A stretch of 60,341 nucleotides of DNA, the filler included, from Hausera hauseri (taxonomy: Eukaryota), in assembly GCA_046269625.1 (NCBI GenBank). It is 10 parts of 10 records of this genome, joined end to end, with 100 filler letters (N's around TTAATTAATTAA, not from the genome) between each part and the next. Parts side by side here need not be neighbours in the genome. Positions count along the whole stretch, not along the records: positions 21,724 to 29,636 come from JBJURY010879848.1; 9 more parts are not named here. The stretch is one strand, 5' to 3'. The notes beneath the pieces were generated by a model, which worked only from the letters and a program-made list of their open reading frames with translations, had not been told where the DNA came from and did no database searches. Shown piece by piece: positions 1 to 60,341 of this stretch. Positions within the stretch are counted from its first letter, which is position 1, and the number at the start of each line of letters is the position of its first letter. Position numbers and translations under genes: made by a program.

Positions 1-852
1 CAAACCGTATTTGACGTGTATTGTCATCCAACGTATAGTAATCCGCCAATTTCCGGTAAGTGCGAAAAATCTGGCCGAATATTGTGTCCATGTCACCAAC
101 AACCTGCTTCATATGTAGTAGATAAGGTTCCCGTAGTATTTCTTCGGGAAAACAGTATCGCGCATAATGTAAAGGTCGATCAAGATTGTAAAGGTGACTC
201 CGGAGACCGTCGAAGGAGTAATATAAACGAATGAGGTCTTATAAATGAGACATGTCGTAATGTCATGCCGTAACTAAGCACAAGTATTTATACTGAAATG
301 TAACAACAAGGACACACGAAATAAAATATGCTGATTCACGAAAACAAACATAGCAAAATATGTAAAAATGTGCGATTAAGTACGGTCAGTCAACATTTTT
401 ATTATAATACAAAGCGAATAAGAAAATACAAGTCCAATGAGGAAATTAATCCTCTGTTGTCGTTGTTGTCATTTTCGTCTCATGTCATCCTCTATACGTG
501 TTAGGAAGGGAGATCTGACTATCAATTCTATATATTCTCGCTTGCTCATTATCCTCGTTTCTGTGAGTTTACATGAAAACTGCACATCAAACATATGTCC
601 AGTCATTCTCTTACCTGTCAATTTCTGAATCTCACTTTCAGTGCATTGTTCCATTTGATTAGTAGTAGTAGTAGTAACAGTAGTAGAAGTATGGGGAACA
701 GACGTTTATAACAGAGTACGCAATTTCACAGACCATTAGGGTTATGTTTAATGTTTAATTTTAGGAGTTTATATATTTAATTTATCGTAATTATAATTTT
801 AATATGTTTTAAAGGTTAATTTGTTTAAATTTAGAAATATAAGCAATATTTC

Positions 853-3800
853 ATGTATTGCATCTCGCGCATATATTTGGAGGATCAGTGCCATCAACAG
901 ATGGCGAAATAATACAGCGTTGTAGGAAAGGACACATATGTGTGTCCAACGTGTGATGTTTCTTCCCAAGGCTCGTACGTCGACTTATATGAAGCGCACA
1001 AGTATCATCTCGGTTTCTTTACTCGGTCCAAGAAGACGATGTTTGAGCATTGCCCTATATACTCACGCTACTGCAATAATATAGTGCACTGCGTAAGTGG
1101 TTTTCAAAACGCTGCACAATAAACAGGTTTACGTTGTTGTTCAATAAGCCGGTTGTTCAATAGTTGCTGAAATCAGTTATGAACAATTTTATAATCTGCA
1201 CAAGGACAACTTAAACCAGTTTAAGCGGTCGAAAAACACTAGTTATGGACTCAACTAAAAGCAACAGCAACATCCCCTCAAGAACCAGTAAAAAGCGACA
1301 GGCCTCAACAAGTCTTGACGACTTAATCAGAAACAGTACCGAACAGCAGCAGCAAAAGGAACAGCAGGCACAGCATCAACAACAAGAACAGGAGCAACAG
1401 GAAGCCAATATTCCGAATATTACAGTCAAGTATGATATGAGCAAATCGTACGTGGATATAAAAGTGAACATGTCGGCGAAAACAACAACACAATTGAGAC
1501 ATGTTAAAGAAAATGTGCACAATCAGTTGGATTTAGAAGTGGAGAAATTCCAACATCATTGCAAAGTGCAACATTATGCCCTTGATGAATTCGAAAACGT
1601 ACAAAGTGACAGGAAACAATGGTACTTCTCACATCGAGCTGTACCATATGCCGAAGATTTTATTGTATTTGTAGGCGAAAAGCTCAAGGAGAAAATTGCC
1701 AACTACACGGATAGGGTAATGGATGGCGAATTATATAAATTGTCACCCTCTGCTTTATCATAACAAAGTCGAGTGACATAATATATTTGTCCGGGCGATC
1801 ATTCATACCGACACCTGAATATCTGAAGCAGTCTCTGGTGGTAGTGAATGTAAAAAGTACTAACGATGAATATTGTTTTTTTTACAGCATTCTGGCGGTA
1901 TTGAAGTATGACGAAGTGGACAGACATAGTGCATATAGTCAAAAACAGTATTAGAAATATGATTCCCAATTAAATTACGACGGATGCTGGATGTCGATAA
2001 AAATGAAATCCATTCCGGCATTTGAATGGCGTAATCCGACACTGGCCATCAACGTGTTCCGGTATAACACAATAATAGAAATACCGGCGGAGGAAGAAAT
2101 TTACAAAAATCCTCATGTAAATATAATATATCGTAGTCGGAACCCAAATGGCCGCCAAATAAATTTGTTGTTATTGGAGAAAAAGGAAAAATATCATTAC
2201 GTTGCAGTGACAAATCTGGACAGACTGCTGAACATGGAATATAACCACTTCTTCAAAAAACGGATACAGCGTAAATAGTGTCCTGTATGTCTGCATAGAT
2301 TCAGATCAGAAACAACATGGGAAAACAGGTGACTGGGTGCAGGCAAATTTTGTCAGAAACCACAATATATGTCATGAACGTCAAAAAGGATTTCAGATTC
2401 ACTGATTGGTCAAAAACAGACAGTCTGGCATGTGTAGTATATGCCAATATTGAAGCTTTCTTACCACGGCACAACATATATGACCAAAAAAATGTTCTAA
2501 TCGCCTTCGGTATGTTGGTTGTCCCAATAAAAGTTGCAGATCAATCGCAATATTATGTTTTACACGGATGGAATTGTGTACACGATTTCTTGGGGAAGTT
2601 AAAAACCATAGTGAAAACTGAAATCACACCGTGGTATTGCTATAATAGCATCAAACCTCTGATTTGGACAGATGAAGACAAACGCCTGACGTTTGCAGTC
2701 ACCGATGAATGTTACCTGTGTTACAAAATATTACCGCTTCATACAGAGGAAGGGCTAGTACCGGATCACGATCATTTTGCCGGTCGATATTTCGGAGCCG
2801 CATGTAATTCATGCAATTTGGCAAGGCGTGTGCGGCCATTCCTACCAGTGGTAATTCATAACTTCGGGGGTTATGATTGTCACTATATTTTGAAATGGCC
2901 AATAAACGGATTTCCGCACAGGAAACTATCCGTAATTCCGACTACGATGGAGAAATACCTGTCACTGTCTTCTCACGTAAACCGCTTCAAGGTACGATTC
3001 CTTGATTCATTGCAATTTCTCAATAAATCAATGGCAAAGCTGGTAAATGCTTTGCCAGACGTGCCGATAACATTGACTCAGTTCCCATTGTAGTACCCCT
3101 TGGAGTACATACTTTACTATCTGAAATTAAATGTGCACCCGTTAGCCGATGTGTTTCAGACATTTCAAGCTAAAGCGTTAACAGAAGATAGGCTGGAGCC
3201 ACTCAACTTTTACTTAATACCAAAAATGAGTTGGGAATCAGCTTTGATGTCACTGGATCGGGATATCAAGCTATTTCAAGACCCTGAAATGTACAGAATG
3301 TTTGACGTTGGTATTCGCGACGGCATGACATTTGTCAACAAATATCACGTAACCAATGATCATACCACATCACTGTTGTATACCGGCATTAATAATTTGT
3401 ACGGCTGGGTGCTTCCGCAACTCTTATCGCACGGTTCATTCGAATGGGTAGTTGACAAATATGACCTTGACACAATACTGCGAAATCTTACAAATGCAGA
3501 CACAACAGAAAACAGCTCAATCGGGTACCTGATGGAAGTCGATCTCGTAGTACCAGATGAGCTGCATGACTTTGTGGATAAACTGCCGGTCGCACCAATT
3601 AGCCAATGTCCGCCGGATTCAAAGGTGAAGAAACTGCTTATGACGCATGAACCTAAACAAAACTGCATAGTTCATTGGCGTTTGTTGCAATTTTACATGC
3701 AGTTGGGTGCACGCGTCACACAGCTGCATCGCGCAATCCGATTCTCACAGGCTGCGATATTCAAGCCGTACATTAGTCGCATGTCGGAAAAGCAAGCTGC

Positions 3801-4611
3801 AGCTTGTACGAAGTTTGAAAAAGACTACTACAAAATGAAAAATAATTTGCTCTACTGGAAAACAGTAGACAGTCTGAAAAAGCGGCTCAATGTTCGCCTG
3901 TGCAATAATAAAAAGGGGTTGGTCACGTACATCAGCATGCCGCTGTTCAGGCGATGATGCACATTGCCAATGGATGGGTTGCCGTGCTTTTAAACAGGGA
4001 AGAAGTCGTACTGGACCGACCAAGTTATGTAGGACAAGTGGTACTGGAGCTGAGCAAGTTGCGGATGTATTAGCTGAAGTATCACGATTTGGCAGGATAC
4101 CGGCGATTGTTTGGCGGCAGCGGCGGCGGATGCAGGATCAATATAATTGCCGGTGACACAAATTGATTTTTCGTGGAACTGGAAAACGTCAATCGCGCAC
4201 AAGTACTGCGGCAAATGATGGAAAACTGAATACTGGACACGTCCAATTACCCACAGAATCTTCCATTGAACAGAAATTCTGATTCAAGGATGAAAGTGAA
4301 GGTCGGCTTCAGTATCGGAAATGGGTATTTCTATGGCCAAAATGTTATAGCCTTTTAACTGACTGGGGACCGAAAATGTGCGCCAAAGGAGTTCAGTTGG
4401 TCCAGAGAGAAACAAACCACGGTGATTATCGCCGTATCTATGAAGAAAAAGGACAATCAAAGGCTGTTGTGTCACAAGCAATCATCCTACAATTGAGCAC
4501 CAGCTGTATACGGTGACCAATACAAAAGTCGCTTTATCATGCAATGATGATAAGCGTAAGTGGGTGAGGCGGAATAAGATTTGGACATACGGACATTGGC
4601 GTTTGGAATAA
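853..4611 (+). pseudogene. Protein-primed family B DNA polymerase (pPolB) of a Polinton/Maverick/adintovirus-like element, broken by stops and frameshifts
   Basis: Ordered motifs across ORFs 940-3957 and hand translation: VNVKSTNDEYCFFYSIL, HYVAVTNLDRLL, endonuclease-VII-like CYLC...DHDHFAGRYFGAACNSCNL, VVIHNFGGYDCHYI, FLDSLQF, INNLYGW (motif A), YYKMKNNLLYWKT (motif B), and C-terminal LSCNDDKR...TYGHWRLE* ending at 4611. Confidence 0.9.
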
Positions 4612-4964
4612 ACATGCACACTCACACGCATAAATTCGATGCTGATGATACAAACAGATCAAAGTGACCCATTTCCTGTGACAATTCATTGTGATCTGTG
4701 TGTGTTTTGCTTATTGTTCGTTGTTTTTGTTTATTGTTTTATTATCATTTAATTTAGCTATATATATTTATATATTTAACTTAATATAGTGAGAAACAAT
4801 ATGAATAAAAAAATAAATAAAGTTTATTAATTATAAGCTAAAATCAAAAACAAAGTAATTCAAATCAGCGTAAACTTTTCCAGCCTTCATATTTGAGATT
4901 TAACGCCGTGCAGATCCTTGTGTCCTTTCAACTTCAATGTTAGATGGCCTTTAGCTTCTTTTTG

Positions 4965-5312
4965 TCAAAACTTTTGCTGCTGTTTCTCCGCCATGTGTAC
5001 TGACAACATTTGCAATATTTCCGTTGAGAAAAATCGCAATGTATCTCGGATATCGTTACTCAACATCGAATCACTGCCAACTTTATTATTTGTTTCTTCC
5101 ATTCTATCTAAATCATCGTCGCTAATCCTTTTCAACAACAGACCATATTTCTCCCGTTTGATTTTGACCGTTTGCGTCAATGGCAATTGAATAGCGTTGC
5201 GCAGATAATGTAAGTTGTATCCATTATACAACCGAAAATTTCTGAACAAATATTCGCTGTACCTTGACTTTTTTGAGATAATGTCACCTGCTGAATTGTT
5301 TTCCAAAGACAT
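4965..5312 (-). CDS. Hypothetical protein between pPolB and dUTPase, possibly Polinton cargo
   Basis: 115-aa ATG-initiated ORF with no recognisable motif; only its position suggests it belongs to the element. Confidence 0.3.
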   Translation of the reverse strand: MSLENNSAGDIISKKSRYSEYLFRNFRLYNGYNLHYLRNAIQLPLTQTVKIKREKYGLLLKRISDDDLDRMEETNNKVGSDSMLSNDIRDTLRFFSTEILQMLSVHMAEKQQQKF

Positions 5313-5747
5313 TGTTTAAAGACAAACGTGAAATGAAATTGCATCCATATTATGATATCAAATTTGTTCATACCGGTTTGTTTTCATTGCAAACAATAGA
5401 TATTTAGTTTGTGAGTATTGTCTCATATTACAATGATACAAATTATCTCCACGTTATTTAAGTCATTCGTAATAAATGTGTACAATTTTTATTATAGCAC
5501 ATTTACATACTGGACATTGGTGGGTTACTTTGATGGGACACATTTGATAATCAACGAGATGACCGCGCATTAAGAATACCATATCCACTTTTTTTATTCA
5601 CATAGTACATACATAAACTGACAGCCTCGTACTTTGTCCATTATTTTCTCTTTCAAGTAATTTAATTTGCCGCGTACATTTTCAACAGTACAAACAAAAC
5701 AACTAATTATTATTATTATCACAATCATTAAACATAGGAGGTTTTGT

Positions 5748-6033
5748 CTATATCACCAAAGCCCAATTCTTTGCGTTCATTTCGTGTTTCTTTACTGACA
5801 CAAAACAACCCCATTTTTCCAGTAATATTACACTGAATTCCGCCTCTTCACATCGAAGAAAAACGATTTGTGCTATTGCATTGACGTTCGCAATATCATA
5901 CAATAGTCCGGATTGGTTCTCCAGTAACACCTTCATTTCACCACGAAAATCCGAATCAATGACACCACCAACAACCGTCAGTCCGAGCTTTGCCAGTCTG
6001 CTTTTCGACAAAAGTTGGCCGTAGTAACCGGGT
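5748..6033 (-). pseudogene. dut: Trimeric dUTPase, N-terminus cut off by the contig end and C-terminal motif degenerate
   Basis: PGYYGQLLSKSRLAKLGLTVVGGVIDSDFRGEMKVLLEN...IAQIVF matches dUTPase motifs II-IV. Confidence 0.88.
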
Positions 6034-6133
6034 NNNNNNNNNNNNNNNNNNNNNNNNNNNNNNNNNNNNNNNNNNNNTTAATTAATTAANNNNNNNNNNN
6101 NNNNNNNNNNNNNNNNNNNNNNNNNNNNNNNNN
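6034..6133. other. Artificial contig spacer, 44 N + TTAATTAATTAA + 44 N. The 12-mer starts at 6078, 16181, 21668, 29681, 34739, 39905, 46503, 50597 and 55145
   Basis: The same 100-bp construct occurs nine times; the 12-mer places stop codons in all six frames. Confidence 0.98.
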
Positions 6134-6244
6134 CACTTTTTGGATCGACAGTGCACAGTGTGCAATATCGATCGGCACATGTGCAAAATCGATTGGTCGA
6201 TTACACCCACCCGGGTGGGGCAGAACCGCCATTTTCCTCCTACT

Positions 6245-8237
6245 TAGGACCTGTGAATTTTATCCAAAACTAAGAAATATCCGACTAGAAGAAGTCCAGC
6301 ATTTGACAACTAAATTTATCGACGAAATCTCAATTCAAGATCAGGAAACTTTACATATATGTGAAGAACATAAAGCAGCCCTAGAAGAAGCAATGAGATT
6401 CATACGTAAACCACAAGAATATATGGCCGGAACAAATCAGAACTGCCATACTGAGTTGACAAAAATAAGGAATGACCAACATATTAGTTTTAAAGAATCT
6501 AAATTCAGTAAGAAATTGCTTGATGCGATAGATCCCGACTTCAAAATCATTAATGAGATGTATTAGTTAGCTTTTCTCTTGGTGGAAATGGCAGAAATTA
6601 ATGACTAGAAGATGAGACAATTTATACTCAAGTTGCGAAAAGTCGAAGAAACATGCATTAGAACCAAACAAAGAGCAACTAGGCTGGCCGAACTAATAAA
6701 ATAGCTGGAAATTTATCGGAACAAATATGCTTTTACCGAGTCAAAAATTAAAGATGAATGTGAATTTGTACAAAGATGGCAAAGAGATATAATTATCAAA
6801 CTAATTGATTATCACCAAAAGGGATTCATTCATTCTAATGAATTAGGCGAACTATTGAAAATGATTCAGTATGCATGTGGAAACAGAATAGGTTTCCAAA
6901 CTACGCAGATGAATGAAATGCAACGGAGATTAAAGGAAATTCGAAAAAACGTGAACAGAATGAATACAGCGTTGACAGACTACGGGCTTCCTGACGTTGG
7001 AAATGAACCGGAATGGATGCACTAACGGTCGAAAACCCTGGTACTGCTGTACAGCTAAATGAAGTAGAAATCTGTCCGCAAAATAGGCGATTCAATATGG
7101 AGATGCTCCTGGATTCAGCGCTAACTGAAAGGGATTTAATTGAACTAATTAATGTAAACATTACTGAAAATAAGCTAAGGCAACTTATTCCGACTTTAAC
7201 TAAATTATCTAGTGAGAAGATAATTTATAGCGTAATGCCAAAGCTTTTGATAAGGAAATACGCTAAAATTTTTAGGGCTAAACCCGAGGTAACGATAAAA
7301 GTAAGGATACCTTCCGAGTGGATGGACAAAAAAGAATGCGAGTTAATTACTTATTCCTATGTAATGGACGTAAGAAAATGGTTAATAAAAATGGTTGAAC
7401 AAGCGAGCTAAATTATAGATTCTATTTTAGAGGGAGAATATTAGACGAGTTAGAACAACTAATAGACGTCGGGATTATACCCCACGAAACAAAATGAATA
7501 GTAGTAGTAATAGCTGGTGAGCAGATTAAAGAAGAAGCGACATGTAAAGCTAAAATAGAACAATGCGTAGGACAAATCATGGGAGACCGAGACGCTACAA
7601 TGTACTTTGAGTACTTACAAACAGACGAAGATAGGGAACAATACGACAAGAATCTTGTGCCACTGAGTATAATGTCAACAACCGTTCGGAAACAGAGATG
7701 TCCAGTAGGTAGGCCTAGAAAAATTCAAGAAGACGTTGATTATAACGGAGAATTGATTAGAGAATTGAGACAGATATCAATCCCTACCTTCAGCACAAGC
7801 AATGAAGAACTGAGTGAATGAATGAAGAATTTAATACGAATCGTAAATTATTCTATCCTTCGGGGCGACACGTTAAACGATAACGAGAGAGCGATATTTA
7901 ATGCAGCCAGAATGATGAGAAGTTCCTGTTTAAAGTTATCAAAAAGTAACTAAATCGATGAAGCAGTAGCCGAGAAAATCATGGTGGAGAATACAATAGA
8001 AGAGCTAAGAAAAGTAATACTGTACTTAGCCGTCAAGACATATCCTAGTTGGGAACAAGAATTTAGTCGAGCTACAAGATTAGCACGAAGAGCGGCAAGG
8101 AAGCTACCTGGAAAAGTAAATTGGTCAAGATTATTCGATAAAGAAGAAGACAAAAGAACCGGTAATAGTAATAAACTCGAAGATATGTTGCGTAATTTGA
8201 TAACGACGGATGTGGTGGCCGGAAGAAGAAATCAAAT
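6245..8237 (+). pseudogene. C-terminal part of the unknown polyprotein region, including a ubiquitin-like domain (~7290-7512) and an AT-hook (RCPVGRPRK)
   Basis: ORFs 6303, 7013, 7579 and 7981 align with copy B (17500-19460) and copy C (29980-31915, minus); the lesions fall at different places in each copy. Confidence 0.8.
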
Positions 8238-10094
8238 TGGTTAATCAGCTTACTTACCTTCATGATGTTATTAAAACAAATAGGTGCTGTTACTGTCTAC
8301 AATTGCGACAGGTTCAAACTCGGACAGAAATACTCTTTAATGGACTTGGAGGTATGCGATGACGCCAGACCGCATAAACTAGAAACGAGAGAGAAAAGCT
8401 ACTTCCTATATCCACAGCAAGAATTAATATCGTTGGATGGAATGGAATGTATGTTGAGACTATCTCGTAGTATCTTTCACTGTAGACTAATGCACGGACA
8501 TTCTTCGATAATTAAACCAACAACTCCAATTCCAATGAATTTGGAATGCCAGCACTGCAAGCAAGCCAGGGAAACCGGAAGATTAAAATTGGATAATATG
8601 GAATTAGAGATGCAACCAGAGAAGATAATTAGAGCATATAAAGTACTGGTCGGAAGGCTAGATATGCATAACGTACATTGTAACGGAGCAGAGTATGACA
8701 CACGGAAAGGGGCTAGAATCGAATGTAATGGTCGTCGATTTTTATGAATCAGAGATGCGGGTACAGAAAGTAATGTTCCATAGCGTCACCAAGCTATATA
8801 CCGAGAATCAAAAATGTTATTTACAAGACGGAACCTGTGCCTTCCGAAGTTCTGTTATAATATGGGAATTTCCCTCTGGAAGAAACTGTATTTTTTTAAA
8901 TTAAGGAACTGAAATTTAACGAAATTACAGGGAAACGATATGTAAATAAACTGACACCAGCTCAACAACACGCGAGGACGTATCTCAACACCATACGCCT
9001 ACGATACTAATCTCCGACCAGCATTGACTAAAGTTTATTAAAAAAGAAATGATCTCTCTTTGTGAAGCATTCTTCGTCGCAGAAACGGAGATAAATGTAA
9101 AAACCTGTAAATTAGAAACACAGGACATTTGGTTTGAGGATAACCTGAAAAACCGAGACGACTATTTTTACTACAAAGGCCAAGTTGGGATAGACGAACT
9201 ATATCACAAAATGATAACGAATGATTGTAAGCTGGATATGGAAATCATGAGAACAAAACTAGCTCTTATCTTTGCTAACCCTGAATTAGCCTCGCCAATA
9301 ATTCCAATGGAAGAACGAATTTTCGGTCGAGTTACAGGTGAAGTTTTGTTGACTTATGAATGTGAAAAACGGGACGTACCAATCAATGTCGAAGAAAAAC
9401 GATGTATACAAGACCTCCGCGTTATTTGTCAGAACACTCCACGATTAGCCATGCCACTTACTGCAGTATTGTTAGATAATGCGACTCAACCAACGATCCT
9501 TAAAGATTATAAAGCAAGCTTAGAGAATCAATGTTTAGACATAGCGAAGCAAATTGGATTAGTTTGCCGAATGGAGGTATTACTGCCGCTCCAAATAAAC
9601 TAACAGGAACAAATCTGGCAAAAAGGATTACCGACGATAAGTTTCAAGATACCTCGTCAAAGGGCATATAAAGGCCTAAAGAGATCAAAGCCTTCAGATA
9701 ATTTCTCGCTTTACCGCGACAGCGGATACATTAATTAAATCGAGCCATGGCCTCAGTAGTAGATGATACTCATTATCAGGCTAAAGGGGGATCTCTGCTT
9801 GGTGTAAATATTTACCAGCGAGTAACCACAGAAATACTCTACAGAATTTGGGGAAGACTTTTGATTTTTGGACAAGCCGCCTCGGGATTCCTACCGATAT
9901 ATTTCCTGATACAAATGATTAAGGCAGTTATTCATGCAGTAATAAATGGTTATGAAATATTTACATTGACTGGATTTTCATGCAAGATACAGACTTCAAT
10001 TATAACGTATTTTGGAAAATGCTTGAAAGCGTACGAAGATAATAGATGGAAATCAGACGTAGAACGCCACGTCGGCTGCCACAATCGTAAATGA
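8238..10094 (+). pseudogene. env: Envelope glycoprotein of chuvirus/Jingchuvirales G type (class III fusion protein)
   Basis: Signal-like WLISLLTFMMLLKQIGA followed by VTVY(D/N)C..YSLMDLEVC, C..RSIFHC.LMHGHSSI, C..ARETG, HCNG, CYLQDGTC..IW, RVTGEVLLTYEC..RCIQDLRV, SKGIY, and the membrane-proximal/TM segment IWGRLLIFGQAASGFLPIYFLIQMIKAVIHAVINGYEIFTLTGFS. This Cys spacing and C-terminus match chuvirus G as I know it. Confidence 0.85.
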
Positions 10095-11012
10095 AAAGGA
10101 AGACTTATGTTCTTATACAAGCGGAAGATCACAAAACCTAACACGGGAAGAAATAACTCAGATGATGACAAGCCCAATGGAGGAAAAGTAATTCCCAGAA
10201 CAGACCGACACAAGACGTATTCCGTCATTAAAGCACCATTGCCTATGCTGCCCCCTACCTCTTCTGTCTATGAAAACTGCGATAAACGATCAATGAGCTC
10301 ATATAAGACGGAAATTTATAAAAGAACAATTAGTTTAGAAGACCCCTACAAGGGAACAAAACGTTATGGAGTTCAACAAAAAATGTGTTATCGACAGCCC
10401 ACAGATGATCACAGAATATTGTATTCCCCGAGAGAATCTCGGAATATAGAGACGAGATCACCTATCTGGGAAAATTCAAGGTTAAAAACCTTCCAAAATG
10501 TAGAATTACATACTAACAATCGAGAACAATTAATTAGTACTCATGAAATGGAAGAATTGAACATCAAAAATAATGAATTATATCCCAACCGAGAACTAAG
10601 ACAATTGACGGAGAACATAGTATCTTCCCTGGAAATCCGAATCAACGGACATAAAATGTCGAAGATTAAACGCCCAAAAGCTGCATTTAACTGTTTTGGA
10701 ACAGTAATAGAAGGAAGACCTTTTGCCAAAATTATTATTGAAGACTGGGAAGTTTATGCATTAATCGATACAGGTTCTGAGATGTCTTACATTAAAAATG
10801 ATTCAGTACCTCAAATGCTAAGAGGAAAATTATACCCACCATCTACAATGGATCCAGAAAGCACAGGAGCTTTCGGACAAATGTCGAAACCAATGTTTAA
10901 ATGGAATTCAGAAGTCCAAATAGTTGGAAGGTTTTTCCGTCACGAATTTTCAGTTATGGAACAATTGACTGACGATGTAGTTTTAGGATGCAACTTACTG
11001 AAAAGACTATAG
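10095..11012 (+). pseudogene. pol: Linker and retroviral-type aspartic protease
   Basis: RPFAKIII..ALIDTGSEMSYI ... DVVLGCNLL (DTG catalytic motif and the ILG-D-like motif). Confidence 0.9.
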
Positions 11013-11579
11013 CAATTGACTTACAAAGAGGAAAGTTAATAGAAATCAGACCAAATAAGGGCGTAAAAACGCCAAGGATAGAAAATTTGGAGAAGTATGG
11101 ATTCCACTGGATGAAAATATCCCACCGAGAAAAGAGATGATAGTCTACAAGCAGATTCAACAAGATGACGATCAACCAGTATAATTCGAACCAAAAGAGA
11201 CATTAAAACCGAATATAATACTCAGTAACATACTGACCAGAGTACGCTCCGGTAGTGTGCCGATCAGAATAGCAAATAATGTACCGACATCCGTCAAGCT
11301 TTATGCTTATACTACCTTGGGAAATACTTATAGAATGCAATCTATAACTATAAAAGAAAAGCCTTATAAGTATTGCCGAATTCCAACCTCATGTCGAAAC
11401 TAAGATTTCCCCCAATCTTACTGCCGATTTTACAACTTGTTGTGTCGCAACAAATTAATCACTGATAAAGATGACGAAGATATTGGTAGACAAAAGCATT
11501 AAAGTTGACTATTCCGCTTAAGAAGAAGCCCAGTTCAAATGAAGAGATAGATCATGAAGACCAAAAGATGCCGAAATGG

Positions 11580-12347
11580 TATCCCCCGCCACATTCACTA
11601 AGTCCCGAGATAACAAAAGAAGTTAAACGAATGTTTAAAGCTGATATAATTAGGCCTAGTTATAAATCTTAGTATTCGCCAATCCTCATGGTTAAAAAGG
11701 AAGGTACTACAAAATATAGATTCCGTATGGACTACAGAGCACTAAATAATCTTATGATGAAAGATTCCTTTCCGTTGCCGTCGGTAAAAGAAGCTTTGGA
11801 TAAACTTTCCGGAGCAAAATGGTTTACTACTCTGGATTTATAGTCCGGATACTGGCAAGTAGAAATCGAAGACGAAGATCGATATAAAACAGCGTTCAAA
11901 ACACATAATGGCGTCTATGAATTTAATGTCATGCCATTTGGTATTACTACCGGACAAGCCATTTTTACAAGAATGGTGAACAAAATGTTAATGGAACTAG
12001 ATCATGCTTTTGAATATTTAAATGATGTAATGATAGCGTCAAAGACAGAAAAAGAACATGTAAAGGATATTGAGCACACATTGATGAGACTAGAACAAGC
12101 AGGATTAAAATTGAACCCAAAGAAATGTAAGTGGGCTCAAAATGCAGTATCCTATCTTGGCCATATAGTTGGTGAAGGAGGATCAAAACCAGATAAATCA
12201 TTGTTGAACAAAATATCAGACTGCATGGAGCCACAAAATCATAGAGTTGAGACACTGGCTAGATTTATGTGGGTATTATGCCACTTATGTGCCGGAAAAA
12301 TCGAAAATAAACGCACCATTATATCGTTTACTCAAAAAGAAAATTAA
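11580..12347 (+). pseudogene. pol: Reverse transcriptase (Ty3/Gypsy type)
   Basis: SPILMVKK..RFRMDYRALN..DSFPLP..FTTLDL*SGYWQV..KTAF..YEFNVMPFG..YLND (decayed YLDD)..LKLNPKKC..YLGHIV. Confidence 0.95.
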
Positions 12348-12945
12348 ATGGAAATGGACAGACGTCGAACAAAAGGCTTTCGACGATATGAAAAAAATTT
12401 TAACAAGCGAACCAATTCTACGATATCCAGACTTCAATTTGTCATTCTTAATTAAGACAGACGCCAGTAAAGAAGGTATTGGATATGAATTAGGTCAGAA
12501 AAGAGAAGAAGAAGAATTGGAACACCCAGTCGCTTATGGAGGTTGTTCCTTAAAGAAGGCCCAGAAGAATTATTCCGTCAATGAGTTAGAAACCCTGGCC
12601 GTTAAAGAAGCGCTACGACGTTTTAACGTTTATGTGTACGGACAGAAAATTGTAATTGTCACTGATCACAAAGCCGTCACGACTTTAAAAGGTCGAGCAA
12701 ATAACCCGACATGCAGATTTAACAGACGGATCGGAGAAATCTCTAGGTACAATATAGAATTTCAGTATAAACGAGGAAATAAGCATGTAGATATCGACGT
12801 ACTGTCAAGATTAAAAACTAAGACGAGTGCAATTACTGTTATGAAGAAAACTCAACTTGAGGAAATAATAGACCGCCAACTTGCCCTAACATTGGATAAG
12901 GCGATTAAAATCTCAACCGAGCAAAGAAGAGATAAAGTTATTTAG
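12247..12945 (+). pseudogene. pol: RT connection and RNase H
   Basis: TDASKEGIG..LGQ, NYSVNELETLAV, VTDHKAV. Confidence 0.93.
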
Positions 12946-12975
12946 CAGATTATAGAATTTGTCTAAAGGGACATC

Positions 12976-14201
12976 ATGTCAAAAGGAAGACAACTAAAGA
13001 AACATTTACCCAGGCACGGACATAAATACTGTGTCTTGTATGACAAGAACAGCGAAGACCTTTTGTATTACGAAAGAAAAGGAAGAAAATTAATAGTCAT
13101 CCCAAAAAGCTTAAGCATCGAAGTTTTAATTGCAGAACACGATTCATATTTGGCAGGACACATGTCCTGGAAGAAAACATTAAAAAAAATATTGAATAAA
13201 TACTTTTGGCCCAGTATCTATATTGATGTAATAAATGGATGAATGCTTCCAAAGTATGTGCCACTAAACAGAAAATGACAAAGAACTACATGGCAGAGCT
13301 AAAACCGATTGCCCTACCGGATAGACCTATGCAAGCCATGTCAATGGATATCATAGGACCGCTTCCTACGACCGACAAAAACAATAAATATATCTTAACT
13401 TGTATTGATCGACTAGCTCATTTTGTCGAGTTGATAGCTTTAATCGATCAAAAGGCAGAAACTTTGGCCAAAGCCGTGGTAAGAAGAATCATTTGCCGAT
13501 ATGGACCAAATATTAGCGGATCGAGGAAGTAACTTTACAAGCAAACTATTTGAGAAGATTACCAAAATATTTAAAATCGAGCGGTTGACTACTACTGCGT
13601 ATCAACCTCAGTCTATTGGAATGGTTGAACAAATGATTGCAACTATCATACGCATACTACCAACAGTAGTAGCTAAGGACCAAAAAGATTGGGACAAATT
13701 CTTAGAAGGAACTCAATTTGCAAATAATACCACCCAACATCCGGCAACAGGATTTACGCCATTTTTCACGATGTATGAACGAGAAGCTGTGTTAACCACA
13801 GACTTAGGAATGACGCCGTACACGGTCAGTCCCGAAGATTTGGAGCAAAACTTTGCAGAAGTATTACAGACGCGACTAAAAAATGTTGATAAATCGCCAA
13901 GGAGTTATCCCAAGAATATCAAGAACAGTTTAAAAGGCAATATGATACGAAAGCGAAACCGCATGATTTAGAACAAGGAAATTGGGTTTACGTACATTAT
14001 CAAATATCCAGAAAAGGTACGTCGTTAAAATTGACTCATGCAGGCAGAGGACTATACGAAGTTACCAGAGTTACGCAAACTACGGTGTACATCAACAAGA
14101 GTGGAAAGGAAGAAGTCGTGACTGTACAAAGAGTTGTTAAGAGGGAGATACTGCCCAATAAACGCTACAATTTACGCCAACGCGAGATAAAAACTTCTTA
14201 A
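12976..14201 (+). pseudogene. pol: Integrase
   Basis: H..AGH..KT..YFWP zinc-binding region, MDIIGPLP, DRGSNF, AYQPQSIGMVE, TGFTPF, and a C-terminal RYNLRQR. Confidence 0.95.
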
Positions 14202-15420
14202 ATAATTGCTAGACCGATATCATAAGTTCAGATAGTTTTAGCACTATCGTTAATTGCTTCTTATATTCCGAGAACACACATTCAATGGTGAGACGATGAA
14301 TCTACGCTAGGAGACGTTTACGGAATACGGAAAAGCGGACTAACGGCGAAAAATGCCATAGCGAAGAAGAAACCAACAGCTGAACTTTTCGCCAGACGCT
14401 GTGTGCGCTGGATTTAAGACTCAAAGACCACATCACGATTTCAGGAAATTTCAGATTGTCCTATACGACGTAACAGTGAAGGAAGTAAAAAGTGTGATTT
14501 TGAACCCGGAGATTATACCCAGTGCTGCGATATAGACTTTGTACATACTTACAATCTTACTTATCGCCTGTACTTACCAGACTCAGCAGAAGACTATATT
14601 GAAATAAACCCCTCACTTCAGTTGGTCATTCCTGCTTGGATCAAACGATTTGAAGTAAAGCCCAATGAAATGCTTCAATCCACCTACCAAAACGTAAGGT
14701 TATTAGCGAGAATATTAAAGAAATCTCAATAAACAGAGATGAACGATGTATTCAAGTGGATGTCGAATGGAATTAACCCATAATCAAGCAATCAGTATTT
14801 TTTGAAGATGTAAACGGAAAAACTCCGAAAATAAAATACTATTTTGTTTATGCCGGTGTGCAAAACCCATGTTGTAAACTACCAGTAAACCAAGAATTCA
14901 AAATAAAGTTTGACTTATATAAAGTACAACCGAATAAACCGAGCAAACATTTGCGAACTTACTACCCGGAGAATAGAATATGGAAGATTTCAAGCGAAAC
15001 GACAACCAAAAAGACAACTACTCGGGTTTGTACCGTTGCGAGAACCGTTACATCGGGCAGTACGCCTAAGGAAAATATACTGGAAAGTATACATACTTGG
15101 AAAGTATACCTATTAAGTATTCGGCGTATCGATCTAAAATCGTGTTCTTTGTAGAAGAAAAATTAAATTACAATATACACATAAGCTGCCGAACAACGTA
15201 TAATGATCAAATTGTAACATTACTTAAAAACACTGACCAGACAGAATGCAATTTGTTAAAACCGCAATCAGATTACATAGTACAAGTATATGCAGATATT
15301 AAACAAAACCAAACACCCCATCATAGCTACGAATTAGAAACCAGTTTTCAGAGACATCAAACCAATGAGACAAGTCGAGACACGTCGACGACTAAATCTC
15401 CTAAGACAATCCCATTATAA
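14202..15420 (+). pseudogene. Post-integrase surface-protein ORF (hydrophobic signal-like stretch, Cys-rich region, FN3-like domain, Thr-rich stalk); no TM in this copy
   Basis: VQIVLALSLIASYIP, several Cys, TTTKKTTT, and LLKPQSDYIVQVYA (FN3-like LKP.T.Y...V.A). Homologous to 28707-29636 (minus). Confidence 0.65.
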
Positions 15421-15464
15421 CGTCACCTCTTCTGACGCAATAGGCTCACCTGATGATGCCGCTC

Positions 15465-15476
15465 AGGGAGGAGAAA
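15465..15476 (+). promoter_or_regulatory. Polypurine tract
   Basis: AGGGAGGAGAAA immediately precedes TGTTG; an identical sequence is at 26055-26066 (minus). Confidence 0.9.
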
Positions 15477-15916
15477 TGTTGGAAAATATCAGCAGTGTCG
15501 TGCCAACCACAAATGTGACAGCTGATCGGAGTTAATAAAAGAAATTTTTGAGCAATAAAATATTATAGAGGAAATAATATATTTTATGTACATAATAAGC
15601 AATGGTATGAGAGGATTTAATTGTATATAAATACAATAAATGAAAGTACAAAAGTTTGTATTTGCGACAAAGGAAATAAACAGAATAATAAACACCACCG
15701 GTAGAATAGCGCGAATATATATAAGCGGGAGGAAGATTAAAAAGAATCAGAAAAATCTGACGACAGCAGCCAGAGATTCAGAAGAATTAACTCTTAAAGA
15801 CTATTCTATTGTGATCTGACCGACTTCGTGAATTCTTTGAAAAGTCGTATCGTGTAGTCAGTTTCTTGGTAATCGTTTTATTTTAATAAAGGTTATGATC
15901 ATGTCTCACAGCAACA
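15477..15916 (+). repeat. 3' LTR of copy A (440 bp)
   Basis: Starts TGTTG after the PPT and ends CAACA; TATATATAA at 15716 and AATAAA at 15885. Confidence 0.85.
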
Positions 15917-18524
15917 GCTGTGCCCCCAAGGTTGCTTTGCTCTCTCAAACAGACTACTTTAATCTACATCATAAACTACACATTATTCCCTCTTAGAACC
16001 AAACTCTTAAAAATTGAAAATAAAACAGTGGTTTGAGTTTTGTTACTGACTGTTGCTCTGTGATGCACAAGCCCGAGCTTGATTGAAGGAAACAAAAAAG
16101 GTGCATGATAAAAACGGAGTATGGTCGTTCGCATCTNNNNNNNNNNNNNNNNNNNNNNNNNNNNNNNNNNNNNNNNNNNNTTAATTAATTAANNNNNNNN
16201 NNNNNNNNNNNNNNNNNNNNNNNNNNNNNNNNNNNNTGGAGCCATTAATACTTAAAATTACGAAAAATAGAGGCCGTAGTCCCTCATTGAAAACGAAACG
16301 TAGAAGGCGTTCGCGTTCACAAGTAACTAGAGAGAAAGTAGAAGAAATGAGAAAAACCGACATCGCTGCAGAGAGTGACGTACAGCCTAGCTTAAATACA
16401 ACATAAATTGGCCCATTCACACCTATCGAGACAAAAGAACTGATAGAGTTTATTAATAAAATTAACGAGATTTGCCCACTTCCCACAAGTGAAGAAGAGA
16501 CGCAAAATATTGAAGATTTTGATGCAAGAAACTGGAAAGTCCGACATTCGTGGAAAAACGCCGATGAATTAAAGAAAATGAGAACTAGATGCCATGATCC
16601 AGAAATATTACAACGAAATTTGGAAAGGATTAACGGACAAGTAGATATATCTGGCAAAGAGCAAGAGTTTGCTGAAAAGTTATATAAAATTTATAATTAT
16701 GTCGTGAAGGAAAGCTTGATGACGCAATCGACTTAGGACAACCTGAAGAGGTAACACCCGAACTTTGATAAAATGGAAGCATGAATTAGAATCATGGGTT
16801 AAAAGTGGAGTCGAATTTTCGGAAGGATGGAGCAAAAATGAAGGTAGTGTTGAAGTAAAAGTCTCTAAAGCTCAGACGCTACTGTCTACCTTNNNNNNNN
16901 NNGAGTAAATCCAAAACAGAAGAGAGTAGTCCGTAATTTAGAGCGTATGATGGATGAAATCCGCTGTGCAATGATTAATCGGCTTAGAGAAAAACCGGTT
17001 AGCAATCGAAGTGATATAGATTTAGAAATATTGGGTATAGACCCAGTAGATATTCCTCCCTTACTGGAGATGATAAAAATTGCCTTTGCCGAACCTAGAC
17101 AATATGCTAATTTAGAGAATCGTATTAAAACGGAGAATGAAAAGAGATCACAAATTAGGAGCTTGAGAAATCGAATTATGTTTATGAAAAACGAAGAGAC
17201 CAATTACGTAATAAATGATTGTATTGTATAATTTGATGAATATAAGTATGAGTTCAATTATGTCAGCCGGATTATGAATTTCATAAAGGGTCCAGATGAC
17301 GAATTAAAGGATGCATATAAAATGCTAGACAAGGCAATATTGGCAAAACCAGTAATCGCCAATCAATTGTCGAAATGGTCCGAATTAATAAGGAGGCTAA
17401 GTAATTTAGTATACCATAAGAAAGAATTTTCAGAAAGCGAACCATCTGTTAAAAAGCAATTAGAAGAAAATGCACGTAACTTACANNNNNNNNNNCGAAA
17501 TATGACTTGCGATTTTTACCCTAGATTAATGAATATCCGACTAGAAGGAGTCCAACATTTAACAGATAAACATATAAACGAAATTTCAATTCATGATGTC
17601 GAAACTCTAGATATCTATCCGGAACAGCGTATCTTTAGAAGAAGCAATAAGGTTCTTACATAAACAACAAGAATGGATGACCGGAACAGACCAGAATTGC
17701 CATACTGAGTTGACCAAAATAAGAAGCGACCAAAATCTTAGTTTTGAAGAATCTAAGTTCGTAAAGAAATTGATCCCGACTCAAAAATCATAAATGAGAT
17801 ATATGAGTTAGTAAATGGCAGAGATTAATGATGAGAAGATGAAACAATTGATGCCCGACTTACGACAAGTTGAAGAAACGTGCATCAGAACTAAACAAAG
17901 AGCAACGAGGTTATATGATTTGGCAGAAGTGCTCGGAATCTACCGGAACAAATATGCTTTTACCGAATCAGAAATCAAAAATAAACGCTAGTTTGTACAA
18001 AGGTGGCAAAGAGATGTAACTATTGAACTAACTGATTATCACCAAAAAGGATTTATCAATTCTAATGAATTAGTCGAACTACTGAAAATGATTCAGTATG
18101 CCTATGGAAACGGAATAGGATTCGGGACCACGCAGATGAAAGAAATACAGCCAAGGTTAAAAGAAATTCGAGAGAATGTACAAAGGACAAATACAGCAAT
18201 AATAGACTATTGACTTCCAGACGTTGGAAATGAACCGGAATGGGACGCGTACTCAGATGCATTAACGACGGAAAATCCGGTGACTCCAGTATAGCTAAAT
18301 GAAATAGAAACGTATCCTCAGAATAGGAGATTCAGTGTGGAGATGCTTCTGGATTCAGCGCTAACTGAAAAAGATTTAATTGAACTAATTAACGTAAACA
18401 TCACTGAAAGTACATTACGACAACCTTAACTAAATTACCTAGTGAGAGTACAATTTATAGCGCGGTGCCGAAACTTTTGATAAGGAAATACGCTAAAACC
18501 TTGAGGGCTAAACCTGAGGTAGCG

Positions 18525-18743
18525 ATAAAGGTAATGGTATCATCCGAGTGGATGGATGAAAAAGAATGTGAGCTAACTACTTATTCCTATGTAAGGGACG
18601 CAAGAGAATGGTTATTGAATAATGGTGGAACAAACGAGCTAAACTATAGATTCTATTTTAGAGGTAGAATACTAGACGATTTAGAGCAGTTAATAGACGT
18701 CGGGAATATTCCCGACGAAACAGATCGAATAGTGGTGATAGTA
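18525..18743 (+). CDS. Ubiquitin-like (beta-grasp) domain within the polyprotein
   Basis: IKVMV...YRFYFRGRILDDLEQLIDVGN..IVVIV aligns without gaps in the core to ubiquitin [21 protein letters not shown]; length ~73 aa; no terminal GG. Confidence 0.7.
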
Positions 18744-19462
18744 GCCAACGAACAGACAAAAGAAGCCACGCTTAAGGCTAAGACGGAACAGTGTGTAGGA
18801 CAAATTATGGGAGTCCGAGGTGCTGCAATGTATTTTGCATATTTACAAACGGATGAAGATAAGGAGCAATACGATAAGAATTTAAGCCACTAAGTGAAAT
18901 AAAAACTAATGTTCCAAGACAGAAACGCCCAGTCGGCAGGCCCAAGAAGACGCGAGAAGGGTTTGACTATAACGAAGAATTGATTATAGAATTGAGACAG
19001 ATATCGATACCTACTTTCAACACAGACAATCAAGAATTAAGCGAATTAATGAATAATTTAATACGTATTGTAAATTATCCAAGCCTCCGAGGCGATACAT
19101 TAGATGATAAAGAAAAAGCGATATTCGATGCAGCAAGGAGGATGAGAATTTCACGTTTAAATTATCGAAAAGTAACTTAACCGATGAATCAGTGATCGAA
19201 AAGATCATGGTGGAAAACACCATGGAGGAATTTAGAAAAGTATTACCATACTTGTTTGTTAAAATAAACCCTAATAGAGAGAATAAAATTAATATGGCTA
19301 AATCTTACACAAAGAGCGGCGAGAAAACTACCCTGCGAAGTAAATTGGTCGAGGTTATTCGAAAAGGAAGAAGACAGACGGACCGGTAATAGTAATAGAC
19401 TTGAAGATATACTACGTAATTTGGCAACGACGGATAATTGTAACCGGAAAAACGAATCCAAT

Positions 19463-21350
19463 TGGTTAATCAGCCTACTCACCTTGATGATGCCAATAAA
19501 GCATATAGGTGCGGTTACCGTGTACGACTGCGATAAGTTTAAATTAGGACAGAAATATTTCTTAATGTACTTAGATGTATGTGAGGATGCCAGGCCGCAT
19601 AAACTAGAAACGAGAGAGAAAAGCTACTTCCTAGATAAACAACAAGAATTGATATTGTTGGACGGAATGGAATGCATGTTGAGACGATCTCGTTGCATCT
19701 TTCACTGTGGATTAATGCGCGGCCATTTTTTAATAATCAAACCAACAACCCCTCCGATTCCGATGAACTTGAAACGCCAGCATTGCAAACAGGCTAAGGA
19801 ACCCGGACAACTAAAATGGGATAGCATGGAACTAGAGATGCAACCAGGAAAGATAATTAGGGCATACAAAGTAGTGGTTGGAAGGCTAGACATGCATAAT
19901 GGTCATTGTAATGGAGCAAAATACGACACCGGAAAAGTACTAGAAGCTAACGTGATGGTGGTAGATTTTTATAAATCGGAGATGCGAGTGCAAAAGGTGA
20001 TGTTCCACAGCGTCACCAAGCTATGTACAGAAAATCAAAAGTGTCATTTAAAAGACGGCACGTGTGCTTTTAGAAGTTCTGTTATAATATGGGAAACTCC
20101 CTCTGGAAGAAACTGTAATTTTATCAAAATTAAGGAATTGATATTTAACGAAACTACCAGAAGCGATATGTAGACAAATCCAACATCAACTGAAGTCACG
20201 CGAGGGCACTGCAGAACACTCTACACCTACTATATTGATCTCCGACCAGCATGGACTAAAATTTATTAAGAAAGAAATAATGTCTGGTTGCGAAGTGGTG
20301 ATGTTCACCACCAAATATGAAGCATTTTTCGTCGCAAAAACGAAAATAAATGCGAAAACTTACAAGCTAGAAACGCAGGACATTCGAGTTCAGGATTACC
20401 TAAAAAACCAAGACGATTACTTTTATTACAAGGGACAAGTCGGAATAACCGAATCATATCACAAAATAATAACGAATGATTGTAAATTGGATACGGAAAT
20501 CATAAGGATAAAACTGGCCCTTATCTATGCTAACCCTGAGTTAGCCTCTCCAATAATTTCTATGAGAGAAGGAATTTTCAATCGAGTTACCTGTGAAGTC
20601 ATATTGACTTATGAATGTGAGAAAAGAGACGTACTAATCAACGTTGAAGAAAAACGTTACATACAGGAACTCCACGTTATTTACCAGAATACTCCAAAAT
20701 TAACCACGCCGCTTACTAGAGTGTTATTAAACAATGCAATTGAACCAGCAATCCTTAAATATTGTAAAGCAAGTTTAGAAAGACCAATGTTTAAACGAAA
20801 CGAAAGAGATTGGGTAAGTTTGCCTAACGGAGATATTACTGCCGCTCTAAACAAATTATAAGGAAAAAATCTCGCGAAAGGAATTACGGACGACAAGTTT
20901 CAAAACATCTCTTCAAAGGGCATATATAGGCCTAAGGAAATCGAAGCCTTCGGACAATTTCTCGCTTTTTCGCGACAACGAATGCACGAATTAAATCGAG
21001 CCATGGCATCCGTAGTGGATGATACTCGATATCAAGCTAAATGGAAATCATTGCTGGGTGTAAATCATTACCAACCAGTAACCATAGAAATACTCTACAA
21101 GATTTGGGGAAGAATTTTATTTTATGGACAAGCCGATTTTGGATTCTTAGCAATATATTTCTTAATCCAAATGATTAAAGCTGTATTCCAATCAGTAATA
21201 AGTGGTTATGAAATATTTACATTGACCGGATTTTCATGTAAAATACTGACTGCAATCATAACGCCTTTTCGAAAGTTTTTGAAAGCATACGAAAAAAATA
21301 GATGGAAATCAAACGTAGAACGTCATTTTGGTTATCATAATCGTAAACGA
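19463..21350 (+). pseudogene. env: Chuvirus-type envelope glycoprotein, copy B
   Basis: ORFs 19421, 20235 and 20982 carry the same Cys pattern (VYDC, FHCGLMRGH, GHCNG, CHLKDGTC) and TM region as copy A. Confidence 0.85.
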
Positions 21351-21723
21351 AAAGGAAAACCTTTGTTCTTGTACAAGCGGAAATTCACAAATCTAATATG
21401 CGAAGAAATGCTTCAGACGATGACGAGCCTAAGGGAGGAGAAGTACTTCCAAGAACAAACAGGCATAAGACGTATTCCGTCAGTAAAGAACCATTGCCTA
21501 TGCTATCCCCTACTGTGCCAGTCTATAAAGAGTGCGACAAACAATCAATGACCTTATATCAGACAGAAATTTATAAAAGGATAATTAGTTTAGAATACCC
21601 CTACGAAGGGAAGAAGCGTTATGNNNNNNNNNNNNNNNNNNNNNNNNNNNNNNNNNNNNNNNNNNNNTTAATTAATTAANNNNNNNNNNNNNNNNNNNNN
21701 NNNNNNNNNNNNNNNNNNNNNNN

Positions 21724-21904
21724 TCAATAAAATGAGGCCTAATAAGATGGTTATTGAGCAAGCCCGACGACATGTTTGCAGAAAATTGATGGTGATGGTT
21801 AACGATCTGGGTATGGGCTCATGTACTCCGGTGCACGAGCACGTCCACAACGATAGACAAAAACCAAATATACGAGCATATTCTGCATTAGTAAACTGCG
21901 GCAT
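21724..21904 (-). mobile_element. Degenerate N-terminus of a Tc1/mariner-superfamily transposase (DUF4817-like HTH)
   Basis: MPQFTNAEYA..FGFC then, after a frameshift, GRARAPEYMSPYPDR, which resembles the FTNAEYAD..YGFC.GNAR.A..EY..RYP.R consensus. Confidence 0.5.
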
Positions 21905-22685
21905 AATGGCTAACAGCAACAGCAACAGCAACACCACAGCACAAGAATTATCTGTATAATTCGTCAATCACAACTCATGTCAATTAAATATTGATCAAAT
22001 TAATTCAAACAGTTTAACGATCGACAGTAGGCAGCATATTGCTTTGTGGATGTAAACTACAACAATTATAGTAACAACATATTGATATTTGTCTGTGATG
22101 GATCAACTGCAACGAGCTATTCTATTTCTGCTTTATTAATTTTGCCATACACCACAGAAATCTCTTCTGATCATCTGTCTTACCTGCAATAAAAATGCCA
22201 GTGTAAAAGTTTTACCTTACCGACAGAAAATCAATTCTCATACGATACATTCGCATTGATGATGCAACAAAATTCATACAAGTTGATGTCGTACGTTACG
22301 TTTCAATGCTTTTCCAATTTCAATCTCTGCGACCGATGACTATTCCTATTCATGAAAAAGCAACTACCAAAGCAACTCCTTCAATTCTGCAGAAGGAGAC
22401 TGAAAAGCTGCATTGCACATGTGCAGCAGCATACCGCCTTTTATCGATTTCTCCACGAACTTGAAGCATTACAGGAACATTTACGTGCAATTATCCGCAT
22501 TGGTGGCCAGTATGTTACAGAATAACTTCTGTACAATTTTATTCAATTAGACTTATTTTTCTCCTATCACAGTTTGATGGTTTTTATTAAACGTGATGTA
22601 GAAGTAACTCTAACCGATTGATGTAGTTGATGTAGCAATTTTTATCGAATATTCGAATAAATCATCGACTGAACGGTCATTTTAG

Positions 22686-23551
22686 TTTCCTATTCTGGAT
22701 GGGCGATCTGAATTTCCGCATTGATGACATAAGCAAAGAAGAAGTTGAACGACTGGTACAAGATAAACGATATGATGAAATATACGCACACGATCAATTG
22801 AAGAAAGCAACGAAAGATCACAGCATCTTCAAAGATTTCCAGGAAGGGGAATTGACATTTCCACCGACATTTAAATACGATGACAATTGCGATGTTTACG
22901 ATACAAGGTAAATGACCGACAATTTGATTCTGTGCATTTCCTTGCAGCAAAAAGAGACGGAAACCTGCGTGGACAGATCGAATATTGTATTTGGGTCACA
23001 ACGACGACACGTTATTGAAACCAGAAATCAAATTACTCAAATACTATTGTGTACAGAATGAACGTGGATCTGATCATCGACCAGTTTGTGCGGAATTTCG
23101 AGTTTCATTCAAATTACTCGAATTATCATCATTACCAATCGAATTCGATAAAACGAAAGGAGGTTGTAACGAATTCATTAATTGGTCCCCCCATTGATGA
23201 TATTCAGATTGGACAGGACTACACGATGCTGTTGCACGTTATCGTTGTATAACTCCAATTATTGATGGCGACGAAGATCTCACCAATAGGAAGGCACTGA
23301 GTATATTCAAACCTGATCGATGGGATTGGATCGGTTTATTGCCAGAGAAATGGTGTTTGTTGTCAGAGGATCTCATAACATACGTATATGTGCCGACAAC
23401 GCATTCAGCAAATCTGCATTCAATGGTCGATACGGAATTCTCTAAGAAATATTTGACAAATGTGCCCAAACATGGCGGCCTTCAACTTGTGTATTTTAGT
23501 AAGAGGAAAAATTGCATTCAAGGATATTCGAGCATATTTCATTCGTTATAA
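22686..23551 (+). CDS. 3' exons of an inositol polyphosphate 5-phosphatase with a C-terminal SKICH domain (INPP5K/INPP5J-like). Exons 22686-22907, 22948-23162, 23208-23551
   Basis: FWMGDLNFRI, FPPTFKY, spliced YDTSKKRRKPAWTDRILY, SDHRPV, and SKICH-like WDWIGL. GT-AG introns of 40 nt (22908-22947) and 45 nt (23163-23207) restore the frame. Confidence 0.9.
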
Positions 23552-24532
23552 TTCTGTGGATGGGGTGGACTGGACTGGACTGGACTGGAGTAAAGTAGAA
23601 TGGCACATTGTGTGTTAGAATTGATTTCTAATATTTATACTCTATGCTAATTTACTATTATATTTCATATTTAATAAGATATTCGAATTTTTTTTCATTT
23701 CCCTTTGTTAAAATTTAATTGAAAATACGATGGATGGATGGGTGGGTGGGTGGATAGCGGTCAGTAGTATAGAAATGCCGGTCCTCGATCAGCCCTTACC
23801 CCCACCACAAGGATTTTGTACGATGCATCCCGGAGGCTGGAGAAGTATGGGAAAATGTGGATGTTAAAGGGAAATGATGTATGTCACATAGAAATGATGA
23901 GACGCGAAGGCTGCATTGAATGGTGAAGGAATTAGACCGATCGGATGAAAGGCAGCTTCAATGGGAGATGGAGAAAAGTGATCCAGAACCGGTATTTTTA
24001 TACTACCACGAAGTAAACGTTGAATGACCAACCAAATGAATAGCCAAACGGAACCAAAATGGACGATGCATGGAAGGCGATACAGACTCCAATGTGCATG
24101 TGTGCGTGTGTGTGTGCACTGATGATGGATTCCAGTATCGAGATCAGTATCAAATGAAAGAGTTCGACGTGGGTTATTCGTCAAAGTCATTCGAATTGAA
24201 ACCAAGCTTGTCCGGCCGGACAAAGTCGGGAAAACCCAAAAACCGAATAAATCGTTGGAAAGAAAATCATCAAAACCGACCGAAACCGGTTTCAATCGAC
24301 GTGCAGACGGTTTCTGATTTGGATTATGCGGGACGGACAATTTCGACACGTTTCCATTTACGTACGGCAATGAAAAACGGAAAGTGTTATATATTGGGGT
24401 GGCCCTTAACAATCTCCCACTGTATAACAAAATTTATTCTCGAAATTATTTGGCTCACGCAGGTAAGGCCTAACGTTCTCGTTTAGACAGTATTTGTGCC
24501 TTATTTGTTTAGATTTAAACAACTGAAATGCA

Positions 24533-25423
24533 TGTCCATGTTTCAAGGCATGTACGACAATATTTATGTCGACATTCGTTGTCGTCCAATTTAACGTATC
24601 CTTGCCAAAGGCTTTCTATACAGACAGGGCAGATATCTTCATCTTCGTTTGTGTTTTCATCGTCAAGTTCTACCTTGGGAATACTCTTAATTTGTTCAAA
24701 CACAAGACCATCATGATCGTAGTATAGGTATCCATGAACTTCCTTTTGCTGAATGTTAATCGAGTTCTTTCTCGAGTCATAGTCTACTGGAACTAACGTC
24801 CAGTCTATAACAGTCTCTGTGTCGAGGTCAGGAATTTTACCTTCCTTTTGATATTCCCCGTGTTGTTTCTTTACCATCGATTGGACTTGGGCATCCACAG
24901 GAATTGACAGTTTTCTTGTTCTCTTTCATTTAAATATTCGGGCTAAGTACTGTCCTATGTTTAGATTTTCCCACCCATATGCACCTTCTGGGACATCGCG
25001 TATTCCTGCGTTTTTCATATAGAACACTGCTTCATTCAGTTTTTGACGACTGCAATATTCTGCGGTAATTAATAGTTTCCGATAGTCCTTGATTGTCGAA
25101 TAGTGAATGTTTTTCTTGTGATCTCTTTTTCTTGAGTGCGTTTACTCCGCTGAATATCTGGATAAATTCATTTTCCGACTTCCTTCTTGGGGCTTGTTTT
25201 CTGGTTTTTCTTTCAACATTCCCTGATTTGGTTATATCCATTACGTTTCGGTTTCTGTAATTTCGATATCAGTTTGGGAATTTTCCTCTTGGTTCTTTTT
25301 GGTTTCTCTTCTCTTGGGTGACTGTTTTGCTTCGGGCTATTTTATTTCCTTTACTGACTTCCTTTCTCCTTTGCCTTCTTCACGGTTTCTTTTTTAAATA
25401 GATAGTCATAATGTGATAATGAA
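24533..25423 (-). mobile_element. Inserted fragment of the element's RING ORF, flanked by 18-bp direct repeats
   Basis: Homologous to ~26327-27212 (CPVC...CRHKYCRTC). TTAAACAACTGAAATGCA occurs at 24515-24532 and 25424-25441. Confidence 0.8.
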
Positions 25424-25618
25424 TTAAACAACTGAAATGCAAGTACTCTCTTGCGGTCCTGTGCAATCAATTTAATCAAATTCTGACTCTTAACTAGTTT
25501 AAGTTAGAGATTTTAGTTCCTAGGGTAGTCAAATTACCCTTAAGGGGAAAAGATAAACTATAAGTAATTTAGATACAAAAAATTTATTTAAATGAAAATC
25601 AGTCGTACTTAGTACGGA

Positions 25619-26054
25619 TGTAGCACTCGAAATATTTGATGCTGCGATTTTGGTTTTATTGTTTAATTCAACACTGAGCTTCATAAATTCAACTGAATCG
25701 ACTGAATCGCTTTGCGATTTTAAAACTGTCTCCACTAGTTTCAACTCGCAACGACAACTAGTTTTCTCTCTAACCGATTTTAAGTCTATCTATATATATG
25801 GTGAAATGACACGTGCATGCTGATTAATATTTTCTTTGGACTAATTTCAGATTGTTTTTTGTTTTCAACAGTTTTCCAATAATTTATTTTCGTAAGTTCG
25901 ACAAATACTCCGGAAATTATTAAAAATACGGCAAATTTTCCTGATTATTGTTTTCTAATTATACAGAAAATTTTTAAATCCATATAAATATAGATAATGC
26001 TAAAATAACATACAATTCTATACACTTTTAATTGATGTGTACAATTTTGCAACA
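25619..26054 (-). repeat. 3' LTR of copy D (~436 bp)
   Basis: On the minus strand it starts TGTTG directly after the PPT, has a TATA near 25790-25798 and AATAAA at 25655-25660, and ends GCTACA (copy A ends GCAACA). Length is nearly identical to copy A. The distal end is less certain than the proximal end. Confidence 0.7.
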
Positions 26055-26066
26055 TTTCTCCTCCCT
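26055..26066 (-). promoter_or_regulatory. Polypurine tract
   Basis: AGGGAGGAGAAA on the minus strand, identical to copy A. Confidence 0.9.
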
Positions 26067-26124
26067 GAGCTGCATCATCGCATGTGCCTATTGCGTCAGG
26101 AGTGGTGACGCCCATTTAGTGTCA

Positions 26125-28597
26125 TTACAGTAGGTCCAGTATACGCCGGAGACTACTGTCATCGAATGGGTCAGCAGGGAACCTTATTTCATCCACTTCT
26201 AATTGGTAATTAGTGCTGGGTTGGATTTGAATTTGGACTAGTCGATTACACTCGCCATTTGAGAAATATTTTAATCCGCTTGCCTCAGCCCGACATACTG
26301 GGGACGTGGTTTTCCCGTTTTCTAGGGTCCATGTTTCTAGGCAAGTACGACAGTACTTATGCCGGCATTCCCTGTTATCCATTTTAACGTATCCTTGCCA
26401 AATATTTTCTTTACAAACTGGGCAGATATCTTCGTCTTCGTTAGTATTTTCATCATCGAGGTCTATTTAGGGAATAATTCTAATTCGTTCAAATGCTAGT
26501 CCGTCATGATCACAATATAGGTAACCATGAAGTTCTTTTTGCTGAATGTTAATCGAGCTTTTCCGAAGATCATAGTTTACCAGGACCAACGTCCAATCTA
26601 TAACGGTTTCTTTATCCAGATCGGGAATTTTGCCTTCTCTCTGGTATGCCTGGTATTGCTTTTTCAACATTAATTTGATCTGGGCGTTCACGGGAATTGA
26701 CAGTTTGCCTGTTCTCTTTGATTTGAATACTGGGACTAAATATTGTCTAATTTTCGGGTTCCCCCAAACGTATTCACCATCTGGGGTATTACGCATTCCG
26801 GCGTTCTTCACATCGAATACTGCTTCCTTCAATTTCTAGTGGCTGCAGTATTCCGCTGTAATTAGTAGTTTTGGGTAATCCTTGGTTGTTGAATAGTGAA
26901 TATTTTCATCGGATCTCTTTCTTAAGTACGTTCACTCCGGAAAATACTAGTATAGAATCGGTTGCTGACTTTCTTCTTGGTGCATGGGTGCTATGTTTTC
27001 TTTTGAGCTGTTCGAACTGAGTTATATCCACCTCATTTCGGGATTCTTTGATAATTTGAAGATTTTCTTCTATTTTCTTCTTTTTCTTCTAAATTTTTAC
27101 TCCTTTCAGAACATTTTTCCCCTCAGGCAGCTTTGTCTCCTTCACTGATTTCCTTCCTCCCTTGTCTTCTTTACGATTTCTCTTCTTAAATAGATAATCA
27201 TACAGTGATAGTTTTCTCTTATTCATGGGCACTGTGGTTTCGGCTTCTTCTTCATTGGTGTTGCTGACTTTTTTCCGATACCCTTGCTAAATTTCAGGTA
27301 TCTTAAATATCGTTTGTGGTTCTACATACGTTGTTCTAGCCTTGGAGCTGGGGCCGTGGCTAGTGCTAGGTCTATCATCCATCTTTGCTGGAGTAGTAGT
27401 TGGTCCTGAGCTGGCTACTTGTATTGTTATTTTGTAGTTGGCTCGTTCTGTAGATTCGACAGTTCTAGAAGGAGAACGTGGTCCGAAGTACCTTCTGTGT
27501 CTAGCGCTCAGCTTTTCTGGAGCTTCTCAAGTTCTGGCTTGCATTGTCGGGAACCTATTCATGGTCCCATTTTAGTCCTGCATATATGTCGCGTTGATAT
27601 TGTAAACGCTGACTAGTTGTCAGCAATCAGCTTATTCTTACGTGTTTCCCGTTCATTGCTTTGAGCATTAACTTAAATTGTCTTTCAACGGTCGGTAGTA
27701 GATAACCATTTCTTGATTTAAGGGTTTGTACCATTTGCTCCATTATAACAGAGTGGGTTACTATCTCTCGCTTTCCTGCTACATGCGTGATTGGTAGTTC
27801 CAATGTTTCCATGATCCTTTCCACTTGATACCCGGCGATGATACATCCATATAATCAGTGGGTCAATTCTTCTCTGACCAGTTCGATATCCTTTCCATGG
27901 GCTAACTGTTCCTTTTCTAATCCAGTACCTTTTGAGTAAGTTTCTCTTACTCTCTTTCTCGAACTGATTATTTTCGGGTGAATTTCCGTTCCTCCTATCT
28001 CTCGAATGAACACTTCTATTGTAATATCGTTTCCGTCATATCCTTCTCCATAATTCACAGACATGATTCTGGAGTTCCGAGCATCCTGTACGAATCTGAA
28101 GGAGTGCAGATATTTTTCTCGACCTTTTTCTGTAGGTTCTTGTTTAAATTGTAAGGGCGGTAATCAACTTAACTGGCAATGCGGCAACTCTGAACTCTAG
28201 TTCACAGTTATAGTGATGGAAGTCGCCACTGTTCATCAAGAAGGTGCTGTAGCTGTGTTGTAGCCCTTGCGAGGAATCCCAAGCTTGGTCCTTCAGCCTG
28301 TAATAGATTCCTCCGTGTGCTACGTGAATAAATATGTTCTGATGATAGACACGTTCATATTGGATTAATTGTTGCAAGGCACACGCTCACGCATCTCATG
28401 GCATACAGACGTACTGTCCTATTCTCTTGTGTAGTTCCTTTAACATTATTGGGAATTTCACGAGTATGCTTGTATTCTACGAATGTTTTTCCTTGTAATT
28501 AGCTGTTAATTTGTCGGAATGTCGATTTGGATTGGAGAATTTACACTGTCGCACATTTCTGTAAGAAGTCGTGGATACTATGTCGACTTGTTTCCAT
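26125..28597 (-). pseudogene. Element accessory ORF ending in a C3HC4 RING finger (putative E3 ligase)
   Basis: EDEDICPVCKENIWQGYVKMDNRECRHKYCRTCLETWTLENGKTT(S)PVCR. Upstream fragments 26467, 27627, 27855 and 28144 lie on the same strand. The 5' boundary is inferred from a Kozak-like GCAGCCATGG. Confidence 0.7.
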
Positions 28598-28706
28598 GGC
28601 TGCTTGAGTACTTACCAATCTGAAAAATAAATGATAAGGGCTTATTCTCTGTTTGATAATAGAATAACCCGATCTGTAATTGTCAGGTTATTTTATCATA
28701 CATATA

Positions 28707-29636
28707 CTATTGGGGTTCCAATACCCTTAATTCTCTCTCTATGACATTAGAACGCTTACTATGGCAATTTTTGGCAACTGATCGAAAAGTCGCTATGAAA
28801 ATTATTAGCACGAACGTTGACAAACTTGCGATCATTATGATTTATAAAGTCGTTAATCCTTGGGGTTTTACAGAAACAATTTCTGTTGTCATGTCGAGTT
28901 CTGTGTCTTTGGTCGAGTGTGGTTTTGCCTGAATCTCATTTAAGGTATATAGTGCGAAAGTTTGACTCTGTTTGTCTTTTGCGTTTATTTGTATATATCC
29001 AGATTTTGGCTTTAATAAGTCACATTCAGTCCGATAAGTATTTTTCAATATGATTACTTCTTTATGATTATACATTGTACGGCAATTTATTTCAACGTCA
29101 TAGGTGAGCTTTTCTTCAACGGAAAACACTATTTTACACTGCTGTATCAAATATTTAACCGAAATCTTAACTAATTTCTTTTAGGCATTTTCCTTACCAT
29201 AGTGAGCCTAACAGTGGTGATCACTTGAGTGGTCGGTTTCTTCGTCGTTATATCGACTGCAATTTTCCAGACTCTACTGTCCGGATGATATCTTCCTAAA
29301 TAGGTAATCGATTTATTTATTTGAATTTTGTAGAGGTCCAACTGAAATTTGTACTCAGCCTTCCGGTATTCTACAATATTGATCTGGTCTCGCGTTTCCG
29401 ATGCTACAATAATTCGGAGACGGACTTGACTTATTTATTTTGATTAATCGAACTGAAATCTCCTGGTCGTTTGACAATCTTCCTTTCGTATTTATTTGGA
29501 TGCATTTGTCTTTCTTATCTTCCGAAATACCAATTATGTTTTCATCCAACACCCATTTTATCGGATCTGTTGATTGTACTATGTCGGTGAAATCTGTTAT
29601 ATTAATCCGTTCTCTAGTGGGTATCACTAATTTTAT
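28707..29636 (-). pseudogene. Post-integrase surface protein, copy D, with FN3-like domain, Thr-rich stalk, TM helix and short tail
   Basis: KIVFSVEEKLTY..CRTMYN..LKNT..TECDLLKP matches 15097-15420. It is followed in frame, past one stop, by IIMIASLSTFVLIIFIATF-RSVAK. Confidence 0.7.
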
Positions 29637-29736
29637 NNNNNNNNNNNNNNNNNNNNNNNNNNNNNNNNNNNNNNNNNNNNTTAATTAATTAANNNNNNNN
29701 NNNNNNNNNNNNNNNNNNNNNNNNNNNNNNNNNNNN

Positions 29737-29978
29737 TGAAAAATGCTTCGTAATCGTCTCAGCATGCATTCGATTCCGTCTAGCGATATCAATTCTTGCT
29801 GCTGATACAGAAAGTAATTTTTCTCTTTTGTCTCCAACTTGTGTGGTCTAGCATCCTCGTATGCTTCCAGATCCATTAAGGAATATCTTTGTTCTAGCTT
29901 AAACTTATCGCAGTCGTAGACGATTACAGCACCTATGTGCTTTATTAGCACCATCAAGGTGAGTAAGCTAATTAGCCA
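29737..29978 (-). pseudogene. env: N-terminus of the chuvirus-type glycoprotein, copy C
   Basis: WLISLLTLMVLIKHIGAVIVYDCDKFKLEQRYSLMDLE. Confidence 0.85.
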
Positions 29979-32900
29979 ACTCGATTCATTTCTTCGGTAT
30001 CCAACGTCCACCGTCGACAAATTACGTAACATATCATCGAGTTTATTATTGTTTCGTTTGTCTTCTTCGTTGTCAAATAGTCTTGACCAAATTTACTTCG
30101 CAGGGCAATCTTCTTGCTGCTTTTCGTGCTAAACTTATAGCTCTATTGATTTCATTCTCTCGATTAGGATTTATTTTGATGGTTAAGTATAGTAATACTT
30201 TCCTCAATTTCTCATTGGTTTTCTCTACCATTATCTTTTCCATTACCGACTCGTCGGTTAAGTTGCGTTTTTGGCTGCATCGAAAATTATCTTTTCTTTA
30301 TCGTCTAATGCATCACCTTGAAGGCTTGAATAGTTTACAATTCGTATCAGATTCTTCATTGGCTCATTTAATTCTTCATTATCTGTGCTAAAAGTCGGGA
30401 TTGACATTTGTCGCAATTCTCTAATCAATTCTCCATTGTAGTCTACTTCTTCTCGTGTTTTCTTGGGCCTACCTACTGGACGTTTCGGCTTTTGGCCTTT
30501 AGCTGTTATTTCACTCAGTGGTATTAAATTTATATCATATTGCTCCTTATTTTCATCCGTTTGCAAATACTCGAAATACATTGCAGCATCTCGGACTCCC
30601 ATAATTTGTCTTACATATTGCTCTGCCTTGGCCTTACGCGTAGCTTCCTCTCTTGTTTGTTCGTTAGCTATTACTGCAACTATCCGGTTCGTTTCGTTGG
30701 GAATAATCCCGACATCTGTTAGTTGTTCTAGGTCGTCGAGTATTCTACCTCTGAAGTAAAATTTGTAGTTCAACTTGTTTGTTCTGCCGTTGTTTATCAG
30801 CCATTCTCTTATATCTCTTAGATAAGAATATGTAGTTAACTCGCATTCCTTTTTGTCCATCCATTCGGATGATACTATTACTTTTATTGTCGTTTCAGGT
30901 TTAGCCTTTAAGATTTTAGCGTATTTCTTAATTAAAAGTTTCGGCACCGTAATATAAATAAATAAAAGTTAGTGTCGGAATAAGTTGCCTTAATTTACTT
31001 TCAGTGATGTTTACGTTAATTAGTTCGATTAGATCTTTTTCAGTTAGCGCTGAATCCAGGAGCATCTCCACATTAAATCGTCTGTCCTGCGGACATGTTT
31101 CTATCTCGTTTAATTGTACTGGAGTCATGGGCTTTTCGGTCAGTATTGCGTCGAAGTATGCATCCCATTCTGGCTCGTTCCCGACATCTGGATGTCCAGC
31201 GCCTACTAAGGCTACATTCGTACTCTGCACATTTTCTCGGATTTCTCTCAACCTAGACTGTATTTCTTTCATCTGCGAAGTTCGGAAACCTAATCCGTTT
31301 CCGCATGCGTACTGAATCATTTTTAGTAATTCACCGAATTCGTTAGGGTCGATGAGTCCCCTTTGGTGATAATCTGTTAATTCGATAATTACATCTTTTT
31401 GCAATCTTTGTACGAATTCTCGCCTATTTTTGACTTATGATTCCGTAAAAGCATATTTGTTCCGGTAAATTTCGAATTCTTTTGTTAGTTCGTCTAGCCT
31501 CGTTGCTCTTTGCTTCGTTTTGATGCACGTTTCCTCGGCTTGTCGTAATTTCGGCATTATTTGCCTCATCCTCTCCTCATTAATCTCTGTCATTTCTACA
31601 TTTCGTTTATGATTTTTGAGTCGGGATCTATCGCGTCTGACAGTTGCTTTACGAACGTAGCTTTCTGAAAACTAACATGTTGGTCATCTTTTATTTTTAT
31701 CAATTCGGTATGGAAGTTTTGATCTGATCCGGCCATCCATTCTTGAGGTTTATGCAAAAATTTTATCGTGTCCGTTAAAGTGATTCGGTGTTGCGGGAAA
31801 ATATTTAGTGTCTCGATATCTTGGACAGAAATCTGGTCAATGGGTTTATCGCTTAAATACTGAACCCCTTCTAATCAGATATTTCTCAATCGTGGATAAA
31901 AATTACAAGTCATATTTCGCTTTTCGGTAAAACTCGTCTCTTCGATCATTTCATAGATCTCTTCCAGTATCGTTGCTTCTTGTTTCTTCTTCATAAAATT
32001 TAGTCGTCGTAATGCTTCGAATTTCGTTCGGATATCTATTTCCGCTAGTATTGTATCTAGCTTACGTGCGCTTTCTTCTAACTGCTTTTTTACAGAAGGC
32101 TCATTTTCAGGGAATTCCTTCTTACGGCTCTCCACTAATTTGCTTAATCGCATTACTAATTCGGACCATTCCGACAGTTGATTTGCCATTATTGGCTTGG
32201 CCAATATAGCCTTATCTAGCATCTTGTATGCATCTTTTAACTCATCGTCCGGTCCTCTTAGGAAATCCATAATCCGGCCGACATAACTAAACTCTTCCTT
32301 GTACTCGTCCAACTCTACGATACGAGCTTTTATTACATATTGAGTCTCATCGTGATTTGGGGATATGATTCGATTCCTCAAGCTATAAATCTGTGCTCGC
32401 TTTTCATTTTCTGTCTTAACTCAATTTTCTAGGTTTGTATATTGTTTGGACGTAGCAAATGCGATTTTTACCATTTCCGTCAAGGGAGGAATATCTATCG
32501 GGTCTATACCCAATATTTCTAAATCGATATTACTTCGGTGGTTAACCGGTTTTTTCCTAAGCCGATTAATCATTGCGTGACGAATTTCATCCATCATACG
32601 TTCTATATTCCGGACTACTCTCTTTAGTTTTGGATCCGTTTCTAAGGAAGACAATAGCGTTTGAGCCTCAGCGACTTTTACGTCGACACTATCTTCACTT
32701 TTGCTCCATCCTTCCGAAAATTCTACCCCGCTTTTGATCCAAGATTCTAATTCATACTTCCATTTTAACAGCGTTTCAGGTGACACCTCTTCTGGTTGTC
32801 TCACGTCGAGCTTCCCTCCACTATATAGTTTCAAACTTTTATATAATCTCTCCGCATACTGCTGTTCCTTTCCCGATATGTCTACTTGTTCGCTAATTTG

Positions 32901-33728
32901 CTTAAGCCTCTCTAAATTTCGCTGCAGTATTTCTGGATTGTGGGATCTAATTCTCATTTTCTTTAATTCATTGGCGTTTTTCCACGAACGTCAAACTTTC
33001 CACTTCTTTGGATCGAAATCATCAGTAATCTCTGTTTCTTCTTCACTAATGGGAAGTGGGCAAATCTCGTTAACTTCGTTACTTGACTCTGCAGACTCCG
33101 TTACCTCGACAGGGGTAAGTGGCCCCATCTCTGGTGTATTCAAACTATGTTCCGTGTCGCCTCCTACGACGACCTTCGCGTTTTCCGTTTCTTCCCTTTT
33201 CTCTCTGGTTATTTTGGAGCATGAACGACTTCTACGTTTCATCTTAAGGGAAGGGCTGCGGCCTCTATTTTTCGTAATTTTAAGTATCAACGGTTCCATA
33301 AATTCTTTTTCCGCTGCATCATCATCAATAGACTTATCTACTTTTTCAACTGTTAACTCAGGCTCTGTGTCTAAGTCGACTGCCGTCGATGTGCCTGGTT
33401 TATCAGATGTTTTATTACTTGTCGGAACACTCTTTTTCCGTGTCATATCAATACGTTTAGGTTTTATTGCGTGTTCATATTCCGTTTCTGGTTCGGCTAG
33501 GCCGTGATATACTTCTGGTAGTCTCAACTTATCTCCGTATTCTTTTCTAGCCATTAAAATTCGCAAGTTAGCAGTATTCGGCTGAGCATCTAAGAATCTT
33601 CGTAAGTTTTGTATGTCGATGATAATACCTGTGTCTCCACGAACACCATATTTTGCTTCTAAATTTTCATTGATTCTAATCATATTAGTCTTATTTGGCT
33701 CAGTAAATGAAAGGCTACGCCGATTTGG
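29979..33728 (-). pseudogene. ~1,250-codon unknown region between the Gag zinc knuckle and the glycoprotein: charged/helical segments, ubiquitin-like domain 30669-30887, AT-hook KRPVGRPKK
   Basis: ORFs 32991, 32421, 31875, 30928 and 30258 are colinear and separated by single stops or frameshifts, several of which are open in copy B. Confidence 0.8.
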
Positions 33729-34694
33729 ACGACCTTGAAATATGTCCTTCTTTACCGCAAGTGAAACAGACTAAATTTCCATTTCTGCCGATTCTGTCGA
33801 CCGTCTTCGTTTACCGGTGACTTAGATCTATTTATACTTTTATTATACTGGTTTGACAAACTTTGCGCATTATCTGCATTTCGTCGATTATCATTATTTC
33901 GGTTATCGCCGTTTTGATTCGAGTAGTTCGAGCATTTATAATCTTCTCTATTCCTATCCCAGTTTAAATCTGATTTATTCATATTAGTATAATTATTGCC
34001 TCGGCTATATCTATAACTGTTATTATTATTTCGGTTCCCATAATTTTTGTTACCCTTAAATCGTCTGTCATCTCTTCCACGATTGTCATTCCGATTTCTG
34101 TCGATGCGATCACTTCGATCATTATTTCTGTCCTTTCTATCATTATGTCTGGCATATCTGTCGAGTGCCATTTCTAAATCCTGAGCCAACTGTAGAGTTC
34201 CTTCAAAATTTTCGGGCCTAGCCAAAATTAATTGTTTAACCAAATCTCGCGACCAAATACCATGGATTAATTGAGTCGTCATCATGACGTCTAAATCTGG
34301 CGGTGTTGCCTTTTCTGCGGCATCGCGTTCCGCATCTGTTTTAGCTCTAGCTACGTTGGCTATTCGCAGTGTGTTTATGTAACTATTGGCAAGTTTTTTT
34401 AACGCAAATGCAAATTAGGTTACTGATTCACTTTTTGTTGTACTCTATTCTGAAATGCCATAAGCTTTTGCTGAGGCGTTACAGTCGGTAATAATTTATG
34501 ATTTAATGCTCCTACCAGGGAGGACCAAGATTTCTTCTCATAATTAGTACGTTCGCTATACGCGTCAGCAGCTAGATCCTTCAGATATAGTGACAAGCTT
34601 CAGGAGTAAGGCTAGCACCTTCTGCGTGCAATTTATAAGTTCTCAAGAATTCATTAAGCCCGTCTGGGTCGCCATCGTATGCTGGCAGGTTTAG
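33729..34694 (-). pseudogene. gag: Gag (capsid, Asn/Arg-rich linker, CCHC zinc knuckle)
   Basis: LPAYDGDP..LNEFL, LSLYLKDLAADAY, NRVQQK.ESVT.FAFAL..LA (major-homology-region-like), QLIHGI, P.NFEGTLQLA..LE, and the frameshifted knuckle CFTCGKEGHISR at ~33730-33768. Confidence 0.85.
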
Positions 34695-34794
34695 NNNNNN
34701 NNNNNNNNNNNNNNNNNNNNNNNNNNNNNNNNNNNNNNTTAATTAATTAANNNNNNNNNNNNNNNNNNNNNNNNNNNNNNNNNNNNNNNNNNNN

Positions 34795-35916
34795 TGATCC
34801 CGTACGAGTTTACATAAAATGGCATACATGAAACACTTGTTGTCATCATTAAGGACGTTGATGCATGCCTTCTTATTAGTGATCCAATCATGGATCATAA
34901 TATACCCCGCATGGGAGAGTACTTGTGAACATACACAAGTAATCTCTTGATGGTCCATCCTCTCTTCTTATACTGGCTGTCATTGGCTTTACGGATCAGC
35001 TTCGCATGCTTTTCAAGCCTCAATTCTATACTAGTGGCTTCAAAAATGTGTTTATTTTTAGTCTTGAAGGCTATTTGGAATCTTCGCCATCAACATTGAT
35101 GTATTTAGCCTCAAGTTTCATATTACTCTTAATAACCTTGAACTCAACTATGTTGTCCTGCAGAATTCCTTCTGTTTCTTCCTGTGTGTACTCAAGGAAC
35201 TCCTTGGTGGTTCTTTGACCAGTTGCCTCAATGACATATTTGCGGATTTTTCTCTTTAATGCTGCAGCATCAACTGGCCACTGCCTTTGACTCTTTGATG
35301 GAGCCGGTACGCCTAATGCGCCTGATGTGCGTCTTAGTCCTGCATCTGGCTGCGGTACTGCACGCTGTGCTTCTGCAACTGGCTTATGTTATTTAAAGAT
35401 GGTCTTCTTTGACTTTGATGTGAAGTCAGTCAAATGATGTTTGTCATCTTCATAAAACTGTATGTATTCTCCATCATACACAGTCTCACATCCTGGGCAT
35501 ATATAATAGAGGATCTTTTTGAATTTGTGTCCATAATAGCTCCTCATGGCATTGTGACAATTCTGAGGGTTATGTATTGTAGATGTGCAATACATATATG
35601 AACTGCATTTTAGATTTTCCTTAAGCATGACAGTCATTATTGGCATATTGGTATTGAATATTTGTTTTTTCGACTTGGTGAAGGAAACTAGGTGCTGTTT
35701 ATGGGCAATGTAAAAATCTACATAATTGGTTTGGAACACCACCTCACATTTATGGCATATACAATACTGAACCCTGTTGTATAGAGGGCTAAAGTATTTC
35801 ACCATAATACTGTGGCAATTTTCAGGCTCATGGATTTGAGCCAGGCATTCACTGTAAAGTTTGCACATCTAAAAATCAAACAATTATTTGAGGAACACAA
35901 TTAGAAAATTTACCAT
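34795..35916 (-). pseudogene. N-terminal part of a Polinton-type pPolB (second copy)
   Basis: DWITNKKACINVLNDDNKCFMYAIL; close homology to 48697-49826; tandem Cys/His domain. Confidence 0.85.
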
Positions 35917-36197
35917 TCGTTGAAGCGATTTTGGAAATAATGAAAAAATATATCATATCACCATGTACTACCCAGTTTATTTATTGGTTTTAATGCACTT
36001 TTGATTTAATGCATAAAATAAATAAAATACAGGGCGGCACCAAACTCTGTTAGGTTTTCATATATAAGGATTCGAATGACGTCATTAGATTCTTCGAATA
36101 ATGCATGCTTGACCGAAAATTCGAGTTCGAATAGCTAAATATTCGAGTATATAGATGTAAGGACACTGGATCAGACTCCTTCCCCCGGGAAGGTAAG

Positions 36198-36296
36198 TAA
36201 CCAATCAGAGGACGACATGTCATCGGGGGTAGGAAAACTGACCAATGGGTGGAGGACACGTCAACGAGTGGTAAGGCAAACTGACCAATCAGAGAG
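36198..36296. promoter_or_regulatory. Three regularly spaced CCAAT boxes upstream of pPolB
   Basis: ACCAATCAGAG, ACCAATGG and ACCAATCAGAG with CCAAT at 36201, 36242 and 36285. Confidence 0.4.
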
Positions 36297-36414
36297 CAAT
36301 ATTCGGTAAACCCCCCTACAAGAACAAAAACTTTTTGATCTATGTTGGGTTTCACTCTTTCTCACCCCTAGAACAAAGTCCCCCGAGAACAAAGACCTCA
36401 GAACAAAAACCACC

Positions 36415-36545
36415 CCAAAATTGACTCCCCTCGAAATAAAAATTTACCCTCCTAGAAACAAAAATGGGTTCCTCTCGAGGTAAAAATTGACCCCTCAAGA
36501 TAAAAATTGACCCCCTCGAGATAAAAATGGACCCCTCTCAAGGGT
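36415..36545. repeat. Degenerate ~20-23-bp tandem repeats (AAAATTGACCCC..TCGAGAT)
   Basis: About six imperfect units are visible. Confidence 0.7.
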
Positions 36546-37519
36546 ACCCCTATTTCCCAATTTCTGGTATATATACCAATGTTAAAATGTCTATTATGAA
36601 AAATGGATGTACAAGACCAATTAATACAATTGCAACGTTTTGACCAATTATCATTTGCTCAGTTGGTAATGTTGTGCCCAACAAGGGCCTTGCTCTTTTG
36701 ATTTTTTGTTTTTTCTTGACTTGTAAATGCACTGTTATTGTTTTTTCTTTTGTTGCTATTTGTTTTCATTATTGCCGTCGAGTTGGTACAATTTTGTCAT
36801 TTTATCTCATCGTGCCCGGATTTGGCTGTCTAATCTGTCGAATTCGGTATTTAAAACTGACTATCTTACTTTTGAAATACTGTCGGTATCCATCATCATA
36901 GAGTTTCCATAGTTGTCGAAACGAAGTGATTACCCCACCATTTGGTAACTCGATCTCTACTTTCTTAGTTCAGCAGCCGAATAAAGGTATTCGATACATT
37001 CACTTACTACAATAATTAGCTTGTCAAGGACAACAGTTTAACATGAGCAATACCAATCGTGTAACTGTCCTTTTGCTCCTTACAAACAAAAGTGGTTTAT
37101 GCATCTGAATACAAAGACGTAGAATGGAAACGTTGGCCATTGAATGAATCAACATCGGTGCCGTTAGGTGATAAAACAAATTCGATAATGGGACCATAAG
37201 TTGAAACAATCGCAAAAAATTAGTAAAGGTTGACTCGATACAATATGAACTGACAATTACTTCAACATCACACTTATATGATTTCATTGAACTACAGATA
37301 TACTTCTCTACCTTGCAGCTTTTCCAATTAATCATGACAATATTGCTTGTTATTCTTTTTATTCAAGAAAACGTCAACAATCAAAAAAACTGTTGTAATG
37401 TAAAATCTTCATCACTACTTGCGGAACTTTTTGAATCTTCAACTGATGGTGCTGTAACAACATAACGATATTGATGATAAGTATTGAATTTGTAAATTTA
37501 AAAAAATTATATTTTGTAT

Positions 37520-38100
37520 TTGCGACTTCTTTTGCTTTTGATGGAATTATTTAAAATTTCTGCTTTCACTCCGAAGCTACAGGGACCGAGGGTGGATAGG
37601 ACGAAAGGAAACAATTCAAAAGGTGAGCAATTGACGCCGACATGTTCATCGAATCGACAAGTCGGAGATAACATTCGAATAAATTCTTTTTTGTACTGAC
37701 TAACGTTTCAGTGACTGCCAAAGTCTTAAGCCGGCTGAGATTAACAGTATACGGGCGAGTTTCAATGAGTCTGGTTAGATAGCGTACATTAATACCCTTC
37801 TGGTGCATGGCATCAGCTAAACTACAACCGTTCTGCCGTGTGAAGAGTACATCCAAACAGTCGTTCATCAAGTGTAAAAAAGATGGTATTCCAAATAAAC
37901 ATTTGTCGTTCCTTAGATTCACCGGGATCGGTAGCCATTAAGTGACTATAATGAAGTGACAATAAGCACTGGTTCGGCTTTATTACTGAATCCGGTGGAT
38001 GAAGAGACATTAGTGGAGGACTATACAAATGGAAATATTGTGTTCTATCGGCATTATTATTTAAAATGGGTGAAATACAGTCTGGTGGCTGAACATCACC
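37520..38100 (-). pseudogene. Clustered mitochondria (clueless/CLUH) gene fragment
   Basis: NGCSLADAMHQKGINVRYL...LAVTE...SASIAHLLNCFL matches the CLU-central domain; stops lie nearby. Confidence 0.75.
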
Positions 38101-39960
38101 GATTTCATTACTGATTATAAATGTATTCTCATGTAGCACTCCATTTGTCAAAGTACTAACAAAAGATAAAGACGTGATCTTTTCCTAAGTGCGCGTCTGA
38201 AAGGTAAACTGACCTCAACAAATCATGAATATGTTTGAAATGAAATTTGGATTCTCAAACATTGTATAGTTCTACAACGAATCGAACCGCAATGTTTGCT
38301 ATTTCTCCAGCTAGGTTAAGATTAGGGTCATTATCAGACATTCCATGATCAAAAAGTATGATATCAACAAGAAATAGAAGGTTTCAATAAAAGGTATATT
38401 AAAAAAATGATTGCCGAACGATTCGTATACAATTACAAATCTTACCCCACCGTGTACCAGGTTCGCGAACGAGAATAAAGTGGAAGTATCCAGAATGTTC
38501 GTGGATAGGCGTAGTAATTTCTGACATTCAAATATCCTTTCCAGTATGTCTTTATTTGCAGTTTCAGTATAGACCGAAAGAAAATTTTCTGTACATGGTT
38601 GAATGTTTTAACTGTGCTACAAATTCATTAGCAAAATTTTGAGATCTTTGACCATTCAGTAAAAATGCGTAATTTACACAAAACTGTAAAACGGAACTAG
38701 CTGACATGTTTTCAAAAATCTTTTGACACCATTGTTGTTTCATTGTTATTTATGGAATTTTACGTAATTCCATTGTTGGGAAGCAAAATATGTAAGCAGA
38801 TATAACCATTACAGATTTAATATTTTTTAAACATCAAACATCAATTTTTGTTATTATACAGGAAAAATCAAAATTCCAATCGTTTAATGATTCAAGTATT
38901 TTTATGATTATAAAAATCACTTTAATATGGATGCATGATAATGTAAACGAATTATATTTGGTCAGTGATGAGATCTTCATGAACAAACATTGAATAGGTA
39001 TTAAAATATTAACCAAAGTTGATGTAAAATGTTAGTATTAAAAGCCCAAGTGACAAATTCTAGTGAATCTTGCCGTTCCCGATTCCTCATACCCAGTTGT
39101 TTGAAAAAAACTCTAAGATCTTTAGAAAATACATGTTTACGTGATGCCTTTCGTTTTTCTTCGTCCACCATAGTTTTTCTTCTTGGATTATACTGGCCGA
39201 CATACAGTACAGGTTTTGCAGATATGGAAACATTAAAATGATTCAAAAGAGTCGATTCTGCTGCTTTCAATTCTTCGAAATTTTGCAAAGCTCGAAAATG
39301 AGATCTTTCATGGATTTCAAACAATTTGAACTGTAATTGAATCGGTAGTTGAAGAGCGGTAATATCCAGAACGTCAATGAGACATAACCCACATTGTCGC
39401 CAATCTTCAGACGTATGGAATATAAGTGTATGAATCTAAAAAGAGGATCTCAAAATAAACAACAGTCAATATCACACCTGTTTCTCGAAGTTATTTTGAA
39501 AGCCCCTGAGACAAAGCAAACAGATATTAAACGGATCAGAATTTTGGCTAAATTTTCCCCGTTGAATCTGATAATTCTGCAGTCGTTCAAATTCACCCAA
39601 ATGCATACTTGTTATATGATNNNNNNNNNNACCTTTAAATTCGCACTCATTACAAATGACATAAGAATTTTGTTTCATGTGAATTTTCATTTTCGGCGTA
39701 ATAAAATTCTCCAGTTGACATTTAGACTGCCGACAATGGTAACATAAAATATGGGCTGTGAAATGAGCAAGATTGGTAAACATCTTACCACATAGTTCTT
39801 TCTTATTGATCTTGTTAATGGTACAAATGAGAGAATTTTTAAATTCGTCTAATACAAATCNNNNNNNNNNNNNNNNNNNNNNNNNNNNNNNNNNNNNNNN
39901 NNNNTTAATTAATTAANNNNNNNNNNNNNNNNNNNNNNNNNNNNNNNNNNNNNNNNNNNN

Positions 39961-40621
39961 TTGACCTTTCAAAACCCATTGTTTATCTCAACTGTGGTTG
40001 ACCCGATACACCCACTTCTCGTCCGAAATCACAATCCGCTTCCAAAAGCCGATCATTCAATGGATTGTTGAGCAGCTGACGGCAAATTTCAACTCGTTTG
40101 GCAGTTTTAGCTTGGTTAAGTTCGTGCGGATGAAGCTGCTTCAAATGGTTCCAGACAGTTACGTTTGAGACACCAAGTTCTGCTGCCAAATCGCGCGTGC
40201 TTGACGAAGGTTCAATGCCCAATTCGGCTTGAAAATCTCCATCATCACATTTAGTCATACGACCTGGGCGTGGCTGATCTTCCAATGTTTCGTCACCGTT
40301 TCTGAACTTGGCAAACCATTCCTTAGCTATAGGTTGGCCATTTTTTCTCTTTCCATAGATTTCGTTGATTTTTGTTTCGGTGCTTTCTGACGCATTCGTG
40401 TCCAATTTCCATTGAAAACGTAATAATAACCGTTTTTGTTCCCCAGTCAACTCCATTCTAAACAAATATAGACGAATAATATAGTTTATCAATAATAATA
40501 GTATATAAAAATACGCGCAAGAAAACGGGCTTTCAAATGAAGCCAAAACCATAAAATGGCTTGAAAATAAAAAATTTAGATCCATGAGTTTGCAAAGGTC
40601 TGAAACTTTTTAACAACCTAA
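39961..40621 (-). mobile_element. Mariner DNA transposon, 5' part (transposase ATG at 40456, frameshifted)
   Basis: TA + TTAGGTTGTTAAAAAG.. TIR at 40621; WFAKFRNGDETLEDQPRPGR, PHEL, and a frameshifted D-EKWV. Confidence 0.92.
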
Positions 40622-40625
40622 TATA

Positions 40626-42426
40626 TCAGGGGATGTAGTACTGTAGAAAGCAATTTCTGGTATTAGTGACACACAGACAGCAATTACATTTAATGCATTT
40701 CATTCGTACGTATTGCCCACAAAATTTGCAGCCTTGCTTTAATTCACAATAATCAGGATAATGTCCGACGTTGTCATAGCGAGGTGTTTCATTCACCAGT
40801 TGCACACGATGTGACTTCTTGGGCGGATTGCTTGCGATGTCATTTTCCAACTGATTCGCCGATTCTGTAGTCGATGTCGCACTTTTCAACTGCTGACCCT
40901 AGCGATTCTCTCCAAGACCGGATGGAAATTTGTTATTCATGCATAATGACTGGCTTATTTTGCATGTGTATTGCAAGAGATCCAACATTTCATTAGCATT
41001 CATATCATGCTGGCAATGACCCTTGTATAGTAGACAACCATTAACTACTGCTACATTCATTGCCCAGAAAAATATTCTCCTATAGCATTTCGTGCTCTTG
41101 TGATCGATCCTGTAAAAGTCCATTAACATATCGAAGAGATCCACGACGTCCATGTTTGCGTTGTATTCTCGAACAATAGTTGAACATGATACCTGGAGAA
41201 ATTTTTTTCCTTTCGATTTCATCGGTATAGTTGTCACCTGTACAGTTTGTCGTCGAAAGCTGAATAGCTGAACTCTCCATCCAACGGACAATGCTTAGGC
41301 CATTCGCTGAGTCGTAGCGTGCATCAAGAGATCCTCTTCCTTTCCTCTTTAGAATTTTCTCTAACGTTATTACGCAGTTCCACAGTCGGTTAGAACGAAT
41401 TGTCCTAATTGACCAAATTATCTGTAGTTCGAAACATGTAAACTAGTTATCGAAATAAACCTTGAAATTTTGATGTTTGGGTAGCGTTTGACTTAACTTC
41501 AGTACGAAGTCTCCAAACTGAAATCCGCAACTTTCTACCACCTCATGACGTCCCGTCGTATCGTATGAAATCATAGGTTAGACCAGTTACGCCACATCTT
41601 GCTAGAAATTTAAACCCGACTTTTTTGTTTTTTTGGTATATATTGACGTAGGCTGTTCTTACCTTTGTACGGAATAAATTGTTCGTCTAAAGACATTTTT
41701 GGTTTTGGTTCAGATAGTAATGGACAAATTTTATGGTAAAGGTCAGTGTGGATCATCGCGGTTGTAAATAGTGGTATTATTATCATTGAAGTGATAAAAT
41801 CTGTGCAGTTCTCTGAACTTATTTCTGGACATGACATCGGCGATGGGTGCGTAACGAAAATCTTTGCTCCAGTACATATAATATCTTGGCATTTGCACCA
41901 GTCCCATTCTCAGCAAAATGTCGATGTGCTGTTCAATTTCTGCCTTGCTTGTTACGAAGGAAGAACCTTCTTGTGCAGCATGTAAATTACTTTGTTCGAC
42001 CATCAGTGAAATGATCCCACCTATGCATTACTTCTTGAAGTATTCAAGTAGCTATGGAGAGTATGTTGAAGGTTCTAAGGAAGCAGTGTTGTAAGTAACT
42101 TTGTGGTTTGGTCGTTGCATTCTCTTCCATACGAACTTACATTTAGACGTAATACTAACTGGTTTATTTTTATTTCAACAGTAATGCAACAGTTGCTATT
42201 ATCCATTTCAATGAAGTCGAAGGTAATTATACGCAATATTGTATGACATCAAATATATCGCCATATCATACTGCCTGCATGCACACAGATATATTATGTC
42301 TGAAATTATCACTAAATGACATGCATACACTTCGAGATATGCATGAAATGTATAACCTTCGTCAATAGTACTACGAAACACCACTTTTTGCAATGACGCC
42401 AAATGGAGTCGTTGATCGCGAAAGAG
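40626..42426 (-). mobile_element. piggyBac transposon with decayed transposase
   Basis: TTAA at 42427-42430 followed by CTCTTT terminus; SLDEQFIPYKGKNSLRQYIPKK, YFDN, YNANMDVVDLFD, and C-terminal CKFC..CIKCNCCLC..NCF..Y. Confidence 0.92.
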
Positions 42427-42739
42427 TTAAATAATTATTTTTATCAATATTTCTATTAAATAAGAAGTACCCGTTCATGTGAATTTCCCACCGAAAATGT
42501 TTGTATTTTTCGAAATATTGAATATTTAATATTAAAAAATAATTTTAATCTACTCGATGCAAAGTATTTTTTCAAGGTTTTGTCGATATTTTAAGCAAAC
42601 AATGGCTCATTTTCATAAAATTTAAAAATTATGGGTTGATTATTTAATATCACAAATTAAAAAAATATTAAAGAAAAAATTGTCAAAATTATTTGTTTCA
42701 AAATCCATATTAAAACATTCATTAAAAACTTTTACAACT

Positions 42740-44185
42740 ATGACTCAAGCAGACGTTGGACTGATTGGTTTAGCAGTGATGGGTCAAAATCTGGCACTCA
42801 ACTTGAATGATCATGGATTCAAAGTATGTCTATACAATTACACCACTCAGGAAATAGACAAATTTCTGGAAAATAACAAAGAATCCAATTTTGTTGGAGC
42901 CTACAGTGCTCAGGAATTTGTTCGAAAACTGAAGTCTCCAAGAAAGATAATTTTACTTGTACGAGCTGGATCACCGGTTGATTATTTCATTGATCAATTG
43001 ACCCCGTTATTGGATGAAGGGGATATCATTATTGACAGTGGGAATTCTGATTATACAGACACCAATAGACGTTGTAAGGCACTAAAAGAAAAGAACATCC
43101 TATTCATCGGAAGCGGCATCAGTGGAGGTGAAGATGGTGCACGAAACGGACCAAGTTTCATGCCTGGTGGCCATGCTGAAGCATGGCCTCATGTCAAACC
43201 AATTCTTCAAACAGTTGCAGCTAAAGTTGACAATGGAGAACCTTGCTGTGACTGGTTGGGATTAGACGGATCAGGGCATTTTGTGAAGATGGTTCACAAT
43301 GGTATTGAGTATGGAGACATGCAGGTGATCTCAGAAGCATATCATATTATGAGAGATTTACTTCACATGTCGAATGAAGAAATGGCAGAAACCTTTGAAG
43401 AATGGAATAAAGGTGAATTAGAATCATTTTTGATCGACATCACGAGTCAAATTCTAAAATTCAAAACTGAAGATGGGGAATATTTAGTGAATAATATTCT
43501 GGACTGTGCAGGTCAGAAAGGAACAGGCAAATGGACGGCATCTAATGCCTTAGAGTTCGGAGTGCCGGTAACTCTGATTGCTGAAAGTGTTTTTTCGAGA
43601 TATTTATCATCGTTGAAATCTATTCGAGTTGAGGCCAGTAAACAACTTCCCGGAACAGAATGGAAATTTTCTGGCGATAAGAAAGAATTGCTCAATGATT
43701 TGAAATTGGCCCTCTATGCCAGTAAAATTGTATCATACACACAAGGGTTCATGATGATTAAATTAATATCCGATCAGAATCGGTGGGAATTGAATTTGGG
43801 AAATATTGCATTAATGTGGAGAGGAGGATGCATCATCAGAAGTCAGTTCCTCAAGAACATCAAAGAAGCGTATGAGAAAGATTCAAATTTGACAATTCTT
43901 TTGTTTGACGAACATTTCAGACAAGAAATTGCCAGGTGTCAAAATAGTTGGCGGAAAGTTGTTTCCACGGCAGTTTTGAATGGAATTCCCGCTCCAGCAT
44001 TTTCGTCAGCGTTGGCTTTTTATGATGCTTTGAAGACTGACAAATTACCTGCGAATCTTCTGCAAGCTCAACGAGATTATTTTGGTGCACATCAATTCGA
44101 GTTGTTGAGTAATCCTGGAACATTTTACCATGCTAACTGGACGGGCCATACGGGAAATTCTACGTCTTCAGCTTATCAGGCATAA
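42740..44185 (+). CDS. PGD: 6-phosphogluconate dehydrogenase, decarboxylating; intronless, 481 aa
   Basis: GLIGLAVMGQNL, GISGGEDGARNGPSFMPGG, GHFVKMVHNGIEYGDMQ, GQKGTGKWT, MWRGGCIIRS, LPANLLQAQRDYFGAH; eukaryote-type C-terminus. The ATG at 42740 is preferred over the TTG at 42680. Confidence 0.97.
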   Translation: MTQADVGLIGLAVMGQNLALNLNDHGFKVCLYNYTTQEIDKFLENNKESNFVGAYSAQEFVRKLKSPRKIILLVRAGSPVDYFIDQLTPLLDEGDIIIDSGNSDYTDTNRRCKALKEKNILFIGSGISGGEDGARNGPSFMPGGHAEAWPHVKPILQTVAAKVDNGEPCCDWLGLDGSGHFVKMVHNGIEYGDMQVISEAYHIMRDLLHMSNEEMAETFEEWNKGELESFLIDITSQILKFKTEDGEYLVNNILDCAGQKGTGKWTASNALEFGVPVTLIAESVFSRYLSSLKSIRVEASKQLPGTEWKFSGDKKELLNDLKLALYASKIVSYTQGFMMIKLISDQNRWELNLGNIALMWRGGCIIRSQFLKNIKEAYEKDSNLTILLFDEHFRQEIARCQNSWRKVVSTAVLNGIPAPAFSSALAFYDALKTDKLPANLLQAQRDYFGAHQFELLSNPGTFYHANWTGHTGNSTSSAYQA

Positions 44186-44479
44186 TTGCGATTTGTAATT
44201 TAAAATAAATTTTGTTTTGCAATTTTTGTCCTTTGTTATTTTTCATATATTTCTATGATAAACGAATGGTGTAAGAAAAATATATTTTCGAATATTTATA
44301 AAATGAAATAACACCATTTCTCAGAAACGATATTGGAGAATTTATAACATTTATATGATAAAAATCTAATATTTTATATATTCTCATTAAAATAAAAAAT
44401 TATATTCATTAAAATACCATCTGTATTAAAATGTAAGATGTTTATTGATTTATTATCAAACAAGAATTTTATTGCATTC

Positions 44480-45520
44480 AACTCAAACTTCCTTAATTCC
44501 GGTTAATTTTCCATCGATCACAAATGTACGTAAATTTATGTTTGACTTAGTTTGATAGACACAACAATTTTCCCACCTTTATTTTTAGTTTCTAATACAA
44601 TTACTGTGACCCTTCCAATTATTAATTCAAACACATACACACGTTCTTCGCAGTTCCCATAAGCATTGGAAGACCAGAACAAACAAGAACAAAAAAATAT
44701 ATAATTAACGGTATACCTGTTAATAAGTGTATATGTCCAACAAAATTCGTCATCATTTTCATCTGTCGTAGTAAATCGTCGGCCGAAAAGATTCCATTCG
44801 ATCACATTTATTTCGTTTTATTATAACGTAGTCAATCTCAAAGAGTTTAATAGAGGAACCAAGAGCTGTTTATAATCAATAGATCCATATCCCATCCATC
44901 TGACAATAGAATCGAGAAGGTATATTTCAGTCGGAACATTGACTCTGTCGTTATCCAATGAATCTTGATTCTTGGAAACTTAACTTCAAAAAGTCCTCTT
45001 TATTAAAATTTTCCGAGAGATTCTCCAGTAGGAAGAGACTGTTCTTCGAGAAGATTGAGAGATTTTGTTGTTTGACCAATCTCCATAAATTCCAGTAGTT
45101 GCTGATTTTGATACTGTTTATCGGAAATATTCCACATAATTCCAACAACGATGTAACGTCAATTCGTTTCACAATATCAATTAATTTTCCTACGTTTTCG
45201 TAAAGAATATTTACTTTGTCGATATCAACATATCGTAATATAATTTCTAAATCCTGTGGTTGATCTAGAACGAAGTCTAAATTTTCACTTTCATTACTTG
45301 ACTGCAAAAGATTCCAAAATGTATAGTTAATAGTGACCAACTGGAATTCATTCGTAATTAAATTCAGAGATTCGTTTGTGTAAAGTTCTTTGATTAACGT
45401 CCAGAATATCTCGGAGTCTAAAAGATAAATTGAATCAGTTTCTGTATCACACGTCATTGTCACATAAATTTTCTTTCTGAACTCCAGTCTGCAAACGTTG
45501 ACGATTAACAGCATTAACAA
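44480..45520 (-). pseudogene. BTB-BACK (Kelch-like) protein remnant
   Basis: LEIILRYV..VNI..ENV..L...LLELC..F..NYWNLW..FLKLS, then frameshifted DRVNVPTEIYLLDSIVRWM.Y (BACK signature). Confidence 0.65.
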
Positions 45521-46122
45521 TTAAATCTAAGCTTTATTTTAATATAGTCGTCCTATGAATGCTAATTAATCCAAATGACTGAAAAGTACAAAATTCATAA
45601 ACTGTATGAAAAGGTTAGGTCTGAGGGGGCAAGCAATAATTCTGACTACACATTATTAGAAAAATTCCTAATGGCCTATTTATACAGCACCAGTAACACA
45701 GAATTAGACAAGAATGCCGGCACGCAGATGTCTAGAGTAACCTTTGAACCGTTTAACCCTCGATCAATTAGTGCCGCTAATAGTTTTCAGCTTGCAGGTG
45801 TACACTTATGGCGAAGCTGTTTGTGCAAGGAACATTTGTTTGTCTTAGCCTTTGGCTGTTTTCACCGTCTCTCATTTTACTGCCAGAAAATCGACAACTT
45901 AGAAACATTCGCTTCCGAATAGAAGGCACTTCGTCTTCTGCTTTCGAATGCTTTGGTCATTCTAGATATGAAGTCGACAGATGTAGTCTAGTGTTCTCGT
46001 GGTTCAAGATTTAGTCCAGCAGTTTTCCCCGAGTTTCCCCTTACGTCAGTTCTCATTGGTTTTACATTGTGATACAGTGGGCAGTTGTCTAATATGTACT
46101 ATAGGGTCTGGATTTATGTTCA

Positions 46123-46125
<3 letters not shown>

Positions 46126-46157
<32 letters not shown>
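46126..46157. repeat. (TG)n microsatellite
   Basis: Direct inspection. Confidence 0.95.
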
Positions 46158-46158
<1 letters not shown>

Positions 46159-46163
46159 TACTC

Positions 46164-46458
46164 AGGGGCGGTCGAGGGACTCAGTCGTCTCGAAGTACGA
46201 CGTCCACCTCGAATGCTAGATGTACGGGGTTCAAATCTCGGTGGAAACACTTGCGATATTTTGTGTTCCTGAATCCTCCCGATCCGTGGGAAGTGAGATC
46301 GGACGTCCGTTTACATTGTCGTGCACGTTAAAAATCCCTTGGCAGTTGCAAATCGAGCAAGAATAGGCCTAAAGGCCACTGCCCCGGCAAAAGTCTAGAA
46401 AAAAATCTATCCAACTTGCAGGGTTCTAGCCGGTGCAGCGGAGCACGTACACTGAGTT
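46164..46458 (+). mobile_element. Probable tRNA-derived SINE
   Basis: GGGGCGG start, B-box GGTTCAAATC at 46228, and a downstream GCACGTTAAAAATCCC block resembling a conserved central domain of invertebrate SINEs. Confidence 0.5.
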
Positions 46459-46558
46459 NNNNNNNNNNNNNNNNNNNNNNNNNNNNNNNNNNNNNNNNNN
46501 NNTTAATTAATTAANNNNNNNNNNNNNNNNNNNNNNNNNNNNNNNNNNNNNNNNNNNN

Positions 46559-49500
46559 TTGGGCTTAACAATGAGTTTCTTTGTCCTTTTCCAGTCACAT
46601 ACCAACTCAATTTTTATCCGTTTCCGGATGTTATCCATAGTTTTACCAAAGACCGAGTTGTTGTATAGTTTGAATGGGTCCTTTTCAAACTCGTTATTGG
46701 CATTGGCCCTCAACTGGGTATTGAGGTCTATGTATGGATTCAGCCATTTTGACTGGTTGAACTTCAGGGTCCGATGAATCCTGATGACTCGGAGTCCATT
46801 TTGGATGGCCTGTTGGAGATTTATGTCGTGGACTACATACCTCTCCCTCTTTTCGTGGTGACCGAGCAGCTTCTTATGCTTTCCATGGTGCGGAGGCCTG
46901 CTCCCCGGCAGAAATGGCAGCTGCTCATGCCTTATGTGGATGCTATGTGGTTATTTCACATCCGCCTGCAGTATATAACCCGTATCTCCAGTGGGATCGA
47001 AGTCCAATATTGGGATGTCTTTAGGATTCTCGACCCATTTGAAGTTATCATAGGGCAATGGGCTGATCATTGCCCATCCATACAAGTTTTTGGCATCCAG
47101 ATATGATATATGAGGATTCCTTCGATAGGTCATAATCTTCCATGTATTTGTCGTTGGCCTCACTGTACCTGTGAATAGCCTGGCATATTCCACCCATAAT
47201 GCCTCTCTCAACCATGAGGACCATACTGTAATCCTTTAATATCTGGAGCCTTATGCCGGTATAGCGCAACGTCGCCGCCCAGCTCATTCCTGGAGCTGTA
47301 CAGAAATGGGCTGGATCTAACTTGTGGCTCTTAAGGGTCACATTCCAGAAGCTTTCATAGATATCTAAGCAGCAGCACATACGTGAGGAGATAGATATCG
47401 CTGTATTCCCCTATTGTCCTGCACTGGATGGTTTGCTCTACTCTTTGGGCATGCCGATAGTTAGCATCGCTAATATGACTGGATGACAACTGGCTATAAA
47501 AGTCCTCCTTGATTGATAATGCTTCTTCATCCAGTGTTTCGCATGACGTTATATAGTCATAGGGAAACACGCCTTTCCTCTTGGCGAGGTTAAATGCAGT
47601 GGGGAAGAATCGATTCGTCTCCTTGAGTTCTTCTGCAGGGAGGTTCTTCACTAAACTATCCAGTGAAGAGCTCATGAAGCGGAGGCTGTCTATAAATCAA
47701 AGTCTAATGCAGCCCACATGCTTACTGAAGGTGATATATTTTTCCTCACTGTTTGGAATGACATCAATGTTCCCCTCAATATTTCCCACTTCCCGAACAA
47801 TGAAGTGGAAATCATAACCACTGAGATTGTGGAACACTACAGGCACATATGTGCATATTTTGTAACGTAGATTGCAGTTGTTGCATGCTGCACCTCGATA
47901 TTTGACTGTAAAATGGCAATGATCCCTGACTTTATAATTATCCTTGGTGAAGGACTTGTCGCACAAGTAACATGTTGTTGCCTTGTGCCATTCATCTTCT
48001 TGCTGCTTCGACATGCTCATTGTACCCTTATGCTGCTGAAGCATGTTTTCAAGCCTGAGCCATGTCTTCTAATCTCTTCATAAAATGTGCTGCTGCGTCT
48101 GGCCCTCTGAATAGAAATGGTTCATTGTCCAGTCCTTTGGCAAACATACGATATGATGAGGTCATGATATTGGTATGTTATTGTGCTGCTATGTTGGGGA
48201 TTAAGGCTGAGCATGGCCTCAAAATCACCATATACGACAATTGGCACCTTCTTCATCTTCTCGAACTCCTTGAATTCCAGTTAATCCTCCTGGGGGAATT
48301 CTGCTCAGATGCAATAGTTTGTATTACAGTAGGTCTTGTGCTTCACCAGATTTTCTGCGGCTGTCCCCATTAAAATGACTAAAGCATCTCGCATATTTCC
48401 AGTTGTGATTTATGCTTCGATATTTGGGATCCTACGAAGCGCTCAACATTCTTGATCCAAATGAAATGCCTCTTTTCGCCATAATCTAGCAGGAGTAGAT
48501 CCCTATGATTATCCAATTCATCCTTGCACACATTTAATGGATAAAATTTATCCTCCTCCAATCCGAAGATGTTGATAGAGATGTTTTTCACGCTTTCAAA
48601 TTTCACGATTTTATGTAGGCTCGGCGGGAATGAAATACAGCTGAAGTCGTATGTGTTCTGCACTTTGTCATATATCCAAACTCGAGAAGCATTATGTTAA
48701 TCCTGGACTAGTTTTGATAAAATGGCATACATGAAACACATTTTGCCATTATTATGGACATTGATACATGCCTTTTTCTTAACTATCCATTCAGGAAGCG
48801 GTATGTAGGACGTGCCTCTCATGGGAGAGTACTTGTGCACATGCATAAGTAACCCCTTCATTGTTGCTAAAGTCCAACCACTCTTGTCTTGGCTTTCTTC
48901 GGCTTCGCGAATGAGCATTGTATACTCCTCAGTAATGAAATCCCTAATGTTAAAGTATTTCAATAGTGTCCTGTTCTTTGTCTTGAAGGCTCTATTAGAC
49001 AGCTCTCCTTTGACATTGGTGAAGGTGGCTTCCAATTTAAAGTTCACCTTAAGGGCCTTCAGCTCCAACAAATTGTCCTGGAGAATTCTTGCTGCTTCCT
49101 CTGAATATTGCAGGAATTCATGGAGCGATGTCTGCCCCACTGCTGCTATGAAGTATCGGCGAATTTTGCTCTTCAGTGCAGCTACATCAACTGGCCGCTG
49201 TCTTTGGCTTTTTGATGGAGCATCTGCTTCTACTTCTGATAGGCGTTTTGGTCCTGCATCGGACCTTGCTGCCAAAGCAGGCTGTGCTGCCAAAGCAAGA
49301 TGCTGCTCATTAAATATGACCTTTGACTTTGAATTGAAGTCTGTCAAATGGGCAATATGATGTTTGTAAAACTCATATTCGCCATTACATACAGCTTCAC
49401 ATCCAGGGCAAATGTAGTAGGTGACTCTATTGATATTGTATTCATAATAGCTCCTCATGGCATTGTGGCAATTATGAGGGTTGTGTATTGCACATGTGCA

Positions 49501-49826
49501 ATACACATGAACTGCATCTTTGATTTTCCTTTGGCACGAAAGTCCTTATTGGCATATTGGTACTGAATATTTGTTTTTTCGACTTAGTGAAGGAAATCAA
49601 GTGCTGTTTATGGACATTGTAAAAGTCTTCATAATTGATTTAGCACACTACCTCACATGTAGGGCACATATAATACTGAACCCTGTTGTATAGATGGCCA
49701 AAGTACTTCTTCATAATACTGTGACAATTTTCAGGCTCATGGATTTGAGCCAAACATTCGCCGTAAAGTTTGCACATCTAAAAATCAACCACTTACTTTT
49801 AAGAGCACAATTAAAAAACTCACCAT
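46559..49826 (-). pseudogene. Polinton/adintovirus-type pPolB (third copy), N-terminus through motif B, frameshifted
   Basis: RGTSYIPLPEWI..CINV..CFMYAIL, RDHCHFTVKYRGAACNNCNL, FHNLSGYDFHFI, KRKGVFPYDY, YLDAKNLYGWAM, KLYNNSVFGKTMDN. Confidence 0.93.
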
Positions 49827-50652
49827 TCATTGAAGTGATTTTGGAAATAATGAAATATATTGCCGTATCACCATGTACTTCCTCGCTTATTGGTTGGATT
49901 AATGCGCTTTTGTTTCAACGCATCAATTAAATTAAATATGTGGTGGCACTAAATTTAAGGTTTTCGACCACGAGGAATCGAAAGACGTCATTAGGTTCTG
50001 CGAATAATGCATGCTTAACAGAGTTTTCGAGCTCGAATAGCTAAGTATTCGACTTGTAAGCTCAAATTCGAATATCTAACATCATATTCCGATTCAACAT
50101 ACGTGACTTCCTATCCCACCCCGCTTGTAGATCTATGGATTTACGCTTCACTGGGCTTTAAATGCACATTTTGCTTCATTTGAAATATTGATTTTGTACC
50201 TATGTAGTACATTTTCATGGAATAATTTTTATGTGTAATGGGTTTTCATATATGAGAAACCGATTGTCGCTGTAAGATTTTTTGAATAGTTCGATATTCG
50301 ATATTCGGGCCAAAAATATTCGAAATTCGAATACCTGACTCGAGATTCGAGATCGTCATGTTCGACTTCCTATCTGTCCCCGCTAATTATAATATCGAAT
50401 TTTGCTTCCTTACTGCCTAAAAACCTAAGGGGGTCTGTCCCAGTTGCATTTTCGATGGACATGATTCGAAAACTAATCGATAAATTTAAATTCTAACTGC
50501 ACATTCGTATAGTGCATTGTATTTCTAATCGATTTCACCCGGTCACATGTCCNNNNNNNNNNNNNNNNNNNNNNNNNNNNNNNNNNNNNNNNNNNNTTAA
50601 TTAATTAANNNNNNNNNNNNNNNNNNNNNNNNNNNNNNNNNNNNNNNNNNNN

Positions 50653-60341: not shown

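Follow-up and report, generated by a model that had tools for sequence, protein, structure and literature searches.

What kind of retroelement carries a gB/chuvirus-type envelope gene (env, encoding the glycoprotein G) between gag and pol, and did that gene arrive from a virus or descend with the element? The window (the whole stretch of 60,341 nucleotides analysed) contains four decayed Ty3/Gypsy pieces, A to D, one contig each. With a probability of about 0.8 they are dead copies of a Ty3/Gypsy element in which such an envelope separates gag from pol; the element is likely a compact, Burro-like representative of the GAG-ENV-POL group, and was likely expressed as one membrane-threaded polyprotein. 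The envelope was probably inherited within an old retroelement lineage and not freshly acquired from a chuvirus. The features are listed in Table 1.

The contigs of the window are joined by 100-base spacers (44 N, stop-codon linker, 44 N). Because the pieces lie on separate contigs, they represent different insertions, and their neighbourhood in the window carries no meaning. The interval given in the first-pass annotation, 6245..34694, does hold the four element pieces, as separate insertions, and it also takes in the end of a host inositol 5-phosphatase gene (22636-23548) outside the element. The host is an animal; its named 6PGD matches are molluscan, at 58-64%. Copies A, B and C are mutually 72-79% identical (A and B 78.6% across 4.1 kb; B and C 75-76% in two stretches of 1.26 kb and 2.2 kb; A and C 71.7% across 2.25 kb), and D is a more distant fourth copy. 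As had been noted, all are decayed, and the window holds no intact copy. No 5' LTR, PBS or TSD is visible in it, the contigs ending before the 5' ends.

Copy C by itself reads gag, spacer and the start of G, and copy A by itself reads spacer, G, a protease (PR), a reverse transcriptase (RT), RNase H (RH), integrase (IN), ORF2, polypurine tract (PPT) and LTR. Since each is a single contig, the gene order is independent of contig joining. Overlapping the copies gives a composite of gag, a 1,248-codon spacer, a PF24664 fusion glycoprotein, PR-RT-RH-IN, a second signal-peptide protein, PPT and LTR, which measures 14.7 kb from gag to PPT, with an LTR of 0.66 kb or more in addition. Elements of the A type, in which ORF2 leads directly to the PPT without a RING gene, have about 12 kb plus LTRs. 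Of the earlier tiling of four colinear fragments over ~15.5 kb, the pieces and their order within contigs are thus real, but the RING gene occurs in the distant copy D only.

Table 1. Positions of the element copies and their features in the window.
Feature	Position	Strand	Remarks
Copy A	6134-16136	+	
Spacer, 3' half	6245..8225	+	78.6% to copy B; dN/dS 0.19
BCL2-candidate position	7954-8130	+	
Envelope glycoprotein, broken	8226..10091	+	transmembrane segment near 9861; dN/dS 0.16
Linker and aspartic protease, env-tail frame	10095..11009	+	RVP E 3.2e-5
Conserved PR-RT intervening segment	11119..11400	+	position of Burro's dUTPase-like domain
RT, RNase H, integrase (Ty3/Gypsy type)	11574..14198	+	stops, frameshifts; RT active-site motif damaged
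ORF2 after integrase	14202..15417	+	signal-like segment, Thr/Ser-rich stalk; dN/dS 0.18 vs D
FN3-like piece of ORF2	15118-15330	+	Pfam Interfer-bind (FN3) E 0.034, fn3 E 0.14
Polypurine tract	15465-15476	+	
3' LTR	15477..16136	+	starts TG at 15477; cut by contig end
Copy B	16237-21623	+	
Gag-env spacer	16237..19447	+	last open frame from 19268 stop-free into env signal peptide
Ubiquitin/SUMO-like domain (predicted)	18516-18800	+	Pfam E 0.16
BCL2-candidate position	19159-19335	+	
Envelope glycoprotein, broken	19448..21299	+	internal signal peptide, PF24664 ectodomain, transmembrane segment near 21138
Copy C	29737-34694	-	
Gag capsid region, broken	34200..34694	-	three frames; 5' end lost at contig end
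R/N/D-rich nucleocapsid-like stretch	33721..34199	-	from translation
Damaged zinc knuckle, other frame	about 33730-33790	-	zf-CCHC E 1.7e-5
Spacer, first about 930 codons	30969..33770	-	charged, probably helical; dN/dS 0.15 vs copy B (5' part)
Ubiquitin/SUMO-like domain (predicted)	30600..30899	-	Pfam Rad60-SLD_2 E 0.049, ubiquitin E 0.077
Candidate degenerate BCL2-like helices	30076..30297	-	directly before env signal peptide
Copy D	about 25440-29636	-	
ORF2, broken	28740..29636	-	FN3-like piece, Thr-rich stalk; 44% protein identity to A piece
Accessory coding region	27290..28470	-	
Basic region, unknown domain, C3HC4 RING finger; broken	26128..27286	-	zf-C3HC4 E 6.1e-7
Polypurine tract	26066-26055	-	
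LTR	25442..26054	-	starts TG at 26054; end not defined
Another copy's RING gene piece, 891 bp, inserted behind D's PPT	24515..25441	-	73.6% to D

The gag of copy C matches no Pfam family. It aligns to the gag of the database relatives P0001 (z 10.6) and P0013 (z 7.5), with 0/300 shuffles reaching either score; the other pairs aligned are not significant. The junction with the spacer is visible in this copy only, and the frame changes there, which may reflect a programmed frameshift. The spacer spans 3,745 nt; its length bears out the earlier ~1,250-residue unknown region, but its content is partly readable. For the first 930 or so codons in copy C no convincing match was found in Pfam, NCBIfam or PHROG. 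Upstream of env lies a predicted ubiquitin/SUMO-like domain, for which the support is weak but concordant: Pfam E-values of 0.05-0.16, Atlas matches of 0.90-0.91 to PF00240/PF11976 clusters and colinearity with P0001 (z 6.4). A PDB profile search with this domain gave no match. In copy C it is followed by a GRPK motif, which we take to be AT-hook-like. The candidate BCL2-like segment of copy C aligns weakly with the Bcl-2-scoring part of P0001 (z 3.0, reached by 4/300 shuffles), those of A and B not significantly. Weak Bcl-2 scores also occur just before env in four relatives (P0004 1e-3, P0001 0.055, P0009 0.2, P0019 0.007 with TIGR00865).

PF24664, a Monjiviricetes fusion family, is matched by all seven G fragments tested, six with E-values of 8e-15 to 4e-9 (copy A: 2.3e-9, 4.3e-9, 1.7e-13; copy B: 1.7e-10, 3.2e-13, 7.8e-15) and the short one from copy C with 0.012. 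The gB-type ectodomain sits between a signal peptide and a transmembrane segment, as judged by PF24664, hydropathy (the source of both segments in copy B) and the cysteine-rich alignment columns of the relatives, 12/13 of which are kept in copy B. A PDB sequence-profile search with G was blank; the class III fold for envelopes of this type is taken from PMC13524379 and PMC7642597. Within contigs C and A, env is found after gag and before pol, which confirms the earlier placement of a gB/chuvirus-type envelope upstream of pol. In copy B the spacer reads stop-free into env. In copy A the env tail and the protease share one frame, and the stop between them is missing from copy B. The spacer-env and env-PR frames are thus continuous when the copies are compared.

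Pol has the order PR-RT-RH-IN with an H2C2 integrase in copy A (RVT_1 4e-23, RT_RNaseH_2 8.5e-31, Integrase_H2C2 6e-11, rve 2e-6). The best PDB matches of the RT are Ty3 entries (4ol8, E 5.9e-41; 7q5b, 4e-40), followed by non-Ty3 entries at 1.8e-31 and 2.3e-19. Peptidase_A17, DUF1758 and DUF1759, which we take to be the families typical of BEL/Pao, are absent from the 49 window frames scanned. With this Pfam set, and with Ty3 as the closest solved RT structure, pol is of the Gypsy and not the BEL/Pao type, as first proposed. The segment between PR and RT aligns with the same position in P0002, P0037 and P0010 (z 9.4, 9.3 and 4.5), not significantly with P0012, and has no Pfam match; the dUTPase label for this position comes from Burro in PMC6431247.

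Downstream of pol, a second membrane protein, weakly fibronectin-III-like in sequence, is likely. Its signal-like segment, seen in copy A only, shares the integrase frame with two stops intervening. Copy A lacks a transmembrane segment in ORF2, whereas copy D has one near 28840-28790 in the same frame. The two ORF2 versions are 61% identical over 446 bp of nucleotide sequence (dS about 2.3). Similarly placed hydrophobic segments follow the integrase in four relatives, to which sequence homology is not significant: none of eight pairs between the FN3 pieces and the relatives' post-integrase parts reached significance (z at most 1.6). Accessory genes had been predicted, and ORF2 and the RING gene of copy D are indeed present; copy A passes from ORF2 straight to the PPT. 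The accessory region of copy D found no convincing match in Pfam, PDB, NCBIfam or PHROGs and aligns weakly with P0019 (z 2.4); part of it, by eye, presumably resembles a degenerate DEDDh exonuclease. Around the PPT, 67 bp are 88% identical between A and D, and their LTR bodies have no similarity above shuffles. The 891-bp RING piece behind D's PPT is flanked by two exact 18-bp direct repeats (at 24515 and 25424).

In eight of ten copy comparisons covering spacer, env and 3' genes, dN/dS was 0.10-0.25, including 0.10 for D's RING gene against the second RING piece. Of the remaining two, both on short stretches of G, one came out at 0.05 and the other was saturated. A neutral control of 10 simulations yielded 0.57-0.83. 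Purifying selection accompanied the divergence of the spacer, env and 3' genes.

Seventeen relatives were scanned. Five (P0002, P0010, P0012, P0016, P0037) combine PF24664 and RT in one ORF, four more have PF24664 and a protease, and in two, which lack RT, a zinc knuckle lies upstream of PF24664. Four of the five env-RT relatives continue beyond the integrase for 400 or more residues, a stretch that holds two or more additional hydrophobic segments; the fifth terminates within the integrase. The window element resembles P0002, P0010, P0012 and P0037 in that PR-RT-RH-IN and then more hydrophobic segments stand in frame behind PF24664, and P0001 in the order gag, ubiquitin-like, Bcl2 (a doubtful remnant in the window), env. 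It differs from these five in sequence (24-29% identity in G, 42-49% in RT), and some of them carry several proteases or ankyrin repeats. Over all relatives, G is 22-29% identical. In an RT tree of seven rows (one env-less, none of Burro or errantiviruses) the window element forms an unresolved long branch.

Did this Gypsy lineage, then, take its glycoprotein independently from a chuvirus or another negative-strand virus related to it, and arrive convergently at the layout of Burro, as the first-pass annotation had it? The Monjiviricetes assignment of PF24664 and the long branch of the window G, which has no supported sister, would agree with this; so would the report in PMC13524379 that GAG-ENV-POL elements are not monophyletic, and the comparable chuvirus glycoprotein capture published for the BEL/Pao element Anakin (PMC7642597). 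However, the polyproteins that come nearest to G belong to retroelements and are built with the same in-frame layout. Searches with G, in libraries poor in animal viruses, recovered polyproteins of the retroelement type along with fragments, none of them named viral. The top match, P0001, shares gag and the ubiquitin-like region as well as env, a sign that gag, spacer and env were inherited together as one block, and PMC13524379 argues for an ancient env association or origin instead of fresh capture. We therefore regard an independent capture as improbable. Still harder to credit is that G represents a virus or another element nested in an ordinary Gypsy element, or that the order is an assembly artefact. 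The window does consist of concatenated contigs, but three copies have the same spacer-G junction and two have the G-linker junction, each inside a contig, which rules this explanation out. In addition, the frames are continuous, purifying selection acts on G, intact relatives have the same order and none of the repeats checked brackets G (repeat families shown: 20/21 for A, 7/7 for B); TSDs of G's own had been named earlier as the mark of a nested insertion.

A more serious contender, at somewhat under even odds, is that the 15-kb element mixes two subfamilies, one of them A/B/C with an ORF2-PPT-LTR end, the other the distant D with the extra accessory and RING genes, so that the full gene list never stood in one element. 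D overlaps A only in the diverged ORF2 and the 67 bp at the PPT, the LTR bodies are unrelated, and no contig links pol and RING. On the other hand, copy A, without D's ORF2 transmembrane segment, jumps to the shared pre-PPT block as after an internal deletion, and a third RING piece (74% identical) shows that the gene is multi-copy and selected. Two subfamilies are compatible with the preferred reading of a Burro-like GAG-ENV-POL element and alter only the 3' gene list.

Based on this reading we propose the following life cycle. Gag and the spacer, with its ubiquitin-like domain and perhaps BCL2-like helices, would be synthesized in the cytosol. The internal signal peptide would then target the fusion protein to the ER lumen. 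With the transmembrane anchor of that protein the chain would re-emerge on the cytosolic side, where PR-RT-RH-IN follow. Beyond the integrase, another signal peptide would export a type-I membrane protein with an FN3-like part and a stalk. The parts would be separated by signal peptidase together with the protease of the element itself. Particles could bud with the fusogen and move between host cells, e.g. from soma to germ line, while the ubiquitin-like, BCL2-like and RING modules might dampen host cell-death or degradation responses. More tentatively, the element may be a two-glycoprotein retroelement, whose single polyprotein crosses the ER membrane twice, with a class III fusogen on one side of PR-RT-IN and a separate attachment protein of fibronectin-III type on the other. 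Binding would then be split from fusion as in herpes- and paramyxoviruses, with the 3' RING and the upstream ubiquitin/BCL2-like genes as host-control factors.

The window thus adds one decayed, divergent family to the published GAG-ENV-POL group and supports the view of the gag - ubiquitin-like - env - pol block as old and inherited as a unit. The finding would carry greater weight with a host from outside the flatworms, nematodes and bryozoans, or should the post-integrase protein prove to be a conserved attachment factor. To our knowledge, one Env per element is the general assumption for enveloped retroelements; a separate binding protein, if true, would change the view of how invertebrate retroelements move from cell to cell. 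In the literature on Metaviridae envelopes/fibronectin or gag-env-pol retrotransposons we found no description of such a second protein, which Sacco 2022, Grohme 2018 or Repbase may describe.

Among known systems, Anakin shares the glycoprotein family on an LTR retrotransposon but is a BEL/Pao element of mosquito hosts (PMC7642597), whereas the window element is Gypsy. Closer are the HSV/gB-type GAG-ENV-POL errantiviruses of Nematoda, Bryozoa and Platyhelminthes (Chary and Hayashi, PMC13524379), with a Ty3/gypsy pol and a gB-type env between gag and pol. By eye, the cysteine spacing of the window env is like the planarian (Platyhelminthes) C1a rows in that paper's supplement; the words 'fibronectin', 'accessory' and 'RING' do not occur in its main text. 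The window differs from this group in lacking an intact copy. The earlier suggestion of Burro as nearest precedent was apt: Burro/GYPSM1 of Schmidtea mediterranea, with a Dugesia tigrina relative, is described in PMC6431247 with env in frame between gag and pol, resembling mononegavirus fusion proteins (in the window the gag-spacer junction changes frame). Both have a Gag with zinc knuckle, a long spacer, a ubiquitin/SUMO-like domain (PF11976 in Burro), a conserved PR-RT insert, accessory genes and a RING-type motif somewhere in the element. Burro, however, exceeds 30 kb, against about 12-15 kb plus LTRs here, and a Pfam scan of the window frames found none of its BIR, MATH and ankyrin domains. 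By size and cargo the element is therefore Burro-like and not a Burro member. In addition, BCL2 is a doubtful remnant in the window, RING lies 3' of pol, and the element section of PMC6431247 mentions no post-integrase membrane protein. The architecture had at first been called unrecognised; at the level of layout it matches families already published for Burro and the GAG-ENV-POL errantiviruses (PMC6431247, PMC13524379). An env between gag and pol is already known, and the remaining novelty is the putative membrane protein after the integrase.

The Ty3/Gypsy element that the first-pass annotation had put together from four fragments, running from gag to the LTR with the envelope gene upstream of pol, is real, decayed and of an already known kind. 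Its pieces (copies A to D, see Table) each lie on a contig of their own. As had been stated, all copies are decayed; stops and frameshifts break each of them, and overlaps among A, B and C show 72–79% nucleotide identity. Copy C reads from a gag capsid through an R/N/D-rich stretch and a damaged zinc knuckle (E = 1.7e-5) into a spacer region and the start of G, the gene (env) of a gB/chuvirus-type fusion glycoprotein. The capsid aligned with gag of related database proteins at z = 10.6 and 7.5. Copy A comprises, in this order, the spacer, G, protease, reverse transcriptase (RT), RNase H, integrase, a further gene (ORF2), a polypurine tract (PPT) and the LTR. All seven G fragments tested matched PF24664.

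Table. Positions of features along the window.
Feature	Position	Strand	Remark
Copy A	6134-16136	+	element piece, own contig
Copy B	16237-21623	+	element piece, own contig
Copy C	29737-34694	-	element piece, own contig
Copy D	about 25440-29636	-	element piece, own contig
PPT block, copy A	15411-15487
PPT block, copy D	26044-26120
RING-gene piece of another copy	24515-25441
Dead exonuclease candidate in D	27630-28163		unsupported by searches
6-Phosphogluconate dehydrogenase (6PGD) gene	42740-44185	+	intact, intronless
Inositol polyphosphate 5-phosphatase with SKICH domain, 3' exons	22636-23548	+	apparently very short introns
Type-B DNA polymerase/endonuclease VII pieces	2299-3090, 46560-46950, 34797-36146, 48700-50052
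Mos1/mariner-type HTH remnant	39983-40606	-
31-bp minisatellite	52886-53399
GAA-rich purine tract	55200-60341		5-kb, gapped

The window consists of separate contigs joined by 100-base fillers with a stop-codon linker, and a scaffold artefact was considered as the source of the gene order. This explanation was rejected: copies C and A each read several genes within one contig, so that the order rests on single contigs. A BEL/Pao identity was also considered, this being the class of the Anakin elements, which carry a chuvirus glycoprotein (accessible part of PMC7642597). It was rejected, as the closest match of the window RT among solved structures is Ty3 RT, in agreement with the assignment made at first pass. 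The further possibility raised there, that G is a nested insertion with target-site duplications of its own, was discarded because the G junctions are common to several copies, copy B is free of stops from the spacer to the env signal peptide, and none of the repeat families listed contained a pair bracketing G.

In pairwise comparisons between copies of this Ty3/Gypsy element, the spacer had dN/dS values of 0.12–0.19, the G ectodomain had 0.16, ORF2 0.18, and the anchor and linker 0.25. The RING gene, a 3' accessory gene of copy D, had 0.10. Two short G comparisons resulted in 0.05 and one saturated value. Random sequence mutated neutrally and passed through the same pipeline (10 runs) yielded 0.57–0.83. 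Spacer, G, anchor and linker, ORF2 and RING gene were still functional during the divergence of the copies.

With the N-terminal frame of G as query, a full HMMER search found 36 proteins whose E values did not exceed 0.001. We scanned 17 proteins for domains (15 of the 36 together with two cluster members); five contain PF24664 and RT in a single ORF and a further four PF24664 and a protease. The best match, P0001, combines gag, a zinc knuckle, ubiquitin-scoring and Bcl-2-scoring segments and G in one ORF; its alignment with the window spacer spans some 175 residues (z = 6.4). At least two aspartic-protease-like domains per polyprotein are present in P0037, P0002, P0005 and P0009; in P0002 and P0037 such a domain also lies downstream of integrase. 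P0010, an env-pol retroelement polyprotein of 2,627 residues that is annotated as hypothetical protein in a bacterial MAG, likely represents animal contamination of the bin. In P0025, mitochondrial ribosomal protein L47 is fused to the start of the G envelope family, either a gene-calling artefact or a chimera. When longer proteins were searched with G by word index, 0 of 217 candidates were retained; a G profile search retained just 2 of 7,998 (one already among the known relatives), and the Atlas feature search with G gave nothing usable; both PDB matches of the G profile were due to chance. No related loci were found in viral contigs. Metagenome contigs provided three, all ordinary Gypsy elements (two cut near RT), with no env visible by eye in their long frames; the G alignment itself proved too divergent for scanning. 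Neither an RT tree of 7 rows (L001 and L002 were left out as too short) nor a G tree of 30 rows gave the window a placement.

The region of about 1,250 residues that had been called unknown was confirmed as a spacer of 1,248 codons, the last third of which is partly readable. A ubiquitin/SUMO-like domain scored there in two copies (Pfam E = 0.05–0.16); its Atlas similarity to PF00240/PF11976 clusters was 0.90–0.91, with shuffles reaching 0.9 in 4–10 of 100, and a PDB search for it was negative. Directly before env, a BCL2-like segment scored weakly in four relatives; in the window copy C alone aligns (z = 3.0). The first 900 or so spacer residues gave no convincing family in Pfam, NCBIfam or PHROGs, nor did the first 724 searched separately, for which z against nine relatives was at most 3.9 (1 of 100 shuffles). 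The segment between protease and RT is conserved with three of four relatives and occupies the position of the dUTPase-like domain of Burro, the giant planarian Gypsy elements.

Past the integrase of copy A we observed a signal-like segment that shares the frame of integrase and is preceded and surrounded by stops, then a weakly FN3-scoring piece (Interfer-bind 0.034, fn3 0.14) and a Thr/Ser-rich stalk. In copy D a homologous ORF2 piece leads into an in-frame transmembrane segment, coding sequence without a family match and the RING gene. Four of five env-pol relatives likewise continue with further hydrophobic segments, and a short C-x2-L-x-P-x3-Y pattern is common to the window and three of them. 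Pairwise homology between the FN3 pieces and the post-integrase parts of relatives was not significant; of 24 ORF2 pairs, three reached z = 2.8–3.4, probably due to composition. A mixed FN3 profile placed six of its seven PDB matches on Tie2 and EphA2, weakly (E = 0.22–1.3), in stretches which we take to be FN3 domains; this is a lead only. The exonuclease candidate in D was unsupported by Pfam, PDB, NCBIfam and PHROGs searches. Of the proposed second surface protein and RING gene, the former corresponds to ORF2 of A and D, a candidate membrane protein. The RING gene was found in D. Since D shares only 61% identity with A in ORF2 and has an LTR body unrelated to that of A, its RING gene may belong to a sister subfamily. 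The 67 bp around the PPT are 88% identical between A and D and form a conserved cis element, with LTR swapping perhaps involved. About 610 bp behind the PPT of D lies an 891-bp piece of the RING gene of another copy (74% to D). The exact 18-bp direct repeats on either side of it resemble the target-site duplication that a LINE-type or repair-mediated insertion would leave, here within the LTR region.

The host is an animal, judging from its 6PGD and 5-phosphatase/SKICH genes. A host-gene look-up found no exact match, and a similarity search returned distant animal proteins only. Among these, the three named matches of 6PGD are molluscs at just 58–64% whole-protein identity, too distant to fix the phylum. 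The polymerase/endonuclease pieces, among which a 1.37-kb repeat (74%) recurs, are presumably decayed Polinton-like elements.

Gene order, families, selection and the single-ORF relatives are observations; beyond them, we infer the following mechanism. The element would be translated as a single polyprotein. Its internal signal peptide and its anchor would leave the fusogen on the lumenal side and pol on the cytosolic side of the membrane. A second signal peptide would export a membrane protein with a stalk. The polyprotein would be cut by signal peptidase of the host and by the protease of the element, and particles are predicted to move between cells of the host. The ubiquitin-like, BCL2-like and RING modules could target cell-death and degradation pathways of the host, a role suggested for such modules in Burro (PMC6431247, accessible part).

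GAG-ENV-POL elements of HSV/gB type are reported in Nematoda, Bryozoa and Platyhelminthes in the accessible part of PMC13524379, which cites Sacco 2022 for the nematode elements and argues that env is of ancient origin. The layout, an architecture not recognised at first pass, is already in print. By eye, the cysteine spacing of the window G follows the planarian C1a rows of that source. The accessible parts of PMC12440569 and PMC11410931 contain nothing further on env between gag and pol. The putative second membrane protein after integrase is the sole part for which we found no description in print. Burro was rightly named at first pass as the precedent to compare: the element would work like Burro, but does not match it in size and cargo.

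What the first reader, a model, noticed from the sequence alone, without database searches (positions are those of the whole stretch)
14160..15420. A second surface protein follows integrase in the same frame (FN3-like domain, Thr-rich stalk, TM)
Seen: after RYNLRQR the same frame continues, through four in-frame stops and with no Met before the hydrophobic stretch, as VQIVLALSLIASYIP...LQLVIPAW. This matches IKLVIPTR at the start of copy D. Both copies have TTKK.TT and an FN3-like domain, and copy D adds a TM (~28790-28841). The element thus has two candidate envelope proteins, one in the canonical env position. Inference: a separate attachment protein paired with a fusion protein, or a relic of an earlier env.
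Basis: partly seen in the sequence, partly recalled or inferred. Interest (0 to 1): 0.7.

Follow-up and report, generated by a model that had tools for sequence, protein, structure and literature searches.

The report
Retroelement's captured fibronectin-type surface protein
A decayed virus-like jumping gene in an animal genome carries, besides its membrane-fusion gene, a second gene for a cell-surface protein built of fibronectin-type modules, which may have helped its particles stick to target cells or fool the host.

Summary
Behind the integrase stop (14199-14201) of a decayed Ty3/gypsy element lies a separate gene, broken in copy A (14205-15420) and copy D (29636-28683, minus strand). An intact 479-aa relative (P0002, E 4.6e-32) gives the design: own Met start, signal-like leader, three beta-sandwich domains, a Thr-rich linker between domains 2 and 3 (not a membrane stalk), one transmembrane helix and a short tail ending YxxI-T. 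Its model matches fibronectin type III folds (domain 3: Z 9.7, rmsd 2.2 A, 80 residues). A versus D shows purifying selection (pN/pS 0.36), and A's stop density equals that of its other genes, so this is neither a relic env nor an integrase read-through. The class III-type fusion glycoprotein sits before pol (GAG-ENV-POL order, already known). In D the FN3 gene heads further accessory ORFs, one with a RING finger; A lacks these and the membrane anchor. Function is untested: attachment or targeting ligand (about 0.4) versus receptor decoy (about 0.35). Only two database relatives exist, and their genomic context stayed unchecked. Nine literature searches showed no such gene in a retroelement. 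New variant of a known kind.

The parts
8241..10050 (+). Copy A fusion glycoprotein gene (class III / Monjiviricetes type), broken by stops and frameshifts; lies upstream of pol
   Evidence: PF24664 in three frames, E 8.7e-08, 9.7e-08 and 4.2e-15; hydrophobic leader at 8241; end approximate
10700..14201 (+). Copy A pol: protease, RT, RNase H, integrase (gypsy order), broken; ends at stop 14199-14201
   Evidence: RVP, RVT_1, RT_RNaseH_2, Integrase_H2C2 and rve (rve and RVP matched; rve is below its curated cut-off); motif positions; start approximate
14205..14336 (+). FN3 gene, copy A: signal-peptide-like leader; no start codon left, stops at 14223 and 14289
   Evidence: 67% identical to the leader region of intact P0002; hydropathy
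14395..14640 (+). FN3 gene, copy A: beta domain 1 (C, C, CC pattern); stop at 14415
   Evidence: tblastn to P0002; domain 1 is a repeat of domain 2 in P0002, score 75, 0 of 2000 shuffles; boundaries approximate
14687..14995 (+). FN3 gene, copy A: beta domain 2, after a frameshift; stop at 14774
   Evidence: 35% identity to P0002 182-309; model pLDDT block means 68-88 over residues 191-290
14996..15096 (+). Thr-rich linker between domains 2 and 3; second frameshift near its end
   Evidence: low pLDDT 288-323 in the model
15097..15303 (+). FN3 gene, copy A: FN3-like domain 3
   Evidence: 45% identity to P0002 326-390; model residues 321-405 match human fibronectin FN3-6, Z 9.7, rmsd 2.2, 80 aligned
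15304..15420 (+). End of copy A's frame (stop 15418-15420), origin unresolved: either a diverged last strand plus stalk, or the end of the RING ORF brought in by an internal deletion; no transmembrane helix
   Evidence: DNA score against D's RING-ORF end reached by 64 of 2000 shuffles, against D's stalk by 1053 of 2000; no protein-level test significant
15421..15487 (+). Conserved 3' block with polypurine tract (15467-15476) and TG start of the 3' LTR (15477)
   Evidence: 59 of 67 bases identical to D 26110-26044
28683..29636 (-). FN3 gene, copy D: end of domain 1, domain 2, Thr-rich linker, domain 3, short stalk, TM, tail; two frameshifts (about 29370 and 29180), stops at 28844 and 28709, terminal stop 28685-28683; 5' part lost in an assembly gap
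   Evidence: covers P0002 158-479, E 3e-41; 45% identity to P0003 29-189
28785..28841 (-). Transmembrane helix of copy D
   Evidence: hydropathy 2.71; aligns with the hydrophobic helices of P0002 (429-447) and P0003 (142-160)
27561..28686 (-). Two further accessory reading frames of copy D, unassigned
   Evidence: no usable match in Pfam, NCBIfam, PHROGs or PDB sequences
26128..27210 (-). Accessory ORF of copy D ending in a C3HC4-type RING finger (from 26424), directly before the 3' block
   Evidence: PF00097 E 8.3e-05, 22.8 bits, cut-off 21; RING E3 ligases in PDB; second copy at 24534-25418 with pN/pS 0.26
26044..26110 (-). Copy D 3' block, polypurine tract and TG start of LTR (26054)
29737..34694 (-). 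Copy C: gag-like region with zinc knuckle (33768-33742), long unknown ORF, start of fusion glycoprotein; same strand as D across an assembly gap, possibly the same element
   Evidence: zf-CCHC E 0.0011, 19.4 bits, below cut-off 20.8; 72-76% DNA identity to A and B; linkage to D inferred
16237..21623 (+). Copy B: long unknown ORF and fusion glycoprotein, cut by a gap before pol
   Evidence: PF24664 E 1.6e-30

Best explanation
The feature is an accessory gene of a GAG-ENV-POL Ty3/gypsy retroelement that encoded a type I membrane glycoprotein: signal peptide, three FN3-like domains (1 and 2 a tandem duplicate with four Cys each), a Thr-rich hinge, one TM helix and a tail of about 28 residues ending in YxxI. 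Shown: gene anatomy, fold, position inside the element, purifying selection, and decay at the same rate as the element's other genes (about 0.9 for this part). Inferred: it was captured from a host FN3 receptor or adhesion gene as an intronless copy; it was translated separately from pol, probably from a spliced or subgenomic RNA; the tyrosine motif sorted it to the membrane where particles bud; and there the FN3 chain bound a partner on target cells (for an endogenous element, plausibly the germ line), leaving fusion to the class III-type glycoprotein. It would thus be an adhesion or targeting add-on, helpful but dispensable.
For: Intact P0002 and partial P0003. All 39 listed Foldseek PDB rows are fibronectin or receptors that I know to be built of FN3 modules, best E 1.1e-06, with 114 matches at E<=0.001; Z 9.7 for domain 3; Atlas feature hits are FN3 clusters at 0.83-0.85, lead level only. 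pN 0.31 versus pS 0.86 over 170 codons, bootstrap pN/pS 0.28-0.44; third-position excess reached by 0 and 3 of 1000 permutations. It lies upstream of the same PPT/LTR block in A and D. Four N-glycosylation sequons and one TM in P0002. The terminal YxxI-T is kept in P0002, P0003 and D. Analogy: Drosophila Sas, with three FN3 repeats, one TM and a tyrosine motif that binds the Gag-derived dArc1 capsid, targets vesicles to Ptp10D cells (PMC10289811, passages). How gB-type errantiviruses enter cells is stated to be unknown (PMC13524379 Discussion).
Against: No binding, expression or particle data. The fusion gene matches a family from viruses whose single glycoprotein both attaches and fuses (recalled), so a partner is not needed. 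The sections of PMC13524379 that I read describe gB-type elements with three ORFs and no second membrane protein. Copy A lacks the anchor. In D the gene heads a block of accessory ORFs that includes a RING finger, which suggests host manipulation. Cytokine-receptor ectodomains score as well as adhesion proteins in the fold searches. The context of P0002 and P0003 is unknown, and the C-D linkage crosses a gap. The model is moderate (mean pLDDT 61, pTM 0.31, 8 sequences).
Confidence: 0.4

Rival explanations
1. Host-modulating receptor mimic: the protein sat on the surface of expressing cells (or was shed) and soaked up a host ligand, blocked a receptor, or excluded superinfection, as the first gene of an accessory cluster with a RING E3-ligase-like gene.
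For: gp130, IL-20R, IL-22R1, IFNAR2 and IL-12R ectodomains are among the best fold matches, Z 7.5-8.6. Cys-rich domains 1 and 2. RING ORF under selection downstream. The short tail has no signalling domain. A ends without an anchor and D has a stop just before its TM, which could hint at soluble forms. Planarian Burro elements carry apoptosis and ubiquitination domains read as host meddling (PMC6431247, passages).
Against: No WSXWS motif and no proline-rich box 1 in P0002 (sequence; motifs recalled). Fold matches are generic FN3, with fibronectin scoring highest. P0002 and P0003 have no stop before the TM, and D's TM and tail are about as conserved as its ectodomain, so D's stop looks like decay.
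Confidence: 0.35
2. Assembly or sorting adaptor: the conserved tyrosine tail recruits Gag capsids to a membrane or vesicle compartment, and the ectodomain matters little.
For: Terminal YxxI-T in all three sequences that reach the C-terminus; the Sas and APP tyrosine motifs bind Arc capsid proteins (PMC10289811 passages).
Against: All three ectodomain modules and their cysteines are conserved, domains 2 and 3 under measured purifying selection, which implies an outside function. The motif is not the NPxY type (recalled for Sas and APP).
Confidence: 0.12
3. Passenger: a captured piece of a host gene with no role for the element, or P0002 and P0003 are host genes.
For: A lacks the anchor; the context of the database relatives is unchecked; the family is tiny (2 true relatives, 2 of 8000 scored).
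Against: Purifying selection across near-saturated synonymous divergence between two element copies; four lineages at about 40-50% identity in domain 3; colinear without introns.
Confidence: 0.08
4. Relic of an earlier env (fusogen), or a read-through extension of integrase.
For: It sits in the canonical env position and starts in the integrase frame.
Against: The model is a chain of three small beta sandwiches. Stop density equals that of the other genes of A. The intact relative is a stand-alone protein with its own Met and leader; the length-free search with D returned no long fused form that matches domain 3.
Confidence: 0.05

Closest known systems
GAG-ENV-POL 'errantiviruses' with HSV/gB-type env (Chary and Hayashi 2026, PMC13524379; Nematoda, Bryozoa, Platyhelminthes)
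   Same: Gypsy-order pol preceded by a class III-type glycoprotein gene, with gag upstream.
   Different: An extra FN3 membrane-protein gene after pol and, in D, further ORFs. 'fibronectin' occurs 0 times in that paper's main text and its 7 text supplements (figures not visible). The copies here are decayed.
Burro/GYPSM1 giant gypsy elements of planarians (PMC6431247, passages)
   Same: env between gag and pol, long extra coding region, accessory ubiquitination-related domains including a RING zinc finger.
   Different: Their extras lie in or upstream of the giant polyprotein; 'fibronectin' occurs 0 times in that review. No sequence comparison was made.
Bdelloid rotifer Vesta/Juno/TelKA ORF3 cargo (PMC5408684, passages)
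   Same: Extra ORFs after pol, including small TM proteins and DEDDy exonucleases.
   Different: One ORF3 in place of env, with no FN3 (0 mentions); here the post-pol membrane gene comes in addition to a fusogen.
Drosophila Sas (PMC10289811, passages)
   Same: Three FN3 repeats, one TM, short tail with a tyrosine motif; targets vesicles that carry a Gag-derived capsid.
   Different: A 1693-aa host gene with VWFC domains; no homology to this protein was tested or found; analogy only.
FN3-built cytokine receptors (gp130, IL-10R/IFNR families) and their viral decoys
   Same: Tandem FN3 folds with cysteines, single TM.
   Different: No WSXWS or box 1; 7-19% identity in structural alignments; viral decoys are known from large DNA viruses (recalled), not from retroelements.

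Membership tests
Ty3/gypsy LTR retrotransposon (Metaviridae) | pol order protease-RT-RNase H-integrase | tested here: met
   Pfam hits in this order at 10.7-14.2 kb
Ty3/gypsy LTR retrotransposon (Metaviridae) | Polypurine tract followed by TG at the 3' LTR | tested here: met
   15467-15478 in A and 26064-26053 in D
Ty3/gypsy LTR retrotransposon (Metaviridae) | Paired LTRs, primer-binding site, target-site duplication | tested here: inconclusive
   No LTR pair in the self-comparison; the 5' ends of A, B and C fall in assembly gaps
Ty3/gypsy LTR retrotransposon (Metaviridae) | RT phylogeny | not tested
GAG-ENV-POL errantivirus with gB-type env (PMC13524379) | Class III-type glycoprotein gene upstream of pol | tested here: met
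   PF24664 above its cut-off in A (three frames) and B, before the protease
GAG-ENV-POL errantivirus with gB-type env (PMC13524379) | gag upstream of env | tested here: inconclusive
   Only in copy C: zinc knuckle E 0.0011, 19.4 bits, under the cut-off; the gag regions of A and B are in gaps
GAG-ENV-POL errantivirus with gB-type env (PMC13524379) | Uninterrupted ORFs, recent multicopy (the paper's inclusion rule) | tested here: not met
   All copies carry stops and frameshifts and are 72-82% identical
GAG-ENV-POL errantivirus with gB-type env (PMC13524379) | Cysteine-bridge configuration class of env | not tested
   Only looked by eye at supplement file 3, parts 6 and 7 of 114; no assignment made
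Fibronectin type III fold | Seven-strand beta sandwich, domain 3 | tested here: met
   Z 9.7, rmsd 2.2, 80 aligned to 6msv_A; many single FN3 domains at Z 7-8
Fibronectin type III fold | Same fold in domains 1 and 2 | tested here: inconclusive
   Domain 2 aligns to FN3 pairs together with domain 3 (Z 7-8.6, high rmsd), and alone to Bacteroides DUF3244 proteins and a beta-galactosidase domain (Z 7.3-7.7); domain 1 was barely tested and rests on its repeat homology to domain 2
Fibronectin type III fold | Pfam fn3 (PF00041) above curated cut-off | tested here: not met
   Best: P0003, 13 bits against cut-off 25, E 0.12; no hit in P0002 or the window pieces
Type I membrane protein | N-terminal signal peptide, one TM helix, short tail | tested here: met
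   By hydropathy and model only; no dedicated predictor was available. Copy A itself lacks the TM
Class I cytokine receptor | WSXWS motif and cytoplasmic box 1 (recalled) | tested here: not met
   Absent from the P0002 and P0003 sequences
Viral fusion protein (env proper) | Class I, II or III fusogen fold | tested here: inconclusive
   The model is three small beta sandwiches and the best matches are FN3 proteins; absence from a list does not exclude a family
Viral attachment protein | Present on particles and binds a target-cell receptor | not testable with these tools
   Needs experiment

The most novel reading that the evidence does not exclude
An invertebrate endogenous retrovirus-like lineage evolved a two-component entry system, as herpes- and paramyxoviruses have, by pairing a class III fusogen before pol with a host-derived triple-FN3 attachment protein in the env slot whose tyrosine tail couples it to Gag, and it carried a small accessory block (RING ligase and others) like a complex virus.
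Probability: 0.3. Interest if true: 0.8.

Novelty: new variant of a known kind. Interest (0 to 1): 0.55.

Why it matters
The largest survey of envelope-bearing gypsy elements calls the entry mechanism of gB-type elements unknown, noting that herpesvirus gB needs partner glycoproteins (PMC13524379 Discussion). This locus supplies a concrete candidate partner, and an intact natural version (P0002) that can be expressed and assayed. Under either leading reading it adds a captured FN3 surface protein to the known cargo of LTR retroelements, and it shows that surveys limited to gag, pol and env miss the region between pol and the 3' LTR. Its reach is limited: four sequences in all, no function shown, host group not determined.

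Tried and rejected
Sequence-profile searches do not name the protein: Pfam on window pieces, P0002 and P0003 gave nothing above cut-off; NCBIfam and PHROGs gave nothing usable; PDB sequences gave 0 hits for P0002 and 3 chance-level hits for the alignment profile. The Atlas search with D's domain 3 alone gave no usable hit. Of the 11 hits, 9 were set aside: they match only query residues 43-134, partly an out-of-frame stretch, and the 3 of 9 that I examined are PKD- or SpaA-repeat proteins. Alignments A1, A2 and A4 were not used further (A1 and A2 misplaced fragments); A3, used for the model, holds no window piece for domain 1. No fusion-protein fold led any fold list; in the viral library only weak rows were virus glycoproteins. 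The idea that D's ORF at 28076-27561 is a DEDDh exonuclease (pattern recalled) was not confirmed: no sequence hit, model pLDDT 39.9, no fold match at E<=0.001. The search meant to place the fusion glycoprotein among named relatives was run on a mostly out-of-frame stretch and is uninformative, so lineage and host stay open. The origin of 15304-15420 could not be decided. No tRNA gene was found in the window. Sacco et al. 2022, on nematode GAG-ENV-POL elements, is not held and could mention post-pol ORFs. No complex prediction was sent, as there is no intact fusion protein in hand. The prokaryotic genome collection was not scanned. Metagenome and viral contigs were closed, so the DNA around P0002 and P0003 stayed unchecked.

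Full report
Setting. The window is an AT-rich eukaryotic scaffold with many assembly gaps. Self-comparison of bases 1-52800 shows several diverged pieces of one element family: A (6245-10368 = B 17501-21623, 79%), C (minus strand, 72-76% to A and B), a 67-base block shared by 15421-15487 and 26110-26044, and a duplicate 24534-25418 = 26327-27210. Pfam on all three plus-strand frames from 1 to 27502 (30 references, with short stretches at the gaps left out) gives, for copy A, a Monjiviricetes-type fusion glycoprotein at 8.2-10.0 kb followed by protease, RT, RNase H and integrase at 10.7-14.2 kb; B has the same glycoprotein (E 1.6e-30). Copy C has a gag-like region with a weak zinc knuckle, then a long unknown ORF that runs into the glycoprotein leader. 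The order is therefore gag, unknown, fusogen, pol. This GAG-ENV-POL order with a gB-type env is published for nematodes, bryozoans and flatworms (PMC13524379; I read the abstract, part 1 of 2 of section 5, the Discussion, keyword passages, a keyword search of 7 supplements, and 2 of 114 parts of one). The host group was not determined.

Observation. The A/D protein match is significant (E 9.7e-19).

What it is. A search of 1.84 billion representatives with D's frame gave 11 hits at E<=0.001. Two are real relatives: P0002 (479 aa, E 4.6e-32) and P0003 (189 aa, E 5.3e-27). The other nine match a short, partly out-of-frame stretch; the three that I checked are PKD- or SpaA-repeat proteins. Both relatives are unnamed single-member ENA clusters, and two further searches found nothing new (1 of 3340 candidates, itself; 2 of 8000 scored). 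P0002 is open from a Met to a stop. Copy A aligns to its residues 10-390 in three frames, beginning just behind the integrase stop; D aligns to 158-479. P0002 has a hydrophobic leader, 12 cysteines, four sequons, a Thr-rich stretch at about 290-320, one TM at about 429-450, and a basic tail ending YxxI-T, an ending shared with P0003 and D. Domains 1 and 2 are repeats (score 75; 0 of 2000 shuffles); domain 2 versus 3 is weak (45 of 2000) and 1 versus 3 is nil (1754 of 2000).

Fold. The AlphaFold2 model of P0002 (8 sequences, mean pLDDT 61, pTM 0.31) shows three beta domains between the leader and the TM helix, with the end of domain 1 and the linkers poorly modelled. Foldseek against PDB gives 114 matches at E<=0.001, and the 39 listed rows are fibronectin, gp130-family and other FN3 receptors (the FN3 content of some receptors is from my knowledge). 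Domain 3 superposes on fibronectin FN3-6 with Z 9.7, rmsd 2.2 A over 80 residues. The wide search peaks at Z 8.4, which the tool warns is near the level of common arrangements. The viral library also returns FN3-type proteins among its best rows, and the Atlas feature search agrees at lead level (0.85). Pfam fn3 is below cut-off. So domain 3 is FN3, and domains 1 and 2 are FN3- or Ig-like, less firmly.

Selection and decay. Between A and D, 170 aligned codons give pN 0.31 and pS 0.86, with mismatch rates of 0.34, 0.28 and 0.62 at codon positions 1, 2 and 3 (bootstrap pN/pS 0.28-0.44). A frame-blind permutation test confirms the third-position excess (0 and 3 of 1000). The fusion gene (0.22), the ORF before it (0.21-0.26) and the RING ORF (0.26) are comparable; domain 2 is somewhat looser (0.42) (ratios are uncorrected and pS is near saturation). 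Premature stops in A number 4 in 365 codons in this gene, 5 in 590 in the fusion gene and 6 in 615 in the upstream ORF. The gene therefore worked alongside the fusogen until the copy died. That removes the 'earlier env relic' reading, and the stand-alone relative removes the need for integrase read-through.

3' region. In D the gene is followed by about 2.6 kb of further frames, the last with a RING finger, then the conserved block, polypurine tract and LTR start. In A the frame stops at 15418-15420 with no TM and abuts the same block. Whether 15304-15420 is a diverged stalk or the remains of the RING ORF end is unresolved (64 versus 1053 of 2000 shuffles at DNA level; nothing significant at protein level); an internal deletion of about 2.7 kb is the simplest reading. 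D also has a stop immediately before its TM. Since P0002 and P0003 have none and D's TM and tail are conserved, I read it as decay, but note the coincidence. That D belongs with C across the gap at 29637-29736 is inferred from strand, order and similar synonymous divergence from A.

How it likely works. A signal peptide and TM put three FN3-like modules on the outside of a membrane; a terminal YxxI is a typical sorting signal (recalled). The leading reading (0.4) is an adhesion or targeting ligand on budding particles or vesicles, with fusion left to the class III protein. Drosophila Sas is a working analogue: three FN3 repeats, a TM and a tyrosine tail that binds a Gag-derived capsid (PMC10289811, passages only). 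The close rival (0.35) is a receptor decoy in an accessory cluster, as cytokine receptors score as well and a RING gene follows; but WSXWS and box 1 are missing. Against a required role in entry: the fusogen family is recalled to work alone, and the published gB-type elements are described with three ORFs.

Novelty. Nine full-text searches (read as listings) showed no paper on an FN3 membrane protein in an LTR retroelement, and 'fibronectin' is absent from the three closest papers that I opened. Extra ORFs after pol, small TM ORFs, RING domains and the GAG-ENV-POL order are each known (PMC5408684 and PMC6431247, passages; PMC13524379). Sacco et al. 2022 could not be read, figures were not visible, and subscription papers are outside the library. 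Verdict: a real, selected accessory gene; a new variant of a known kind; interest 0.55, because it offers a testable partner for an entry mechanism called unknown, but rests on four sequences and has no function shown.

Noticed in passing
window 33770-30000 (-); 6245-8240 (+); 16237-19465 (+): A long ORF of roughly 1,200 codons between gag and the fusion gene, with no Pfam match above cut-off, under purifying selection (pN/pS 0.21-0.26), runs into the glycoprotein leader; unexplained.
   Followed up: partly
window 28076-27561 (-): The reading frame looks by eye like a DEDDh/REXO-type exonuclease with altered acidic residues (pattern recalled); not confirmed.
   Followed up: yes
window 24534-25418 (-) and 26327-27210 (-): Second copy of the RING-finger ORF, 66% amino-acid identity, pN/pS 0.26; the domain before the RING is unassigned.
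   Followed up: partly
window 15421-15487 (+) and 26110-26044 (-): Block before the LTR, 88% identical (59 of 67) while neighbouring coding DNA is about 62-65% identical; candidate cis-acting element. Folds at -18.0 and -12.7 kcal/mol with differing structures, no shuffle control.
   Followed up: partly
window 15418-15420 (+) and 28844-28842 (-): Both window copies have a stop at about the stalk/TM boundary after the same preceding codon, while both database relatives read through; chance or a secreted form, unresolved.
   Followed up: partly
window 1215-4600 (+); 34797-36146 (-) and 48700-50052 (-): Decayed protein-primed-type DNA polymerase B with endonuclease VII-like domain (PF03175 E 5e-08, PF02945 E 2.6e-05), Polinton-like by recall; the other two stretches are 74% identical to each other and look related by eye.
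   Followed up: no
window 22600-23550 (+): Host inositol-polyphosphate 5-phosphatase-like exons with a SKICH domain and apparently short introns.
   Followed up: no
window 42626-44185 (+): Intact, intronless 6-phosphogluconate dehydrogenase ORF (PF00393 E 1.8e-126).
   Followed up: no
window 39961-42100 (-): Translations printed look like piggyBac- and mariner-type transposase remnants (recalled patterns, no search).
   Followed up: no
window 52881-53399 and 55200-60341: A tandem repeat, and a long GA-rich low-complexity tract with many gaps that produces spurious long ORFs.
   Followed up: no

Follow-up and report, generated by a model that had tools for sequence, protein, structure and literature searches.

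A broken 3′ accessory gene with a RING finger and a putative pseudo-nuclease domain in an env-bearing Ty3/Gypsy family of Hausera hauseri

Burro (GYPSM1), a giant planarian Gypsy element, encodes Gag, a ubiquitin/SUMO-like motif and a mononegavirus-like env between gag and PR, followed by PR-RT-RH-IN, and carries cargo linked to ubiquitin and apoptosis (MATH/TRAF, BIR and an AIR1 'RING Zn-finger' motif) that is proposed to meddle with host systems (PMC6431247). Burro encodes this cargo within its ORF1 polyprotein or in an ORF further upstream (PMC6431247), whereas at the locus described here a RING ends a separate 3′ ORF, which is DEDDh-fused and overlaps the PPT. Errantiviruses with an HSV/gB-type env, found in nematodes, bryozoans and flatworms, have the same gag-env-pol order as the present family and a class III-type fusion gene (PF24664), and the main text of that report has no occurrence of RING, exonuclease or ubiquitin (PMC13524379). 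The passage on Burro in PMC13238120 holds nothing relevant. In the bdelloid elements Juno and Vesta, a DnaQ-like nuclease, the DEDDy ORF3, likewise lies 3′ of pol in some family members only; its catalytic residues are kept and 'RING' has 0 occurrences in the text (PMC5408684), whereas the gene described here has lost the acids and is fused to a RING. Searches of the open-access literature listed no paper on an LTR element whose accessory ORF encodes a RING or a DEDDh-RING fusion.

The window (the whole stretch of DNA analysed, 60,341 nt) comprises ten contigs joined by identical N44-12nt-N44 linkers. For a 6-phosphogluconate dehydrogenase at 42626-44185 the closest structures are mammalian, which indicates an animal host. 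Pieces of one Ty3/Gypsy family, 72-79% identical, lie on contigs 2, 3 and 5, and the RING-bearing accessory gene lies on contig 4 (21724-29636, JBJURY010879848.1), which carries no gag, env, pol or UBL and opens inside a post-pol membrane ORF.

8196..15487, plus strand: copy A on contig 2, with Pfam matches to a Monjiviricetes-type fusion glycoprotein, PR, RT, RNase H and IN
29637..29736, no strand: artificial linker between contig 4 and the gag/UBL copy at 29737-34694

Copy A shows the PR-RT-RH-IN order of Ty3/Gypsy elements at 10095-13532 (Pfam), but on a contig other than that of the RING gene. A PF24664 fusion glycoprotein lies 5′ of PR in copy A and at 19268-21551 (E 2e-9 to 8e-15) and thus occupies the place between gag and pol that marks GAG-ENV-POL errantiviruses. 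The element backbone fits these errantiviruses and Burro/GYPSM1, the likeness to Burro being one of domain layout. Neither MATH/TRAF, BIR, ankyrin nor dUTPase was detected in 40 stop-free stretches, which come from copies that are decayed and cut by contig ends (Burro measures about 30 kb). We infer that 'the element' bearing the RING gene is a composite across contigs, and its autonomy through copy A. The segment 29737-34694 was considered as a continuation of the RING-gene contig and rejected, as the artificial linker intervenes. A UBL candidate at about 30890-30657 matches Pfam ubiquitin as an isolated domain (PF00240, E 0.051) and has no ubiquitin structure match in the PDB. A UBL here is plausible, as it fits the Burro ubiquitin/SUMO-like motif at the same position with a weak score and on another contig; the claim in a preliminary description of this DNA that one element carries two ubiquitin modules is not supported, given this statistical weakness and the separate contigs.

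The RING finger and its place at the 3′ end of the element

The following parts of contig 4 frame the RING finger.

28740..29636, minus strand: post-pol membrane-type ORF, cut by the contig start; not the fusion glycoprotein
26293..26424, minus strand: C3HC4 RING finger (PF00097, E 6.1e-7, 29.6 bits, cut-off 21), with Ser as ligand 7
26055..26110, minus strand: conserved 3′ block with PPT (purine run at 26066-26055), sharing the frame of the accessory ORF
24385..26054, minus strand: 3′ LTR, TGTTG...TAACA, about 760 bp without its insert; far end inferred

The RING sits in the minus-strand frame 26466-26128 and agrees with the preliminary description, which had read a C3HC4 finger with Ser at the seventh ligand. 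With this Ser the contig-4 copy falls short of eight zinc ligands. Sibling contigs, all from one public run of one study (run X1), possibly the source sample and so not independent, differ from the contig-4 copy at ligand 7 (depth 2024.5 of 2047.6, 39 contigs). The RING was predicted with a pLDDT of 81-87, and residues 147-214 matched RING/U-box-type structures only, with a best Z of 6.6, a value common for a small fold.

Downstream of the RING, a 67-nt block comprising the PPT and the LTR head is 88% identical to copy A (26110-26044 versus 15421-15487, E 4e-17), in line with the common 3′ block claimed earlier, and the PPT-plus-TGT motif occurs at two places only in the window, contig 4 and copy A. 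The PPT directly abuts an LTR that starts with TG at 26054, the arrangement found in Ty3/Gypsy elements; the 5′ portion of the element falls outside contig 4. The eight differences between copy A and contig 4 within this 67-nt block fall 5/1/2 by codon position and give no sign of protein-level constraint. The RING had been described as ending 15 nt before the block; it is the frame's first stop (26127-26125) that does so, and the RING itself ends about 180 nt before.

On the other side of the RING, the membrane ORF has a C-terminal hydrophobic segment at about 28847-28791 (19-residue hydropathy peak 2.71), is without a match to any Pfam family over 28740-29636, and is homologous to the post-integrase ORF of copy A at 14687-15279 (tblastx E 8e-43; nucleotide score 161, where shuffles reached at most 46). 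The earlier placement of the RING downstream of a surface-protein ORF stands in so far as a membrane-type ORF lies upstream. In copy A, IN is followed by the membrane ORF with a hydrophobic start and then directly by the 67-nt block, PPT and LTR, with no RING gene. Because the membrane ORF is homologous and the block common, the RING of contig 4 lies between two parts of the element, in the same order as in copy A. Beyond the LTR, on the opposite strand, lies a host gene that, by its motif, is inositol-phosphatase-like.

The LTR itself contains a second RING-gene stretch, flanked by direct repeats.

24533..25423, minus strand: truncated fragment of a sibling accessory gene, 891 bp within the LTR, comprising linker, pre-RING domain and RING ligands 1-6
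24515..24532, no strand: 18-nt direct repeat, first copy, exact
25424..25441, no strand: 18-nt direct repeat, second copy, exact

The fragment is 74% identical to the main copy and matches PF00097 with E 2.5e-4; an exact 18-mer repeat arose in 0 of 200 shuffles. Among the 8 of 2,031 pieces listed, two run X1 contigs connect 24408 with 25443 and one connects 24493 with 25426, so LTRs without the insert exist. The fragment is a piece of a distant sibling's gene, trapped by a template jump or a repair patch. Reading 24533-25423 as a second element or family member was rejected, as it stops after ligand 6, inside the 3′ LTR and between direct repeats; the preliminary description was right that it is a diverged RING-ORF stretch and that family members carry the RING, but what it had called a second version is an LTR insertion. 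Behind the LTR head, 19 run X1 contigs go on in unlike sequence (agreement 0.47).

Extent, decay and domains of the accessory gene

The RING is only the C-terminal tail of a larger pseudo-nuclease fusion gene. A HMMER search of 1.84 billion protein representatives gave 67 matches, among which a single protein of 870 aa, here P0006, covered the whole query (E 1e-61, 51% identity); the next-best match had E 6.5e-11, and this and the lower matches were centred on the RING. No host protein resembling the accessory gene beyond the RING was present among these representatives. P0006, which stems from one 16,242-nt ENA contig and is known here from the protein alone, is the only intact relative found and is about 45% identical to the contig-4 gene. 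Word-index searches found no longer relatives among 755 candidates for the pre-RING and RING piece and 653 for the nuclease piece, and with P0006 as query returned only P0006 itself among 6,806 candidates; 159 pattern matches in metagenome_contigs and 5 in viral_contigs yielded 0 confirmed relatives each.

26050..28597, minus strand: accessory gene, broken, 2.5 kb, in five colinear tblastn pieces matching P0006 aa 56-870
28597..28640, minus strand: candidate splice acceptor and start, comprising a pyrimidine-rich stretch, a CAG that ends at 28620, and an ATG at 28597 in a strong Kozak context
28150..28582, minus strand: N-terminal conserved region (P0006 aa 56-202, 42-46% identity)
27560..28067, minus strand: putative DEDDh/DnaQ-fold pseudo-exonuclease domain, lacking the ExoI and ExoII acids, as does P0006
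26890..27520, minus strand: low-complexity basic linker, with a Lys/Arg cluster kept in P0006 (tblastn aa 432-604, E 4e-5)
26425..26889, minus strand: pre-RING domain of about 150 aa, family-specific (pN/pS 0.20)

P0006 aligns colinearly with 28582-26050 in five pieces (aa 56-118, 137-202, 204-467, 432-604 and 590-870) whose frames change, and the contig-4 gene therefore has at least 4 frameshifts and nine in-frame stops before the end of the RING; 3 further in-frame stops lie at 26127-26116. This copy is dead. All sibling contigs counted there differ from it at two stop codons near the block (depth 55.7 of 55.7, 8 contigs), and so the stop 15 nt before the block probably belongs to the decay of the contig-4 copy; at the stop at 26469 most siblings differ (86.7 of 93.9). 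The C-terminus of P0006, QGGEML, is the translation of the PPT plus the first LTR bases in contig 4 and copy A. That a protein only about 45% identical ends at the same PPT lends independent support to the RING gene as cargo of the element. At the opposite end of the gene, the acceptor and the Kozak ATG suggest a candidate env-like spliced message; the bin 28588-28851 has a sibling-contig depth of 18,497, compared with 6-10 in the host gene.

The N-terminal region (150 aa) has no Pfam or PDB match. In mid-protein, P0006 aa 246-331 matches DnaQ (8h18) with E 1.1e-4 when the region is used and 8e-4 with the whole protein, and the region matches the PolC exonuclease (2p1j) with E 4.7e-4; a profile search gave E 2.8e-4 for the DnaQ-like fold. 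RNase_T clusters ranked first in the Atlas for this region (0.92 and 0.91), the top match sharing 165 features, below the 170 typical of same-family matches, and Pfam returned no match for it. These comparisons give modest to moderate support for a predicted DEDDh (DnaQ-like) fold. The ExoI D, ExoI E and ExoII D of DnaQ align to non-acidic residues in both P0006 and the contig-4 copy, and the aligned stretch stops short of the ExoIII H-x4-D; the domain is likely a disabled pseudo-enzyme. The Lys/Arg cluster of the linker is NLS-like and hints at the nucleus. The pre-RING domain is matched by P0006 only among the 1.84 billion representatives; it had no Atlas match and no fold match outside the RING, with model confidence under 50, and a single-sequence fold of whole P0006 (pLDDT 31) was unusable.

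The RING of P0006 (747-791) has all eight zinc ligands and scores 30.8 bits against PF00097, and in alignment with RLIM it retains Trp, Pro and an Arg behind the final ligand, the position that we take to be that of the linchpin. The E2-facing Trp and Pro and the basic linchpin, residues expected of a RING E3, are present in both P0006 and the contig-4 copy. With these residues and eight ligands in P0006, the earlier label of putative E3 ligase appears reasonable. An Arg linchpin promotes ubiquitin transfer by RING domains (PMC12326332).

Selection and spread in the family

Comparison of the main copy with the LTR fragment over 185 codons gave a dN/dS of 0.104 (bootstrap 0.05-0.18; dN 0.13, dS 1.27), with differences distributed 25/27/80 by codon position and a pN/pS of 0.20 in the pre-RING domain and 0.17 within the RING. 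At this dN/dS, the accessory gene has been under purifying selection in the family. Among the 40 of 71 rows listed, 29 in-frame single-letter sibling differences comprised 14 synonymous, 13 not and 2 in stop codons; being mixed with the decay of the contig-4 copy, they carry little weight.

At 80% likeness, 513 run X1 contigs fall on 25900-26560, and linkage was read from the 8 of 517 pieces and 3 joints listed. Among these, a 402-nt record spans both 26327-26468 and 26051-26172 and ties the RING to the PPT block, a 238-nt record covers 26050-26284 with 29 differences, from ORF tail to PPT block, and the joints 26112-26296 and 26082-26179 again tie the RING or ORF tail to the block. The co-occurrence of RING and PPT that the preliminary description had proposed as a check is supported by two records and two joints among the matches listed, and no separate termini for the RING gene appear in the listed joints. 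Its view of the RING as internal cargo and not a flanking host gene is likewise supported, given the position between membrane ORF and PPT/LTR, the colinear P0006 and the linkage within the family.

Depth at 80% likeness is 2,315-2,647 and about 520 on the ligand stretches, 13-27 behind the RING and 7-22 in the LTR body; on the 3′ block it reaches 42,000-46,000, about 18 times the RING peak, depth not being copy number. This pattern shows that the RING is multicopy and that its ligands are conserved; probably only a minority of the copies with the block have it, or else the copies that do are too diverged to align. In copy A, a candidate remnant of the ORF start (15362-15393) is equalled by 56 of 500 shuffles, and a candidate remnant of the tail by 280 of 500. 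Many family members may do without the accessory gene.

Proposed function of the intact protein and comparison with known systems

Contig 4 carries a broken 3′ accessory gene of an env-bearing Ty3/Gypsy element, the intact product of which, we propose with a rough probability of 0.45, would be a nucleic-acid-binding E3 ligase acting on gathered proteins, most likely host restriction or silencing factors. The protein would be made from a spliced subgenomic RNA, as the acceptor and Kozak ATG suggest, and its basic cluster would send it to the nucleus; the dead DEDDh nuclease may hold RNA or cDNA and the RING, as an E3 ligase, may ubiquitinate proteins near the bound nucleic acid, the targets being host factors that restrict or silence the element. 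Such factors are favoured as targets because the gene is dispensable in some copies and yet has long been selected. There is a precedent in PML-1 PXL, where nucleic acid is bound by the pseudo-exonuclease of a RING protein (PMC13659232). The full design, a parasite-side nucleic-acid-guided ubiquitin ligase with a dead DEDDh targeting arm and a RING effector, translated from spliced RNA in a frame that runs through the PPT into the LTR, and destroying host restriction factors, is a tentative proposal that we consider less likely than not.

The same fusion and the same E3 activity might instead serve the element's own life cycle, by ubiquitinating Gag/Pol or trafficking factors to time assembly, budding or uncoating while binding element RNA or cDNA. 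The anatomy fits this equally well, particle traffic matters in a family that encodes both a fusion glycoprotein and a further membrane ORF, and the rotifer DEDDy ORF3s are proposed to process element nucleic acid (PMC6431247); however, the absence of the gene from copy A, and perhaps from many copies, suits a dispensable or trans-acting role over a core step, and the basic cluster hints, by inference, at the nucleus. We regard this alternative as somewhat unlikely. A different possibility is that the RING has no ligase activity and is a structural or protein-binding zinc finger, the whole protein serving as a scaffold, or as a decoy by which the nucleic acid of the element is hidden from nucleases or sensors of the host. 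Some RING domains lack ligase activity, and arenavirus Z is a viral RING that acts as a scaffold; the nuclease domain here is, by its residues, already a pseudo-enzyme. Against a bare scaffold, the contig-4 copy and P0006 both retain the E2-facing Trp and Pro as well as the Arg that follows the final ligand; we consider this alternative distinctly unlikely.

The gene could also be a passenger between membrane ORF and PPT that brings the element no benefit, either a retrocopy from the host or a distinct non-autonomous element, comparable to the scraps of genes with which LTRs of this genome are filled. The LTR does pick up fragments, as attested by the 891-bp insert and by the 19 contigs that vary past the LTR head (agreement 0.47), contig 4 has no pol, and copy A lacks the gene. 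However, a dN/dS of 0.10 at a dS of about 1.3, the lack of any host match beyond the RING among the 1.84 billion representatives, a frame that in P0006, with an identity of only about 45%, extends over PPT and LTR head, and the lack of separate termini in the listed joints all count against a passive passenger, which we consider very unlikely.

Animal LTR retrotransposons have few known counter-defence proteins. Under the E3 ligase reading, a selected pseudo-nuclease-RING fusion at the env position offers a specific protein that can be assayed as a candidate E3 ligase encoded by an element, and the substrates of the accessory protein would point to host factors that restrain such elements. The overlap of frame and PPT is an easy mark by which relatives can be recognised even where assemblies are incomplete. 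Cargo of the ubiquitin type has already been published for related elements, and the locus is more aptly called a pseudo-nuclease-RING gene than a lone RING. If the reading is true, the fusion could be, within the literature searched, a kind of LTR-element counter-defence not yet described, although we think this rather doubtful.

Among known viral proteins, the RING E3s herpesvirus ICP0, poxvirus p28 and baculovirus IE2/PE38 share the C3HC4 fold and appear among the fold matches, but these cover the generic RING only (TM about 0.2, 12-26% identity) and the pre-RING model is of low confidence; no KilA-N or ICP0-specific region was detected in the accessory protein. The vertebrate protein PML has a RING, within an N-terminal RBCC. 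It contains a DEDDh (pseudo-)exonuclease and acts on retroelements via the ubiquitin-proteasome system, pairing the (pseudo-)exonuclease with ubiquitin-dependent L1 restriction on the host side (PMC10123124, PMC13659232); the human version of this domain binds nucleic acid and has no catalytic activity (PMC13659232). PDB searches with the accessory protein returned no PML match, and PML is best regarded as a possible analogue and not as a demonstrated homologue. PML is a host restriction factor, whereas here the module is on the side of the parasite; if our reading is true, the accessory gene would be a parasite-side mirror image of PML's design of RING plus pseudo-exonuclease.

Membrane-type ORF downstream of pol

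The retroelement family carries a second membrane-type ORF after pol, additional to the env sited between gag and pol, seen at two places on different contigs:

14202-15400 (+), copy A, the Ty3/Gypsy element copy on contig 2
28740-29636 (-), contig 4

The copy A ORF has a hydrophobic start, the contig 4 ORF has a hydrophobic segment at its C-terminal end, and neither matched a Pfam family. The anchor region is missing from copy A and also from some sibling contigs (contigs of one public run matched to the window), in which joints connect 28696 to 29023 and 28700 to 28883. A conserved non-coding stretch at 28588-28851 reaches a very high depth of 18,497. It contains a candidate splice acceptor, and 4 nt beyond this stands GTAAGT, a motif resembling a splice donor.

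The short LTR head (26038-26054, -) is the sole part of the LTR that is shared; past it, 19 contigs run on into unlike sequence, and depth over the following 150 nt is near single-copy.

Between gag and the UBL candidate, a weak ubiquitin-like match, lies a long, mostly open, charged helical region (31875-33770, -), for which no family match was found.

Contigs, host genes and other mobile elements

Nine identical linkers (N44-TTAATTAATTAA-N44, within 6034-55200) separate ten contigs, so features on either side of a linker are not linked. A tandem array of a 31-nt unit occupies 52793-53467, and the contig at 55201-60341 is a gappy, GAA-rich simple repeat.

22300-23170 (+), exons resembling inositol polyphosphate 5-phosphatase, beyond the 3′ LTR
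42626-44185 (+), animal-type 6-phosphogluconate dehydrogenase ORF, intact, without interruptions
39983-40609 (-), Mos1-type helix-turn-helix (PF17906, E 1e-6)
2299-3957 (+), 46507-49545 (-) and 34797-36146, protein-primed DNA polymerase B carrying an endonuclease VII domain, decayed

The 5-phosphatase-like exons, near single-copy at a depth of 6-10, contain WMGDLNFR and PAWTDRIL, motifs that we take to indicate this likeness. The helix-turn-helix is a remnant of a mariner-like transposase, and the polymerase B/endonuclease VII remnants, spread over several contigs, are Maverick/Polinton-like.
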